Both the position numbers and the translations under genes were made by a program. Below, piece by piece: positions 1 through 56,116 of a DNA stretch of 56,116 nucleotides. How positions within the stretch are numbered: position 1 is the stretch's first letter; each line of letters starts with the position of its first letter. Under the pieces are notes generated by a model. The model was not told the origin of the DNA and searched no databases. It saw only the letters and a list, made by a program, of their open reading frames with translations. The stretch comes from Elusimicrobiota bacterium (GTDB taxonomy: Bacteria > Elusimicrobiota > Elusimicrobia > Elusimicrobiales > UBA9959), in NCBI GenBank assembly GCA_027340875.1, contig DAIENX010000076.1:1-56116 (forward strand), in the 5' to 3' direction.

Positions 1-2
1 AG

Positions 3-146
3 ACCTGGCAGTACCTGGGCGCGGCCTATTACGCTTTGCAGAGGGTGGACGACGCGGTGGCGGCCTACGAGAAGTACGCCGCCCTGTCAGGGGACCCGGC
101 GGCTACGGAGTGGCTGGCCGGCTTCAAAGCCAGCGTCGGACGGTAA
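3..146 (+). CDS. C-terminal fragment of a TPR-containing protein (truncated by window start)
   Basis: Manual translation TWQYLGAAYYALQRVDDAVAAYEKYAALSGD...GR* fits the TPR pattern; TAA at 144-146. Confidence 0.75.
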   Translation, partial: TWQYLGAAYYALQRVDDAVAAYEKYAALSGDPAATEWLAGFKASVGR

Positions 147-148
147 GA

Positions 149-302
149 TTTGCGCCCTGGGGATGGCTCCCTTGGGCACGGGGTCGGCCACACCGTGGCC
201 GCCCCTCCTCACACTGCGGTGTCGCTTCGCTCCACTCGGTCGGCGCGCTACGCAAGCGCCTCCCTCCGCGAAGGCCCTCGGGAGCCATCCCCCGGCCGCA
301 AA
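149..302. repeat. Structured intergenic element, copy A
   Basis: Arms GGGGATGGCTCCC/GGGAGCCATCCCC enclose core GGCC-ACACCGT-GGCC...GCGCTACGCAAGCG shared with copies B-D. Confidence 0.8.
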
Positions 303-340
303 AGGGGACAAGTTTATAATGAGGGACAGATATATAGCTT

Positions 341-542
341 GGTTCTTCCGGTAATCGCGTGGGTGGCCGCCTAAGGGCGACGCGGGGACCGGGTTAGCAA
401 AACCTTCGTGAGGGCGAGGCTTGCACAGCGCCGAGCCCGAATGATGAGCGAGGCCACGGTGTGGACGAGCGCGTTTTGCGTTCCGGTCCCCGTGGCGCCC
501 GGGAGACAAACCGCGATTGCCCACGCTAAACTAGGAAGAGCC
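341..542 (+). repeat. Structured intergenic element, copy B (inverted relative to A; possible ncRNA)
   Basis: Nested stems 341-349/534-542, 350-359/512-521, 375-392/483-500 with G-U pairs on + strand; reverse complement contains CCACACCGTGG..CTCATCATTC..GCGCTGTGCAAGC; TATAAT at 315-320. Confidence 0.7.
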
Positions 543-602
543 GTTTTAAGTTGTTAATAAGTCTGTAACCAAAGCGAAACGGGGTTTTTTTAGAATATTT
601 GC

Positions 603-3062
603 GTGATACCAGCTTTAGGCGCGATGTTCAATATGGACGACAAGGACAACAAACTGCCGAAGCCGCCTGGCATGCCGCCGCTCCCCCCGGGAGCGATGAA
701 GCCCGGCCTGCCGCCGCCTCCCGGAGGAAAGCCCGGCCTGCCTTCCATGCCGTCCCTGCCCTCTTTCCCCGGAGCCGCGCCAGCCGCCTTCCAGCCCATG
801 GCCCCCGGCGGCTTCGCCGCGCAGCCCGCGCCGCAGCAGGCCGCCGCCCCGCAGAAGGACGACGCCGAGGCGCGCCGCCTGCAGGAGGAGAAGGACAGGC
901 TGGAGAAGAAGATCAACGACATGGAGAAGCTCCTCTCGCAGGAGAAGGAGAAGGCCCTGCTCGCCACGCTGAAGAACCAGCAGGACGAGGCCCTTTCCTC
1001 CCGCGTGGAGTCCTCGCTGAAGGACATCCAGGAGAAGATGCGCCGCGACCGCCGCGACCACGAGGTCGAGGAGGAGCGCCTCACCCTCAAGAGCAAGATC
1101 AAGGAGCTGGAGACCCGCCTCGCGCAGGAGCGCGAGACCTGGATGACCACGCTCAAGAACCAGATGGCCGAGCGCGAGGTCCAGGGCAAGGACGTAGAGA
1201 GCCATTTCATCTACCGCCTGCAGGAGATGGAGCGCCGCTGGCTGGACGAGAAGGCCCAGTGGCAGAAGGAGATCATCTCCCGCGAAGAGACGATACGCTC
1301 GCTCAAGTCCGCGGCCGAGAAGCTGCGCGACCTGGAGGACGAGTACCGCAAGGTGTCCATGGAGCGTTCCATGGAGAAGACCATGTCGGAGCGCGAGCTG
1401 GCCAAGCTGCGCGACGAGGCGGCCCGCGCCGACCGCGAGAAGGCGTCCATAGAATCCTATATCAAGATGATCCCCGAGAAGGAACGGGAGATCGCCGAGG
1501 TGAAGTCCGAGAACGCCTCGCTGAAGGCCCGCGAGGAGACCGCCCGCATGGAGGCCAGGCACTCCTCCGAGAAGCATTCCGCCGAGATCGAGAAGCTGCA
1601 GGGCGAGATAGGGCGCCTGCAGGCCGACCTCGGCTCCATAGCCGACCGCAAGAATTCCGAGATGAACGACGCCCTGCGCAAGGAGGCCGAGCGCTTCGAG
1701 GCCCAGCTGCAGGAGAAGGAAAAGATCATTGCCGACGTGTCCGGCGAGAAGGTCCGCGCGATATCGGAGCTGATGAAGCTTAAGGGCTTCGTCTCCCGCG
1801 TGCAGGCCATCAACGCCGTGCTCGAGAAGGAGCGCGGCCAGCTGAAGATGGAGAAGATGCAGCTCGCCCAGACCATGGCCGGCCAGGTGGAGGAGATGCG
1901 CAAGCTCAAGGCCGAGCTTGACGGCATCAAGGCCGCCCACCAGCAGGAGCTCGACTCGCAGGCCGCGGCCGCGAAGTCCGAGATAAACAGGATCAAGAAC
2001 GGCTACGCCGTCGAGATGGGCGCCAAGCATTCCGAAGAGATGGCCGAGGCCGCCCGACTGCACCAGGAGGAGCAGGCCCGCCTGTCCGCCGTGCACCAGC
2101 AGGAGCTGGCGCAGGCGGCCGCGGCCCACCAGGCCGAGGTGTCCCGCCTGGAAGCCGCCCGCCGCGAGGAGGCCGCCAGGGCAGCCGCGGCCCATCAGGC
2201 CGCCGTGGCCAAGATCTCCGGCGAGCACCAGGGCGAGCTCGCGCGCCTGGCCGCCGAGCGCCAGGCCGAGTTCGATTCGCGGGTGTCCCAGCTCAGGATG
2301 CAGTACGAGTCCGCGCTGGAAGAGGAGAAGTCCGCGGTCAGGAAGCAGCTGGAGGCCTCGCACGCCTCCGAGCTGCACGAGGCCCGCGCCTCCGCCTCCT
2401 CCTCCGCCGACGCGATCGTCCGCCTGGAGGCAGAGAATCGCCGCCTGGCCGCCGAAGCCGCGGTCTTCGAGAAGACCATGTCGGCCCGCAGCAAGGATTT
2501 CGAGGAGCGCCTCGCCCGCGCCGAAGCCGAGGCCAAGCGCCGCGACGAGCAGGCCGAGAAGGCCGAGGCCCGCCGCGCCGAGGCAGTGGTAAGGGAAGAG
2601 AACGCCCAGCGGACCGCCCGCGAGGCCGAGGAGGAGCGCCAGAAGACCTCCGCCGAGCTGGCCGCGCTGCGCGAGAAATTTTCCACCATGGAGGCGAGGC
2701 TGGCCGAGCTTTCCGCCTCCGCCTCCTCCGGGGCCGCCAAGGCCGCCGAGGACCTCAAGGCCCAGGCCGAGAGCCTGCGCATAGAGAGCGAGAACCGCGC
2801 CCGTTTCGAGTCCGAGGTGCTTTTCCTCAAGCAGAAGGTCCAGCAGATGGAGCTCGCGGCCCAGGAGGCCGCCGTCCAGCTGGAGAACGAGAGCTCCAAC
2901 GCCGCCGCCATACAGGCCGCGGCCGACGCCCAGGCGGCCGACCTCTCCGCCCGCATGGAAGAGCTTTCCGCCGAGGTGCGGCGCTACAAGGACATGGAGG
3001 CCTCCGTGGCTTCCAGGCTTAAGTGGGCGCTGAAGGGCAAGAAAGAGGAGAAGCCTCAGTAA
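603..3062 (+). CDS. Long coiled-coil protein with proline-rich (PPG) N-terminus
   Basis: 819-aa ORF; N-terminal KPPGMPPLPPGAMKPGLPPPPGG, then ~700 aa E/K/A/R-rich heptad-like sequence; start could be 603, 624 or 633. Confidence 0.85.
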   Translation: MIPALGAMFNMDDKDNKLPKPPGMPPLPPGAMKPGLPPPPGGKPGLPSMPSLPSFPGAAPAAFQPMAPGGFAAQPAPQQAAAPQKDDAEARRLQEEKDRLEKKINDMEKLLSQEKEKALLATLKNQQDEALSSRVESSLKDIQEKMRRDRRDHEVEEERLTLKSKIKELETRLAQERETWMTTLKNQMAEREVQGKDVESHFIYRLQEMERRWLDEKAQWQKEIISREETIRSLKSAAEKLRDLEDEYRKVSMERSMEKTMSERELAKLRDEAARADREKASIESYIKMIPEKEREIAEVKSENASLKAREETARMEARHSSEKHSAEIEKLQGEIGRLQADLGSIADRKNSEMNDALRKEAERFEAQLQEKEKIIADVSGEKVRAISELMKLKGFVSRVQAINAVLEKERGQLKMEKMQLAQTMAGQVEEMRKLKAELDGIKAAHQQELDSQAAAAKSEINRIKNGYAVEMGAKHSEEMAEAARLHQEEQARLSAVHQQELAQAAAAHQAEVSRLEAARREEAARAAAAHQAAVAKISGEHQGELARLAAERQAEFDSRVSQLRMQYESALEEEKSAVRKQLEASHASELHEARASASSSADAIVRLEAENRRLAAEAAVFEKTMSARSKDFEERLARAEAEAKRRDEQAEKAEARRAEAVVREENAQRTAREAEEERQKTSAELAALREKFSTMEARLAELSASASSGAAKAAEDLKAQAESLRIESENRARFESEVLFLKQKVQQMELAAQEAAVQLENESSNAAAIQAAADAQAADLSARMEELSAEVRRYKDMEASVASRLKWALKGKKEEKPQ

Positions 3063-3110
3063 TACCCCGCGGGGCGGCGGCAGGGCGGGGGAACGCGCGT
3101 TTCCGCCGCC

Positions 3111-3138
3111 TTGTCCCGTATTTCAATTAAAGTATAAT
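3111..3138 (+). promoter_or_regulatory. sigma70-like promoter of flbD-motAB operon
   Basis: TTGTCC (3111-3116), 16 nt, TATAAT (3133-3138); ATG 7 nt downstream. Confidence 0.55.
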
Positions 3139-3145
3139 TACTACG

Positions 3146-3370
3146 ATGATCAAGCTGCAGAAACTCAACGGCGCCACGGTGGTGGTCAACGCCGAGCTCA
3201 TAGAGAGCGTGGAATCCGCCCCGGACACCGTGATCAACCTGGCCACCGGCAACCGGTTCCTGGTGAAGAACCCAGTCGACGAGGTGATAGCGCTGGTCGT
3301 GGAGTACAAGAAGAAGGTCTATTCCGAGCGGAAATGCGTCAACCCGCTCGAAGGCTACGAGAAGAAATAA
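3146..3370 (+). CDS. flbD: FlbD/SwrD family protein
   Basis: MIKLQKLNG...VNAELIESVESAPDTVINLATGNRFLVKNPVDEV matches the FlbD pattern; directly upstream of motA. Confidence 0.85.
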   Translation: MIKLQKLNGATVVVNAELIESVESAPDTVINLATGNRFLVKNPVDEVIALVVEYKKKVYSERKCVNPLEGYEKK

Positions 3371-3385
3371 GGGACTCATCGGCTT

Positions 3386-4171
3386 ATGGACATAGCAACG
3401 CTGACCGGCATAGTGGTCTTTTTCGGCTTCGTCGTGGTCTCGGTCTACCTGGGCGAGGGCATGGCGGGCTTCAAGCCGTTCCTGAACGTGGAGGCCTTCC
3501 TGATCGTCATGGGCGGCACTTTCTGCGCGCTGCTGGTCAACTTCCCGCTCTCCTCGGTGATAAGCGTCGGCAAGGTCCTCAAGAAGGTCATGGCTTCCAA
3601 GGGCGAGGACACCTCCAAGCTGGTCTCCACCTTCGTCTCCCTCTCGCAGAAGGCCAAGCGCGAGGGCTTCCTGGCGCTGGAGGCCGACGCCAAGGCCATC
3701 GACAACGATTTCCTGAAGCGCGGCGTGCAGCTGGTGATCGACGGCGCCGACCACGAGTTCATCCGGAACATGCTCGAGACCGAGCTGGACTTCATCCGCG
3801 AGCGCCACAAGGCGGGCCGCGAGATCTTCAACGCGCTGGGCACCTACGCCCCGGCGTTCGGCATCATCGGCACCGTGCTCGGCATGATCCTGATGCTCTC
3901 CTCCATCGACGACGTGGCCCAGGTGCCGCGCCGCATGGCCCTGGCGCTGGCGGCCGCGTTCTTCGGCCTGGGCTCGGGCTACTGGCTTTTCCTGCCTATG
4001 GCCGGCAAGCTCAAGCACCGTTCCGAGGAGGAGCTGTTCGTAAAGGAGATCATCATCCGCGGGGTGCTGCTGCTGCAGAGCGGCGCTACGCCCAGCGTGG
4101 TGGAGGCCAACCTGAAGGCCTACCTTGAGCCCGAGAAGCGCAAGGCGGTGAAGAAGGAAGCCGCCGCTTAA
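3386..4171 (+). CDS. motA: Stator A subunit (MotA/PomA family)
   Basis: KREGFLALE, FLKRGVQLVIDG, APAFGIIGTVLG and LPMAGKL motifs; hydrophobic TM segments. Confidence 0.92.
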   Translation: MDIATLTGIVVFFGFVVVSVYLGEGMAGFKPFLNVEAFLIVMGGTFCALLVNFPLSSVISVGKVLKKVMASKGEDTSKLVSTFVSLSQKAKREGFLALEADAKAIDNDFLKRGVQLVIDGADHEFIRNMLETELDFIRERHKAGREIFNALGTYAPAFGIIGTVLGMILMLSSIDDVAQVPRRMALALAAAFFGLGSGYWLFLPMAGKLKHRSEEELFVKEIIIRGVLLLQSGATPSVVEANLKAYLEPEKRKAVKKEAAA

Positions 4172-4174
4172 CTT

Positions 4175-4951
4175 ATGGCCGTCAAAGTTAAGGGGATGAT
4201 CCCCGAGGACGATTCCAGGGTGGCCCCTATAGGCCACCCGGCCCCGCCGTGGATGGTCAACTACGCCGACCTGATGACGGAGCTGGTCTGCTTCTTCGTC
4301 ATCCTGTACGCCCTGTCCGCCGCCTTGAACAAGGACATGCAGAAGGCCCAGCAGGAAGTGCAGGACATGATAGACCAGGGCAAGATGGTGGGCCAGGTGC
4401 AGATGGACAAGGAAGGCATGCGCATCACGCTGGAGGAGCAGAGCCAGGTGGCCTTCTTCCAGAGCGGCAGCGCCGAGCTGACCCCGCAGATGACCGAGCA
4501 GATGGCCAAGCTGAGCCCTATACTCTTCAAGCTGGCCGAGAAGCACGATATCGTGGTGGAAGGCCACACCGACAACATCCCGATCAGGACCAAACAGTAC
4601 GATTCCAACTGGGAGTTGTCCACGGCCCGCGCCACCAGCGTGGTGAAATCCCTGCTCGCCGATAATTTCCCGCCCAAGCACCTGGCGGCCGTGGGGTACG
4701 GTGAATACCACCCCATAGTGCCCAACGACACGGAAGCCGACCGCAAGAAGAACCGCAGGGTGGTCTTCTTCATCAAGAACAACCCCTACCCCGACCCCAC
4801 CGGTCCCCCGGGAGAGAAGGGCAAGGCCGCCCCCGCCGCCGCGGAGAAGGCGCCGCCTCCGCCGGAGGGCGGAGCGCCGGCCGCGCCGGAGGCGCAGGCC
4901 CCGGAGACGCCCGCCCCCGCCGGAGACGCCCCGGCCGAGCCCGGCCCCTGA
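4175..4951 (+). CDS. motB: Stator B subunit (MotB) with OmpA-like peptidoglycan-binding domain
   Basis: WMVNYADLMT TM helix with conserved Asp; EGHTD, NWELSTARA, NRRV motifs; Pro/Ala-rich tail. Confidence 0.92.
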   Translation: MAVKVKGMIPEDDSRVAPIGHPAPPWMVNYADLMTELVCFFVILYALSAALNKDMQKAQQEVQDMIDQGKMVGQVQMDKEGMRITLEEQSQVAFFQSGSAELTPQMTEQMAKLSPILFKLAEKHDIVVEGHTDNIPIRTKQYDSNWELSTARATSVVKSLLADNFPPKHLAAVGYGEYHPIVPNDTEADRKKNRRVVFFIKNNPYPDPTGPPGEKGKAAPAAAEKAPPPPEGGAPAAPEAQAPETPAPAGDAPAEPGP

Positions 4952-4966
4952 GCAGGAAAGTCTTAT

Positions 4967-5731
4967 ATGAACAGACACGCTATCAAGATACTCGCGCTCG
5001 CTCTGCTGGCGGCCCCCCTGACGGGCTGCATGGGCGGCCTCAAGCGGCTCAACGTGGTGGATTTCTCGGACCAGCGCGTAGGCGACCTGTCGCTCACCAA
5101 GAAGGTCACCGGCAAGCGAGAGTTCCTGTTCTTCTCCACCACGAAGATGGGGCTGTTCCTGGAGGGCAACATACAGGGCGTGGTGACGGATTACCAGGGC
5201 AATCCCATCGAAGGCGTGACCGTGAAGGTCATGCCCGACACCGGCAACAAGGCCGGCGGCGAGGGCGGAGGCGTGGGCGGGGAGCTGCCGCTGGAAGAGA
5301 ACGCGAATTCGGCTATAAACCTTTCCTTCGCGCCCGGCATCAGCGACACTATGGGCCTGTACAAGATACATTTCTCGCTCCCGGTGAAGGACAACGAGGT
5401 GGACGTGCGCGGAAAGCTCGTCTACAATCCCGGCTGGGACCAGCAGAAGCTGAACCTGGGCAAGGCCTACGAGCCGCAGGTCAAGGAGACGCCTTTCCGG
5501 ATCTACTACAACATGGACACCGGGTTCCTCGCTTTTCCCGAGGGGATACGCAAGATCATAGTGCAGCCGGTGGGAGAGGGCAAGGGCAGGCTGCAGGCCC
5601 TGCCGGGCTCGCCCGCCCCGCAGCCGGCGGCTCCCGCCGCCGGCGCCGGTACCGCCGCCCCCGCGGGAGCGCCGGCCGGCGGAGGCCAGGCCGAGGAGGA
5701 CCTCTTCAAGGGGTTCGATTTCGGCCAGTAA
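4967..5731 (+). CDS. Lipoprotein with carboxypeptidase-regulatory-like beta-sandwich domain
   Basis: Lipobox LTGC; IQGVVTDYQGNPIEGVTVKV motif; 15 nt after motB. Confidence 0.75.
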   Translation: MNRHAIKILALALLAAPLTGCMGGLKRLNVVDFSDQRVGDLSLTKKVTGKREFLFFSTTKMGLFLEGNIQGVVTDYQGNPIEGVTVKVMPDTGNKAGGEGGGVGGELPLEENANSAINLSFAPGISDTMGLYKIHFSLPVKDNEVDVRGKLVYNPGWDQQKLNLGKAYEPQVKETPFRIYYNMDTGFLAFPEGIRKIIVQPVGEGKGRLQALPGSPAPQPAAPAAGAGTAAPAGAPAGGGQAEEDLFKGFDFGQ

Positions 5732-5749
5732 CGGCCGCTCAGGGCGGGG

Positions 5750-5779
5750 AAAAGAGGGACCTCCGGGTCCCTCTTTTTT
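5750..5779 (+). terminator. Intrinsic terminator of motAB operon
   Basis: AAAAGAGGGACC-TCCG-GGTCCCTCTTTTTT. Confidence 0.8.
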
Positions 5780-5910
5780 GCGGCTGGCCGGGGATAGCTC
5801 CGTCGGGCACGCGGTCGCGAACACCGTTCGCGCCGCTCGTCACTCCCTCGCCGCGCTACGCAAGCGGCTTCGGTCCGCGACGGCCCTCCGGACCCATCCT
5901 CGGCCGCCGC
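5780..5910. repeat. Structured intergenic element, copy C
   Basis: Arms GGCCGGGGAT/ATCCTCGGCC; core GCGG-TC-GCGA-ACACCGT-TCGC-G-CCGC-TCGTCAC...GCGCTACGCAAGCG. Confidence 0.8.
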
Positions 5911-5968
5911 TGTCCAGATTAACGTCCCTCTTTTCCTTCGGCTTCGCTAAATAGATAGAATAATGTGG

Positions 5969-7039
5969 ATGAAGAAGAAGGTCGTAGTGGCGATGTCCGG
6001 CGGCGTGGACTCGTCGGTGGCCGCGGCGCTGCTCAAGGAGCAGGGCTACGAGGTCATCGGCGTCACGCTGCGCCTCTTCTCGGAGCGCAAGGGCGGCATC
6101 AAGTGCTGCGGCGGCGCGGAGAGCGCCGACAAGGCCCGCGCCTCGGCCCAGGCGCTGGGCATCAGGCATTACTTCAAGAGCGCGCAGGGCCTGTTCTCGG
6201 AGAAGGTCATAGGCGATTTCGTCGGCTCCTACCTGGCCGGCCGCACGCCCAACCCCTGCGTGGAGTGCAACCGCTATCTCAAGTTCGACTACCTCTACAA
6301 GCTGGCGCTGTCGCTGGGCGCGGGCTACCTGGCCACCGGGCATTACGCCCGCATCGCAAAGGAGGGCGACCGCTACGCCCTTTGCCGCGGCACCGACCCG
6401 CTGAAGGACCAGAGCTATTTCCTCTACTGCCTGCGCAGAGCGCAGCTGCCGCGCCTGCTCTTCCCGCTGGGCGACATGACCAAGAGCGAGGTCAGGAAGG
6501 CCGCGGCCAAGCTGTCCCTGCCGTCCGCCTCCGAGCCGGAATCCAAGGATATCTGCTTCGTCACTCAGGGGAATTACGGGACCTACCTGGGCAAAGAGGC
6601 CGGCGTGAAGCCGCGCCCCGGCTACATAGTGGACGTGTCCGGCAAGCGGCTGGGGCGGCACAACGGCTTCTTCAATTTCACGGTGGGCCAGCGCCGCGGC
6701 ACCGGCGTATACGGCGGTGCCCGCCTTTACGTGACCGAGGTGCGGCCGGGAACTAACGAGGTGGTAATGGGCCCGCTTTCTGCGGCCCACAGCGCCGCCT
6801 TTACGGTGACAGGCCTGAACTGGCTTAAGGCGCCGGAGAGCGGCGAGTTCAGGACCAGCGTGCAGATACGCTACAGGCATAAGCCTGCCGCGTGCCGCGT
6901 TCTGATCGGCAGGGGGGGCGCGCAGGTAAGCCTGGACAAGCCGCAGTTCGCGGTGGCCCCGGGCCAGGCTGCCGTCTTTTACGACGGGGACGAGGTGCTC
7001 GGCGGCGGCATAATTTCCGGTATAGGAGGCGCTTTATAG
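5969..7039 (+). CDS. mnmA: tRNA 2-thiouridine(34) synthase
   Basis: AMSGGVDSSV, TPNPCVECN, ATGHY, KDQSYFL, FTVGQRRG, APGQAAVFY motifs. Confidence 0.97.
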   Translation: MKKKVVVAMSGGVDSSVAAALLKEQGYEVIGVTLRLFSERKGGIKCCGGAESADKARASAQALGIRHYFKSAQGLFSEKVIGDFVGSYLAGRTPNPCVECNRYLKFDYLYKLALSLGAGYLATGHYARIAKEGDRYALCRGTDPLKDQSYFLYCLRRAQLPRLLFPLGDMTKSEVRKAAAKLSLPSASEPESKDICFVTQGNYGTYLGKEAGVKPRPGYIVDVSGKRLGRHNGFFNFTVGQRRGTGVYGGARLYVTEVRPGTNEVVMGPLSAAHSAAFTVTGLNWLKAPESGEFRTSVQIRYRHKPAACRVLIGRGGAQVSLDKPQFAVAPGQAAVFYDGDEVLGGGIISGIGGAL

Positions 7040-7055
7040 CGCGGAGGCTGACAAC

Positions 7056-8132
7056 ATGAAAAAGAAGATAGGCGTGATCTTCGGCGGCAGGTCTTCAGAG
7101 CACGAGGTCTCGGTGGAGTCCGCCAAAACCGTCTGCGCGGAACTCGCGAAAGCCGGCTTCGCGGTATTCCCGCTCTATGCGCCGCGCGGCGGGGCCTGGC
7201 GGCTGGTGAAGCCGGCGGACCTTCAGGCCGGCCGTCTCTCCGGCCCCGAAGTGGAGCCTTCTCTCTCCGGGGCCTGCTTCGTGAAGAAGGGAGGGGGAAG
7301 GCTGAAGCCTGACGCCCTGTTCCCCATAATACACGGCACTACCGGTGAGGACGGCGTGCTGCAGGGCTTCATGGAGCTGGCCGCCATCCCTTACGCCGGC
7401 TGCGGCGTCACCGCCTCCGCGGTGGGCATGGACAAGGAGATATCGAAAGCGCTGGCGGCCCTGGCGGGCGTGCCGGTGCTGCCGCACGTGGTCATCAGGG
7501 CGCATCAGAAGGCCGCTATGGGGCCGCTGCTGAAGAAGGCCGCCTCGCTCGGCTATCCGCTTTTCGTCAAGCCCGTCTCGCTGGGCTCTTCGGTGGGGGT
7601 TTCAAAAGTGAAGTCCCTGGCCGAGCTGAAACCGGCCGTTCTCAAGGCCTTCCGTTTCGATTCCGCCGTGATGATAGAGAAGGGCGTGGACCGTGCCAGG
7701 GAGATAGTCTGCGGCGTGCTGGGCGACCAGGCCAAAGCCGCCGCCAGCGTTACCGGCGAGGTGGTCCCGAAAGGCAAACACGAGTTCTTCGACTACGAGG
7801 CAAAGTACCTCGACGACTCCGGCATGGAGTTCCTGCTGCCGGCGCCGCTGCCGGCCGCCGTGTCGCGCCGCCTGCGGGACCTGGCCGTGAAGGCTTTCCA
7901 CGCGCTCGGCTGCACCGGCATGGCAAGGGTGGATTTCCTGGTGGACCCCAGGCGGCCGGAGAGGGCGTGGTTCTGCGAGATCAACACGCTGCCGGGCTTT
8001 ACCTCGCACAGCCTGTACCCGCGCCTCTGGGCCAGGACGGGCGTTCCGCCGTCCAGGGTCGTGGCCAAACTGGTCGGCTACGGGCTGCGCACGGCGGCCG
8101 CCAGGCGGTCGCTCAGGATCTCCAGAAAATAA
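7056..8132 (+). CDS. ddl: D-alanine--D-alanine ligase
   Basis: GGRSSEHEVS, HGTTGEDG, GSSVG, FFDYEAKY, EINTLPG motifs. Confidence 0.96.
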   Translation: MKKKIGVIFGGRSSEHEVSVESAKTVCAELAKAGFAVFPLYAPRGGAWRLVKPADLQAGRLSGPEVEPSLSGACFVKKGGGRLKPDALFPIIHGTTGEDGVLQGFMELAAIPYAGCGVTASAVGMDKEISKALAALAGVPVLPHVVIRAHQKAAMGPLLKKAASLGYPLFVKPVSLGSSVGVSKVKSLAELKPAVLKAFRFDSAVMIEKGVDRAREIVCGVLGDQAKAAASVTGEVVPKGKHEFFDYEAKYLDDSGMEFLLPAPLPAAVSRRLRDLAVKAFHALGCTGMARVDFLVDPRRPERAWFCEINTLPGFTSHSLYPRLWARTGVPPSRVVAKLVGYGLRTAAARRSLRISRK

Positions 8133-8155
8133 CACGGCCCCGTGAGGGGGCCGTG
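8133..8155. terminator. Hairpin between convergent genes (putative terminator)
   Basis: CACGGCCCC-GTGAG-GGGGCCGTG. Confidence 0.5.
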
Positions 8156-8184
8156 CCTGGCTGCGACCGGGGCTACCGGTCCCG

Positions 8185-10056
8185 CTATTCCTCGTCCTCG
8201 TAAACGTATTCGTATTCGTCCTCGGCGGCCGGCTTGGCCGCGGCTTTGGCCGGCTGGCGCTTGGGCTTGGCCGCCGCCTTGGCGGCGGGCTTGCGTGCCG
8301 CGGCGGCAGGCTTCCTGCCGGCCTGCGCGGCGCGTTTCGGCGCGCGTTTCTTCGCGGCGTCGGCGAACAGCGCTTTGGCCAGGTCATTGGCGGGTTCCAC
8401 GAGCTTCTTTTCCCGGTCCACCGTGAAGGCATAGACCAGGCTGGCCGTCTTGGAGGGGACCGTCGCGACTATGGAGTATTTGCCTCCATCCCCCAGCGAG
8501 ACGACCCAATTATCCACGCTGTAGGTGCCTCCTGACTTCTCGGCGCTTGCGGCCAGGGTGTTCTCCAGCGTCTCGCCGCTGTTCTTGAAGGCGAACGTCC
8601 TGGTTATATAGATCATCTCCGGCACGACTTCCGGCGGTATGGCTGGCGCCTTGGCCTCCTGCGCGGCCGGGGGTTGCTGCGCCGGGGCTTCCTGCTCCGG
8701 CTGTGTCTTGGCGGCCTGTTCCGGGGCCGGGGTTTCCTGGCCCGCGCCTTCCGCCGGCTGCTGCGCCGGGGCGCTTACGAAGGGAAGCTGGAAGGGGATG
8801 AACTTGGTGGCGTCGAAGATGCCGAAGTTCTTAAGTCCTATCACTGCGCCGAGCAGCACCGCCGCCAGCAGCACGAGCGTTACCACCAGCTTCAGCACCT
8901 TCTTGACGGCCATGCCGAGATTGGACTTCTTAGTGCCTTCGTCCTTTATCTCCTGCTTGGCGGTCTCCTTCTGCGGCTCCGGCTCCTTCTTCTTGTTCTC
9001 CGGCTCGCGCGCGGGCTGGACACCGAACACGGTTTCCGAGACCGGTTCCGGCTTCATCTCCGCCGGCTTTGCGGCCGCGGGGGGAGGTGCCTGCAGGTTC
9101 TTCTTCAGGTCCCCTACCGAGGTCTCCAGATAATAAAGCTTCTCCATTACCTGGCGCTGGAACTGGGAATCGCCGGACGAGGAGGCCGGCTGCAGGCTCA
9201 GCTGGTCCAGCTTCTGGCGGAGCGGAGAAACGGCCGCCTCCACGTCGTTCTTCGTGGCGGCGCTGCGGGAAAGCGCGTCCAGCTTCGCTATCAGGCGCTC
9301 CAGGCCGCCCACGTCCATGACGGGCTGGGCGGCAGGCTGCGGCGCTGCCGCTGGAGCGGCCTCCGGCGGGAACTGCGTCCTTACCGGTTCCTCTATCCGG
9401 GCAGGCTCCGGCACGGGCGCCGGGGCCTGCTGCGGCTCGGGGGCAGCGGCCTCCTGCGGGGGTATGGCGGCGCCGGAGGTCCTGGGCTCCAGAGAGATCT
9501 CGTCGTTCCTGGGAGACTGCGCTTCCTGGCCCGAGATGGTCTCGCCGCGCCTGACTATCTGCGAAAGGCTTATCGGGTCGAAAGCCGAGGAGGACTGCTG
9601 CGCAGGCTCCTGGGCCGGGGCCTGTTCCTGCGCCGGCTTCGGCGCGGGAGCGGGCTTGCTGCCGAAATGCGCGATTTCTATATTCCCTAGGCCGGGAGCA
9701 TGCGAGGACGGCGGGGCCGGGTCCACGCTCTGTCCGCCGCCGAGCTTCTTGAAACTGAGACTGACCGGCTCTATGGCCGGCTCCGCGAAAGGCTTCTTGG
9801 CCGGCTCCGGCTGCGCGGCGAGACCTGGGGCGGGGGCTTCCGCGGCAGGGGCCCGAGCTGGCGCCTGCTGTCCGGAGGCGGGGGCTCCGTCCCCGAGTTC
9901 GGGATAGGACGAGATCTCTTTCCAGTCGGCGGTCTTTTCGCCTACGGGCGTCTGGGGGCAGACCAGCAGGGAGGGTGAGTAGGCGGGAAGCTCCCGCAGC
10001 TGCTCCTTTTCGAAAGGGCCGAGTATCTCGTTATTGACGTACGCCCAATATTTCAT
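8185..10056 (-). CDS. Single-pass membrane protein with N-terminal GYF_2-like domain and Pro/Ala-rich linker
   Basis: MKYWAYVNNEILGPFEKEQL...LLVCP...DWKEISSYPEL resembles GYF_2; TM segment LVVTLVLLAAVLLGAVIGL; acidic Tyr-rich C-terminus. Confidence 0.75.
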   Translation of the reverse strand: MKYWAYVNNEILGPFEKEQLRELPAYSPSLLVCPQTPVGEKTADWKEISSYPELGDGAPASGQQAPARAPAAEAPAPGLAAQPEPAKKPFAEPAIEPVSLSFKKLGGGQSVDPAPPSSHAPGLGNIEIAHFGSKPAPAPKPAQEQAPAQEPAQQSSSAFDPISLSQIVRRGETISGQEAQSPRNDEISLEPRTSGAAIPPQEAAAPEPQQAPAPVPEPARIEEPVRTQFPPEAAPAAAPQPAAQPVMDVGGLERLIAKLDALSRSAATKNDVEAAVSPLRQKLDQLSLQPASSSGDSQFQRQVMEKLYYLETSVGDLKKNLQAPPPAAAKPAEMKPEPVSETVFGVQPAREPENKKKEPEPQKETAKQEIKDEGTKKSNLGMAVKKVLKLVVTLVLLAAVLLGAVIGLKNFGIFDATKFIPFQLPFVSAPAQQPAEGAGQETPAPEQAAKTQPEQEAPAQQPPAAQEAKAPAIPPEVVPEMIYITRTFAFKNSGETLENTLAASAEKSGGTYSVDNWVVSLGDGGKYSIVATVPSKTASLVYAFTVDREKKLVEPANDLAKALFADAAKKRAPKRAAQAGRKPAAAARKPAAKAAAKPKRQPAKAAAKPAAEDEYEYVYEDEE

Positions 10057-10241
10057 ATCGCCTTCCAGTCCCCGCCGGCCGCCGGCCGACCATGCAGGCC
10101 GCCCGCCGCGGGGATAACGATAGGATTAAGGAAATGACTAATGTCGCTCATAATTATACGGTTAAATTCTAGCGCCGCCCTGTTACAGAATTAATAACTA
10201 TTGGTTAAATCCTTGTGCGGGAGTTTTTGTATACTACAGGC

Positions 10242-11090
10242 ATGGACACCAGGATAGTGCGCCTTTTCATCTACATTTTTTCCGGCCTCATAGCGGCTTT
10301 CTCGCTGCTGATGCTGGCGAACTACCTGGGCACGCTGACCGGAGAGCGCACGGAGCGCGCGGAGGTGGGGGAGCAGCAGGAGGATGACCCCAGGGCCATG
10401 GCCGGACAGGCCATAGCGGCCGCGCGGGCCGCCAGCCGCAGCGGCTCGCAGTACATCCCCTTCAGGACAGGCCTCTCGACTTCCGCCGCCGTGACCTCGG
10501 TGGGTGGGATAAGGCTGGTGAAGGACCAGGATTTCAACGGCGTGGCGGAGAAGCCGCAGGGCATGATGGACATGCTAAACGAGATGGGCGGCGGCAAGAA
10601 GAAGCCGGCCCCGGTGAAGCTGGAGGATTCCGACCTGGACCGCAAAATGCGCAAGATAGGCGAGGACCCGGCGGAACAGAAGCTGAAGGCCGCGGCGATG
10701 CCGGAACTGGGCCGGGGCGGCGGCCAGGAGGGCGTCACGTTACTGACGGCCCCTGTGGATTTCAAGGTGTTCAAGAGCTCCGAGACCTGGTGGGCCTTCG
10801 CCAATTCGCACAAATGCCGCTCCGACCTGCAGTCCGCGTCCGTCGGACCGCGCGGCGTCCCTTCCCCGGATTTCTCGCGGGAGCGCGTGCTGGTGCTGGT
10901 CTCGGTGTCGGACCTGCCGAACGGCATATTCCGGATAACTGCGGTGAGCGCCGCCGGCGGCAAGGTGGTGGTCAGCTACAGGGTCGACCCGATGGCCATG
11001 TCGGCCGGAAACTACGAGCCGCAGCACGACTTCTACTCCGCTTCCGCGATCCCCGCCAGGGGCGAAGTGAAGCTCTCGCAGGTGCCCTGA
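10242..11090 (+). CDS. Membrane-anchored hypothetical protein with PrcB C-terminal-like domain
   Basis: N-terminal TM helix; PDFSRERVLVLV...GIFRITAV...KVVVSY pattern. Confidence 0.6.
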   Translation: MDTRIVRLFIYIFSGLIAAFSLLMLANYLGTLTGERTERAEVGEQQEDDPRAMAGQAIAAARAASRSGSQYIPFRTGLSTSAAVTSVGGIRLVKDQDFNGVAEKPQGMMDMLNEMGGGKKKPAPVKLEDSDLDRKMRKIGEDPAEQKLKAAAMPELGRGGGQEGVTLLTAPVDFKVFKSSETWWAFANSHKCRSDLQSASVGPRGVPSPDFSRERVLVLVSVSDLPNGIFRITAVSAAGGKVVVSYRVDPMAMSAGNYEPQHDFYSASAIPARGEVKLSQVP

Positions 11091-11097
11091 GAGGGGC

Positions 11098-11709
11098 TCA
11101 GATCTTCCGGCGGAAGAAACCGCTTCTGCCGGCCTCTTCCTCGAATCCCATCTTCCTCAGGTAAGCGGCGTGCTTCTCCGAGGCGGCCGCGGCCGTGAAC
11201 GTCGCGAAACCGACGAACGCCCCGCCGCCGCGCGTGCTGTTGAACAGGAAGCGCGCGCTTTTCAGGTCGCGGTAGTCCTCGGAGACATAGTCCAGGTGCA
11301 CGCGGACGTCGGTCCCTTCCTCGGTGTAGACGAAGAGCCCCACCGGCAGCAGGTTGCGCAGGATGAAGACGCACCGGGGCGATCTGAGCGCCGACAGGTC
11401 GAAGTCGGGGAAATACTGCCAGATACCGCGGGCGTGATAGGACAGGAAATTGGAAAGCAGCGGGTCCCGCTCCCCCACCGGCATCAGCCTGAACACGTCC
11501 TTCTTGGACTTCAGCGCTATGATGTGCCAGAGGTCTATGCCCGCCACGAACAGGTTCACCGCGAATACCGGCCAGGCCTTTACCAGCGCCCCGTACAGGA
11601 CGAAGGCGAGAGCTCCCGCCAGGTTCAGGACCCGCAGGCGCAGCACGTTGCTGGTCAGCAGCGACAGCGCAACCAGCGCCGAGGCGGCGTAGCCTATCAG
11701 CTCAGCCAC
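11098..11709 (-). CDS. YgjV-like membrane protein with soluble C-terminal domain
   Basis: IGYAASALVALSL...LRLRVLNLAGALAFVLYG hydrophobic N-terminus; overlaps pdxA stop. Confidence 0.65.
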   Translation of the reverse strand: MAELIGYAASALVALSLLTSNVLRLRVLNLAGALAFVLYGALVKAWPVFAVNLFVAGIDLWHIIALKSKKDVFRLMPVGERDPLLSNFLSYHARGIWQYFPDFDLSALRSPRCVFILRNLLPVGLFVYTEEGTDVRVHLDYVSEDYRDLKSARFLFNSTRGGGAFVGFATFTAAAASEKHAAYLRKMGFEEEAGRSGFFRRKI

Positions 11710-12640
11710 GGGCCCTCCCGGCAGCCAGCCCGGCCGCGAAGGCGATAGCCGCCGCCATGCTCGACGCGTCCGCCCTGCCCTTCCAGGCTATATCGAAGGC
11801 GGTGCCGTGCGTCGGCGAGGTGCGGATGAAAGGCAGGCCCCAGGTCCAGTGCACGGCCGGGCCGCCGCAGGGTGCCACCTTCAGCGGGGCCAGCGCCTGG
11901 TCGTGGTAGAGGCAGAGAAGGCCGTCGCTTTCGCCGGCCAGGTGCGAGGCCCAGGCGGCGTCGGACGGCAGCGGGCCGTTCACGCGCAGGCCCCGGCGCC
12001 GCAGCTCGCGGGCTGCCGGCCTCAGCGTCGAGATCTCCTCGCGGCCGATCACGCCGCCGTCGCCGGCGTGCGGGTTCAGCGCGCAGAGCGCTATGCGGGG
12101 CTCCCCGTGCCCCAGCGCCCGCAGCGCGGAACGGAAAAGCAAAGCCTTCTCCTTCACCAGCGCCTTCGTCAGGAGGCGGGGCAGGTCGCGCAGGGGCGCG
12201 TGCTCGGTCACCAGCGCGGCGTTGACGCGGCCGCGGGAGAAGAGCATCAGCGGCTCGCGCTTCTCCAGGAGCCGGAAAAGGTCGGTGTGGGCGGGGGCGG
12301 GGGCTCCTGCCAGGGTCCAGGCCTCTTTTGAGACGGGCGCGGTGACCATGGCGCCGAACGCGCCTTCCTTCAGCAGGCGTACCGCTCCCAGCACGGCTTT
12401 AAGCGAGGCCGCTCCGCCGGCGGCGGTGGGGCGGGGCCTGCCGGAGGCTCCTGCCGCGGCGTCGCAGGGTATCAGCGGGCAGAGGGAGGTTGTCCAGCCG
12501 GCGCGCCGCATGGCGGCGGTGTCCCCTATCACGGCGGGCAGGCAGCTGCGCCGTACGGCGGGGCTGCGCAGGGCCTTGACGGTTATCTCCGGCCCTATGC
12601 CTAAAGGGTCTCCCGCGGTTATCAGTATCGACGGTTTCAT
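11702..12640 (-). CDS. pdxA: 4-hydroxythreonine-4-phosphate dehydrogenase (PdxA family)
   Basis: GDPLGIGPEI, LNPHAGDGG, YHDQAL, GLPFIRTSPTHGTAFDIA motifs; follows surA. Confidence 0.93.
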   Translation of the reverse strand: MKPSILITAGDPLGIGPEITVKALRSPAVRRSCLPAVIGDTAAMRRAGWTTSLCPLIPCDAAAGASGRPRPTAAGGAASLKAVLGAVRLLKEGAFGAMVTAPVSKEAWTLAGAPAPAHTDLFRLLEKREPLMLFSRGRVNAALVTEHAPLRDLPRLLTKALVKEKALLFRSALRALGHGEPRIALCALNPHAGDGGVIGREEISTLRPAARELRRRGLRVNGPLPSDAAWASHLAGESDGLLCLYHDQALAPLKVAPCGGPAVHWTWGLPFIRTSPTHGTAFDIAWKGRADASSMAAAIAFAAGLAAGRARG

Positions 12641-12650
12641 TATCAGCGGT

Positions 12651-12691
12651 AAAAAAACGGCCACGGGAGGGTCGCGCCTTCCCGTGGCCGT
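12651..12691 (-). terminator. Intrinsic terminator after surA
   Basis: Minus strand CACGGCCACGGGAAGG...CCTCCCGTGGCCGTTTTTTT. Confidence 0.7.
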
Positions 12692-12703
12692 GCTGCGGGT
12701 GGC

Positions 12704-13804
12704 TTACTTGTCCTTCTTGTCCGCGAAGATCTGGATCTTGGCGTCCTTCCGGAGCTCCTTGACGTACTTGCCGAGCTCCTCGGCGAAGGCGTTCTGCGAC
12801 ATCAGCTGCTCCAGGTCGTCCCTGACGGCCTCGAAGCGCAGCTTCTGCTCCGCGCGCTTCTCCTCGAGACGCAGGATGTGCCAGCCGAACTTGGACTTTA
12901 TAGGGGCGGAGTTCTCGCCCACTTGCAGCTTGAAAGCGGCGCTCTCCACCTCCTCCGGCAGCATTCCTTTCACCACGTAGCCGATGTCGCCGGCGCGGGC
13001 GGCGCTCTCCTTGACGTCGGAATCCTTCTCGGCCAGCTAGCCGAAGTCGGCCCCGGAGTCGAGCTGCTTCTTTATCGAGGCGGCCTTGTCGGCGGCCGCC
13101 TTCTGCTCGGCCTCGGTGGCGCCCTCCTTGACCTCGACCAGTATGTGGCGCAGGCGCAGGCGCTCGGCGGTCAGCTCCCTGAACTTGCCTGCTACGGCCA
13201 TCAGGTCCTGTTTTTCCTCGTCGCTCATACCCTTCACATCGTCGGCCTTGCCCTTCAGCACCAGGACTATGTCGTCGAAGTACTTCCTGACGTCGTCGTC
13301 GCCTGGCATCTTGGCGCGGGCCTTCACGGTCTCCTGCACGAGCTTTTGGACCATCAGTTGCTTGCGGATCCGCTCCCGGAACTCGTCCATCGTGACGCCT
13401 TCCTTGCGCAGCTCCGCCTGGAAGGCCTCCTCGGCCTTGTCGGTGGAGAGTGCGGCGCCTTCGGGCGAACGTGTGAAGCGCTTGCGGATCTCGGCCACGC
13501 CGTTCTCCAGTTCGCGCTCGTAGACCTTCAGTTTCATCGACTCGGCCTTCTGGCGGAGCAGGGCCTCGTCGACCAGTTTGTCGAGCGCGGCCTTCTCCAG
13601 CTGGGCCTCCGCGTCCTTCTGCTTGAAGAAGTCCGGCATCGCCGCCGCGTACTGCTCTGTCAGCGCGTCCTTGGCCTTGTTGTACTCGGACATAGTGACG
13701 GGTTCGTTGTTCACCCGCGCCGCCAGGTCCTCCACGACCTTGGCCTCCGCGGGGACGGACGCGGCCAGCAGGGCCGCGGCCAGAAAGCTATTTATACTGT
13801 TCAT
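12704..13804 (-). pseudogene. surA: SurA-like chaperone/PpiC-type PPIase interrupted by one in-frame TAG (13037-13039)
   Basis: SurA N-domain then ...HILV...SGADFG*LAEKDSDVKESAARAGDIGYVVKGMLPEEVESAAF...SKFGWHIL in one continuous frame. Confidence 0.8.
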
Positions 13805-14591
13805 CTAGGACCTCCACCTTGTTCTTCTCCTGGAACTTGGCCAGGTAGTCGTCGAACTTCTTCTTCTCCAGGATCTTGCGTATGCGGTCCGTGGAGGAGG
13901 CGAAGTCCGCCTTCTCCTGGCCCAGCTTCTTCAGGATATGGAAGCCCATGGCCGTCTTTACGATGCCTTGGGTCTCCCCTACCTTCATCTTGAAGGCCAT
14001 GTCCTCGAGCTCCGGCATGAACTCGCCGTACATGACCGGAGGCAGCCGCACCGCGTCCTTGTCCATCGAGTATTCCTTGGCCGTCTTGTCGAAGTCGGCG
14101 CCGGCCTTAAGCTTCTTCATGACCTTGTCCGCCTCCTCGTAGCTGGGCATCAGGATGTGCGCCAGCCTGACCTTGTAGGGGTATTTCTCGTAATACTCCT
14201 TGATCTCGTCCTCGGTCACCTTCAGCTCCCCGTTGCGCAGGGCCTCTATCCACATGCGCGTCAGCAGGAAATCCTTGTAAGAGGCGAAGTCCTTCTTCAT
14301 CTCGGCTTCTTTATCGCGGATGCGGGCCTTGTAGTCGTCCCCGGAGGCGACCTTGCTGCCGCGCGCCGCTATCAGCATCAGTCGCTCGTGTATCAGCACG
14401 TCCAGGAACTGCTTGCGGCCGGCCTTGGAGGAGAGGTACTCCTGCGCGGCGGGGCTGATCTCGGAGAGTTTCTCCTCGAAGTAGCCTTCTGTTATCTTCT
14501 CGGGGCCCACGCGGGCCAGTACCTTGTCGTCCTGACGCGAACAGGCGGCAAGGGCCGCCGCGGCCAGGACCAGGGTGATGGTCTTTTTCAT
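13788..14591 (-). CDS. PpiC/PrsA-type peptidyl-prolyl isomerase lipoprotein
   Basis: Lipobox LAAC; LAHIL, GADFDKTAKEYS, VKTAMGFHILK motifs. Confidence 0.9.
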   Translation of the reverse strand: MKKTITLVLAAAALAACSRQDDKVLARVGPEKITEGYFEEKLSEISPAAQEYLSSKAGRKQFLDVLIHERLMLIAARGSKVASGDDYKARIRDKEAEMKKDFASYKDFLLTRMWIEALRNGELKVTEDEIKEYYEKYPYKVRLAHILMPSYEEADKVMKKLKAGADFDKTAKEYSMDKDAVRLPPVMYGEFMPELEDMAFKMKVGETQGIVKTAMGFHILKKLGQEKADFASSTDRIRKILEKKKFDDYLAKFQEKNKVEVLDEQYK

Positions 14592-14688
14592 ATCAATACG
14601 AATGTATCATTTTACCCGGAGCGGTATCAAAGCAGGCGCGCCGGGGCCGGTTTTGCCTTCAGGGGGCATAAACTATATAATTAAGTGG

Positions 14689-16857
14689 ATGAAATTCGTA
14701 AAGGACTTCCTGGACTATCTGGACGGGCTCTCGGCCCGCGAGCTGGTCCTGAAGGCGGTCTACCTGATCGGCATCGTCTCCGCCGCCGCCGTGCTGACGG
14801 CCGCGGTGCTGATGCGCAAGATCCTCTCGGACATCCCGTCGGTGGACAAGCTGGACGAATACACTCCTTCGCTGACCACCTACGTCTACGACATCAACAA
14901 CAACGTCATAGCCGAGTTCTCGGTGGAGAAGCGCGCGATCCTGCCGTTGAACAAGATCCCGGTGGACATGCAGAACGCGGTCATCGCGATGGAAGACCAG
15001 AACTTCTTCCGCCACTGGGGCATCTCGCCGCGCGGCATAGCCCGCGCGCTGATGCGCGACATCCTTCACCGCCGCACCGCGCAGGGCGGCTCCACGCTGA
15101 CGCAGCAGCTCTCCAAGAACATCTTCCTCGAGCGTTCCAAGACCATAACCAGGAAGATAAAGGAGATGGTGCTGGCCCTGCAGATAGAGCGCAACTTCTC
15201 CAAGCAGGAGATACTCGCGTTGTACCTGAACCAGATCTACTTCGGCTCCGGGGTGTACGGCGTGCAGTCCGCGGCCCGGCTCTATTTCGGCAAGGACGTC
15301 TCGGAGATGACGCTGGGGGAATGCGCGCTGCTGACCGGCCTGATCCCCAACCCGGCGCGCTTCTCCCCGTTCGCCCATCCGGATACGGCCCGGTTGCGCC
15401 GCCGCTTGGTGCTGCAACGAATGAAGGACGAGGGGTACGTCACCGCCGAAGAGGTCAAGACCGCCGAGGCCGAGCCGATACCCGACGAGAAGTTCTCGAT
15501 GCATTCCGGTCACGCGGCCTACTTCGTGGAGTATATCCGCCAGCAGCTGGAGCCCAAGTACGGCACCGCCCAGCTGTGGAAGGGCGGCATGAAGATCTAC
15601 ACCACGCTGGACCTGTCCATGCAGATACCCGCCGAGGAGGGCATGGAGCGCAACCTGGCCAAGTACGACCAGGTGGCCGCGGACGCGCGCGCGGCCCAGC
15701 AGAAGGCGGAGCAGGAGGAGGACAAGGAGAAGGGCGCGGAGGACGAAGAGGGTAAGGACACGGCCGCGGCTTCCTCCGCCACGCTTCAGGGCGCTTTCGT
15801 CATACTGGACACCAAGACCGGGGCCATCAAGGCCATGATAGGCGGGCGCGACTTCCAGACCACCAAGTTCAACAGGGTCACGCAGGCAGCGCGGCAGGCC
15901 GGCTCCACGTTCAAACCCTTCGTCTGGATGTCCGCGCTGCTGAGCGGCTACACGCCGGCGAGCATGATAGAGGACTCGCCGATGGCCTACTACAACGACG
16001 GCAAGGACTGGCGCCTGCTGGAAGGCGCCACCGACCAGTACGCCATAGACCTGGCCGTGCAGCCGTTCGTCGGCAACAAGGATTTCCAGATCTGGGTGCC
16101 GAACGATTTCGACGGCAAGTTCCTGGGCAGGATAACCCTGCGCCACGCGCTGGAGCAGTCCCGCAACCTGGCCTCTATCTACCTGGTGACGCACGTAGGC
16201 CCCACGCTGGTGGCGGACGTGGCGCACCGGGCCGGGGTCAAGCACAACCTGGAGGCGGTGCCCTCCATCGGCCTGGGCACGTCGGGGGTGAACCCGCTGG
16301 AGATGGCCAGCGCCTTCTCCACGTTCGCCAACGGCGGCATCCATGCCGAGCCGTTCGCCGTGCTGCGCGTGACGGACAACCAGGGGCGCGTGCTCGAGGA
16401 GTCCGTGCCCGAGGAAACGGAGGCCTTCTCGCCGCAGCTCTCCTACGTGCTGGTCAACATGATGAAGGGCGTCATCCAGCGCGGCACCGGCATCAAGGCC
16501 TCCACGCTGAAGCGCCCGCTGGCCGGCAAGACCGGCACCAGCCAGGACGCCAAGGACATGTGGTTCATCGGCATGACGCCGGACCTGACCGCCGCCTCCT
16601 GGATGGGCTACGACGACTTCGCCTCGATACCGGTAAAGGACTGGAGCAGCTCCCTGGCGGTGACCTGGTGGACGGACATCATGGCCAGCGTGTTCAAGAA
16701 CCAGCCGGTGCGCGATTTCCCGGTGCCCGACGGCATAGTCTTCGTCACGGTGGACCAGGAGACGGGCAAACTGGCGCTGCCCACCTGCAAGAAGAAGATA
16801 CTCGAAGCCTTCGTGAAGGGCACGGAGCCAAAGGAATTCTGCGACGCGCAGCACTGA
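14689..16857 (+). CDS. mrcA: Penicillin-binding protein 1A (transglycosylase/transpeptidase)
   Basis: EDQNF, QGGSTLTQQL, RKIKE, STFK (SxxK), SRN, KTGT motifs. Confidence 0.93.
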   Translation: MKFVKDFLDYLDGLSARELVLKAVYLIGIVSAAAVLTAAVLMRKILSDIPSVDKLDEYTPSLTTYVYDINNNVIAEFSVEKRAILPLNKIPVDMQNAVIAMEDQNFFRHWGISPRGIARALMRDILHRRTAQGGSTLTQQLSKNIFLERSKTITRKIKEMVLALQIERNFSKQEILALYLNQIYFGSGVYGVQSAARLYFGKDVSEMTLGECALLTGLIPNPARFSPFAHPDTARLRRRLVLQRMKDEGYVTAEEVKTAEAEPIPDEKFSMHSGHAAYFVEYIRQQLEPKYGTAQLWKGGMKIYTTLDLSMQIPAEEGMERNLAKYDQVAADARAAQQKAEQEEDKEKGAEDEEGKDTAAASSATLQGAFVILDTKTGAIKAMIGGRDFQTTKFNRVTQAARQAGSTFKPFVWMSALLSGYTPASMIEDSPMAYYNDGKDWRLLEGATDQYAIDLAVQPFVGNKDFQIWVPNDFDGKFLGRITLRHALEQSRNLASIYLVTHVGPTLVADVAHRAGVKHNLEAVPSIGLGTSGVNPLEMASAFSTFANGGIHAEPFAVLRVTDNQGRVLEESVPEETEAFSPQLSYVLVNMMKGVIQRGTGIKASTLKRPLAGKTGTSQDAKDMWFIGMTPDLTAASWMGYDDFASIPVKDWSSSLAVTWWTDIMASVFKNQPVRDFPVPDGIVFVTVDQETGKLALPTCKKKILEAFVKGTEPKEFCDAQH

Positions 16858-16883
16858 GCCGCCGCGCATTCCCGCAAAGTGTA

Positions 16884-16917
16884 AAACCGCCGGCTCCCGC
16901 CGGCGGTTCCTTTTTTG
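16884..16917 (+). terminator. Intrinsic terminator after PBP1A
   Basis: AACCGCCGGC-TCCC-GCCGGCGGTT-CC-TTTTTT. Confidence 0.8.
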
Positions 16918-16941
16918 ATACTTTGAGGAGCGTTTTGCGAA

Positions 16942-17135
16942 TAGGCCTGCCCGCCCGGCCGGAAAGCGTGTTGTGCGCGGGTGACGGCGGATTTGACGAG
17001 GCAGGACCTCGCGCAGGCCGACGCTTGCGAAGCGCGGAGGCCGAGTGAAGAGGCGCGCGAACGGTGTTCGCGACGCCGTGCCTGACGAGTCAAACCGCCG
17101 TCAGGCCCCGCGCATTGGGCGGCCGTGCGGGCCTA
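16942..17135. repeat. Structured intergenic element, copy D (inverted relative to A and C)
   Basis: Arms TGACGGCGGATTTGAC/GTCAAACCGCCGTCA; core 17002-17084, reverse complement GGCG-TC-GCGA-ACACCGT-TCGC-G-CGCC-TCTTCAC...GCGCTTCGCAAGCG. Confidence 0.8.
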
Positions 17136-17139
17136 AGGG

Positions 17140-18213
17140 TTACTTGTAGACGCGGGGGATGCGGGCGTTGGCGGCCGTGCGGCGCACGTGCAGCGCCACC
17201 GGAGCGCCTATCCTCGCCCCGGGGATGCCGGTGACGTCCAGCAGCGTGTGGGAGATGCCGGTGCGGCCGGTGAACCAGGCCTTCCTGCCGCCTATCACGC
17301 CCCAGTAGCGGAAGCCGGAGGATATGCGGATCCTGTTCTCCACGGGCTCCATCGTCAGGCCGTCGGAATAGCCGGCCGGGACCGTGGCGATGGTCATGGC
17401 CCTGGGCGCCGTGAACTCGGCCGCGTAGCCCAGCGACTCGCCTTTTTTGACTTTTCGCAGGGAAATTATCCTCGCGTAGAGCTGCCAGGGCCTGCCCAGT
17501 CCCGGCAGCGGCGGGCCATGCCGCTTCTTCCGGTACACGTCCGTGGGGTAGATCCCGTACATCAGGTTGCCCACGCGTACCATGTCCAGCTGCCATTGCG
17601 GCATGTCGCAGAGGATGGAGCTGTTGGCCGCGTGAGCCTTAAGGCCGGGGAACGCCGCCCGCAGTCCCCGGGCCAGCGCGGCGAAGGCGAAGAGCTTCTC
17701 CTGCGCCTCTATCATGTTCTGCGCCGGCCGGTAGGCCAGGTGCGCCGAAAGGGAGAAAGGCCGGGCCTTCTTCAGACGCGCCGCGGCCGCCAGCAGCGCG
17801 GGGACTTCTTCCGGCTTCACGCCCCAGCGCCCCAGGCCGAGGTCCACGTCCAGCGTGTAGGGGGCGTGGCCCTTCGCCGCTTTGTCCAGCGCGCGTATGA
17901 AGGCGGGAGAATCCGCCGTGGGTATCAGGGAATTACGGACTATCAGCGGGGCCTCTTCGGGAAGCGAAGGGGCCAGCAGGTGTATCTGCGTCCGCGGGAA
18001 GGAAGCGCGCAGCGCGGCCCCCTCTTCCGCCGTCAGCACGCCCAGGCAGTCGGCCCCGCTGGCCAGCGCGGTCCTGGAGACCACGGCAGCGCCGTGACCG
18101 TAGCCGTCTGCCTTTACCACGGCCATGAACGAGACGCCCGGCTTCAGGGCCTTCTTCACGGCTCGCACGTTGCCGGCCAGCGCCTTAAGGTCTATCTCCA
18201 CCCATTTCAGCAT
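17140..18213 (-). CDS. alr: Alanine racemase family PLP enzyme (divergent)
   Basis: AVVKADGYGHG PLP-lysine motif, HAANS, MVRVG, SLGY, AGYSDG. Confidence 0.88.
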   Translation of the reverse strand: MLKWVEIDLKALAGNVRAVKKALKPGVSFMAVVKADGYGHGAAVVSRTALASGADCLGVLTAEEGAALRASFPRTQIHLLAPSLPEEAPLIVRNSLIPTADSPAFIRALDKAAKGHAPYTLDVDLGLGRWGVKPEEVPALLAAAARLKKARPFSLSAHLAYRPAQNMIEAQEKLFAFAALARGLRAAFPGLKAHAANSSILCDMPQWQLDMVRVGNLMYGIYPTDVYRKKRHGPPLPGLGRPWQLYARIISLRKVKKGESLGYAAEFTAPRAMTIATVPAGYSDGLTMEPVENRIRISSGFRYWGVIGGRKAWFTGRTGISHTLLDVTGIPGARIGAPVALHVRRTAANARIPRVYK

Positions 18214-18242
18214 AGTAGGGTCCGTGACAAAATTATATCATT

Positions 18243-18425
18243 AACCTGAAGTCCGCAGTTCAGTGCGGTTTTCATTATGAAAATCAGTGAACAGAATTAT
18301 TCTGCGGGATTCCCCGCGCAGCGGGCCGAGGGCCCAGCGCTATGCGCGCCCGGCCCGAGGAGGTGTATGCCTCCCGAAGGGCGCCCGCTATGCGGGCGGA
18401 AAATTGCAAGTGCAATTTTCAGGCT
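18243..18425. other. Multibranch palindromic intergenic structure between alr and mfd
   Basis: CCTGAA/TTCAGG closing stem with internal hairpins TTTTCATTATGAAAA, GGAGGTGTATGCCTCC, GAAAATTGCAAGTGCAATTTTC. Confidence 0.55.
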
Positions 18426-18431
18426 AAGGCG

Positions 18432-21400
18432 ATGATAGCCAAGGTCGTCAAAGGCGCGCCCAACATAAGCGCAAAAGCCTGGTTCGCTCTGGACGCGTAC
18501 CGGAAAGGGCCTTCCCACGTGCTCATTGCCGCCGCCTCGGAGGAGGCCCTTTCCTCCTGGCAGCACGCCTCCAACTCTCTTGCGGGGCTCATTCCAGGTC
18601 TGCCGCCCTTCGAGGTATGTCTGTGGGGCGGGGACCTCTCCGAGCGGGCCCGGTCCATGCGCGCGCTCTACTCGCCGGAGCCGGGCCGCTGTTACTTCCA
18701 CGTCGCTTCACCCGAGGCGCTCTGTGAGGCGCTGATGCCTGAGGCCGAGTATTCTAACCTCAGCTTTTCTTTCAAGCAGGGCTATTCCTACGCGCGCAGC
18801 GCCTCTATAGATCTCTTCATCAAGGCCGGCTACGAGCGCGTCTCTTTCGTGGAGGAAAAAGGACAGTTCGCCGCGCGCGGCTCGGTTCTGGACTTCTACC
18901 CGCCCGGCTCGGACAAGCCGGTCCGCCTGTTCTTCTCCGACAATAAGCTGGAGAGCGTGCGCTGGTTCGAGATAGACACGCAGCATACCTCGGATTTCCT
19001 GATGAGCGTGGACGTCCCGCCCAACATCTTCGGCGGGCCCGGCCGTGCGTTGCTGTCCTTCGCCGGAGAAAGCTGGAAGCTGTTCCTGGATACGGCCCCG
19101 CCGGACTGCGCGGAACTCCCTACGGCAGAGGCCTTCTCCTTCCTGCCGCCGCTCTCCGGCGGCCCCGCGGAGGCTTTCGGAGCCGCCTCCAACCTCAATT
19201 TCAACTCCGACGTGGAGCTGCTGGCCGGCGAGCTGCGCCGCCTGAAGAAGGCCGGCATTAACGCCACGCTGTTCTGTATCAACCGCGGCGAGGCGGAGCG
19301 GCTGGCCGAGTCGCTGGCCGACGCGGGGGCCGGCGGCCTTGTCTCCATCGCCACCGGCTATATCGAAGAGGGCTTCGTGCATCCACCGTCGAAGACGGCC
19401 GTGATCACTACCTCCGAGCTTTTCCGCCGCCGCTACCGCTTCGACCCGGCCTCGATAAAGCCCAAGAACAAGTTCTTCAAATGGACGGACCTGAAGGTGG
19501 GCGACTTCGTCGTGCACGAGGACTACGGCGTCGGCCGCTACCTGGGCGTGAAGAAGGTGTTCTTCCGCTCCGCCGACGGCCAGCAGGTGGAAGATTCCGA
19601 CTGCCTCTACCTGGAATACGCCCGCAACGACAAGCTGATGGTGCCGCTGCACGACTTCAGCCGCGTGCAGAAATACATCAGCTCCGAGGGCAGGGCGCCG
19701 CGCCTCTCGCACATGGACACCAAGACCTGGACGGAGATGAAGGTCCGGGTCAAGAAGGAAGTCGAGGTCCTGGCGCTGGATATCCTGAAGCTGGAGGCAG
19801 AACGGGCGGCCCTGAAGACGGCGGCCCTGCCGCACGGCGGCCACCTCGAGGACGAGTTCGCGGCCTCTTTCCCTTTCCAGGAGACGCCGGACCAGGCGCG
19901 GGCCATAGCCGAGGTGCTGGAAGACCTTTCCAAGGACCTGCCTATGAACCGGCTGGTGGCCGGGGACGTCGGCTTCGGCAAGACCGAGGTCGCTATGCGC
20001 GCGGCGATGCGCGCCGTGGCCAACGGCAGGCAGGCGGCCGTCCTGGTGCCGACCACCATACTCGCCGACCAGCATTTCAGGAACTTCGCCAAGCGCTTCG
20101 CCGGCTTCCCGGTGAACATCCGCGTCGTTTCGCGCTTCGTCCCTCCGGGCGAGCGTAAGAAGATATTGAAGGACCTGGCCGCCGGCAAGGTCGATATCGT
20201 GGTGGGCACGCACAGGCTGCTGCAGAAGGACGTTAAGTTCTCGGACCTCGGCCTGATGGCTGTGGACGAGGAGCACCGCTTCGGCGTTAAGGATAAGGAC
20301 CGCATCAAGGAGGCGGCGAAGGGCGTCCACTGCCTGCTGATGAGCGCCACGCCGATACCGCGCACGCTCTACCAGTCGCTCTCCTCCCTCAAGGCCATGT
20401 CCGTGATAGAAAGCGCCCCCGTCGGGCGCCAGGCCATCTCCACGTTCGTGCGTCCCTTCGCCGAAAAGGGCGCTGCGGAGGCCATCACCTACGAGCTGGC
20501 GCGCGGCGGGCAGGTCTATTACGTCCACAACCGCGTGGAGACCATAGAGAGCCGCCGGGCCTACCTGAAGCGCCTGATGCCGGAGCTGCGCGTGGCCGTG
20601 GTGCACGGCCAGATGCGGGCCGACGCGGTGGAAAAGCACATGTGGGACTTCCTGAACCGCAAGTACGACGTGCTGATGGCCACCACGATCATCGAGTCCG
20701 GCATAGACATCCCGACGGTGAACACGCTGATAGTGGAGAACGCCCACGAAATGGGCCTGGCCCAGCTCTACCAGCTGCGCGGCCGCATAGGCCGCGAAAA
20801 GCAGAAGGCCTACTGCTACCTCTACTTCCCGGGCTGGCTGAAGAAAGGCGCCGAGAAGCTGAAGAAGAAGGCGCAGCTCATCGAGAACGGCTCGGACGAG
20901 GAGCCGCCTATCAGCGAGGACGCCGTGAAGCGTCTGTCGGCGCTGGAGGAGTTCACCGAGCTGGGCTCCGGCTTCCGCCTGGCCATGCGCGACCTCGAGA
21001 TACGCGGCGCCGGCGACCTGCTCGGAGTGCGCCAGCACGGCTTCATCAATTCTATAGGCCTCGAGATGTACATCAAGCTGCTCAACGGCGAGATAGACCG
21101 CATCAAGGGCCGCGCCGAGGCGCGGGAACTGCCGGAACCGAAGATAGACATCCTGGCGCCCGCCTTCATCCCCGAGGATTACGTGGGCGACGACATGGAG
21201 CGACTGAACTTCTATAAGAAGCTGCTGAACGCGAAAGAGTCGGACCTGGACGCCGTGCTGAAGGGCTTCGAGGACATCTCCGGCCCCGCGCCGGAGCCGC
21301 TGAAGAACCTGGTGCGGATAATACGCTACAGGAAGGTCCTGGCCAGGAAAAGCGTGCGCTCCGTCACGCAGAAGGACGACGAGCTGGAGATATACTTCCT

Positions 21401-21560
21401 GCCTGGCGCGAAGGTGGACGCGGGGGTTATTTCCGCCTGGGGACGGGCTTTCGGCGGCAGGCTGGCCTTCCTGCCTTCCAAGGCGGGCGACGGTATAAGG
21501 ATATCCGGAGTGGCGGACCCGCTGGAAGACCTGGCCGCGGCCGCGGCCGCGCTGCGCTGA
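18432..21560 (+). CDS. mfd: Transcription-repair coupling factor
   Basis: CarD-like VVHEDYGVGRY, GDVGFGKTEVA, DEEHRFG, QLYQLRGRIGR, DLEIRGAG, TRCF C-terminal domain. Confidence 0.97.
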   Translation: MIAKVVKGAPNISAKAWFALDAYRKGPSHVLIAAASEEALSSWQHASNSLAGLIPGLPPFEVCLWGGDLSERARSMRALYSPEPGRCYFHVASPEALCEALMPEAEYSNLSFSFKQGYSYARSASIDLFIKAGYERVSFVEEKGQFAARGSVLDFYPPGSDKPVRLFFSDNKLESVRWFEIDTQHTSDFLMSVDVPPNIFGGPGRALLSFAGESWKLFLDTAPPDCAELPTAEAFSFLPPLSGGPAEAFGAASNLNFNSDVELLAGELRRLKKAGINATLFCINRGEAERLAESLADAGAGGLVSIATGYIEEGFVHPPSKTAVITTSELFRRRYRFDPASIKPKNKFFKWTDLKVGDFVVHEDYGVGRYLGVKKVFFRSADGQQVEDSDCLYLEYARNDKLMVPLHDFSRVQKYISSEGRAPRLSHMDTKTWTEMKVRVKKEVEVLALDILKLEAERAALKTAALPHGGHLEDEFAASFPFQETPDQARAIAEVLEDLSKDLPMNRLVAGDVGFGKTEVAMRAAMRAVANGRQAAVLVPTTILADQHFRNFAKRFAGFPVNIRVVSRFVPPGERKKILKDLAAGKVDIVVGTHRLLQKDVKFSDLGLMAVDEEHRFGVKDKDRIKEAAKGVHCLLMSATPIPRTLYQSLSSLKAMSVIESAPVGRQAISTFVRPFAEKGAAEAITYELARGGQVYYVHNRVETIESRRAYLKRLMPELRVAVVHGQMRADAVEKHMWDFLNRKYDVLMATTIIESGIDIPTVNTLIVENAHEMGLAQLYQLRGRIGREKQKAYCYLYFPGWLKKGAEKLKKKAQLIENGSDEEPPISEDAVKRLSALEEFTELGSGFRLAMRDLEIRGAGDLLGVRQHGFINSIGLEMYIKLLNGEIDRIKGRAEARELPEPKIDILAPAFIPEDYVGDDMERLNFYKKLLNAKESDLDAVLKGFEDISGPAPEPLKNLVRIIRYRKVLARKSVRSVTQKDDELEIYFLPGAKVDAGVISAWGRAFGGRLAFLPSKAGDGIRISGVADPLEDLAAAAAALR

Positions 21561-21588
21561 CCCCGATATAGACTGGACCGGAAAAGAT

Positions 21589-21753
21589 ATGCCCTGGAGA
21601 AGAAAACGCAATTTCAGGTCCGCGCCCGGGATCGTCCTGCTGCTGCTGGCCGCGGCCGTAGCGGCCGGGGTCCTTGCCTGCGTCTCGGTGGAAGGGGGGC
21701 GGCAGGTCCTTGGCCTGGCCGACAGCCGCCGAGCCCAGCCTTTCAGCCGCTGA
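21589..21753 (+). CDS. Putative small membrane protein (54 aa)
   Basis: Manual translation MPWRRKRNFRSAPGIVLLLLAAAVAAGVLACVSVEGG...FSR*: basic N-terminus plus one hydrophobic helix. Confidence 0.45.
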   Translation: MPWRRKRNFRSAPGIVLLLLAAAVAAGVLACVSVEGGRQVLGLADSRRAQPFSR

Positions 21754-21962
21754 CCCCGCAGCGCCGGTGAAGACCGCCGCCGATAAGTCCGGATAGCCTT
21801 TTTCCGGCCGCGCCTGTCCCGCAGTCCTTTCGGGCGCGTTCCTGGTCCCAATACGGAATAGGTCCAAAAACGACCCGCCTCTGGGCCTTTCGCTTCTATT
21901 GGCGAAGTGCCGTAAAAAAATAGAATTATCGTGTAGCCTTAAACCGTAAGGAGACGCGACCG

Positions 21963-23204
21963 ATGAAAAAGAATTTTCCTCTGCTGTTCCCGACCCTGCT
22001 GCTGGCCTGCTCGTCCAACGCCTTCGCCTGGGGTTCGCTCGGAATACTGGGCCCTTCCACTCATACCCGCATAGCCGCCAAAGCCCTGAAACTGCTGGAC
22101 TCCGGCTCCTACCCGGACATGATGAACAACGGCACCCAGATAAAGAACGGTGCCACTTCCGAAGCCGGCCACGAGAAGATACATAACGGCGGCGGCCGCC
22201 TGAAGGACTGGTGGGACGGCGGCGACGGCCGCGGGACGCTGAAGGGCGGGGTGCTGCCGAGCTACTCGAAGCTCGAGATCGAGGACGCCTATCTGAACCT
22301 GGGCCGGATGTGCCACCTGACGGAGGACCAGGCCGTGCCGGCCCATGCCGCCCACATACCGCACAGCATAGTGCTGCACCTGCCTCCGGACGGGGTGGAG
22401 AAATACACGGGCAAGCACCATGATTTTGGAGAGATCCCGCAGGTGGCCGGGGATAAGATGCCGTATGAATATTACCAGACGCTGCAGGACGAGACGCGCA
22501 GTCACCTGGGCGAATGGGTGAGCCCGGTCACCGGCAAGCCTTTCTGGGACGAGTCCCCGGAGGCCTACCGCTTCAAGGACGCCACGCTGGGCCCCGTCGG
22601 CCAGTACGGCGGCGGCGGCGACACCTTCCTGCAGTCGGCCGAGCAGGACCTTAAGGCCTCCGGCCTGAGCGCCAGGGAGATAGCCGCCAGGCAGCTCGGC
22701 ATGGCGGCCGGCTACACCAAGGCCGTCCTGGAATCCGCCTCCAAACGCCTGCCTCCCCTCGTGTCCGGCCTTTCGGTCTATCCCGGCGTCATTACGCCGG
22801 GGCAGAAGGTGCAGATAGCCTTCACCGCCCTGGAGAACCGCACCCCGCATGTCCGCTACGCCGTGACCCTCAGGCCCGACGGCGGCGAGGAGACGGTGAT
22901 CCTGACGGGCGAGACGAAGCTGGATAAGCCCAGCCCGTCCTTCGACACCTCCGGCCAGCAGGAGCCCAAGAAACCGGAAGAGCTGCTCTTCAACCGCCGA
23001 GTGCGGCTGGACTGGGCCGCCGCCGCCGGCGGAAAGCCGCTGGCCGAGGGCGCCTACCTGTTGGAAGTGCACCTGATGGACGACGATGGGAACATCATAC
23101 CCGTTTCCGTCAACTCGGACGACGTCAGGGAGAACGATTCCGCCAGGCTGGTCTCCGTGGTCAACACCGCCCCGAAGGACCCGTCCCCCTTCAGCTTCGA
23201 CTAA
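21963..23204 (+). CDS. Secreted Zn-dependent phospholipase C / S1-P1 nuclease superfamily protein with C-terminal beta domain
   Basis: Signal peptide ending AFA then mature Trp1; THTRIA, HEKIH, CHLTEDQAVPAHA metal-ligand pattern. Confidence 0.75.
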   Translation: MKKNFPLLFPTLLLACSSNAFAWGSLGILGPSTHTRIAAKALKLLDSGSYPDMMNNGTQIKNGATSEAGHEKIHNGGGRLKDWWDGGDGRGTLKGGVLPSYSKLEIEDAYLNLGRMCHLTEDQAVPAHAAHIPHSIVLHLPPDGVEKYTGKHHDFGEIPQVAGDKMPYEYYQTLQDETRSHLGEWVSPVTGKPFWDESPEAYRFKDATLGPVGQYGGGGDTFLQSAEQDLKASGLSAREIAARQLGMAAGYTKAVLESASKRLPPLVSGLSVYPGVITPGQKVQIAFTALENRTPHVRYAVTLRPDGGEETVILTGETKLDKPSPSFDTSGQQEPKKPEELLFNRRVRLDWAAAAGGKPLAEGAYLLEVHLMDDDGNIIPVSVNSDDVRENDSARLVSVVNTAPKDPSPFSFD

Positions 23205-23288
23205 GAAGCCGTCGGCGAGCCGCGGAAAGGCCCGGGAGATCGGGCCTTTCCTTTTGCCCGGAAGACCCTGGCCTCCACGTCGGAGAAG

Positions 23289-23323
23289 TGGTATAATATA
23301 TTCGTAGTCCCGTTCTTTGAGAA
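23289..23323 (+). promoter_or_regulatory. Extended -10 promoter and boxA-like sequence upstream of tmRNA
   Basis: TGGTATAAT (23289-23297) then CGTTCTTTGAGAA (23311-23323). Confidence 0.55.
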
Positions 23324-23325
23324 CC

Positions 23326-23520
23326 CTTGTTGTGAGATTTCTCCTTTCCTCAAAGGAAAGGGGTTCAGCCGTCCTGGCCCACGCTGAAAGCGTGCTGGCC
23401 GACGGCGACGACATAATGGGGAAAACCTTGGTTTTCCCCTTGTGGAGCGCCTGGCCGAGTACCATATGAGGCCAGGCCGTTAATCGGCCCTGAGCGTGCG
23501 TATGCGAAGGGCGCGACAAG
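23326..23520 (+). ncRNA. Unidentified multibranch structured RNA/leader immediately 5' of tmRNA
   Basis: Closing helix CTTGTTGTG/CGCGACAAG with G-U pairs, enclosing about five hairpins. Confidence 0.55.
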
Positions 23521-23521
23521 C

Positions 23522-23873
23522 GGGGGTGAACAGGTTCGACGTTAACTTGTTCCGCTGGATCAGCAGGTCATGGTTGACCAGGCCATGTAAAACAGGGTCA
23601 AAAAAACAAAAGCCAACTCCAACGAGCTGGCCTGGGCGCACGCCTAAGTGTGCCTCGCTTACAGTCTGCCCGCCTGAGCGGGCTGTACTGCGTTAAATTC
23701 AGGCTGCTGTCGCCGGGGGCGCGCTTCGTCCCGCGGCGGCTTAAGACAACACGGAGCTGGCCCGTTCCTTGCAGCCCCGGGTTTAGGGCGGGCGAGACAA
23801 AACCGGGGATAAGCCTGTAGCGGTTCCAGCGAGCGGTTGACGGACCCGGGTGCGAATCCCGGCACCTCCACCA
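23522..23873 (+). ncRNA. ssrA: tmRNA
   Basis: 5' GGGGGTGAACAGGTTCGAC; 3' GACCCGGGTGCGAATCCCGGCACCTCCACCA; tag ORF 23612-23647 ANSNELAWAHA*. Confidence 0.96.
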
Positions 23874-23876
23874 TTT

Positions 23877-23904
23877 AAAAGCCGGCCCTTCGGGGCCGGC
23901 TTTT
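23877..23904. terminator. Bidirectional intrinsic terminator
   Basis: AAAAGCCGGCCC-TTCG-GGGCCGGCTTTT. Confidence 0.88.
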
Positions 23905-23990
23905 ATTTCAGAACGCGGTGTGAAGCCGGTGGCGGAGCGCACGGCCGCGGACCCAAAAAACGCGCCTCCGGAAGGGCGAAGATAGCGGGG

Positions 23991-24824
23991 TTATTTCCCG
24001 AAGGTCCAGTACTCGGCGCCGGCCGCGCAGACCGCGGCCCCGGATTTGCCGTTCAGGGCCAGCAGGCCTTTCTGCACCGGCGTCCACATGGCCACCGTGC
24101 GCTTGAAACCGTCACCCAGCGTCATCTGCGAATACTTGTTGTAGACGCAGTCCTCGAAATCGTTGAAAAGTATCCAGATGCTGTCCTGCTCCGACTTCAC
24201 CGACGCTATCACGTAGCCGTCGCAGACATAGGAGTGGCCTGTCTTCATGCTCACGGCCCGGACCATGAAATGGTTGGCCGCTAGCAGGTTCTCCGCGCTG
24301 TACTTGTAGGGATCGCTCCAGCCGTTGACTATCTCGAACCTGTAGCTGTCCGGCGAAAAACGTTCTTCGAGATATTCCTTGAGGCGCCTGGCGTGGGTAA
24401 GGCAGTCCGTGGCGCCGGTCCCGACGTTGGGGATGACGTTGCCGAAATAGTACTTGCCCTTCCGTATTGCCGCGAGCAGGTCTTTTTTTTCCGCCTTGGA
24501 CGCCTCCTCGCCGGCGTCGAGCCCTGCCCCGGAAAGGTTCCTTCCCGTCGCCTCGAAGTAGTTGCGCGCTTCCTGCCTTGTGTAGCCGGCCGGGGCCGCC
24601 ATTTCCGCGGCAAGGCCCCTGAGTCCGGCCGGAGAGGCCGGCGAATAGGAGGGCGAGAGGGCGCCGTAACACTCGGAGCATTTGAGGCTGAGCGTGGCCG
24701 GTTCCGGCGGGGGGACGACCGGAGCCGCTTTGTCGGCATGCGCGGCGGAATACCAGTCGTCCCCGGCCCGCGCGGGGGCGGCCAGGGCAAATGCCAGTAC
24801 TGCAAGCGCCAGAGTTGTTCTCAT
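23991..24824 (-). CDS. Secreted hypothetical protein, possible transglutaminase/papain-like Cys-His-Asp enzyme
   Basis: Signal peptide; TDCLTHARRL...ANHFMV...YVCDGY ordering of Cys, His, Asp. Confidence 0.6.
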   Translation of the reverse strand: MRTTLALAVLAFALAAPARAGDDWYSAAHADKAAPVVPPPEPATLSLKCSECYGALSPSYSPASPAGLRGLAAEMAAPAGYTRQEARNYFEATGRNLSGAGLDAGEEASKAEKKDLLAAIRKGKYYFGNVIPNVGTGATDCLTHARRLKEYLEERFSPDSYRFEIVNGWSDPYKYSAENLLAANHFMVRAVSMKTGHSYVCDGYVIASVKSEQDSIWILFNDFEDCVYNKYSQMTLGDGFKRTVAMWTPVQKGLLALNGKSGAAVCAAGAEYWTFGK

Positions 24825-25055
24825 AAAAACAATCACGCCCGGAGACTCTCCTGATCTCCCTTCTATAGTATATGGGGGGCGGCTTGACTTGTCAATGGGC
24901 GGTACGCATGGGGCACAGGCGCGGCCACCCCCGGTGTTTCCCCTGCCCGGAGCGTGTTGGGATATTCGGCGGACGGGGCCCGGCCGGGCAAGCGGCGTTT
25001 GTCTTCGCGGCTCATCGCCGCCCCGCCGCCTTTCATGCGGGCATCCAGCCAGAGC

Positions 25056-25085
25056 GAAACCGCCGGGCTTTCGCCCGGCGGCTTC
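25056..25085 (-). terminator. Putative terminator after serine protease gene
   Basis: CCGCCGGGC-TTTC-GCCCGGCGG hairpin. Confidence 0.55.
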
Positions 25086-25106
25086 TCCGTAACCCCGGCA
25101 GGAGGG

Positions 25107-26135
25107 TTACGGCTTGTTGTTGTTGAGCTGGGCGGTGAGGCAGTCCACGTAAGCCATCAGCTGGGCTATGGAGGCGCCGGCGCCCGGGTCCTGGCAGTTG
25201 CCTAGCATGGTCGCGACGTTAGGGTTCACAGGTGTCTCCACGGTCGGGCTCTCCTGGCCGGGCAAAGGTATGTACTGGAGCACCTTGGAGACGCTGGTCA
25301 CGTCCTCTCCGCGGCCTTCCGAGTCGCCGACCTTCACGGAGACGCGGCACTTGCCGCCGAACAGCGACGAGTGCACCTGGAAGTCGGTGCCGCCGCGCAC
25401 CAGTATGCCCTCTATCATGCCGGTTTCCTCGTTGAACACCGCGCTGCCGGAATTGCCGCCGTAGGTGTCGAGGTTGGCCTGGAAATAGCCGCTGTAGCCG
25501 TAGACGCTGCGCACCCAGGCGTTGCCGGCCACCTTCACCGGCAGGCCCACCGGGTGGCCTATCACGAACAGCCGCGTGCCTTCCTTTATGCCGCCCTCGC
25601 GGTTCACCTGCAGGGGTTCATGATTGGGTACCGGGCGGTCGAGCTTGATGATGGCGTAATCGGCGCCGCCGTTCTCCTGCTCGCGCGCCACTATGCCCTT
25701 GCAGGAATAGACCTCGGAGGGGTCCACTCCGGAGGGGTTCTTGCCCTGTTCCTTTATGGCGTAGCCGAATACCATCTTGGCGTTGGCGCAGTCGTAGCTG
25801 TCCTTTACGCAGTGGCCGGCCGTCATCACCAGGTCGGGAGCCACCAGCGAACCGGAACAGAAGGCGCCTATGGGCTGCTCGCGGAAAGGCTCCTTCTTGC
25901 AGAGCTGGGCCTTCTCGCCGAAATTCTCCAGCGCCAGCTTTCCGTCGGCCGAAACGGAACCGGCCTTGAAGAAGGCCACCGTGGAGTCGGCCAGGCGGCG
26001 CCTGGCCTCGGAGACCTGGAAATAGTCCTGCCTGTCGTCGGCGCCGTAAATGCCCTTGTCCTCCTGGGCATAAGCGCCGGCCGAGGAGAGTACCGCCGTC
26101 AGAACCGCTAAGACCGCTATGGTGTTCTTCTTCAT
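25107..26135 (-). CDS. Secreted trypsin-like (S1) serine protease
   Basis: Signal peptide; CSGSLV...MTAGHC, DYAII, GGNSGS catalytic motifs. Confidence 0.92.
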   Translation of the reverse strand: MKKNTIAVLAVLTAVLSSAGAYAQEDKGIYGADDRQDYFQVSEARRRLADSTVAFFKAGSVSADGKLALENFGEKAQLCKKEPFREQPIGAFCSGSLVAPDLVMTAGHCVKDSYDCANAKMVFGYAIKEQGKNPSGVDPSEVYSCKGIVAREQENGGADYAIIKLDRPVPNHEPLQVNREGGIKEGTRLFVIGHPVGLPVKVAGNAWVRSVYGYSGYFQANLDTYGGNSGSAVFNEETGMIEGILVRGGTDFQVHSSLFGGKCRVSVKVGDSEGRGEDVTSVSKVLQYIPLPGQESPTVETPVNPNVATMLGNCQDPGAGASIAQLMAYVDCLTAQLNNNKP

Positions 26136-26414
26136 TCGTCATCCCCTGACCGTGATTTACTGGGTATAGTGTAACGCGCCGCGGTCCGGTCCGGAAGGGT
26201 CCGCGTACCCAGACGGACGGGACAAAGGGCCTGGCCCCCGGGCCTCTCGGCGGCTGGGCCCTGCGGGTCCACGCCCATATCTGGAGACGCCGCGCGCCCG
26301 ACAATGCGGCATCTAGCGGCCGCGCTTCAGCGGAGAAGCGTAGAGTATCGGACAACAGCCCCGGCCTTTTCTTCCGCTGATAGAAAAAATAGTACTATGT
26401 CCCGGGGGCTGGAT

Positions 26415-27185
26415 ATGCACAGAACACCGACCATCGCCGTAATACTGCTGGCTGCTCTGGCCGCGTCGGCCGCGGCCAAGGACTGGCGGTTCGGGGCCGG
26501 CGCCGCCTACGACTCCGGCAAGTACGGGACTGGCATCCGCACCGATTCCGTAAGCCTCCCTTTCACTCTCACCCGCTATTATCATTTCGGCGAGGTTTCC
26601 GCCACGGCCGCCTGGCTGAGGCAGAGCTCCAAAGGCCGCGTCACGCGGGTTTGGGGACTGCCCGCGCGGCTCCCCGCTACGCGCGGTCCGTCCTCCGCGG
26701 AATCCGGCCCAGGGGACATCCTTGTGCGCGGCACGCTGGCGCTGAAGACGGAGAAAGAGGACGCGTTCGACCTGGCGCTGGTCGGCAGGCTGAAGCTGCC
26801 CACGGCAGACAAGGATAAAGGGCTGGGCACCGGCCAGCTTGACCAGGGCGCCGGGCTGGAGTTCTCGAAGGATATAGCCGGAAGGTGGACGCTGCTGCTG
26901 AACGGCTACTACACGATAATCGGGGATCCAAGGAACTTTAATTTCAACAATGAGCTGGCCCTGGCGGCCGGCTTCAGGAAGCGTCTTAACGAGGTCCTGT
27001 CGCTGGAAGGGCTCTACGAGACCCGCAGCGCGCTGGTGGACGGAACCGACGATCCGCGCGACCTGCGCGGCCTGCTCACCTATACCAAAGCCGACGGCGA
27101 TGTCCTGAGCGCCGGACTTCTGCTGGGGCTTTCGGAGGGGAGTCCGTCAGTCGGCCTTTCCTTCGGTTTCAGTCGCAGGCTCTGA
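26415..27185 (+). CDS. Outer-membrane beta-barrel protein (transporter/MetA-pathway-like)
   Basis: Signal peptide; SGPGDI, KLPTAD...GLGTG motifs; alternating beta strands. Confidence 0.7.
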   Translation: MHRTPTIAVILLAALAASAAAKDWRFGAGAAYDSGKYGTGIRTDSVSLPFTLTRYYHFGEVSATAAWLRQSSKGRVTRVWGLPARLPATRGPSSAESGPGDILVRGTLALKTEKEDAFDLALVGRLKLPTADKDKGLGTGQLDQGAGLEFSKDIAGRWTLLLNGYYTIIGDPRNFNFNNELALAAGFRKRLNEVLSLEGLYETRSALVDGTDDPRDLRGLLTYTKADGDVLSAGLLLGLSEGSPSVGLSFGFSRRL

Positions 27186-27217
27186 GCCCTTTCTGCAGGA
27201 CCGATCATCCCGAAAAT

Positions 27218-27242
27218 AAAAAAAGCCCGGCCTGAGCCGGGC
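27218..27242 (-). terminator. Intrinsic terminator after PorV-like gene
   Basis: Minus strand GCCCGG-CTCAGG-CCGGGC-TTTTTTT. Confidence 0.7.
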
Positions 27243-27257
27243 GCCGCTGCGGGCGCG

Positions 27258-28205
27258 TCAGAACGCCATGGCCAGGCTGAGCTTCCTGGTGGTGTCGAAA
27301 TCCCCGAACGGGCTGAAGGAATAGTCCAGCCTCATCGACCCCGCGCTGAAACCTATGCCGCCGGACATCGCGCCCTGCGAACCGGAGGCCGCGGCCGCGT
27401 AGCCGCCGCGCAGCGCCAGGCCGCCGACGAGCGAGTATTCGGTCCCGATCGAGAAGGTGTTGCGGCGCTCGTTGACCATGCGGGTGAACTCCGCAGCCAG
27501 GTTCATCGTGGGGAGCACCGCCAGCGCGGCGCCGGCGCTCATCGAAAGGGGCAGCGCCTCGCGCTTCTCGGCGTACTTGAAGCCGCTGCCGAGGTTCCTC
27601 ACCGCGAGGCCCAGCTTCAGCGGGGAGGAGGCCGGCTTGTGGACCGCTCCGAGGTCGAAGGCCACCGCGGAGGCGCCGTAGCCGGCTATGTCGCTGGAAA
27701 GGAACTTGACCGACGCGCCCAGGCTGAAGCCGCCGGAGGTGCCGGCCAGGCCCAGTCCCAGGGCCTTATCGGCGGCGGAGAAGCCGCCAGAGCTGCCGCC
27801 GTCGGCGTTCCTGCCGTCCAGGCTGCCGTGGTCGAGACGCGTGAACGAGACGCCTGCTTTCAGGCCGGCTACGGGGAAGGCCGCGGCCGCGAAATCGTAT
27901 GAGCCGCCGAGGGCCCAGGCGGCGTGCGTGAGCGAGGCTCCGCGGGCCGACAGGGCCAGACCGCCGGGGTTGTAGTACATGGCCGCGGGGTCCGCCGCCA
28001 TCGCGGTGTACGCGGAGCCCATGGCGGAGGCCCGCGAGGCCGCGCCGATGTTCAGGAAGTCCGCGCCGCTCTCCAGGGCGTGCAGCAGGCTGGCGGAGGG
28101 GATGAGCAGGAAGGCCGCCGCCAGCAGCAGGGCGTAAGGCCTCGACAGCCAGTAGATAATGCTGTTGAGGACGTCCTTCTTGGTTCCCGAGTCCAGACAG
28201 TTCAT
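27258..28205 (-). CDS. PorV/PorQ (UPF0164) family outer-membrane beta-barrel
   Basis: FLNIGAASRASAMGSAYTA, YYNPGGL, LAVRNLG, ALRGGY, LDYSFSPFG motifs; C-terminal Phe. Confidence 0.82.
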   Translation of the reverse strand: MNCLDSGTKKDVLNSIIYWLSRPYALLLAAAFLLIPSASLLHALESGADFLNIGAASRASAMGSAYTAMAADPAAMYYNPGGLALSARGASLTHAAWALGGSYDFAAAAFPVAGLKAGVSFTRLDHGSLDGRNADGGSSGGFSAADKALGLGLAGTSGGFSLGASVKFLSSDIAGYGASAVAFDLGAVHKPASSPLKLGLAVRNLGSGFKYAEKREALPLSMSAGAALAVLPTMNLAAEFTRMVNERRNTFSIGTEYSLVGGLALRGGYAAAASGSQGAMSGGIGFSAGSMRLDYSFSPFGDFDTTRKLSLAMAF

Positions 28206-28209
28206 AGCG

Positions 28210-30585
28210 CTACCGGATGACGGCGAACTTGCCGGCTTTCCTTATCTTCTTCGCGCCGCCGTCGACCTCGGCGGAATAATAATAGACCCCGCTCGGCAGG
28301 CCCGAGCCAAGCGGCAGATCGTAACACTGCGCAGCGCCGCAGGCCGCCGGACCTCCGGAGACCGAGCTTTCATGCTCAAGCCGGCCGGAGGCGGTGTAGA
28401 CGCGGACGGAAGCCTTGCTGCCGCCGTTAACGGTCAGATGCAGCCTCGGCGACTGGCCAGGCAGGGCGGGGTTGGGGAAAGCGTAAACCTCGGAGACGGC
28501 GAACGCTTCCGGCAGGGCCGGAGGCGCTGGTATTGCCGGGATCCCGGGAGTAGGGGGCGCCGTAGTGGTGCTGACAGTTACTGGATCCGCGGCCGGGGCG
28601 GTGACGGTGTCTGCGACTACGGGGATCGCGGCCGGGGCGGTGACGGTGTCTACGACTACGGGGATCGCGGCCGGGGCGGTAATGGTGTCGATCGCCACTG
28701 GGGCCGCGATAGGCGGGGTAACGGTGGTCGTGTCGGCAGGCAACGGCGCCGCGGCGATGACCTGGTAAACCGAGAAATGCGCCACGTCGGCGCTTACCGT
28801 TCTGTCGGCTCTGGAGACGGCCGAGGGCAATATCTCCCATTCGCCAGTGGCGTCGTTCCAGTAGGCCACCTGCAGAGCGCTCTCGTCGACGCCTGCCGGC
28901 AGGGAAGCGGGGTCGTAGGGCAGAGATATCGTGACCGGCTTGTCGAAGACCATTCCGTGCGGGCCGAACTCGAAAGGCGCCGAAGCGGCCTCGAGACCGC
29001 GGGAGCCCATGCTCTTGCCGCGCCTGTCCTTCTCGCCCTGGGTCAGCCCCTCCTGGTCTTCCGGCGCAGCGGCCAGCAGCAGGTCCGGGTTACCCTTGAA
29101 CGCGCCCTTGGGTATGTTCACCTTTACCCCGCCCTGTCCCGTGCGCAGGCCGGCGCCGTTCTCCTGCGGGACGACGGGGGTTTTGGCGGTCTTGAGCGCT
29201 CTGTTCATGCTCTCGCCGCGGAAAGCCCGGCCGTCCGCGAGGAGGCCCTCTATCCCTATAGAGAAATCCCCCTCGGGGATAAGGTTGGCCACGGCCTGCC
29301 TGCTGAACTTTATCATCAGGTAGGTGATGCCCTGGAGACCGGTGAACTCCGTGCTGTCGCCGGTGTAGAGCTTGGCGGTCCACTTCGGATCGGGCGGTAT
29401 CGGCGCCACGGACTGCCCGTTGAGCGAGGTGATCTTCACGCTGGACGGGTCTACGGAGGCCGCGTCCGCCTCCGGCAGGCCCATGATCACGGTCACCCAC
29501 TTGCCGTTGGCCTTCTTGTTTATAACGTCGGGCGTCATCTGTACGAAGGCCCTGAGGTCCGTCTTGAGTTTGGAAAAATAAATATCGGGTATCGGATTGT
29601 CGATATACGAGGTGCCGCCGCCTATGGAGTACAGATAGTCGCCGTTTGAGACCGCGGCCAGCGAGAGCAGCCCCTTGGGCAGGGTGTTCAACGCCACCCA
29701 GGAGCCCAGGGTACCGTCCTGCGCGAAGGGCGCGAAGTAGACGGCGTTGGAGATCGCTCCGTCGAAGCCGCCGAGCATGTAGACGCTCTTGTCGCTGATC
29801 GCCATGCCGTAGAAGGCCACGGAGTCCGGCAGGGAAGGCTGCAGCTGCCAGTCCCCGAGCGTGCCGTCCGCGTTGGCTGCGGCCGAGTAGACCGCGCCCG
29901 ACAGGCCGGTGGCGCCGCCGCCGGCGGAGTAGAGCGAGGACCCGGTTGAGCCGCCCAGCACGAAGAGGCGGCCGCCGCGGGCGAAGGAAGTGTGGCCGAA
30001 CAGCGAGACCGGCAGCGGCTTCTCCGCGCGCCAGGCGCCGAGGGTGCCGTCGGGGTTCACCGCCGCCGACCAGGTCTTGCCGGTGGCGCCGGAATTAGCC
30101 GAGATGCCGCCGACGATATAGAGGCGGTCGTTGAGCACCGCCGCGGCAAGGGCGTAGATCCTCTCCGGCAGGTAGGTCCCGCGCTGCCAGCCGGCAAGCG
30201 TGCCGTCCGCGTTGGTGCCGGAGAAGTAGACGGTGTTGCGCGAGCCGTAGCGGTTGGTCCCGCCGATCACGTAGAGCCTGCCGTTATAGACCGCGGCCGC
30301 GTGCATGCCGAGGCCGAGGAACTCCGGCATAGGGCTGGCCGCCTGCCAGGGGCCCAGCTGCCCGTCGGGGAGTATCTGAGCGCAATAGTAGACGTTGTTG
30401 AGGTAGTTAGGCGCAGAGTCGCTGCTGATGCCGCCGGCCACGTAGACGCGGCCGTCCAGCGTCACGGCGGTGTGGGAGAGAAGGGAGCGGGGGAGGGGCA
30501 TCGTGGGCTGGAACTGCGCGAAGGCCGCGGACGACAGTATCGCCGACGCCGCCGCTAGTGCCAGTCTGGTGTAATTCCTGCCCAT
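28210..30585 (-). CDS. Secreted Kelch beta-propeller protein with ZU5-like domain and T9SS-CTD/FlgD-like C-terminal domain
   Basis: Signal peptide; about six Kelch repeats (LYxxGG...DGTLGxW); FGPHGMVFDKPVTISLPY...AHFS; YAFPNP...SGVYYY...GKFAVIR. Confidence 0.82.
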   Translation of the reverse strand: MGRNYTRLALAAASAILSSAAFAQFQPTMPLPRSLLSHTAVTLDGRVYVAGGISSDSAPNYLNNVYYCAQILPDGQLGPWQAASPMPEFLGLGMHAAAVYNGRLYVIGGTNRYGSRNTVYFSGTNADGTLAGWQRGTYLPERIYALAAAVLNDRLYIVGGISANSGATGKTWSAAVNPDGTLGAWRAEKPLPVSLFGHTSFARGGRLFVLGGSTGSSLYSAGGGATGLSGAVYSAAANADGTLGDWQLQPSLPDSVAFYGMAISDKSVYMLGGFDGAISNAVYFAPFAQDGTLGSWVALNTLPKGLLSLAAVSNGDYLYSIGGGTSYIDNPIPDIYFSKLKTDLRAFVQMTPDVINKKANGKWVTVIMGLPEADAASVDPSSVKITSLNGQSVAPIPPDPKWTAKLYTGDSTEFTGLQGITYLMIKFSRQAVANLIPEGDFSIGIEGLLADGRAFRGESMNRALKTAKTPVVPQENGAGLRTGQGGVKVNIPKGAFKGNPDLLLAAAPEDQEGLTQGEKDRRGKSMGSRGLEAASAPFEFGPHGMVFDKPVTISLPYDPASLPAGVDESALQVAYWNDATGEWEILPSAVSRADRTVSADVAHFSVYQVIAAAPLPADTTTVTPPIAAPVAIDTITAPAAIPVVVDTVTAPAAIPVVADTVTAPAADPVTVSTTTAPPTPGIPAIPAPPALPEAFAVSEVYAFPNPALPGQSPRLHLTVNGGSKASVRVYTASGRLEHESSVSGGPAACGAAQCYDLPLGSGLPSGVYYYSAEVDGGAKKIRKAGKFAVIR
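28588..28689. repeat. 39-bp intragenic tandem repeat (about 2.6 copies) encoding a 13-aa T/P/A/V linker
   Basis: Units start at 28588, 28627, 28666 (CGCGGCCGGGGCGGTGACGGTGTCT.CGACTACGGGGAT). Confidence 0.9.
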
Positions 30586-30602
30586 ATATCCCCGGGTGCA
30601 AT

Positions 30603-30649
30603 AAAAAAAGCCGAATACGGAAGTCGCGCTTCAACTTCTGTGTTCGGCA
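30603..30649 (-). terminator. Intrinsic terminator forming the riboswitch expression platform
   Basis: Minus strand GCCGAACACAGAAGT...ACTTCCGTATTCGGC-TTTTTTT between aptamer and start codon. Confidence 0.75.
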
Positions 30650-30678
30650 GCCTGGCCGGCAAATAGACCCAACTTCCA

Positions 30679-30772
30679 CTTTCGGCAGCCCGTCCGGCTA
30701 AGACACTGGGTCTTTTTAGCCCCGCGGCTTTGCGCCCCCGGCCTTTCGTCCCGGGTTTGCTATTATCGTTTC
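30679..30772 (-). promoter_or_regulatory. GEMM-I cyclic-dinucleotide riboswitch (A20 variant)
   Basis: Minus strand CGATAATAGCAAACCCGGGACGAAAGGCCGGGGGCGCAAAGCCGCGGGGCTAA...GGGCTGCCGAAA fits the c-di-GMP-I fold. Confidence 0.9.
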
Positions 30773-30775
30773 TAT

Positions 30776-30804
30776 GTTATAGCAGACGCCCCGGCGATTT
30801 TCAA
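30776..30804 (-). promoter_or_regulatory. sigma70 promoter for riboswitch-Kelch-PorV transcript
   Basis: TTGAAA-N17-TATAAC on minus strand. Confidence 0.75.
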
Positions 30805-30874
30805 GGGTGCGACTTTGTATATCATGATACATCTGCCGGGGAGCCAGGCCATCTTTTTTCTATAATTCCGGTAT

Positions 30875-32590
30875 ATGGGAGACGGGTCCGGACTGAAAGA
30901 CAAAATCTGGCTCTCGGCCGGGGTTCTGGCCGCGGTCGGGGCAGTGGCCATGCCGGTTCTCAACCCGGACCTGTATTGGCATCTCTCGGCCGGGAAGTAC
31001 CTAACCGCCAACCTGGGGCTGCCCTCTTCCGACTTCCTGTCCTGGACCGAATACGGGACCGGGTGGACGGATTTCGAGTGGCTGGCGCAACTGCTGTACT
31101 ACGCGGGGTATTCGCTGGCCGGCATAAGCGGGCTTTTCGTCCTGAAGATGCTGCTGCTCTCCGCGGTCTTCCCGGCCTTCTATCTTTTCCTGGCGGATGC
31201 AGGCCTTTCCTGGCTGGCCTTCTTCGCGCTGCCGCTCTGGGGCCTGGTCGTCATGCCCAACTCCGACCTGCGGCCGGAGAACTTCAGCGTGCTCTTCTTC
31301 GCCATGCTGCTGCTGCGGCTGGAGCGGGCCCGCGTTTCCGGCCGCCCCTGGCCCTCCTCTCCGGCCGGCTTCATCGGCCTGGCGCTGTTCTTCGCGCTAT
31401 GGGCCAACCTGCACGCCGGCTTCGCCTACGGCCTGCTGCTGCTGGCCTCTTATTCCGCCGGGGCCTGGGCGGATTCGCGGTTATGGCCTTCCGGTCCCTC
31501 CGCCGGCGGTACCGCCGCCGGGGCCGGCGCGGCGGCCGCGTTCATCGGGTCGACCCTGAACCCTTGGGGCTTCGGCCTCTACGGCATACTTTACCGGCAC
31601 GCCGCCGACTCGGCCGCGCTTTCCAGATACCTGTCCGAATGGGCCCCGCCGTCGTTGTCGAACCCCTGGCACTGGCCGTTCATGGCGCTGCTGGCGGCCT
31701 CGCTGCTGCTCCTTCTCCGGCGTTTCCTTAAGGAACGGTCGCTGCCGCTGGCGCAGCTGCTGTGCCTGGGCTGGCTGGCCTTAGAGGCCTCCCGCCATAC
31801 CAGGCAGATAGTCTTCTTCGGACTGGCCGCGGTAGTCTTCTCGCTGGACTCGGCGGTAAAGCTTTGGGAACCCGGCCTGCTGGCCAGGCGCGGGAAGGTC
31901 TTGCTGGTGCTGTGCCTGGCCTATCTCGCGCTGCTGGTCTGGCCGCGTTACCTGTCCTTCCGGAGCAGCATAGGGGCCGAGGCTTCGGGCGCCGCGGCCT
32001 ATCTGAAGTCCGAGGCGTCCGTGCTGGGCGGCAGGCGGCTGTACAATCCGTGGACCTGGGGCGGCTACCTCGGCTGGGCGCTGGCTCCTGAGTACAGGGT
32101 CTTCACCGACGGCAGGTATCTCTTCCACAAGTACCTGGTGCCGGTCAGCGAGGCTATGAGGGACCAGGACGCATGGGACAGGTTCGCGGCGGAAAAGGGC
32201 TTCGATATCGTGATCTTCCGGCGCGACTACTCCATGCTCCCTTATATGCAGAGGGCCGGGAAGGCTTCCGTGACGGTACGTCGGCCGTCCTACCTGATCT
32301 TCATGCCGGAGAATAAATGGGCGCTGCTCTACTGGGACGCTTTCTCGGTGGTATTCGGCCGCCGCGGCAGGCCGCTGCCGCCGGAGTTCCGCTTCCTGCG
32401 GCCCGACGACGAGGAGAGCCTGAAGCTCGCGCTCTGCTCGGGGACGCTGAAGGCCGACGCCGTAAGCGGGGAGCTGGCGCGCTACTACGCGGCCGCCGCC
32501 GGCGCGCACTCGACGCGCGAGGCCGACCTGTTCAGGCTCTGGCTGGCCGGCTATCCCGGCGCCTGCGCTACGTTGAATCGGGGCCAATAA
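30875..32590 (+). CDS. Polytopic membrane protein, GT-C-type glycosyltransferase-like
   Basis: PDLYWHL, FEWLAQ, LRPE, LWANLHAGF, VFTDGR motifs; many TM helices. Confidence 0.7.
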   Translation: MGDGSGLKDKIWLSAGVLAAVGAVAMPVLNPDLYWHLSAGKYLTANLGLPSSDFLSWTEYGTGWTDFEWLAQLLYYAGYSLAGISGLFVLKMLLLSAVFPAFYLFLADAGLSWLAFFALPLWGLVVMPNSDLRPENFSVLFFAMLLLRLERARVSGRPWPSSPAGFIGLALFFALWANLHAGFAYGLLLLASYSAGAWADSRLWPSGPSAGGTAAGAGAAAAFIGSTLNPWGFGLYGILYRHAADSAALSRYLSEWAPPSLSNPWHWPFMALLAASLLLLLRRFLKERSLPLAQLLCLGWLALEASRHTRQIVFFGLAAVVFSLDSAVKLWEPGLLARRGKVLLVLCLAYLALLVWPRYLSFRSSIGAEASGAAAYLKSEASVLGGRRLYNPWTWGGYLGWALAPEYRVFTDGRYLFHKYLVPVSEAMRDQDAWDRFAAEKGFDIVIFRRDYSMLPYMQRAGKASVTVRRPSYLIFMPENKWALLYWDAFSVVFGRRGRPLPPEFRFLRPDDEESLKLALCSGTLKADAVSGELARYYAAAAGAHSTREADLFRLWLAGYPGACATLNRGQ

Positions 32591-32608
32591 TATAATATCG
32601 TTTGTAAT

Positions 32609-33958
32609 GTGAAAGTCTACAGGCCCAGCGCCCTGACGAAGGCCGCAGTGCCGGCCGCCATCCTGCTGGGGGCCGGACTGTCCCTCTGGGAGTGGCCTTC
32701 CCATTTCCTCTGGATCTATCCGCTCTGCGGCTTCCTTTTCATGTGGTTCTCCTGGACCGGCGAGAAGGAGGTGAAGTACATCTTCCTGTTCCTGGTCACC
32801 GCGGCCGGCCTCACGCTGCCCAAGTTAGCCGGGCGCGTCGGGGACCCGCTGGAGCTCTACGCGGCCGCCATAGGGGAGACCCTCTGCGTCTGGCTGCTCT
32901 TCTTCGCGCTCTCGCTGGCCGAGAAGTCCAGCAGGTCCGCGGGAGAGCAGCTGGCCGAAGAGGAGGCTTCGGCCGAGGGCAGGATACGCGCGCTGGAGGA
33001 CGAGCTCTCCCGCTACCGCATGCACCTTGAGAGCACCCTGGCCCGCATCCGCGACAAGGGAGCGCTCTCCTCGGCCATGCAGGACATGGGCCTGGCCTCT
33101 ACCCCCGACGAGGTGAAGGCGCGGCTGGAAACCCTGCTGAAGAACTATTTCCCCGGCGCGGCCGTGGAGCTGCGCTCCGGCGCGCCCAAGGACTTCGCGG
33201 ACAGCTGGGTGGCGGAGCGCAAGATACCGCTGCTGGTCAGGAACGCGGACGGGGACACCCGCCTGCCCAAAGGCCTGCTGGGCCCGGCGGAGCGCTCGTT
33301 CATGGCCCTGCCGCTGCACCTGTTCGGCCGGCTGGTGGGCTTCGTGCGGGCCTCCGCGCCGGAGCCTGACCGTTTCCGCGCCGAGGACCTGCGCGGCGCG
33401 GAGCTCGCGTGCACGCTGGCCGGCGTCAGCATGGAGAACATCTACCTCTTCGACAAGGTCAACGAGCTGGCCATCAAGGACGCGCTGACCGGTCTCTACA
33501 CGCACCGCGCCTTCCAGTCCAGGCTGGAGGAGGAGATACTGCGGTCGGCCCGCACGAAGGTGCCGTTCTGCGTGGTGATGGCGGACATAGACCATTTCAA
33601 GTCCTACAACGACAACTTCGGCCACCAGGCCGGCGACGCCGTGCTGAGGGCCGTGGCCGAGACGCTCTCGGCCGGAGTGCGCGACATAGACTTCGCCGCG
33701 CGCTACGGCGGCGAGGAGTTCGCGCTGATAATAACCGGCGCGGGCAAGGCCGACGCGGCGGCCGCGGCCGAGCGTATCCGGCTGGCGCTCGAGGCTCGCG
33801 CGTTCTCCTTCGGCGGAAAGCCTTCCCGCGTTACGGCCAGCTTCGGCGTGGCCGAATTCCCGACCGAGGCCGTGGCGGGCGGCCAGCTGGTGCGCGCCGC
33901 CGATGAGAGGCTTTACCGCGCCAAGCAGGGCGGACGCAACAGGGTGGTGGCGGCATGA
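32609..33958 (+). CDS. Membrane-bound GAF-GGDEF diguanylate cyclase
   Basis: DALTGL, DIDHFKSYNDNFGHQAGD, RDID (RxxD I-site), RYGGEEF. Confidence 0.93.
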   Translation: MKVYRPSALTKAAVPAAILLGAGLSLWEWPSHFLWIYPLCGFLFMWFSWTGEKEVKYIFLFLVTAAGLTLPKLAGRVGDPLELYAAAIGETLCVWLLFFALSLAEKSSRSAGEQLAEEEASAEGRIRALEDELSRYRMHLESTLARIRDKGALSSAMQDMGLASTPDEVKARLETLLKNYFPGAAVELRSGAPKDFADSWVAERKIPLLVRNADGDTRLPKGLLGPAERSFMALPLHLFGRLVGFVRASAPEPDRFRAEDLRGAELACTLAGVSMENIYLFDKVNELAIKDALTGLYTHRAFQSRLEEEILRSARTKVPFCVVMADIDHFKSYNDNFGHQAGDAVLRAVAETLSAGVRDIDFAARYGGEEFALIITGAGKADAAAAAERIRLALEARAFSFGGKPSRVTASFGVAEFPTEAVAGGQLVRAADERLYRAKQGGRNRVVAA

Positions 33959-35193
33959 GCGGCGCCGAGCTCTGGGTGGTGGCGGCCGCGGCTTCGCCGC
34001 TGCTCTCCTATTTCATCGGCCGCCTGAGCCGGGCGGCCGGGCTGATAGCGGCCGCGGGCCTTTTTATCTTTTCGTCCTTCATGCTGCGCGGAGAGATCTA
34101 CGCCGGCGCGCCCTGGCTGGCGTTGTTTTTCTGGGTGGCCGCGGCGCTGGCGCATTCACTGATGCTGAACGGCAGCGTCGGCGCGCCGCGCGACCGCTCC
34201 GCCCTGCAGAAATCCCTGGCCAGGGCCGCGGAACTGGAGGCCGACCTGGCCCGCATAAAGACCGAGACAACCCTGAACGCCGCAGGCGAGAAGCGCTCGC
34301 TGGCCGTCTACTCTGCGGTCAAGGTGCTCTCCGAGACCATAGACCCGCCTTCGGCGGCCAAGCAGCTGGGCAAGTACCTGGCGGACTATTTCGGCACGCA
34401 GGAGACCGCGCTCTACGTCTACGGCGCCGGCGGCGCGCTCGAGGCCTTCGCGCAGGCGCCGGGCGGCCGCGGCCTGCCTTCCCCGGCGGAGGCCGCCGGG
34501 ATGGCCGGCGGCTTTCCCGGCGCGCCAGTCACGGTCTCTGGCACCGTTCTCGCGCCGGTAGCGGCCGGCGGCCTGGCGCTGGGCCTGCTCGCGGTACGCG
34601 ACGCGGACGACGCGGCTGAGGCCGCCGGGAAGTTCGCCTCGGAGATAGCCTTCGCGCTGAAGCGCGTGATGCTGTTCAGGCAGGTGGAGTGGCTCTCGCA
34701 GACCGACGGCCTCACCGGGCTCTGGCGGCGCGGCGCGCTGGACGAGAAGGTGCGCGAGGAACTGCGGCGCGCCGCCGCGTTCAAGAGCACGGCCGCCTTC
34801 ATGATAGCGGACATAGACCATTTCAAGCGCCTCAACGACACCTACGGCCACCAGTTCGGCGACGCCGTGATAAGGCGCGTGGCCGAGCTGCTGAGGGCCG
34901 GCGTGTACGAGACCGACTTCGTCGGCCGCTACGGTGGCGAGGAGTTCGGCATAGTGCTGCCCCGGGCCGAACCCGCCGGCGTGCTGCGCAAGGCCGAGGC
35001 GATCCGCGCCCGAATCGAGGCGGAGCCTTTCTCGCAGGGCCTCGACAGGGTGAAGCTCACCGTGTCCATCGGCATAGCCCATTTCCCGCGCGACGGCCGG
35101 ACCCCGGAGGAGCTGATAGCCCGGGCCGACGCCGCGCTTTACGCCGCCAAGGAAGGCGGCCGCAACCGCGTAGCGGACGCGGGCAGCCTGTAG
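33955..35193 (+). CDS. Membrane-bound GGDEF diguanylate cyclase lacking RxxD I-site
   Basis: DGLTGL, DIDHFKRLNDTYGHQFGD, YETD, RYGGEEF; ATGA overlap with upstream gene. Confidence 0.93.
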   Translation: MSGAELWVVAAAASPLLSYFIGRLSRAAGLIAAAGLFIFSSFMLRGEIYAGAPWLALFFWVAAALAHSLMLNGSVGAPRDRSALQKSLARAAELEADLARIKTETTLNAAGEKRSLAVYSAVKVLSETIDPPSAAKQLGKYLADYFGTQETALYVYGAGGALEAFAQAPGGRGLPSPAEAAGMAGGFPGAPVTVSGTVLAPVAAGGLALGLLAVRDADDAAEAAGKFASEIAFALKRVMLFRQVEWLSQTDGLTGLWRRGALDEKVREELRRAAAFKSTAAFMIADIDHFKRLNDTYGHQFGDAVIRRVAELLRAGVYETDFVGRYGGEEFGIVLPRAEPAGVLRKAEAIRARIEAEPFSQGLDRVKLTVSIGIAHFPRDGRTPEELIARADAALYAAKEGGRNRVADAGSL

Positions 35194-35205
35194 CCTGGAG
35201 GAAAA

Positions 35206-36261
35206 ATGGAAGAACAGAACAGCAGCGCAGCTTTACCCCCTGAGACGCCGCCGCCCGCGCGGCAGGAGCCGTCCCAGGCCAAACCGCCGGCGGCGGGCCG
35301 GGGCTCGGCCTTCTGGCTCAAGCTGCTGGCCGGCCTGTACGCGCTTTCGCTGGCGGCCGCGGTGCTGGTGATATACCGGGCCGACGCCGCGCGCAAGGCC
35401 GCGCCCAAGGAGATGGACCTCTCCAAGCTGGCCGGCCTCGCCAAGAAGAAGGACGGCGTGGCCGTGATACCGATATACGGCGCCATCAGCCAGTCCAATT
35501 CCTCGCGCTCGTGGGAGCGCGGCAGCGAGCAGACCGCCAAGCGCATCAAGGAGATGGCCGACAAGAAGGACGTGAAAGCCATAGTGCTGGACATCAACAG
35601 CCCCGGCGGCTCCGTAGGCGCCGTGCAGGAGATCTATTCCGCGGTCCTGAAGGCCAAGGCGGAGACCAGGAAGCCGTTCATCGCCCGCTTCGGCGAGGTC
35701 TCGGCCAGCGGCGGCTACTACGTGGCTTCCGCCTGCGACAAGATCATAGCCCACCCCGGCACCATAACCGGCTCCATAGGCGTGATCTTCAGCGTCGGCA
35801 ACCTCGAGGGCCTGATGAAGAAGATCGGCTACCGGAGCGAGGTAGTCAAGTCCGGCAAGTTCAAGGACATAGGTTCGGTGTTCCGCGAGATGACCACGGA
35901 GGAGCGCAAGCTGCTGCAGGGCATGATAGACGACTCCTACGACCAGTTCGTCACGGCGGTATCCGACGGCAGGAAGATGCCGGTGGAGAAGGTCAAGGAG
36001 CTGGCCGACGGCCGCATCTTCACCGGGCGCCAGGCGCTCGGCATAGGGCTGGTGGACAAGCTGGGCGACCTGCGCGACGCCGTGGACCTGGCAGGGGACG
36101 CGGCGGGCCTCGGCAAGAACCCCCGCGTGATAACCGAGGGCGATCCGCTCGAGGAGTTCCTGTCGCTGATCGATACCAAGCTCTCGCTGCCCGGCCTCGG
36201 GGCCGCGGCCGAGGCGGTGCAGGCCCCCAGGCTGGAGTACCGCTGGGACGGCCGCATATGA
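35206..36261 (+). CDS. sppA: Signal peptide peptidase (S49)
   Basis: INSPGG, SASGGYYVA, TGSIGV, KSGKFKD, ADGRIFTG motifs. Confidence 0.95.
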   Translation: MEEQNSSAALPPETPPPARQEPSQAKPPAAGRGSAFWLKLLAGLYALSLAAAVLVIYRADAARKAAPKEMDLSKLAGLAKKKDGVAVIPIYGAISQSNSSRSWERGSEQTAKRIKEMADKKDVKAIVLDINSPGGSVGAVQEIYSAVLKAKAETRKPFIARFGEVSASGGYYVASACDKIIAHPGTITGSIGVIFSVGNLEGLMKKIGYRSEVVKSGKFKDIGSVFREMTTEERKLLQGMIDDSYDQFVTAVSDGRKMPVEKVKELADGRIFTGRQALGIGLVDKLGDLRDAVDLAGDAAGLGKNPRVITEGDPLEEFLSLIDTKLSLPGLGAAAEAVQAPRLEYRWDGRI

Positions 36262-36803
36262 GCTTCGTGGATACGCTGGGCGCCGTGGTCGACGACCCGG
36301 CGCTGCTCGGCGCGGAAGCGAAGCCGGCGGGCCTGGGCAGGACCGGCATGCTCGGCTATTTCGCCGGGGCGCTCGGCCTCTTCGTCTTCCTGCGCATGTA
36401 TTCGGCGGTGCCGCCCGGGTTCTTCTCGTTCGGGGTGGTGTTCCTGCTGCTGCTGGCGCTGGAGTTCTTCGTGGCCGGGACGATACACCTGTTCATGGAG
36501 CTCACAGGGGCTTCCGGCAGGGCGGGCCGGCTGTTCCAGGCCTTCGGCCTAACGGACTTCCTGATGACGGCGCTGGTGCCGGCGGGGTTCCTGGCCAAGG
36601 CCGGGCTGCTGGGGCCTATGCTCTGGTATACGCTCTGCGCGCTGCTGCTGATCTACGCCAGGGTGCGGCTGGTGCGCAGGCTCTACCCGGTGTCGGCCAA
36701 CAAGGCGACGCTCTCCGTGCTGCTGCCCTACGCCGGGCTTTTCGTCTTCCTGTTCCTCGCCTGGGTCTATTCCCTGGCGTGGCTGATCTGGCTGATGGTC
36801 TGA
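36258..36803 (+). CDS. Yip1-like membrane protein
   Basis: ATGA overlap with sppA; about five hydrophobic helices (3' part of ORF 35511-36803). Confidence 0.7.
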   Translation: MSFVDTLGAVVDDPALLGAEAKPAGLGRTGMLGYFAGALGLFVFLRMYSAVPPGFFSFGVVFLLLLALEFFVAGTIHLFMELTGASGRAGRLFQAFGLTDFLMTALVPAGFLAKAGLLGPMLWYTLCALLLIYARVRLVRRLYPVSANKATLSVLLPYAGLFVFLFLAWVYSLAWLIWLMV

Positions 36804-36805
36804 AC

Positions 36806-37534
36806 ATGTCCAAGATCCCCCAGGTGAAGGAGTTCGCCGGCCTGCCGGTGCTGACGGCCTCCGGGATGAAGCGGCTCGACGAGCTGGCCACCTCGGAGTA
36901 CGCCGTCCCGTCGGTCACGCTGATGGAGAACGCCGGCGCGGCCGTGGCCGCGGCCTCGCTGGAATTCGCCGCGGCGGAGCTGGGGAAGAAGCCGGAGGAG
37001 CTCAAGGCCGCGGTCTGCTGCGGCAAGGGCAACAACGGCGGGGACGGCCTCGTCGCGGCCCGCTATCTGAAGCAGGCCGGGGCTTCCGTTAAGGCCTTCA
37101 TCCTGCCGCCGAAGGACACCGGCTACGGCGAACTGGTGGTGAAGAACCTCGAGGCCGCCAGGACCGCGGGCGTGACCGTTACGATGACCCGCAAGGAGGA
37201 GCTCGACGCCCTGGCGGCCGAGCTCTCCTCCTCCGACCTGCTGCTCGACGCGCTGCTGGGCGTCAGCTCGGTCGGCAAGCCCACAGGGCCTGTGCACCGG
37301 GTCATCCAGCTGATGAACAAGAGCGGCAGGCCGATAATCGCCGTTGACATACCGTCCGGCCTGAGCCCGGATACCGGGCATCACAGCGGCGTCTTCGTGA
37401 TCGCCAGGCTGACCCTGACGCTGGGCCTGGCGAAGACCGGCCTGATGGCCGCCCACGCGCAGAAGAACACCGGCGTCATAAAGGTCCTGCCGATAGGCTA
37501 CCCGCAGGAACTGATAGACAGGGCCCGCCGCTGA
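36806..37534 (+). CDS. nnrE: NAD(P)H-hydrate epimerase (stand-alone YjeF_N)
   Basis: LMENAG, CGKGNNGGDGLVAAR, DALLG, AVDIPSG motifs. Confidence 0.93.
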   Translation: MSKIPQVKEFAGLPVLTASGMKRLDELATSEYAVPSVTLMENAGAAVAAASLEFAAAELGKKPEELKAAVCCGKGNNGGDGLVAARYLKQAGASVKAFILPPKDTGYGELVVKNLEAARTAGVTVTMTRKEELDALAAELSSSDLLLDALLGVSSVGKPTGPVHRVIQLMNKSGRPIIAVDIPSGLSPDTGHHSGVFVIARLTLTLGLAKTGLMAAHAQKNTGVIKVLPIGYPQELIDRARR

Positions 37535-37562
37535 CGGCGGCGCCGGGCTGCCGGCGTACCAT

Positions 37563-39122
37563 ATGAGCTTCTCCATCAAGGACCTGCCCTCCTGGACGCG
37601 CTACGCCGCGGTCTTCCTGTTCGCCTTGGTCCTGCGGGCGGTCTTCCTGCATCAGTGGTCGGTCCTCCCTTATCTTTCCGCTCTCAGCTCCGACGCCTGG
37701 GCTTACGACAGGCAGGCCATGGAGATACTCTCCGGCGGCCTGCTGAGAGGGAGCGCTTTCTACCAGTCCCCGTTCTACCCGTATTTCCTTGCCGCGGTTT
37801 ACAAAGTCGTCGGGCATCACCCGGCGGCCGTGCTGTGGCTGCAGGCCGCGGCCGACGCCGGCTCCTGCGTGCTGGCGATGCTGATCGGCGAGCGGGCCTT
37901 CGGGCGACGGGCCGGCGTCTGGGCCGGCCTGCTCTGCGCGCTGTACCGGCCGTTCATCTTCGCCGCGGCCGTGCCCGGCAAGGAGACGCTGGCCGTGTTC
38001 TCGACGCTGCTCTTCGCTCTGCTGGCCCTGAAGGCGGCCGAAAGCGGGCGGGGCCGGGACTACTTCTTCTGCGGTCTGGCAGGCGGCTGGGCCGCCCTGC
38101 TGCGCAGCAACGTCCTGCTGCTGCCGGCGGCCCTGCTGCTGCATCTCTTCCTGCGCGGCGGGTCAGGCCGCGCGCGGAAGGCGGTATTCCCGCTGCTGCT
38201 CGGGGCGGCCCTGCCGGTGCTGCCGGTCACGCTGCACAATCTCGCGGCCAGCCGCGACTTCGTGCTGATAAACTACAACGGCGGCTTCACGTTCTTCCTC
38301 GGCAACAACCCTTCCGCCACCGGCGCAGGCATCTATCCCGCCGGCTTCAGCTCCAACCCGCTGTTCGAGGAGAGCCAGCCGGCCGCGCTGGCGGAGCTGG
38401 CCGCCGGCCGGAAGCTGAAACCGTCGGAGATATCCCGCTACTGGCTGCGCCGCGGGCTTTCCTTCATCGTTCACGATCCGTGGCGCTGGCTGAAGCTCAC
38501 GGCGGCCAAGCTGTACCTGTTCTGGAACCGCTACGAGATACCGGACAACTACGACCTGCAGTTCATCGGCGGCAATTTCCGCACGCTTCTGGCCTGGCCG
38601 CTGGTATCTTTCGCGCTCTTAGGCTGCCTGGGCGCGGCCGGGCTGTTCCTCTGCCGGAGAGGGGAGGCGGCAGGCCTAGGGGCGCTGCTGTTCCTGGCAT
38701 ACCTGCTCTCGCTGCTCCCTTTCTGGATGGCGGACCGCTACCGCCTGCCCGCCGCGGCCCTGCTGCTGCCGCTGGCCGCCGGGGCGCTGGAGCACGCCGC
38801 GGCCTTCCTGGCCGCCGGGAAGTACAACGCCGCCGCGCGCCCTTTCCTGCTGGCCGCGCCTCTGATGCTGCTCTGCCTGCTGCCCACGCCGCTCGACCGC
38901 CGCGTGGCGGAGGCCTCCGGCTGGTCGCAGCTGGGGCTCGTCTGGGCCGAGAACGGCGAGGGGAAGAAGGCGGCTGAAGCTTTCGGCAGGGCGGCGGAGA
39001 CGGACGCCTCCAGCCCTTCCTGCGCCGAGGCGGAGGCCGCGGCGGATTATCTCGAGAAGCGGGGGGACACGAACGCCGCCGCCGGGCTGCGCGCGAGATA
39101 CTGTAACGGCAGGGGGGGCTAG
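37563..39122 (+). CDS. PMT/GT39-like membrane glycosyltransferase with C-terminal TPR-like region
   Basis: DAWAYD, PFYPYFLA, LRSN, NGGFTFFLGNN, RYRLP motifs. Confidence 0.8.
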   Translation: MSFSIKDLPSWTRYAAVFLFALVLRAVFLHQWSVLPYLSALSSDAWAYDRQAMEILSGGLLRGSAFYQSPFYPYFLAAVYKVVGHHPAAVLWLQAAADAGSCVLAMLIGERAFGRRAGVWAGLLCALYRPFIFAAAVPGKETLAVFSTLLFALLALKAAESGRGRDYFFCGLAGGWAALLRSNVLLLPAALLLHLFLRGGSGRARKAVFPLLLGAALPVLPVTLHNLAASRDFVLINYNGGFTFFLGNNPSATGAGIYPAGFSSNPLFEESQPAALAELAAGRKLKPSEISRYWLRRGLSFIVHDPWRWLKLTAAKLYLFWNRYEIPDNYDLQFIGGNFRTLLAWPLVSFALLGCLGAAGLFLCRRGEAAGLGALLFLAYLLSLLPFWMADRYRLPAAALLLPLAAGALEHAAAFLAAGKYNAAARPFLLAAPLMLLCLLPTPLDRRVAEASGWSQLGLVWAENGEGKKAAEAFGRAAETDASSPSCAEAEAAADYLEKRGDTNAAAGLRARYCNGRGG

Positions 39123-39865
39123 GGCTTGGGCAGCAGGGCGGAAAGCTTGGCGGAGAGCTCCGCCAGGTGCGCGCGCAGCCGCGGCTGCTTCTTCAGCATC
39201 AGCGGCAGCAGGGTCTTCCTTATCCAGTTGCGGGTATAATGCTCGTCCTCGTTGGTGTGGTCCTTCCTCGACGACAGCTCGTTCGCCTTGAGGTAGGCTT
39301 CTATGTCCGCCCGCGAGACCGCCAGCAGGGGGCGTATCAGGTCCACGCGTTTCCCGCCGCGGCGGCACAGCTCCCTGCGCTCAGGGATGCCTAGGAGGCC
39401 TTTCGGCTCCGTCCCCCTGAGCAGGTTGAGTATCACCGTTTCGGCGTGGTCGTCGGCGTGATGGGCGGTGGCCACGAGGCGGCAGCCTTTCTTCAGGGCC
39501 GTAGCCGAAAGCAGGCGGTAGCGGGCGTTGCGGGCGGCGTGCTCCAGGCTTTCGCCGCGGGCCTTCGCCAGCTTCCGGACGTCCGCCGAGAGGATGGAAG
39601 CTGTCAGCCCGTATTCCGCCGCCAGCCTCTTCACGAAGGCGGCGTCGGCGTCCGCGGCTTTTCCGCGCAGTTTGTGGTTGACGTGGCAGACGTGCAGCTT
39701 CAGCCTGTGCGAGCGGGCCTGCCCGGAGAAGAAGTGCAGCATGGCCACGGAATCCGGCCCGCCGGAAACGGCCAGCAGTATCGAGTCGCCGTCGTGGAAC
39801 AGGCGCCTGCGGCGGGCGTTGGCGTTGACCCGGTTCCAGAAGCCCAGCGTTACGGCTTTGTCCAT
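39119..39865 (-). CDS. tilS: tRNA(Ile)-lysidine synthase (short form)
   Basis: AVSGGPDS, HVNHKLRG, ARNARY, TAHHADD, IRPLL, RNWIR motifs. Confidence 0.92.
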   Translation of the reverse strand: MDKAVTLGFWNRVNANARRRRLFHDGDSILLAVSGGPDSVAMLHFFSGQARSHRLKLHVCHVNHKLRGKAADADAAFVKRLAAEYGLTASILSADVRKLAKARGESLEHAARNARYRLLSATALKKGCRLVATAHHADDHAETVILNLLRGTEPKGLLGIPERRELCRRGGKRVDLIRPLLAVSRADIEAYLKANELSSRKDHTNEDEHYTRNWIRKTLLPLMLKKQPRLRAHLAELSAKLSALLPKP

Positions 39866-39903
39866 AGGATATTGAGATTATAGCAAAGCGGCGCCGGGCG
39901 TAA

Positions 39904-39947
39904 TTTACAAGGAATTTACCACTTGCCGGGCCGCTCTGTTATAGAAT
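39904..39947 (+). promoter_or_regulatory. Pho box and -10 upstream of phoB
   Basis: TTTACA (39904) and TTTACC (39915) at 11-bp spacing; TAGAAT 39942-39947. Confidence 0.7.
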
Positions 39948-39964
39948 ATATCCAGGAGAGCCGC

Positions 39965-40660
39965 ATGAACGAAAAGATCCTTGTGGTCGAGGACGAACGC
40001 GACATAGCCCGGATGGTGGAGTACAACCTGAAGAAGGAGGGCTACCGGCCGCTAGTTCTTCATGACGGCTCCTTCGCCGCCGCCACCGCCGCCAAGGAGA
40101 AGCCGGCCCTGATACTCCTCGACCTGATGCTGCCGGGGCTGGACGGTCTTGAGGTCTGCCGGAGGCTCAAGGCCGACGCGAAGACCGCGGCCATCCCGAT
40201 AATAATGCTCACCGCCAAGGGCGAGGAGTCGGACAAGGTGCTGGGCCTCGGCCTCGGCGCCGACGACTACGTCACCAAGCCTTTCAGCCTCAAGGAGCTG
40301 CTGGCCCGCGTGCAGGCCGTCCTGCGCCGCTCCGCCGCCGCCCCGGCTCCGGCGCCGGAGAAGCTCAGCGCCGGCGACATAGAGCTGGACGCCGCCCGCG
40401 TGGAGGTGCGCCTCAAGGGAGCGCCGCTGGAGCTGACCTCCAAGGAGTTCGAGCTGCTGAAGGCCCTGATGGCCGCCGGCGAGCGCGTGCTGACCCGCGA
40501 GGAACTGCTCGAGAAGGCCTGGGGCATGGACGCCTCGCTGGAGCTCGAGACCCGCACCGTGGACGTGCACGTGGGCACGCTGCGCCGCAAGCTGAAGAAG
40601 GAAGGCCGGCGCATAGTGACCGTGAAGAACTACGGCTACCGCTTCGAGGGCGGCAGATGA
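39965..40660 (+). CDS. phoB: OmpR-family response regulator PhoB/PhoP
   Basis: REC domain (LLDLMLP, GADDYVTKPF) plus winged helix (TRTVDVHV); pst context. Confidence 0.9.
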   Translation: MNEKILVVEDERDIARMVEYNLKKEGYRPLVLHDGSFAAATAAKEKPALILLDLMLPGLDGLEVCRRLKADAKTAAIPIIMLTAKGEESDKVLGLGLGADDYVTKPFSLKELLARVQAVLRRSAAAPAPAPEKLSAGDIELDAARVEVRLKGAPLELTSKEFELLKALMAAGERVLTREELLEKAWGMDASLELETRTVDVHVGTLRRKLKKEGRRIVTVKNYGYRFEGGR

Positions 40661-42429
40661 GGGACCTCTTCAAGACCTTCCGTTTCCGTCTGTTCCTTTC
40701 CTATCTCGCCCTTTCCGCCGTGGTGCTCGGCGCCGCCTATTTCCTGGTCTACCGCAGGGTCGAGGGCGCGGAGCTGGCCTCGCTCAAGGCCAAGCTTTCC
40801 GAGGAGGCGTCGCTGGCCTCCGCCCGGCTCGGCCCGGCCGACCTCCATGCTCCTCACATCAACGAGCTGGCGCATTCCCTGGGCTCCCGCGTGCATTCTC
40901 GCGTCACTGTCATCAACGCCGACGGCCGCGTGCTAGCCGACTCCGAGCTGGACGAGGCCGGCGTGAAGAGCATGGAGAACCACGCCGGGCGCCCGGAGGT
41001 GGAAGGCGCCATGGCCGGCGTCCCTTCCTACGACCTGCGCACCTCCGCGACGCTGGGCAAGGCAATGCTCTACGCCGCGTACCCGGTCAGGATGAAGGGC
41101 GGCAGGGCCGAGGCCGTGGCGCGGCTGGCCGTACCCGCCACCGAGATAGAGGCCTCGCGGGCCATGCTCAGGAGGTCCCTGCTGGCGGCGCTGGCGCTGG
41201 CGCTGCTGTTCTCGCTGCTGCTCAGTCTGGCGGTCTCCTCCGGCTTCTCGCGGCCTTTCGATAAGATCGTCTACGCCTCCAAGAAGTTCGCGGCCGGGGA
41301 GTTCTCCTACCGCATCCGCAGGGATTTCCACGGAGAGACCGGCAAGCTGGCCGGAACGCTGAATTCCATGGCCGCCTCGATAGAAGAGAGCCTCAGGCGC
41401 GTGGAGCTGCAGTCGCAGCAGCTCTCGGCGGCCTTCAACGCGATGGCCGACGGCGTGCTGATGACCGGCGCCGATTCCGCGGTGACCGCGCTGAATCCCG
41501 CCATGCGCGTGATGTTCGGCGTCAGGGAACCGGAGGCCATCGGCAGGCCGCTGCTCGAGGTGATCCCCAACGCCGCGCTCGGCGCCCTGTGCGCCCGCGT
41601 GGTCTACGAGGGGAATCCTCTCTCAGGAGAGGTGGAGCTTTCCGTGCCGGTCAAGGGAGTCTTCGCCGTGAGCGCCGCGCCGCTGACCACGGGTGGGCGC
41701 GTTACCGGCTGCATAGCCGTGGTGCGCGACGTCACCGCGCCGCGCCGGCTGGACGCGATGCGCCGGGATTTCGTGGCCAACGTCTCGCACGAGCTGAAAA
41801 CCCCGCTCACGGCCATCAGGGGCTGCGCCGAGACCCTGCTGTCCGGCGCGCTGGAGGACAAGGAGCACGGTCCGGGCTTCGCGCGCAGCATCTTCGACCA
41901 GGCCTCCAGGCTCGATAACATCGTAAGCGACCTGTTGAAGCTCTCCTCGCTCGAGGCTCCTTCCGCCGCGCTGAAGAAGGAGCGCGTGGAACTCAGGAAG
42001 CTGGTCGATACGCACATGGCCGGCCTCGCGCCCGTCATAGGCGCCAGGAAGGCCCGCGTGACCAATTCCGTGCCGGAAGGACTCTCCGTACAGGCCGACC
42101 CGGGCAAGCTGGGCCAGGTGCTCATCAACCTGATAGACAACGCCGTCAAGTTCTGCGCCGGCGTCCCCGAGGTGGACATCTCCGCGGCGGAGCTGCCGGA
42201 CGCCGTCAGGCTTACGGTCAACGACAACGGCATAGGAATACCCGCCGAGGCCCTGCCCAGGGTGTTCGAGCGCTTCTACCGCGTGGACAAGGCCCGTTCC
42301 CGTGAGATGGGGGGAACGGGCCTCGGGCTCTCCATAGTCAAGCACGTGGCCGAGCTGCACGGCGGCTCCGCCGGCGCCGAGAGCGTCGAGGGCCGCGGCA
42401 GTTCCTTCTGGATAACCCTCCCTAAGTAG
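40657..42429 (+). CDS. phoR: Sensor histidine kinase PhoR (HAMP-PAS-HisKA-HATPase)
   Basis: MENHAGRPEV, FVANVSHELKTPLT, FERFYRVDKARSR, GGTGLGLSIVKH. Confidence 0.93.
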   Translation: MRDLFKTFRFRLFLSYLALSAVVLGAAYFLVYRRVEGAELASLKAKLSEEASLASARLGPADLHAPHINELAHSLGSRVHSRVTVINADGRVLADSELDEAGVKSMENHAGRPEVEGAMAGVPSYDLRTSATLGKAMLYAAYPVRMKGGRAEAVARLAVPATEIEASRAMLRRSLLAALALALLFSLLLSLAVSSGFSRPFDKIVYASKKFAAGEFSYRIRRDFHGETGKLAGTLNSMAASIEESLRRVELQSQQLSAAFNAMADGVLMTGADSAVTALNPAMRVMFGVREPEAIGRPLLEVIPNAALGALCARVVYEGNPLSGEVELSVPVKGVFAVSAAPLTTGGRVTGCIAVVRDVTAPRRLDAMRRDFVANVSHELKTPLTAIRGCAETLLSGALEDKEHGPGFARSIFDQASRLDNIVSDLLKLSSLEAPSAALKKERVELRKLVDTHMAGLAPVIGARKARVTNSVPEGLSVQADPGKLGQVLINLIDNAVKFCAGVPEVDISAAELPDAVRLTVNDNGIGIPAEALPRVFERFYRVDKARSREMGGTGLGLSIVKHVAELHGGSAGAESVEGRGSSFWITLPK

Positions 42430-42439
42430 TCCCCTTTCC

Positions 42440-42477
42440 TTTACCGGGATTTTACCCGCCCTTTAAACCGCTTTAAC
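42440..42477 (+). promoter_or_regulatory. Pho box array upstream of porin-pstS
   Basis: TTTACC 42440, TTTACC 42451, TTTAAA 42462, TTTAAC 42472. Confidence 0.7.
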
Positions 42478-42528
42478 GCGGCTTTCCTACACTATTGCCG
42501 TGGAAAACTTAGAACGGATGGTGAACTA

Positions 42529-43743
42529 ATGAGATCAAAGATTATCTGGACGGCCGCGCTGCTGGCGCTCTCCGCTTCCGCGGCGAAGGCCTCCGACATG
42601 GGCCCGCTGCTGGACAAGCTGGCGGAGAAGAACATCATTACCGCCGACGAGGCGCGGCAGCTGAAGGCCGGGCAGGAGTCCGGGGCTGACCTCCCTTCCT
42701 GGCTGAAGACCCTGAAATTCCGCGGCGACATGCGCCTGCGCGCGGACTCTATAGATAACAGCGCGCTGGCATACCGCGAGCACCGCGGCCGCCTGCGGCT
42801 GCGCGCGGGTCTCGAGGCCGTCGTTAACGACGGCTGGACGGCCGGTTTCGGCCTGGCCAGCGGCTCCAGCGCCGACTCCCGATCGACCAACCAGACGCTG
42901 AACTCCAACTTCTCTAAGATAAACATATACCTCGACTACGCCTTCGCTGAATATAAGCGCGGCGTCTTTACCTTCTACGGCGGCCGCATGCGCAACCCGC
43001 TCTGGACCGCCAGCGACATGCTCTGGGACGGGGACATAAATCCCGGCGGCGCCGCGTTCAAGCTGGCCTCGCGGGCCAAGAGCGGTTTAAAGCCCTTCGC
43101 GACCGCGGCATGGTTAGCGCTGGACGAAAGCGCTTCCAACCCCAGGGACCCGTTCCTCGCCGCCGGACAGGCCGGTTTCGGCTGGAGCGGCGCGGATAAG
43201 CTGGACATTATGGCGGCCGTGACGTATTACGGCTTCGGCAACGTGAAGGGCGCCGCGGAGCTGGCCAACCGGCCCTCCACGACCTCCGGCTACATAAAGG
43301 CGAACAGGCTCTCAGGCGCCGCGTACCATTACGGTTACGACGCGGTCTCGGTCGACTTCGAGTTGAACAAGGTCTTCTCCGCGCCGTTCCTGGTCGACGC
43401 CGACTACCTCGGGCTCTTCGGCAGCGCGGTCAAGAGCACGGACCATTCCGTCCGGGACTTCGGCTGGATAGCCGGCGTCAAGCTGGGCCAGCGCAAGGTG
43501 GAGAGCTTCGGCCAGTGGCAACTGCGCTGCAGCTACCGCCGCCTTGAGGCCGACGCCTGGGTGGATACGTACCCCGACTCGGACTTCTACGGCGGTTCCA
43601 CGGGGGTCCAGGGCTCCGAGGCCCTGCTGGCGCTTGGCGTCGTGAAGAACGTGAACATAGAGGCCGACTACTATTCGGCCCGCAGGATAGCCGGCTCCGG
43701 GAAGGAGCACCTGCTGCAGCTGGACCTGAACCTGAAGTTCTGA
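42529..43743 (+). CDS. Putative (phosphate-related) porin
   Basis: Signal peptide; GDMRLR, RLRLRAG, STNQTL, WDGDINP motifs; C-terminal LNLKF; pst context. Confidence 0.8.
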   Translation: MRSKIIWTAALLALSASAAKASDMGPLLDKLAEKNIITADEARQLKAGQESGADLPSWLKTLKFRGDMRLRADSIDNSALAYREHRGRLRLRAGLEAVVNDGWTAGFGLASGSSADSRSTNQTLNSNFSKINIYLDYAFAEYKRGVFTFYGGRMRNPLWTASDMLWDGDINPGGAAFKLASRAKSGLKPFATAAWLALDESASNPRDPFLAAGQAGFGWSGADKLDIMAAVTYYGFGNVKGAAELANRPSTTSGYIKANRLSGAAYHYGYDAVSVDFELNKVFSAPFLVDADYLGLFGSAVKSTDHSVRDFGWIAGVKLGQRKVESFGQWQLRCSYRRLEADAWVDTYPDSDFYGGSTGVQGSEALLALGVVKNVNIEADYYSARRIAGSGKEHLLQLDLNLKF

Positions 43744-43781
43744 CCGGCCCGCGACTCATTGAAAACGAACGGAGAAAAACC

Positions 43782-44597
43782 ATGAAAACTAACATAAAGA
43801 TGATGATGATCCCCGCCCTGGCCCTCGCCCTGGCCGCGCCTGTCAAAGCCGGCGCCAAGGTGGTGCTGGAAGGCTCCACCACGGTGCTGCCGATAGCGCA
43901 GAAGGCGGCCGAAGTGTTCATGCAGGAGCATAAGGACGCCGACATCTCGGTGCGCGGCGGAGGCTCCGGCGTGGGCATAGCCTCCATCCTCGACGGGGCC
44001 TGCGACATAGCGGACGCCTCCCGCGCCATACAGCCCAAGGAGATAGAGAAGGCCAAGGCGGCCGGCAAGGACATAAGGCCGACGGTGGTCGCCATGGACG
44101 GCATAGCGGCCGTGGTGAACCCTTCCAACAAGGTCAACGGCCTGACCCGCGAGCAGCTCAGGAAGATCTATACTTCCCGCGCGAAGAACTGGAAGGAGTT
44201 CGGCGGACCTGACCTCAGGATAGTCGTGGTCTCCCGCGACACCTCCAGCGGCACTTTCGAGGCTTTCAGCGAGCTGGTGCTGGAAAAGCGTAAGGTGCGC
44301 CCCGACGCCATAATGCAGGCCTCCAACCAGGCCGTGGCCGGCATCGTGGCGCGCACCCCTGGCGCCATAGGTTACGTCGGACTCGGCTATCTGGGTTCCT
44401 CGGTCAAGGCGCTCGCCGTGGACGGCGTTAAGCCCTCCGTGGAAACCGTGCTCAAGCGCAAGTACCCGGTGTCCCGTCCGCTCTATATGTACACCAACGG
44501 GGCGCCTGCCGGCGCCGTCAAGGATTTCCTGGACTTCGTGAAGAGCAAGGCGGGCCAGAAGATAGTCGGGGAAGAGGGTTTCGTAGCTCTCCCGTAA
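43782..44597 (+). CDS. pstS: Phosphate ABC transporter substrate-binding protein
   Basis: EGSTTVLP, GGGSGVG, SRDTSSGT, YPVSRPLY. Confidence 0.95.
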   Translation: MKTNIKMMMIPALALALAAPVKAGAKVVLEGSTTVLPIAQKAAEVFMQEHKDADISVRGGGSGVGIASILDGACDIADASRAIQPKEIEKAKAAGKDIRPTVVAMDGIAAVVNPSNKVNGLTREQLRKIYTSRAKNWKEFGGPDLRIVVVSRDTSSGTFEAFSELVLEKRKVRPDAIMQASNQAVAGIVARTPGAIGYVGLGYLGSSVKALAVDGVKPSVETVLKRKYPVSRPLYMYTNGAPAGAVKDFLDFVKSKAGQKIVGEEGFVALP

Positions 44598-44646
44598 GCA
44601 GAAGCCGGGCGATCAGGAAGCCGGCCGGAGGGGCCGGCTTCCCTGT

Positions 44647-44700
44647 TTTACACGGAATTTACAGGCTCTTTATGGAGTCTTGACCCCGGCGCGTTATACT
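44647..44700 (+). promoter_or_regulatory. Pho box array and -10 upstream of pstC
   Basis: TTTACA 44647, TTTACA 44658, TTTAT 44669, TTGAC 44680 (11-bp period); TATACT 44695-44700. Confidence 0.75.
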
Positions 44701-44707
44701 ATCGGGA

Positions 44708-45592
44708 ATGAATCGCCGCAGGGAACGTCTGATAAGGTACCTCTTCACTGTCCTGGCTTTCGCCTCGCTGGCCTTCCTGGTCGGCATCATTCTCGTGCTT
44801 TTCAAGGAAGCCCTTCCCGTCTTCAAGGTCGTAAGCCACAAGGCATTCCTGTTCGGGGAGAGCTGGTATCCCACCGCGGACCCGCCGGAATTCGGCATAC
44901 TCCCGCTGATATTGGCCTCCCTGTGGGTCACGGCCGGCGCGCTGGTCATCTGCGTGCCTCTCGGCGTAGGCAGCGCGCTCTACCTGCACGAGCTGGCGGG
45001 CCACAGGCAGAGGGCCCTGCTCAAGCCTGTCATAGAGATACTGGCCTCCGTGCCTTCCATAATCTACGGTTTCTTCGGCATGGTGGTACTGGCCCCTTTC
45101 ATGCAGAAGGCCTTCGACCTGCCCATAGGTCTCTGCCTGCTGACCACAAGCGTCATCCTGGGCGTGATGGCCACCCCCACGGTGGCCAGCATATCCGAGG
45201 ACGCTCTCAGCTACGTGCCGCGCTCCTTCCGCGAGGCCTCGTTCGCCGTGGGGGCCGACCGCTGGCAGACGCTGACCAAAGTGATAATACCCGCGGCCGG
45301 CTCCGGCATCTCCACCGCCGTGATACTCGGCATGAGCCGCGCCATAGGCGAGACGATGACCGTGCTGATGGTGGCCGGCGGCTCCGCTGTAATTCCGGAA
45401 TCGGCCTTCGACCCCGTGCGCCCGATGACGGCCGCTATAGCGGCCGAGATGGGCGAGGCCCCGGTGGGCAGCGACCATTACCACGCGCTGTTCGCCATAG
45501 CGCTTATCCTGTTCCTGATCACTTTCCTGTTCAATGTCGCGGCGGAGCTGATAAGCCGCCGCTACCGCCTGAAGCTGGGGCTGTCGAGATGA
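44708..45592 (+). CDS. pstC: Phosphate ABC transporter permease
   Basis: FGILPLI, LASVPSIIYGFFG, SRAIGETM motifs. Confidence 0.95.
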   Translation: MNRRRERLIRYLFTVLAFASLAFLVGIILVLFKEALPVFKVVSHKAFLFGESWYPTADPPEFGILPLILASLWVTAGALVICVPLGVGSALYLHELAGHRQRALLKPVIEILASVPSIIYGFFGMVVLAPFMQKAFDLPIGLCLLTTSVILGVMATPTVASISEDALSYVPRSFREASFAVGADRWQTLTKVIIPAAGSGISTAVILGMSRAIGETMTVLMVAGGSAVIPESAFDPVRPMTAAIAAEMGEAPVGSDHYHALFAIALILFLITFLFNVAAELISRRYRLKLGLSR

Positions 45593-46470
45593 CGGCCGCC
45601 CGCATCCCCGGCCCTTCAAAGCGGCGCGCGCTCGCGCAGAAGCTGGGCTTCGCGGCGCTTGGCGCCTGCATGCTGGCCAACATCCTCTTCCTGGGTGCCA
45701 TCCTTTTCTTCATAGCGGCGAAAGGCCTTTCCGCCATAAGCTGGGAGTTCCTGACGCAGGCCCCGCGCGATTCCATGACCGCCGGCGGCGTGGCTCCCGC
45801 CATAGTGGGCACCTTCTACCTGACGTTGGGGGCCATACTGTTCTCCCTGCCGCTCGGCGTGGCCTGCGCGGTCTACCTCACCGAGTACTCTCCTAAGGGC
45901 TGGGCGGTGAACCTGCTGCGCGTCAGCATCAACAACCTGGCCGGCGTGCCGTCCGTGGTCTTCGGCCTGTTCGGCCTGACGGTCTTCGTGAAATACTTCG
46001 GCTTCGGGGTCTCCATACTTTCCGGCTCGCTTACTCTGGGCATCCTGGCCCTGCCGGTCATCATTTCCGCCTCGCAGGAGGCTCTGGTGGCCGTGCCGCA
46101 GTCCATACGCGAGGCTTCCCTCGCGCTCGGCGCCACGCAGTGGGAGACCATACGCAAGGTGGTGCTGCCCGCGGCCCTGCCGGGGATACTTACCGGAGTG
46201 ATACTCAGCGTAGGCCGCGTGGCCGGCGAGACGGCGCCCATACTTTTCACGGCCGCCGCCTTCTACCTGAAGGGTTACCCGACTTCGCCCTTCTCCGAGG
46301 TGATGGCGCTGCCTTATCACATTTACGCGCTGATGACCGAGGGTACCCACCCTGAGATACAGACCCGCATAGCCTACGGCTCCAGCCTGCTGCTGCTGGG
46401 GCTGGTGCTGGGCGTGTCGCTGATAGCCATAGTCATACGCCAGCGGCAAAGGAAGGTTTACCATGCATGA
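45589..46470 (+). CDS. pstA: Phosphate ABC transporter permease
   Basis: [36 protein letters not shown] overlap with pstC. Confidence 0.95.
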
Positions 46471-47338
46471 TCTGAACGTGGACTACGAGAAACAGATGGG
46501 GATGGAGAACTTCCACCCTTCGCTGCTGCAGGGCTCAGTCGGCATCAACGCGGACCCGATGGGCACGGCCGACGTGGTCGGCGCCGAGCCGAAGATAGCG
46601 GCCCGCGGGGTCAGCTTCTACTACGGCGCCAAGCAGGCGCTGAAGAACATCAATATAGGCTTCAGCCCCCGCCGCGTCACCGCCATTATCGGGCCCTCCG
46701 GCTGCGGCAAATCCACCTTCATCCGCCTGCTGAACCGCATGCACGAGCTGGTGCCCGGCACCAGGCTGGAAGGCGAGATCCTGCTGGACGGCCTCGACAT
46801 CACTTCCCCGGCCTGCGACGCGGCCGAGCTGCGCAAGCGGGTCGGCATGGTCTTCCAGAAGCCGAACCCCTTTCCCAAGAGCATTTACGAGAACGTGGCC
46901 TACGGCCTGCAGGTCAACGGAGTGAAGGACAGGCACTTCATCGAGGAGAAGGTGGTGGACTCGCTGAAGAAGGCCGCGCTCTGGAACGAGATAAAGGACC
47001 GGCTGAAGGACAGCGCGCTCGGCCTCTCCGGCGGCCAGCAGCAGCGCCTCTGCATAGCGCGGTGCCTGGCCGTGGAGCCCGAGGTGATACTGTTCGACGA
47101 GCCGTGCGCCAGCCTCGACCCGATCTCCACCGGCAAGATAGAGGAGCGCATCCTCGAACTCAAAAAGGACTATACTATCGTGATAGTCACGCACAACATG
47201 CAGCAGGCGGCGCGCGTCTCCGACCGGACGGCCTTCTTCCTGATGGGAGAGCTGGTGGAGGAGGGCGGCACCGGGCGCATCTTCAAGGCGCCGCGCGACA
47301 GGCGCACCGAGGACTACATAACCGGGAGGTTCGGCTGA
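46463..47338 (+). CDS. pstB: Phosphate ABC transporter ATP-binding protein
   Basis: [37 protein letters not shown]. Confidence 0.97.
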
Positions 47339-48021
47339 TGCACAGGCATTTCGACGAGGAACTGGGCGGGCTCAAGAACGACATCCTCAGGATGGGGGCG
47401 CTGGCGCGCGAGGCCATCACCCGCGCCGTGGAGGCGCTGAAATCCGGGGACGCCGCCGCCGCGAAGAAGGTCATCGAGTCGGACATCGAGATGGACGAGC
47501 TCGAGCTGGAGATAGACGACAAGTGCCTCAACCTGATAGCGCTGCACCAGCCTATGGCCGGCGACCTGCGCTTCATCACCACCGCGATCAAGCTGAACGC
47601 GGAGCTGGAACGCATCGGCGACCTGGCCGTGGACGTGGCGCAGCGCGCGCTGGACATCTCCGGCAAGCCGCTGCTGAAGCCGCTGATAGACATCCCGCGG
47701 CTCGCCGAGCTCGCCAAGCGCATGAGCGGCGAGGCCATCGAATCCTTCGTGAAGGGAGATACCGAACTGGCGAAAAAGGTGGTGCTCTCGGACCCGGAGG
47801 CCGACGATCTGAAGCGCGCGGTGGAGAAGGAGCTGATCTACGACTACATGATGAGGGACGGCTCCTCCTCGGACCGGGCCGTGCCGCTGCTGCTGGCCGC
47901 CAGGCACCTGGAGCGCGTCTGCGACCACGCCGTCAGCATGGCCGAGGACATCATCTATATGGTTTCGGCCAGGGTGGTGCGCCACCACCCCGAAGAGCTG
48001 AACCGTAAGCCGGAAAATTAG
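47338..48021 (+). CDS. phoU: Phosphate signalling protein
   Basis: QPMAGDLR, ELERIGDLA, LERVCDHA motifs. Confidence 0.95.
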   Translation: MHRHFDEELGGLKNDILRMGALAREAITRAVEALKSGDAAAAKKVIESDIEMDELELEIDDKCLNLIALHQPMAGDLRFITTAIKLNAELERIGDLAVDVAQRALDISGKPLLKPLIDIPRLAELAKRMSGEAIESFVKGDTELAKKVVLSDPEADDLKRAVEKELIYDYMMRDGSSSDRAVPLLLAARHLERVCDHAVSMAEDIIYMVSARVVRHHPEELNRKPEN

Positions 48022-48049
48022 CGGTCTGTTGAAAAGCCCCGTGCCGGCT

Positions 48050-49078
48050 TCATGAGCCGGGCAGGCGGTCCCAGAAGCTGCTCGGCGGCTGCCATTTCGC
48101 GCCGCTGGCGTCGTTCAGCAGGAAGTGGTTCTTCCCCTTGTCGTCCACCCACAGGGCCGCAGTGCCCTTCATGCCCTCCAGCAGCTTGAAGGCCTTCTCC
48201 CTGCCCATCACGGCGAGCGCCGACGAGGACATGAAGTTGTCCCCGTCCAGGTCCGGGTAGTAGATAGTGAGCGCGGCGTAGTCCTTTATCGGGTAGCCTG
48301 TGCGCAGGTCCAGTAAATGCGAGTAGAGCGTGCCCTCTATCTCGGTGAACTGGTCCCTGCCGGAGGAGGAGATCACCATGCCCTTGTCGAAGCCGAACAT
48401 GCCCAGGATGTCGCCGTGGTTGAACGGGTCCGGCACCCGGTAGCGCCAGTTCCTCTCTCCGTAGGCCAGCATGTTGCCGCCCAACCTGAGCTGCACCGGG
48501 TAGGAGGGGGCCCTCTCCTTCAGTATCCTGTAGGCCCGCTCGAAGCAGTAGGGCCTCACAAGAGCGCCCAGGTTTATCTGCACCGGTCCGGTGAAATGAA
48601 CGGCCTTTTTCGCGGCCTCCACCTCCACGCAGCGGTAGCCTATGCGCTTCATCGCTTTCGCTATCTCCTCCCTGGGGGGCAGCTTTTTGCGCGCGCCGGC
48701 CTCGCGCCAGATCGGGTAGAGCGGGGCGAAGGTTATGTCGAACGCGCCGCCGCTTAGGCGGGAGTAGTCCAGGCCCAGCTGCAGGATGCGCAGGAACTCG
48801 TCCGAGACCGGGACCCATTCGTCGGCGGCCCGTTTGTTCACCACCGAAGTGAGGCTGTAGGGGTCGGTGGAGTTGAACTCCCCCGCGACGCGCTCCCATT
48901 CGGCGAATATCTCGTCCGCCAGTTCCTTGGCGCCCGGAGTGCTGGAGCCGTAGGCCCGGAACTGGGCCGAGACGTTCATGATATAGGATTTCTGCAGGTA
49001 GGCGGCCCTGCTGCCCCGGCGGCCGCAGCCGCCGGCGAAAAAGACCAGCGCGGCCAGCGCAAGCAGGGTCTTCTTCAT
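48050..49078 (-). CDS. apbE: ApbE-family flavin transferase-like lipoprotein (degenerate motifs)
   Basis: Lipobox AGGC; SGGAFDITFAPL, YSHLLDLRTGYP motifs. Confidence 0.8.
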   Translation of the reverse strand: MKKTLLALAALVFFAGGCGRRGSRAAYLQKSYIMNVSAQFRAYGSSTPGAKELADEIFAEWERVAGEFNSTDPYSLTSVVNKRAADEWVPVSDEFLRILQLGLDYSRLSGGAFDITFAPLYPIWREAGARKKLPPREEIAKAMKRIGYRCVEVEAAKKAVHFTGPVQINLGALVRPYCFERAYRILKERAPSYPVQLRLGGNMLAYGERNWRYRVPDPFNHGDILGMFGFDKGMVISSSGRDQFTEIEGTLYSHLLDLRTGYPIKDYAALTIYYPDLDGDNFMSSSALAVMGREKAFKLLEGMKGTAALWVDDKGKNHFLLNDASGAKWQPPSSFWDRLPGS

Positions 49079-49217
49079 CCGTTCGCCCCCATGACAGGAT
49101 AAAAAATACCACTTTATCGCGGCCGCCTTCAACAGGGTTGCGGCGGTGTTGTATAATGGACCGAGGGGGCATAAAGCTGTCTTCGCCCCGGTCGCTTCCG
49201 GAGCAGCAGGGGGGTAC

Positions 49218-50375
49218 ATGAATATCAAGGACCTGTCCGTCATAGCCGTGGACGACGACGAAGGCATGCTGGGCATGCTGGAACGCTCGTTCAGGGGCGC
49301 GAGGGCCTTCGCGTCCTATTCAAGTTCCGACGAGTTCCTGGCCGGGGCCAGGCTGGACGCCTGCGATCTCGTGCTGACCGATATAAACATGCCCGGCGCG
49401 CTTAACGGCATAGCCCTGACCAGCCGCATCAGGAGCCTGTCGCCGCAGTGCGACGTGGTGGTGATGACCGGCGAGGGCACGCTGGACAACGCACTGGCCG
49501 CGATGAAGGCCGGGGCCTACGACTTCCTGATGAAGCCGTTCTCCGTGGATTACCTGGAGACCACAGTGGACAGGTGCGTGGAGAAGCGCGCGATCTCCGC
49601 CGAGCTGCGGGCGATGAAGGCCGCCCGCGAGGAGCTGCAGGCCGCGTATTCCCAACTGCAGGCCTCCGAGCGCATGAAGGAGGCCTTTCTCTCCGTTATA
49701 GGCCACGAACTGCGCACTCCGCTGACGAAGATAATCGCCGGCACGGAACTGCTGCGCGGCAGCTGCCCGGGGCGGGAAGAGGTCTTTTCCGCCGTGACTG
49801 GCGGCGCCGCCGAGCTGGAGACCGTGATAGAGTCGCTGATACTTTACGCCGACATGCGTAAGGAGCAGGCGCCGCCCAGCAGCGAGCCCGTGGACCTGCG
49901 CGAGCTCGGTCGCTCGGTGGCGGCCGAACTGGGCCCGAAGGCCGCCGCAGCCGGCGTGCGGCTGGTCCTGAAGGACGCGGAAGGTCCAGCGATGGTGACC
50001 GGGAATCCGTCGTGGCTGCGCAGCGCGCTGCGCCGGCTGGTCCAGAACGCGGTCAACTTCAACGTGCGCGGCGGCTGGGCGGAGGTGGCGGTAAAGAGCG
50101 GCGAACGGGGGGCTTCCGTGACCGTTTCCGACAGCGGCATCGGCATACCGGAGGAGCTGGTGGCCGGTCTCGGCACCCCTTTCTACCAGTTGGCCGAGCA
50201 TATGACCAGGAAGACGGGCGGTCTGGGGCTCGGGCTGGCCCTGGTGAAGCACGTGGTGGAGGCTCACAACGGTAGGCTGTCGGTAAGGACCGTGCCGGGA
50301 AAAGGCACCGCCTTCACCATCGCTTTCTCCGCGGGGACCGTCCCCGCTTCGGGCGTGAAGTCCGGCCCGGGCTGA
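49218..50375 (+). CDS. Hybrid response regulator-histidine kinase (REC-HisKA-HATPase)
   Basis: AVDDD, LTDINMP, GAYDFLMKP; HELRTPL, NAVNF, GLGLGLAL. Confidence 0.9.
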   Translation: MNIKDLSVIAVDDDEGMLGMLERSFRGARAFASYSSSDEFLAGARLDACDLVLTDINMPGALNGIALTSRIRSLSPQCDVVVMTGEGTLDNALAAMKAGAYDFLMKPFSVDYLETTVDRCVEKRAISAELRAMKAAREELQAAYSQLQASERMKEAFLSVIGHELRTPLTKIIAGTELLRGSCPGREEVFSAVTGGAAELETVIESLILYADMRKEQAPPSSEPVDLRELGRSVAAELGPKAAAAGVRLVLKDAEGPAMVTGNPSWLRSALRRLVQNAVNFNVRGGWAEVAVKSGERGASVTVSDSGIGIPEELVAGLGTPFYQLAEHMTRKTGGLGLGLALVKHVVEAHNGRLSVRTVPGKGTAFTIAFSAGTVPASGVKSGPG

Positions 50376-50450
50376 GGCTTCGGGGCGTCCTCGCGGTCAA
50401 AATAGTATAATTACAGATTCAGTTACAGCAAAAAGGACCCGCAGAACGCC

Positions 50451-53096
50451 ATGCAAAGCTACCAGATACGCAAAAGCTTCCTCGATTTCTTCGCCAAACA
50501 CGGCCATCCGGTCGTGAAGTCCAGCCCGCTGATCCCCGAGGGCGACCCCACGCTGCTGTTCACCTCCGCCGGCATGGTGCAGTTCAAGCCCTATTACCTC
50601 GGCCTTAAGACCGACATGAAGCGGGCCGCCTCCTGCCAGAAGTCCTTCCGAACCACCGACATAGATAATGTCGGCCGCACCAGCCGCCACATGACCTTCT
50701 TCGAGATGCTGGGCAACTTTTCCTTCGGCGACTATTTCAAGGCGGAGTCCATAGCCTGGGGCTGGGAGTTCCTGACCAAAGAGATGGGGCTGCCAGCGGA
50801 GCGCTTCTACCCTTCCGTCTACCGCGGCGGCGTGGCGCCCAGGGACGAAGAGGCCCGCGCCATCTGGGAGAAGGTGCTGCCGAAGGGCATGCAGTCCCAT
50901 ATAGTGGAGCTGGGCGACAGCGACAACTTCTGGGCGATGGGCGACACCGGCCCCTCCGGCCCGTGCTCGGAGATCTACTGGGACCGCGGCGAGCGGTTCG
51001 CGCACAAGGGCTGCGCCGGCCCAGGCTGCTCCTGCGACCGCTACATCGAGGTCTGGAACCACGTCTTCACGCAGTTCGACAAGCGGCCCGGCGGCGTGTT
51101 CAACCCGCTGCCGAAGAAGAACATTGACACCGGCATGGGCCTGGAGCGCCTGGCCTTCGTGGTGGAGGGCAAGGACAACGCTTTCGAGACCTCGCTCTTC
51201 ACGCCGATCATGGGCGCCGCCTCCAAGCTGCTCAAGGCGGAAGCCGGCTCCTCCCCGGAAGTCCTGGCCGCTTTCCGCATCATCAGCGAGCATCTGCGCG
51301 CCTCCACCTTCCTGCTGGCCGAGGGCATCATCCCCTCCAACGAGGGCCGCGGTTACGTACTGCGCCGCCTGGTGCGCCGCGCCTCGCGCTACGGGCGTAT
51401 GCTGGGCGCCAAGGACCCCTTCCTGCACAAGCTGGTGCCGTCCGTGCACGAGGTGTACAGGGACGTATACCCCGAGATAATCTCGGCGGAGAAGACCATA
51501 AAGGAAGCGCTGAAGTTCGAGGAGCAGGGCTTCATAGAAACGCTCGAGACCGGGGAAAAGTACCTCTCCGACCTGCTGGAAAAGAACCCCCACGGCGTGC
51601 CCGGAGAGGAGGCCTTCAAGCTTTACGAGACCTACGGCTTTCCGCTGGAGCTGACGCGCGAGATAGCGCTGAAGAGGAACATCCCGCTCGACGAGGCAGG
51701 TTTCGAGCGCGCGCGCAAGGCCGCGCAGGCCACCGCCAAGGCCGGCTGGAAGGACTCCGGCGAGAAGAACGCCTTCCTTTTCCAGAAGGCCGAGGAAAAG
51801 TTCCCTCCTACCGTCTTCACCGGCTACGAGGCCGTGGAAGGCGAGGCGAAGATAGTGGGCCTGCTGGATACCGCCGGCAATTTCGTGGATTCCCTCAAGC
51901 CGGGTCTCGAGGGCTGGGCCGCGCTCGATCGCACCCCTTTCTACGCCGAGTCGGGCGGCCAGGTGGGCGACCTGGGGCTGTTCCTGGCGGGCGGAAAGGC
52001 CGTGGCCGAGGTCCTGGATACGCAGAAGCCGGCGGGCAAGGTCTTCTTCCACCGCGTGAAGGCCGTGGAGAGGCTGGACGCCGGGCAGGAAGTGACGGCC
52101 CAGGTCTCCACGCTGCGCTACCGCACCGCCTGCAACCACACCGCCGTGCACGTGATCAACGCGGCGCTCAAGCAGGTCTTCGGCGAGAGCACGCGCCAGG
52201 CCGGCTCCATAGTGACGCCAGATAAATTCCGTTTCGACTACACCACCACGAAGGCCCCGACCAAGGAGGAGCTCGCGAAGGTGGAGGCCATCTCCAACGC
52301 CGCCGTGGCCGAGAACTACCGCGTCTTCAAGGCTGAGCGCCCGCTCAAGGACGCCGAGAAGTTCGGCGCAACCACGCTGCTGGGTGAGAAGTACGCCGAC
52401 CCGGCGCGCTTCGTGCTGATCAACAAGGGCGGTTTCGACCGCGAGAAGGACCGCTACAGTCTGGAGCTGTGCGGCGGCACGCACATCGACGCGCTAGGCG
52501 AGCTGATGCTGGTGAAGGTGCTGAAGGACTCCTCGGTCTCGCGCGGCGTGCGCCGCATAGAGGGCGTGGCGGGGCTGGCCGCCGTGGACCACCTGCGCGC
52601 CGCGGCCGAGCTGGCCGAGGCGGCCGCGAAGAAGCTTTCAGTGCCGGTGGAGGAGCTGCCCGCCCGCCTGGAGCAGCTGCTCGCCAGCCTCAAGGAGCTC
52701 AAGAACGGCAAGGCCAAGGCGGCCCCCGCGGCGAAGGCCGGCGAGGGAAAGAAGCTGCTGTCCGGCGGCATCGACGGCTCCGGCTCGAGCTTCATGGTGT
52801 ACGACGCGGGAGACCTGGACATGAAGGCGCTGCGCGGCTTCTCCGACCAGGTGAAGAAGGGCCTCTCCTCCACGCTGCTGTTCATCTATTCCGTCTCGGG
52901 CGGCAAGTTCTCTTTCATAGTCACCCACACCGGCGACGTGGGCGCGGACGCCTCCGCCATAGCCAAGGGCGCGGCCGCGGCCCTCAACGGCTCCGGCGGC
53001 GGCCGCAAGGATTTCGCGCAGGGCGGCGGCGAGCCTCCCGCCGACATGGCCGCTTTCGAGAAGACGCTGGCGGAGCTGGCGAAAAAGCACATATAG
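50451..53096 (+). CDS. alaS: Alanine--tRNA ligase
   Basis: LLFTSAGMVQFK, FFEMLGNFSFGDYFK, DTGMGLER, NHTAVH, ELCGGTH, GGGRKDFAQGG. Confidence 0.98.
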   Translation: MQSYQIRKSFLDFFAKHGHPVVKSSPLIPEGDPTLLFTSAGMVQFKPYYLGLKTDMKRAASCQKSFRTTDIDNVGRTSRHMTFFEMLGNFSFGDYFKAESIAWGWEFLTKEMGLPAERFYPSVYRGGVAPRDEEARAIWEKVLPKGMQSHIVELGDSDNFWAMGDTGPSGPCSEIYWDRGERFAHKGCAGPGCSCDRYIEVWNHVFTQFDKRPGGVFNPLPKKNIDTGMGLERLAFVVEGKDNAFETSLFTPIMGAASKLLKAEAGSSPEVLAAFRIISEHLRASTFLLAEGIIPSNEGRGYVLRRLVRRASRYGRMLGAKDPFLHKLVPSVHEVYRDVYPEIISAEKTIKEALKFEEQGFIETLETGEKYLSDLLEKNPHGVPGEEAFKLYETYGFPLELTREIALKRNIPLDEAGFERARKAAQATAKAGWKDSGEKNAFLFQKAEEKFPPTVFTGYEAVEGEAKIVGLLDTAGNFVDSLKPGLEGWAALDRTPFYAESGGQVGDLGLFLAGGKAVAEVLDTQKPAGKVFFHRVKAVERLDAGQEVTAQVSTLRYRTACNHTAVHVINAALKQVFGESTRQAGSIVTPDKFRFDYTTTKAPTKEELAKVEAISNAAVAENYRVFKAERPLKDAEKFGATTLLGEKYADPARFVLINKGGFDREKDRYSLELCGGTHIDALGELMLVKVLKDSSVSRGVRRIEGVAGLAAVDHLRAAAELAEAAAKKLSVPVEELPARLEQLLASLKELKNGKAKAAPAAKAGEGKKLLSGGIDGSGSSFMVYDAGDLDMKALRGFSDQVKKGLSSTLLFIYSVSGGKFSFIVTHTGDVGADASAIAKGAAAALNGSGGGRKDFAQGGGEPPADMAAFEKTLAELAKKHI

Positions 53097-53152
53097 CCTT
53101 ACAGCGGCCCGGTATTTGGCTATAATATAAAGCGGTAAGACGGCCGGAGCGC

Positions 53153-53227
53153 GCGCCCGTAGTGAAATGGATATCACGGGAGCCTCCGAAGCTCTAAGTG
53201 CAGGTTCGATTCCTGCCGGGCGCACCA
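53153..53227 (+). tRNA. tRNA-Arg (anticodon CCG)
   Basis: Acceptor GCGCCCG/CGGGCGC, anticodon arm GGAGC-CTCCGAA-GCTCT, T-loop GGTTCGATTCC, encoded CCA. Confidence 0.97.
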
Positions 53228-53250
53228 GGCCGTAGCCCGCTCCTCCCTGA

Positions 53251-54729
53251 ATGAATTTCGAAGACGAGATCTCCCTGCTGATAAAGTCCCGCTACCCGCT
53301 GGTGCAGGTGGACACCATCGACGAGGATTACGTGCTGGGCCAGCTCTTCAGCGTGGCCCAGGCCCAGGGGATGACCTTCTATTCGTGGTCCCTCAGCAAG
53401 GGCCTGCGCATAGGCCGCAACGAGAACTCCTTCTACAAGACCAACGACCCGGTGGCCATGCTGCGCATAGCCAACGACCTGGTCAGCGAGCCGCACCCGG
53501 CCGTCTTCTCCCTGTGCGATTTCGACCGCTACCTGGCCGACCCCGCCCCGGCGCGCTTCTTCAAGGACATCCTGGAGCGCATAAAGGGCTCCCCGACCAC
53601 CGTGGTGCTGCTCTCCTCGGAGGCCAAGCTGCCCCCGGACATCGCGCCGCTGGCCGCCCGCATCCAGGGCGGCTATCCCGACGAGAAGGAGATCCTGCGG
53701 GAGGTTAACCGCGCCGTGGCCGAGTTCAAGAGCTCCTCCTCCGCCCTGCAGATCGACGTGCCGCCCGAGGTCCTCAAGCGCATGGTCAAGGCCCTGAAGG
53801 GCCTGTCGCTGCAGCAGGTGCGCAACGCGCTGAACATCTGCATGCTGAAGGACTACCGCCTGGACAAGGACGACATCCAGGAGATAGAGAAGTTCAAGAA
53901 GGACGCCTTCGACCGGGACGGCGTGCTGGAGTACTTCGGCTCCGAGCACAAGGCCGACATCGCCGGTTTCGACAACCTCAAACGCTGGGTCTCCGACAGG
54001 CGCAACGCGTTCTTTTCCGACGGGCCGCTGCCGCCGCCCAAGGGCCTGCTGCTGCTGGGCGTGCAGGGCTGCGGCAAGTCCCTGGCCGCCAAGGTGATAG
54101 CCGGCGAGCTCGGTATCCCGCTCTACCGGCTGGACCTGACGCGCCTCTACTCCAAGTACATCGGCGAAACCGAGGAGAACCTGCGCAAGGCGCTGGCCAC
54201 CGTGGAGCGCCTGGCCCCGGTCTGCCTGTGGATAGACGAGATCGAGAAGATCTTCGCCGCCTCCTCCGGCGACATAGACGGCGGCGTCTCAAAGCGCGTG
54301 CTGGGCACCATGCTGACCTGGATGCAGGAGCGCAAGGACCGCTCGTTCATCGCCGCCACCTCCAACGACATCAACAACCTGCCGCCGGAGCTGCTGCGCA
54401 AGGGCCGCTTCGACGAGATCTTCTTCGCCGACCTGCCGGACCGGGCCGTGCGCGCGGAGATACTCGCCATACACCTGCGCAAGCGCGGCCTGAACCCGGA
54501 AGATTTCGACGTTCCCGCCCTGGCCGCCGCCTGCGAAGGCTTCAGCGGCGCCGAGCTGGAGCAGGCCGTCATTTCCGCGCTGTACAGCGCCTCAGGCTCC
54601 GACGAGAAGATCTCATCCGCCCACGTGATGGAACAGATAAAGCTCACCAGGCCGCTCTCGGTCATCAAGGCCGAGGCGGTGGATTTCCTGCGCAACTGGG
54701 CCAAAGAGCGCGACATACTCCCGGTCTAG
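53251..54729 (+). CDS. AAA+ ATPase (Ycf46-like)
   Basis: GVQGCGKS Walker A, LWIDEIEK Walker B, LPPELLRKGRFDEIFF. Confidence 0.92.
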   Translation: MNFEDEISLLIKSRYPLVQVDTIDEDYVLGQLFSVAQAQGMTFYSWSLSKGLRIGRNENSFYKTNDPVAMLRIANDLVSEPHPAVFSLCDFDRYLADPAPARFFKDILERIKGSPTTVVLLSSEAKLPPDIAPLAARIQGGYPDEKEILREVNRAVAEFKSSSSALQIDVPPEVLKRMVKALKGLSLQQVRNALNICMLKDYRLDKDDIQEIEKFKKDAFDRDGVLEYFGSEHKADIAGFDNLKRWVSDRRNAFFSDGPLPPPKGLLLLGVQGCGKSLAAKVIAGELGIPLYRLDLTRLYSKYIGETEENLRKALATVERLAPVCLWIDEIEKIFAASSGDIDGGVSKRVLGTMLTWMQERKDRSFIAATSNDINNLPPELLRKGRFDEIFFADLPDRAVRAEILAIHLRKRGLNPEDFDVPALAAACEGFSGAELEQAVISALYSASGSDEKISSAHVMEQIKLTRPLSVIKAEAVDFLRNWAKERDILPV

Positions 54730-54736
54730 CCTCCGC

Positions 54737-55642
54737 ATGCCGGTAACCGTAACCTGTTCCTGCGGCGCCGTGTACCACCTCAAGGACGAATACGCCGGGG
54801 AGGCGCTCTCCTGCCCCCGCTGCGACGCGCCCGTGCGCGTGCCCAGGCTGCCGCCGCCCCCGCCGGTGAAGGCCCAGGAGGGGGACCCCGTCTTCGCCCG
54901 CGACAAGTTCCTGCTTAACGAGCGCCATTTTGGCGTAAGCGAGAAGTATTCCGTGGCCGATCCGGACGGCAGGCCGCTGCTCTTCGTGGAGCGCCCGAAT
55001 TACCCGTTCCTGAACGTGCTGGCCTACCTGGGCGGGGTCGCGCTGGGGACGGCGAACTTCCTGGGGTCTTCGGTCGTGTATTACCTGGTCAGGCGCGGCG
55101 GCCAGCCTTTGACCACGCAGGTGCTGGCCGCGGCCTGGTGCTACCTGGGCTCGACGCTGCTGGCCGTTCTGGGCATAATGACCTTCCCGCGCCGGCGCCA
55201 CGTGACGGTGTACCGGGACGACAGCCGCCGCGAAACGCTGCTCAGGATAACCCAGGACCGCCGCCTGCAGCTCTTCAGCGCCTCCTACACCCTTTCGGAC
55301 CAGGACGGCAAGGTCCTCGCCCGGCTGATGAAGAAGCGCCTGCGTAATATATTCCGCAAGCGCTGGTACTGCCTGGCCCCGGACGGCTCCGTGATGTTCA
55401 TCGCCCGGGAGGACTCCATGATACTCTCGGTGCTGCGCCGGCTCACGCTGGGCTTCTTCGGCTTCTTCCACACCGATTTCGTGCTCTACGGGCCCGGCTG
55501 GCGCGTGCTGGGGGAATTCAACCGCCGGGCCACCTTGCTGGACCGCTACGTGCTGGACCTCGCCCCCGACGCCCTGCGCTCGGCCGACAGGCGGGCAGCG
55601 CTGGCGCTCGGGGTGATGCTCGACACCGGGGAGGGCCGCTGA
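54737..55642 (+). CDS. Zn-ribbon plus scramblase/LURP-one (tubby C-terminal-like) membrane protein
   Basis: CSCG...CPRC Zn ribbon, polyproline linker, two TM helices, DRYVLDL...DRRAALALGVMLDTGE C-terminus. Confidence 0.7.
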   Translation: MPVTVTCSCGAVYHLKDEYAGEALSCPRCDAPVRVPRLPPPPPVKAQEGDPVFARDKFLLNERHFGVSEKYSVADPDGRPLLFVERPNYPFLNVLAYLGGVALGTANFLGSSVVYYLVRRGGQPLTTQVLAAAWCYLGSTLLAVLGIMTFPRRRHVTVYRDDSRRETLLRITQDRRLQLFSASYTLSDQDGKVLARLMKKRLRNIFRKRWYCLAPDGSVMFIAREDSMILSVLRRLTLGFFGFFHTDFVLYGPGWRVLGEFNRRATLLDRYVLDLAPDALRSADRRAALALGVMLDTGEGR

Positions 55643-56116
55643 TGCCGCTGGGCATGAGGAAGATAACCCCGGACATGCTGGCGGCGGACCCGTTCCGGCT
55701 GACCACGATAGATTTCGAGAAGGACATGTCCGCGGCCCCGGTGGTGGCCCTCTCGCTGATAGCCGTGAACGCGGCCGCCTACGCGTGGGAACTGGCCGTC
55801 GGCGCACTGCGCAGCAAGGCCGCCATCATAGCCGCCGGCGCCGTGGTGGGAGACCGCGTCTTCTCCGGCGAAAGCTGGCGCCTGGCCACAGGCATGTTCC
55901 TGCACGCCAATTTCAGCCACCTGTTCGGCAACTGCGCCGCCCTTTACATGCTGGGCATGGCAGCCGAGCAGGCCTGGGGCCGTACCCGCACGCTGGCCAT
56001 CTACGTGGCCGGCGGCCTGGCCTCCTCGCTGCTGGCCGCAAGCATGCAGCCCAAGCCTTCGGTCGGAGCCTCCGGCGCCATCTTCGGACTGTTCGGCGTG
56101 GTGGTGGTCTTCTTCG
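55642..56116 (+). CDS. Rhomboid intramembrane serine protease (truncated by window end)
   Basis: Manual translation: GESWRLATGMFLHANFSHLFGN...SVGASGAIFG. Confidence 0.9.
   Translation, partial: MPLGMRKITPDMLAADPFRLTTIDFEKDMSAAPVVALSLIAVNAAAYAWELAVGALRSKAAIIAAGAVVGDRVFSGESWRLATGMFLHANFSHLFGNCAALYMLGMAAEQAWGRTRTLAIYVAGGLASSLLAASMQPKPSVGASGAIFGLFGVVVVFF

Follow-up and report, generated by a model that had tools for sequence, protein, structure and literature searches.

The REP, BIME and REPIN repeats are gene-less, extragenic imperfect palindromes present in tens to hundreds of copies; they fold as ssDNA on one strand, with bulges and compensatory changes, form pairs with a poorly conserved spacer of fixed length and two kinds of unit in each pair, and insert into or beside existing copies (PMC3116915, PMC8266576, PMC6006769). 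In the Ssn system, hairpin repeats (NTS-SRM) are oriented, a small single-domain GIY-YIG gene often stands beside a copy, and SsnA cuts just 5' of the hairpin (PMC11893778). Integron attC sites and the DUF1874 motif show low sequence conservation, shape and strand are likely read on the folded ssDNA, and foreign genes lie alongside; the same source describes ssDNA elements whose fold goes beyond a hairpin as rare (PMC5737381). The repeat described here, four copies of which lie in a window of 56,116 nucleotides from an Elusimicrobiota bacterium (GCA_027340875.1, contig DAIENX010000076.1), resembles these systems in the features just listed, with a small GIY-YIG gene standing beside a copy at some loci and breakpoints falling at the position of the SsnA cuts. 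Compared with REP and REPIN as described in those sources, it is about 135-190 nt long and branched instead of an unbranched hairpin of 20-40 nt, has a conserved tip with variable arms, nested module exchange and some long target duplications, lacks the GT[AG]G foot tag, and, apart from one weak match, flanks no tnpA-REP gene in 30 loci examined. The SRMs of Ssn, in turn, are about 28 nt long and conserved in sequence (PMC11893778). An identity with integron attC was rejected: the pairs are back-to-back and never tandem (0 tandem close pairs), arrays are absent, no integron integrase lies beside the repeat, a copy is present at 1 of 14 tyrosine-recombinase loci (about 1 kb off), and homologues of the enclosed cargo stand elsewhere unflanked.

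The covariance model finds exactly four copies in the window, at 66-102 bits, and together with the sequence it confirms the positions and orientations given in a first-pass annotation. Copy A, a full hairpin, occupies 149..302 with its folding, purine-rich strand on the minus strand (model match 161-291(-), 66 bits); 2 nt separate its 3' end from the stop codon of the upstream gene (TAA, 144-146), and at about 211..233 on the same strand it contains an inserted 23-nt module with a GC-GAA-GC mini-hairpin that recurs in many copies. An AT-rich 38-nt spacer (303..340) separates the 5' foot of copy A from that of its back-to-back partner, copy B (341..542, plus strand; match 386-489(+), 76 bits), which has long outer arms and belongs to a subtype with an AAAA/TTTT stem and an ACA loop. 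Copy C (5780..5910, minus strand; match 5792-5900(-), 93 bits) follows a terminator-like hairpin (5750..5779, plus strand) that belongs to the upstream gene on the motB side and is also present at empty orthologous sites; copy C is flanked by an 11-bp direct repeat (5767..5777 and 5924..5934, plus strand), a candidate target duplication. The closest relative retains it, with a core 98% identical; the copy is missing at 20 of 23 syntenic sites. Copy D (16942..17135, plus strand; match 16989-17096(+), 102 bits) stands between the convergent PBP1A (14575-16857,+) and alr (17140-18213,-) genes, with its 3' end 4 nt from the alr stop and a terminator-like hairpin (16885..16916, plus strand) between it and the PBP1A gene; in the closest relative this site holds a different subtype. 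The proposed shared core stood in part: ACACCGT, TCNTCA(C/T) and GCGCTNNGCAAGC are common to all four copies, whereas CGA.GG is present in A, B and C, copy D reading CGAGGT.

The fold of the purine-rich strand is a long stem that ends in a three-way junction, with G·A pairs in tandem and DNA mini-hairpins of the form GC-GNA/GNNA-GC; the median hairpin span is 135 nt. Stem covariation, first noticed among the four copies, was borne out in 43 copies with a score of 0.301 vs 0.122 for shuffled and at most 0.103 for slid partners, and a constraint on the structure is likewise supported. Two details of the earlier description were revised: ACACCGT is paired, AC with GT, around a 3-nt loop, and RTGANGAG/TCNTCA, taken earlier as unpaired and conserved, forms the 3' side of a helix that covaries, with RTGANGAG found in only 79 of the 268 collected copies. 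The purine-rich strand folds better in 45/46 copies with RNA energies and in 39/46 with DNA energies (GA 3004 vs TC 884); folding z-scores as DNA are -4.5 to -5.7 for this strand of copies B, C and D, and as RNA -4.2 for copy D and -5.9 for copy A. GC-GNA-GC or GC-GNNA-GC loops occur in 186/268 copies, and such hairpins are reported as far stabler in DNA than in RNA (PMC13037366). GNRA tetraloops, suited to RNA too, make up 114/268 loops. As single-stranded DNA, the repeat likely adopts the form of a branched hairpin. No universal end tag was found at the hairpin foot of the 268 copies, the foot tetranucleotide being GGAG in 66 (background 16), GTAG in 14 (background 5) and GTGG in 14 (background 11). 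A 46-nt element has 17 of its 41 copies inside the repeat, all on the folding strand and 16 of them directly after a loop. Arm identity between nearest neighbours is mostly 50-75%; conserved terminal inverted repeats are thus absent and a general target duplication is lacking, so that a DDE-type MITE was rejected.

Copies A-D belong to a family of dispersed intergenic repeats without genes, 135-190 bases per copy, with 74 copies in the source genome (G000), 99 in a complete genome of a relative, and 68 and 53 in two further counts. The wider search of genome and relatives returned further copies: the repeat is carried by 60 of 79 genomes of one Elusimicrobiales family, spanning five genera, and was not found in the remaining eight genera among these 79. 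With nhmmer, 83 matches at E<0.05, a few of which are halves of single copies, were obtained in the source genome and 0 in the reversed genome; hence the repeat is not a product of chance. The covariance model did not bear out the pattern matches obtained elsewhere, one in viral contigs and others at 14 loci in other phyla. In one genome, G024, whole copies are near-identical, arms included, which is a lineage-specific burst of whole-copy spread. The literature searched yielded no published description, although motif lists in supplements or papers beyond those searched could hold one, and the family is apparently undescribed before.

By crude gene calls, 71 of 72 copies are extragenic, and occupied gaps number 15/49 convergent, 37/338 co-directional and 5/151 divergent. 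In both orientations, copies are over-represented at the 3' ends of genes, and often no more than about 10 nt separate the 3' end of the copy from a converging stop codon. Close pairs are back-to-back in 22/22 cases in G024, and the pooled loci gave 26 divergent, 0 convergent and 0 tandem close pairs; most G024 pairs have spacers of about 38 nt, 14 of 19 pairs examined belong to one spacer length class, and in G000 single copies outnumber pairs. Along the G024 contigs no strict replication-strand bias was apparent by inspection. Four back-to-back pairs enclose low-GC genes of foreign appearance, and a low-GC 700-bp flank adjoins the 5' side of 5/65 copies (about 3 independent events) and the 3' side of 0/63, against a background of 1.6%. 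Joint movement of cargo and pair was rejected, as the two cargo homologues found in the 79 genomes have no flanking copies. Leftover 5' heads numbered 0 in a pattern search, yet two were seen by eye. Several other palindrome families occupy the same slots.

Comparison between relatives revealed turnover in place. For 50 copies of genome G023 the flanks could be placed, and for 38 of them the orthologous G000 interval also holds a member of the family, where about 5 would be expected from 57/538 occupied gaps; 9 of these shared sites hold near-identical copies and 29 different ones. Cores swapped between kept arms, and an inverted core, were seen at shared sites. As each of the two MAGs compared combines two strains, some of these comparisons may be assembly mosaics. 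At one locus, comparison with an empty site shows a clean insertion in which 170 bp were gained together with an 18-bp duplication. A general target duplication is not supported, exact repeats of at least 10 bp flanking 8/191 copies vs 11/570 shuffled pairs.

The many copies, the strand-asymmetric fold, the 3'-end preference, the back-to-back pairs and the turnover at sites together point to an ssDNA element mobilised in trans. The repeat is therefore probably a REP/REPIN/BIME-like non-autonomous element, likely acting as folded ssDNA and likely copied in trans by a putative nuclease or transposase. The earlier suggestion of a REP/MITE-like ssDNA element fits in this respect, the mobilising enzyme itself not having been found. 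The purine-rich strand would fold when replication or transcription exposes a single strand; the enzyme may then read the shape, namely the three-way junction, the tandem G·A pairs and the mini-hairpins, and cut near the 5' foot. New copies would insert beside or inside old ones, nested hairpin modules could be exchanged by recombination between copies, breaks at the 5' feet could admit foreign genes between paired copies, and a resident copy might be kept by purifying selection until replaced. An unlikely though conceivable variant is a shape-read recombination of a new kind, in which the enzyme would cut across the stem and heads would be exchanged at paired positions, leaving arms kept with the core swapped or the reverse; the pairs would then be integrase-free capture sites, with foreign genes entering between the 5' feet.

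As to the enzyme, RAYT, reverse transcriptase, IS110 and tyrosine recombinases show no link to the repeat in the loci and genomes covered. Thirty loci out of more than 100 Y1_Tnp/RAYT matches contained one weak match to the repeat (23 bits), and a RAYT-like gene in G000 is flanked by another palindrome. RVT_1 was detected in 0/5 genomes, one of them 100% complete (controls, 3/14), and a retro-mobile SINE-like element was set aside. IS110 occurs in 13/43 genomes and adjoins a copy in 1/24 loci. Genes flanked by the motif had been proposed as a lead; for RAYT/Y1 this failed, and it left a UPF0213-type single-domain GIY-YIG gene as a weak candidate. As a specific form of the trans-mobilised reading, this nuclease would, by a nick in the folded strand close to its 5' foot, drive the copying and replacement of the repeat together with the capture of genes, in an Ssn-like nuclease-repeat pair (PMC11893778), a proposal that must be considered doubtful. 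Close orthologues (at least 58%) occur in the five repeat-bearing genera and the eight others have only 45-47% relatives or none, but the gene is a syntenic core gene, and so the co-occurrence may reflect shared ancestry only. Three apparent absences of the gene in element-rich genomes fall at contig ends and say nothing on its loss; the two element-free members of the genus also lack a neighbouring spoVG match, which makes their lack of the gene uninformative. A copy lies beside the gene in 13/30 genus loci, on both sides and back-to-back in 3, and in genus g11 in 3/5 loci; however, site D of the window is occupied equally often (13/30), adjacency is thus no higher than at an ordinary site, and the upstream site of the gene is a tRNA 3' end, a usual context of the repeat. 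In genera g8, g10 and g105 none of 11 loci has an adjacent copy, one weak match lying about 600 bp away; in all, a clear adjacent copy is present at 6/20 loci beyond the 30 genus loci. Ssn genes, by the published figures, have repeats in 71% of cases and on both sides in 42% (PMC11893778). The single-sequence structure model of the GIY-YIG protein (pLDDT 53) was too poor for use. Its nearest solved relatives are the UPF0213 proteins 1zg2 and 1ywl, which we take to form a subfamily other than the cd10448 of Ssn.

Rather improbable is a main action in mRNA, as a 3'-UTR or intercistronic hairpin selected by the host at its sites for protection, ribosome stalling or termination. Besides the enrichment at gene 3' ends and the proximity to converging stops, conservation speaks for it: divergence is 0-7% in copies that were retained, vs 21.5% at third codon positions, and at one site 125 nt are nearly identical in two genomes 78% alike. 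Such copies are more conserved than expected of a parasite, which counts against the trans-mobilised reading and points to host function or recent transfer, and sites stay occupied while occupants change. In co-directional gaps, however, the mRNA would carry the G·A-rich folding strand in only 62/148 copies, GNRA loops show no significant enrichment (29/62 sense vs 29/86 others, p=0.13), separate terminators stand beside C and D, many orthologous sites are empty, and the back-to-back rule and the cargo are left unexplained.

Quite improbable is an origin with no dedicated enzyme, in which the repeat, as a palindrome prone to cruciform formation, would be copied, converted and inverted by template switching and the recombination of the host, and covariation would be partly mechanical. 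No cognate mobile-element gene was found, arm inversions and module swaps are expected from conversion between repeats, and the sharing of slots by other palindrome families agrees with it. Template switching should nevertheless erase mismatches, but one strand still shows its TT bulge and junction as well as the G·A pairs in tandem, and neither the lineage-specific burst of whole copies nor the strict back-to-back rule would follow.

The TwoAYGGAY RNA motif (Rfam RF01731) consists of a three-way junction, two hairpins and a long variable stem. The repeat shares this layout, a likeness drawn from the description of the motif, and differs in its loops, GNA/GTAA and GGT instead of AYGGAY; a genome search with RF01731 was empty for repeat and controls alike. 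A stand-alone multi-copy ncRNA or ribozyme with a promoter for each copy, the other alternative of the first-pass annotation, is very improbable: an RNA would accord with the strong covariation and the three-way junction, as with GNRA loops and G·A pairs in tandem, and some G024 spacers resemble sigma-70 promoters by eye, yet a promoter there was rejected by scan (score at least 6 upstream of 31 sense, 30 antisense and 26 shuffled of 268), T-runs after the 3' end (34/268) do not exceed the 5' side, many copies have inserts of 23 to 46 nt in both loops, transcripts of co-directional neighbours would contain the folding strand in only 62/148 copies, and Rfam gave nothing at gathering score in the window and, for copies A and B up to E=10, nothing but a 15-bit miRNA chance match. 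An invariant unpaired catalytic core is absent, and since RTGANGAG belongs to a helix that covaries there is no support for a ribozyme; the hammerhead was rejected, its look-alike segment being paired and its core words CUGANGA and GAAA both occurring in 1/268 copies. Three metatranscriptomes of the same study, with only short matches from other organisms and none on copies A-D, are uninformative either way.

The way in which REP-like repeats spread has long been an open question. Natural ssDNA elements beyond a simple hairpin have rarely been described, and in-place turnover between close relatives is seen here for a strongly covarying three-way-junction element built of DNA-stable motifs. 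Defined ends in a recent burst, hundreds of natural variants and matched filled and empty sites make shape recognition and the breakpoint rule directly testable in this family once the enzyme is found. In the genomes of these Elusimicrobiales, the repeat marks entry points of foreign genes into an otherwise conserved gene order.

The branched-hairpin repeat family is real. A covariance model built on 43 genome copies matches precisely four places in the window, which are the copies located by the first-pass annotation: A (149..302, minus strand), B (341..542, plus), C (5780..5910, minus) and D (16942..17135, plus). The back-to-back copies A and B are bounded by a gene that ends at 146 and by an 819-aa gene from an operon containing MotA/MotB, while C lies upstream of mnmA and D between the convergent PBP1A and alr. 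The operon (603-5731, plus) encodes MotA/MotB homologues and the 819-aa protein, which has a proline-rich start. Comparison with Rfam gave the repeat copies no family match: in the window it returned only a tmRNA (23522-23873, plus), a c-di-GMP-I riboswitch (30681-30771, minus) and a tRNA (53153-53224, plus), all away from the copies, and for A and B, up to E=10, nothing except a 15-bit chance match.

The purine-rich strand forms a variable stem, with a median span of 135 nt and up to about 190 with outer arms, that is capped by a three-way junction. In one branch, a helix of constant length is interrupted by tandem G·A pairs whose position shifts, and leads through a TT bulge to a GC-loop-GC cap; AC-GGT-GT ends the other branch, with GGT in 188 of 194 copies. 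Template switching is expected to erase mismatches, whereas the G·A pairs, bulge and junction are retained here on a single strand. The covariation score was 0.301, against 0.122 for shuffles and at most 0.103 for slid partners, and in a model-fitted alignment of 77 copies from other genomes it reached 0.398, against 0.130. Folding of the purine-rich strand is better than that of its complement in 45/46 copies by RNA energies and in 39/46 by DNA energies. What had been regarded as a conserved, unpaired core segment is base-paired to the 5' side, and its sequence is RTGANGAG in only 79/268 copies. A module of 20-25 nt containing a GAA mini-hairpin, present at 211-233 of the window and in many copies, and a related module are inserted in the family at a small number of fixed positions.

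In the genome holding the window (G000), nhmmer found 83 matches at E<0.05 and none in the reversed sequence, and the covariance model found 74 copies; the relatives G023, G024 and G030 hold 68, 99 and 53. By a strict pattern, the repeat is present in 60/79 other genomes of the same bacterial family, in five genera (40/42, 3/3, 7/7, 3/3 and 7/7 genomes), and in 0/17 genomes of eight other genera. A looser pattern gave 0-2 matches, all unstructured, in each of 274 genomes from the phylum's other families. In a scan of species genomes, the model confirmed 66 of 80 loci among the matches listed, nearly all titled Elusimicrobia, Elusimicrobiales or Elusimicrobiaceae, with a few titled 'bacterium' and one at a Magasanikbacteria contig end; the 14 loci from other phyla among those matches were not confirmed.

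Turnover was followed by comparing G023 with G000, with the caveat that each assembly mixes two strains about 90% alike. Both flanks were placed for 50 G023 copies, leaving out 14 without a syntenic match and others at contig edges, and the orthologous G000 interval holds a family member for 38 (about 5 expected). Identity is 95% or more for nine of these, and the other 29 differ, in some cases being inverted or a member of a pair; other palindrome families occupy many of the 12 'empty' intervals. Third codon positions differ by 21.5%, while at sites with at least 100 aligned bases (8 shorter rows dropped) 10 copies differ by 0-7% and 11 by 20-35%. Because the changed copies bear discrete module types present elsewhere in the genome, we infer module swaps rather than drift. 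One shared site kept both arms and swapped the core, a second has an inverted core, and a third retains 125 nt nearly identical although the genomes are 78% alike. Between two G000 copies, identity is 98% in the core and 44% in the arms, and the 3' tail of an older copy remains behind six complete copies at five sites. Across the genus, occupancy is 13/30 loci at site D, 3/23 syntenic loci at site C and 7/30 at A/B. The strains mixed in G000 are about 87-92% alike (contig C30:1-5038 against window 548-5600; also C73/C108 and C11/C77), and the second strain also carries two copies at the A/B site, in unchanged orientations but with different subtypes and arms. The same slots between genes are also filled by at least three other families of long structured repeats (loci L124, L132, L155; G000 contigs C53, C25, C103, C18, C5), which sometimes nest in the branched-hairpin repeat.

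Since whole copies in G024 are near-identical, with arms and tails in common, whole units are copied. In G023, one copy forms a clean insertion of 170 bp that duplicates 18 bp of a gene start, while G000 has an empty site there. Copy C is bounded by an 11-bp flanking repeat; such repeats are not general (8/191 copies vs 11/570 shuffled pairs). Close pairs are back-to-back in 22/22 cases in G024 and 26/26 in pooled loci. Most G024 pairs join two kinds of foot over a spacer of about 38 nt, 47% alike between pairs vs 39% shuffled, with cores shuffled between feet. Four back-to-back pairs, two in G000 and one each in G023 and G030, enclose 0.6-1.2 kb of 40-49% G+C DNA; 1.6% of G000 windows fall below 50%. 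At two such sites a relative has a pair without cargo, and likeness ends at the 5' foot. Since the two cargo homologues found elsewhere have no flanking copies, the pairs look like landing sites for DNA, not carriers. At another locus (L501, G023 C60:6428-9682), an element of the IS110 family, non-coding over a long stretch at its 3' end, lies right at a copy's 5' foot and is absent from the corresponding G000 site.

No mobilising enzyme was identified among the GIY-YIG, IS110, tyrosine recombinase, Y1/RAYT and reverse transcriptase candidates. A 92-aa UPF0213-like GIY-YIG gene is a weak candidate: it tracks the same five repeat-bearing genera and has a neighbouring copy at 13/30 and 6/20 loci, but site D is occupied as often. 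That neighbouring site is a tRNA 3' end, in the order spoVG - tRNA-Gln - GIY-YIG - glmU (L010 and orthologues); only some genomes have a 181-aa gene following the GIY-YIG gene, and in G000 its C73 version looks frameshifted relative to that in C108. IS110 occurs in 13/43 genomes and is absent from G000 and G024, tyrosine recombinases have a copy at 1/14 loci, and reverse transcriptase was found in 0/5 genomes. The proposed RAYT/TnpA(Y1) gene flanked by the repeat was not borne out, with one weak match in 30 Y1/RAYT loci, and the G000 gene has a repeat of its own. This RAYT-like Y1 gene (L013, C111:16320-16961, 213 aa), which has three copies of another short palindrome in its flanks, is a probable REPtron.

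In 186 of 268 copies the cap reads GC-GNA-GC or GC-GNNA-GC, three- and four-base loops interchanging freely, and GNRA tetraloops account for 114 loops among the 268. In PMC13037366, these caps are described as highly stable DNA mini-hairpins, the RNA form being much weaker. Copies favour gene 3' ends: by crude in-house gene calls, gaps >120 bp hold one in 15/49 convergent, 37/338 co-directional and 5/151 divergent cases. The folding strand in co-directional gaps is sense in 62 copies and antisense in 86, and upstream promoter scores equal those of controls. Insertion of a 46-nt hairpin element, found at 41 G000 places, leaves no duplication and often occurs behind loop tips of the branched-hairpin repeat, as well as within the element itself. 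Among the listed G000 copies of it, 17/41 lie within the repeat family, on the folding strand every time, with 12 directly behind the GGT loop and 4 behind the second loop, suggesting that this strand is folded in vivo.

The branched-hairpin repeat works in a similar way to REP, REPIN and BIME elements (PMC3116915, PMC8266576, PMC6006769) but differs from them in tag, size and REPtron. Ssn repeats (PMC11893778) and attC sites (PMC5737381) resemble it only partially. No description of the family was found in the literature searched, and it is apparently a so far undescribed one of the non-autonomous folded-DNA repeat type.
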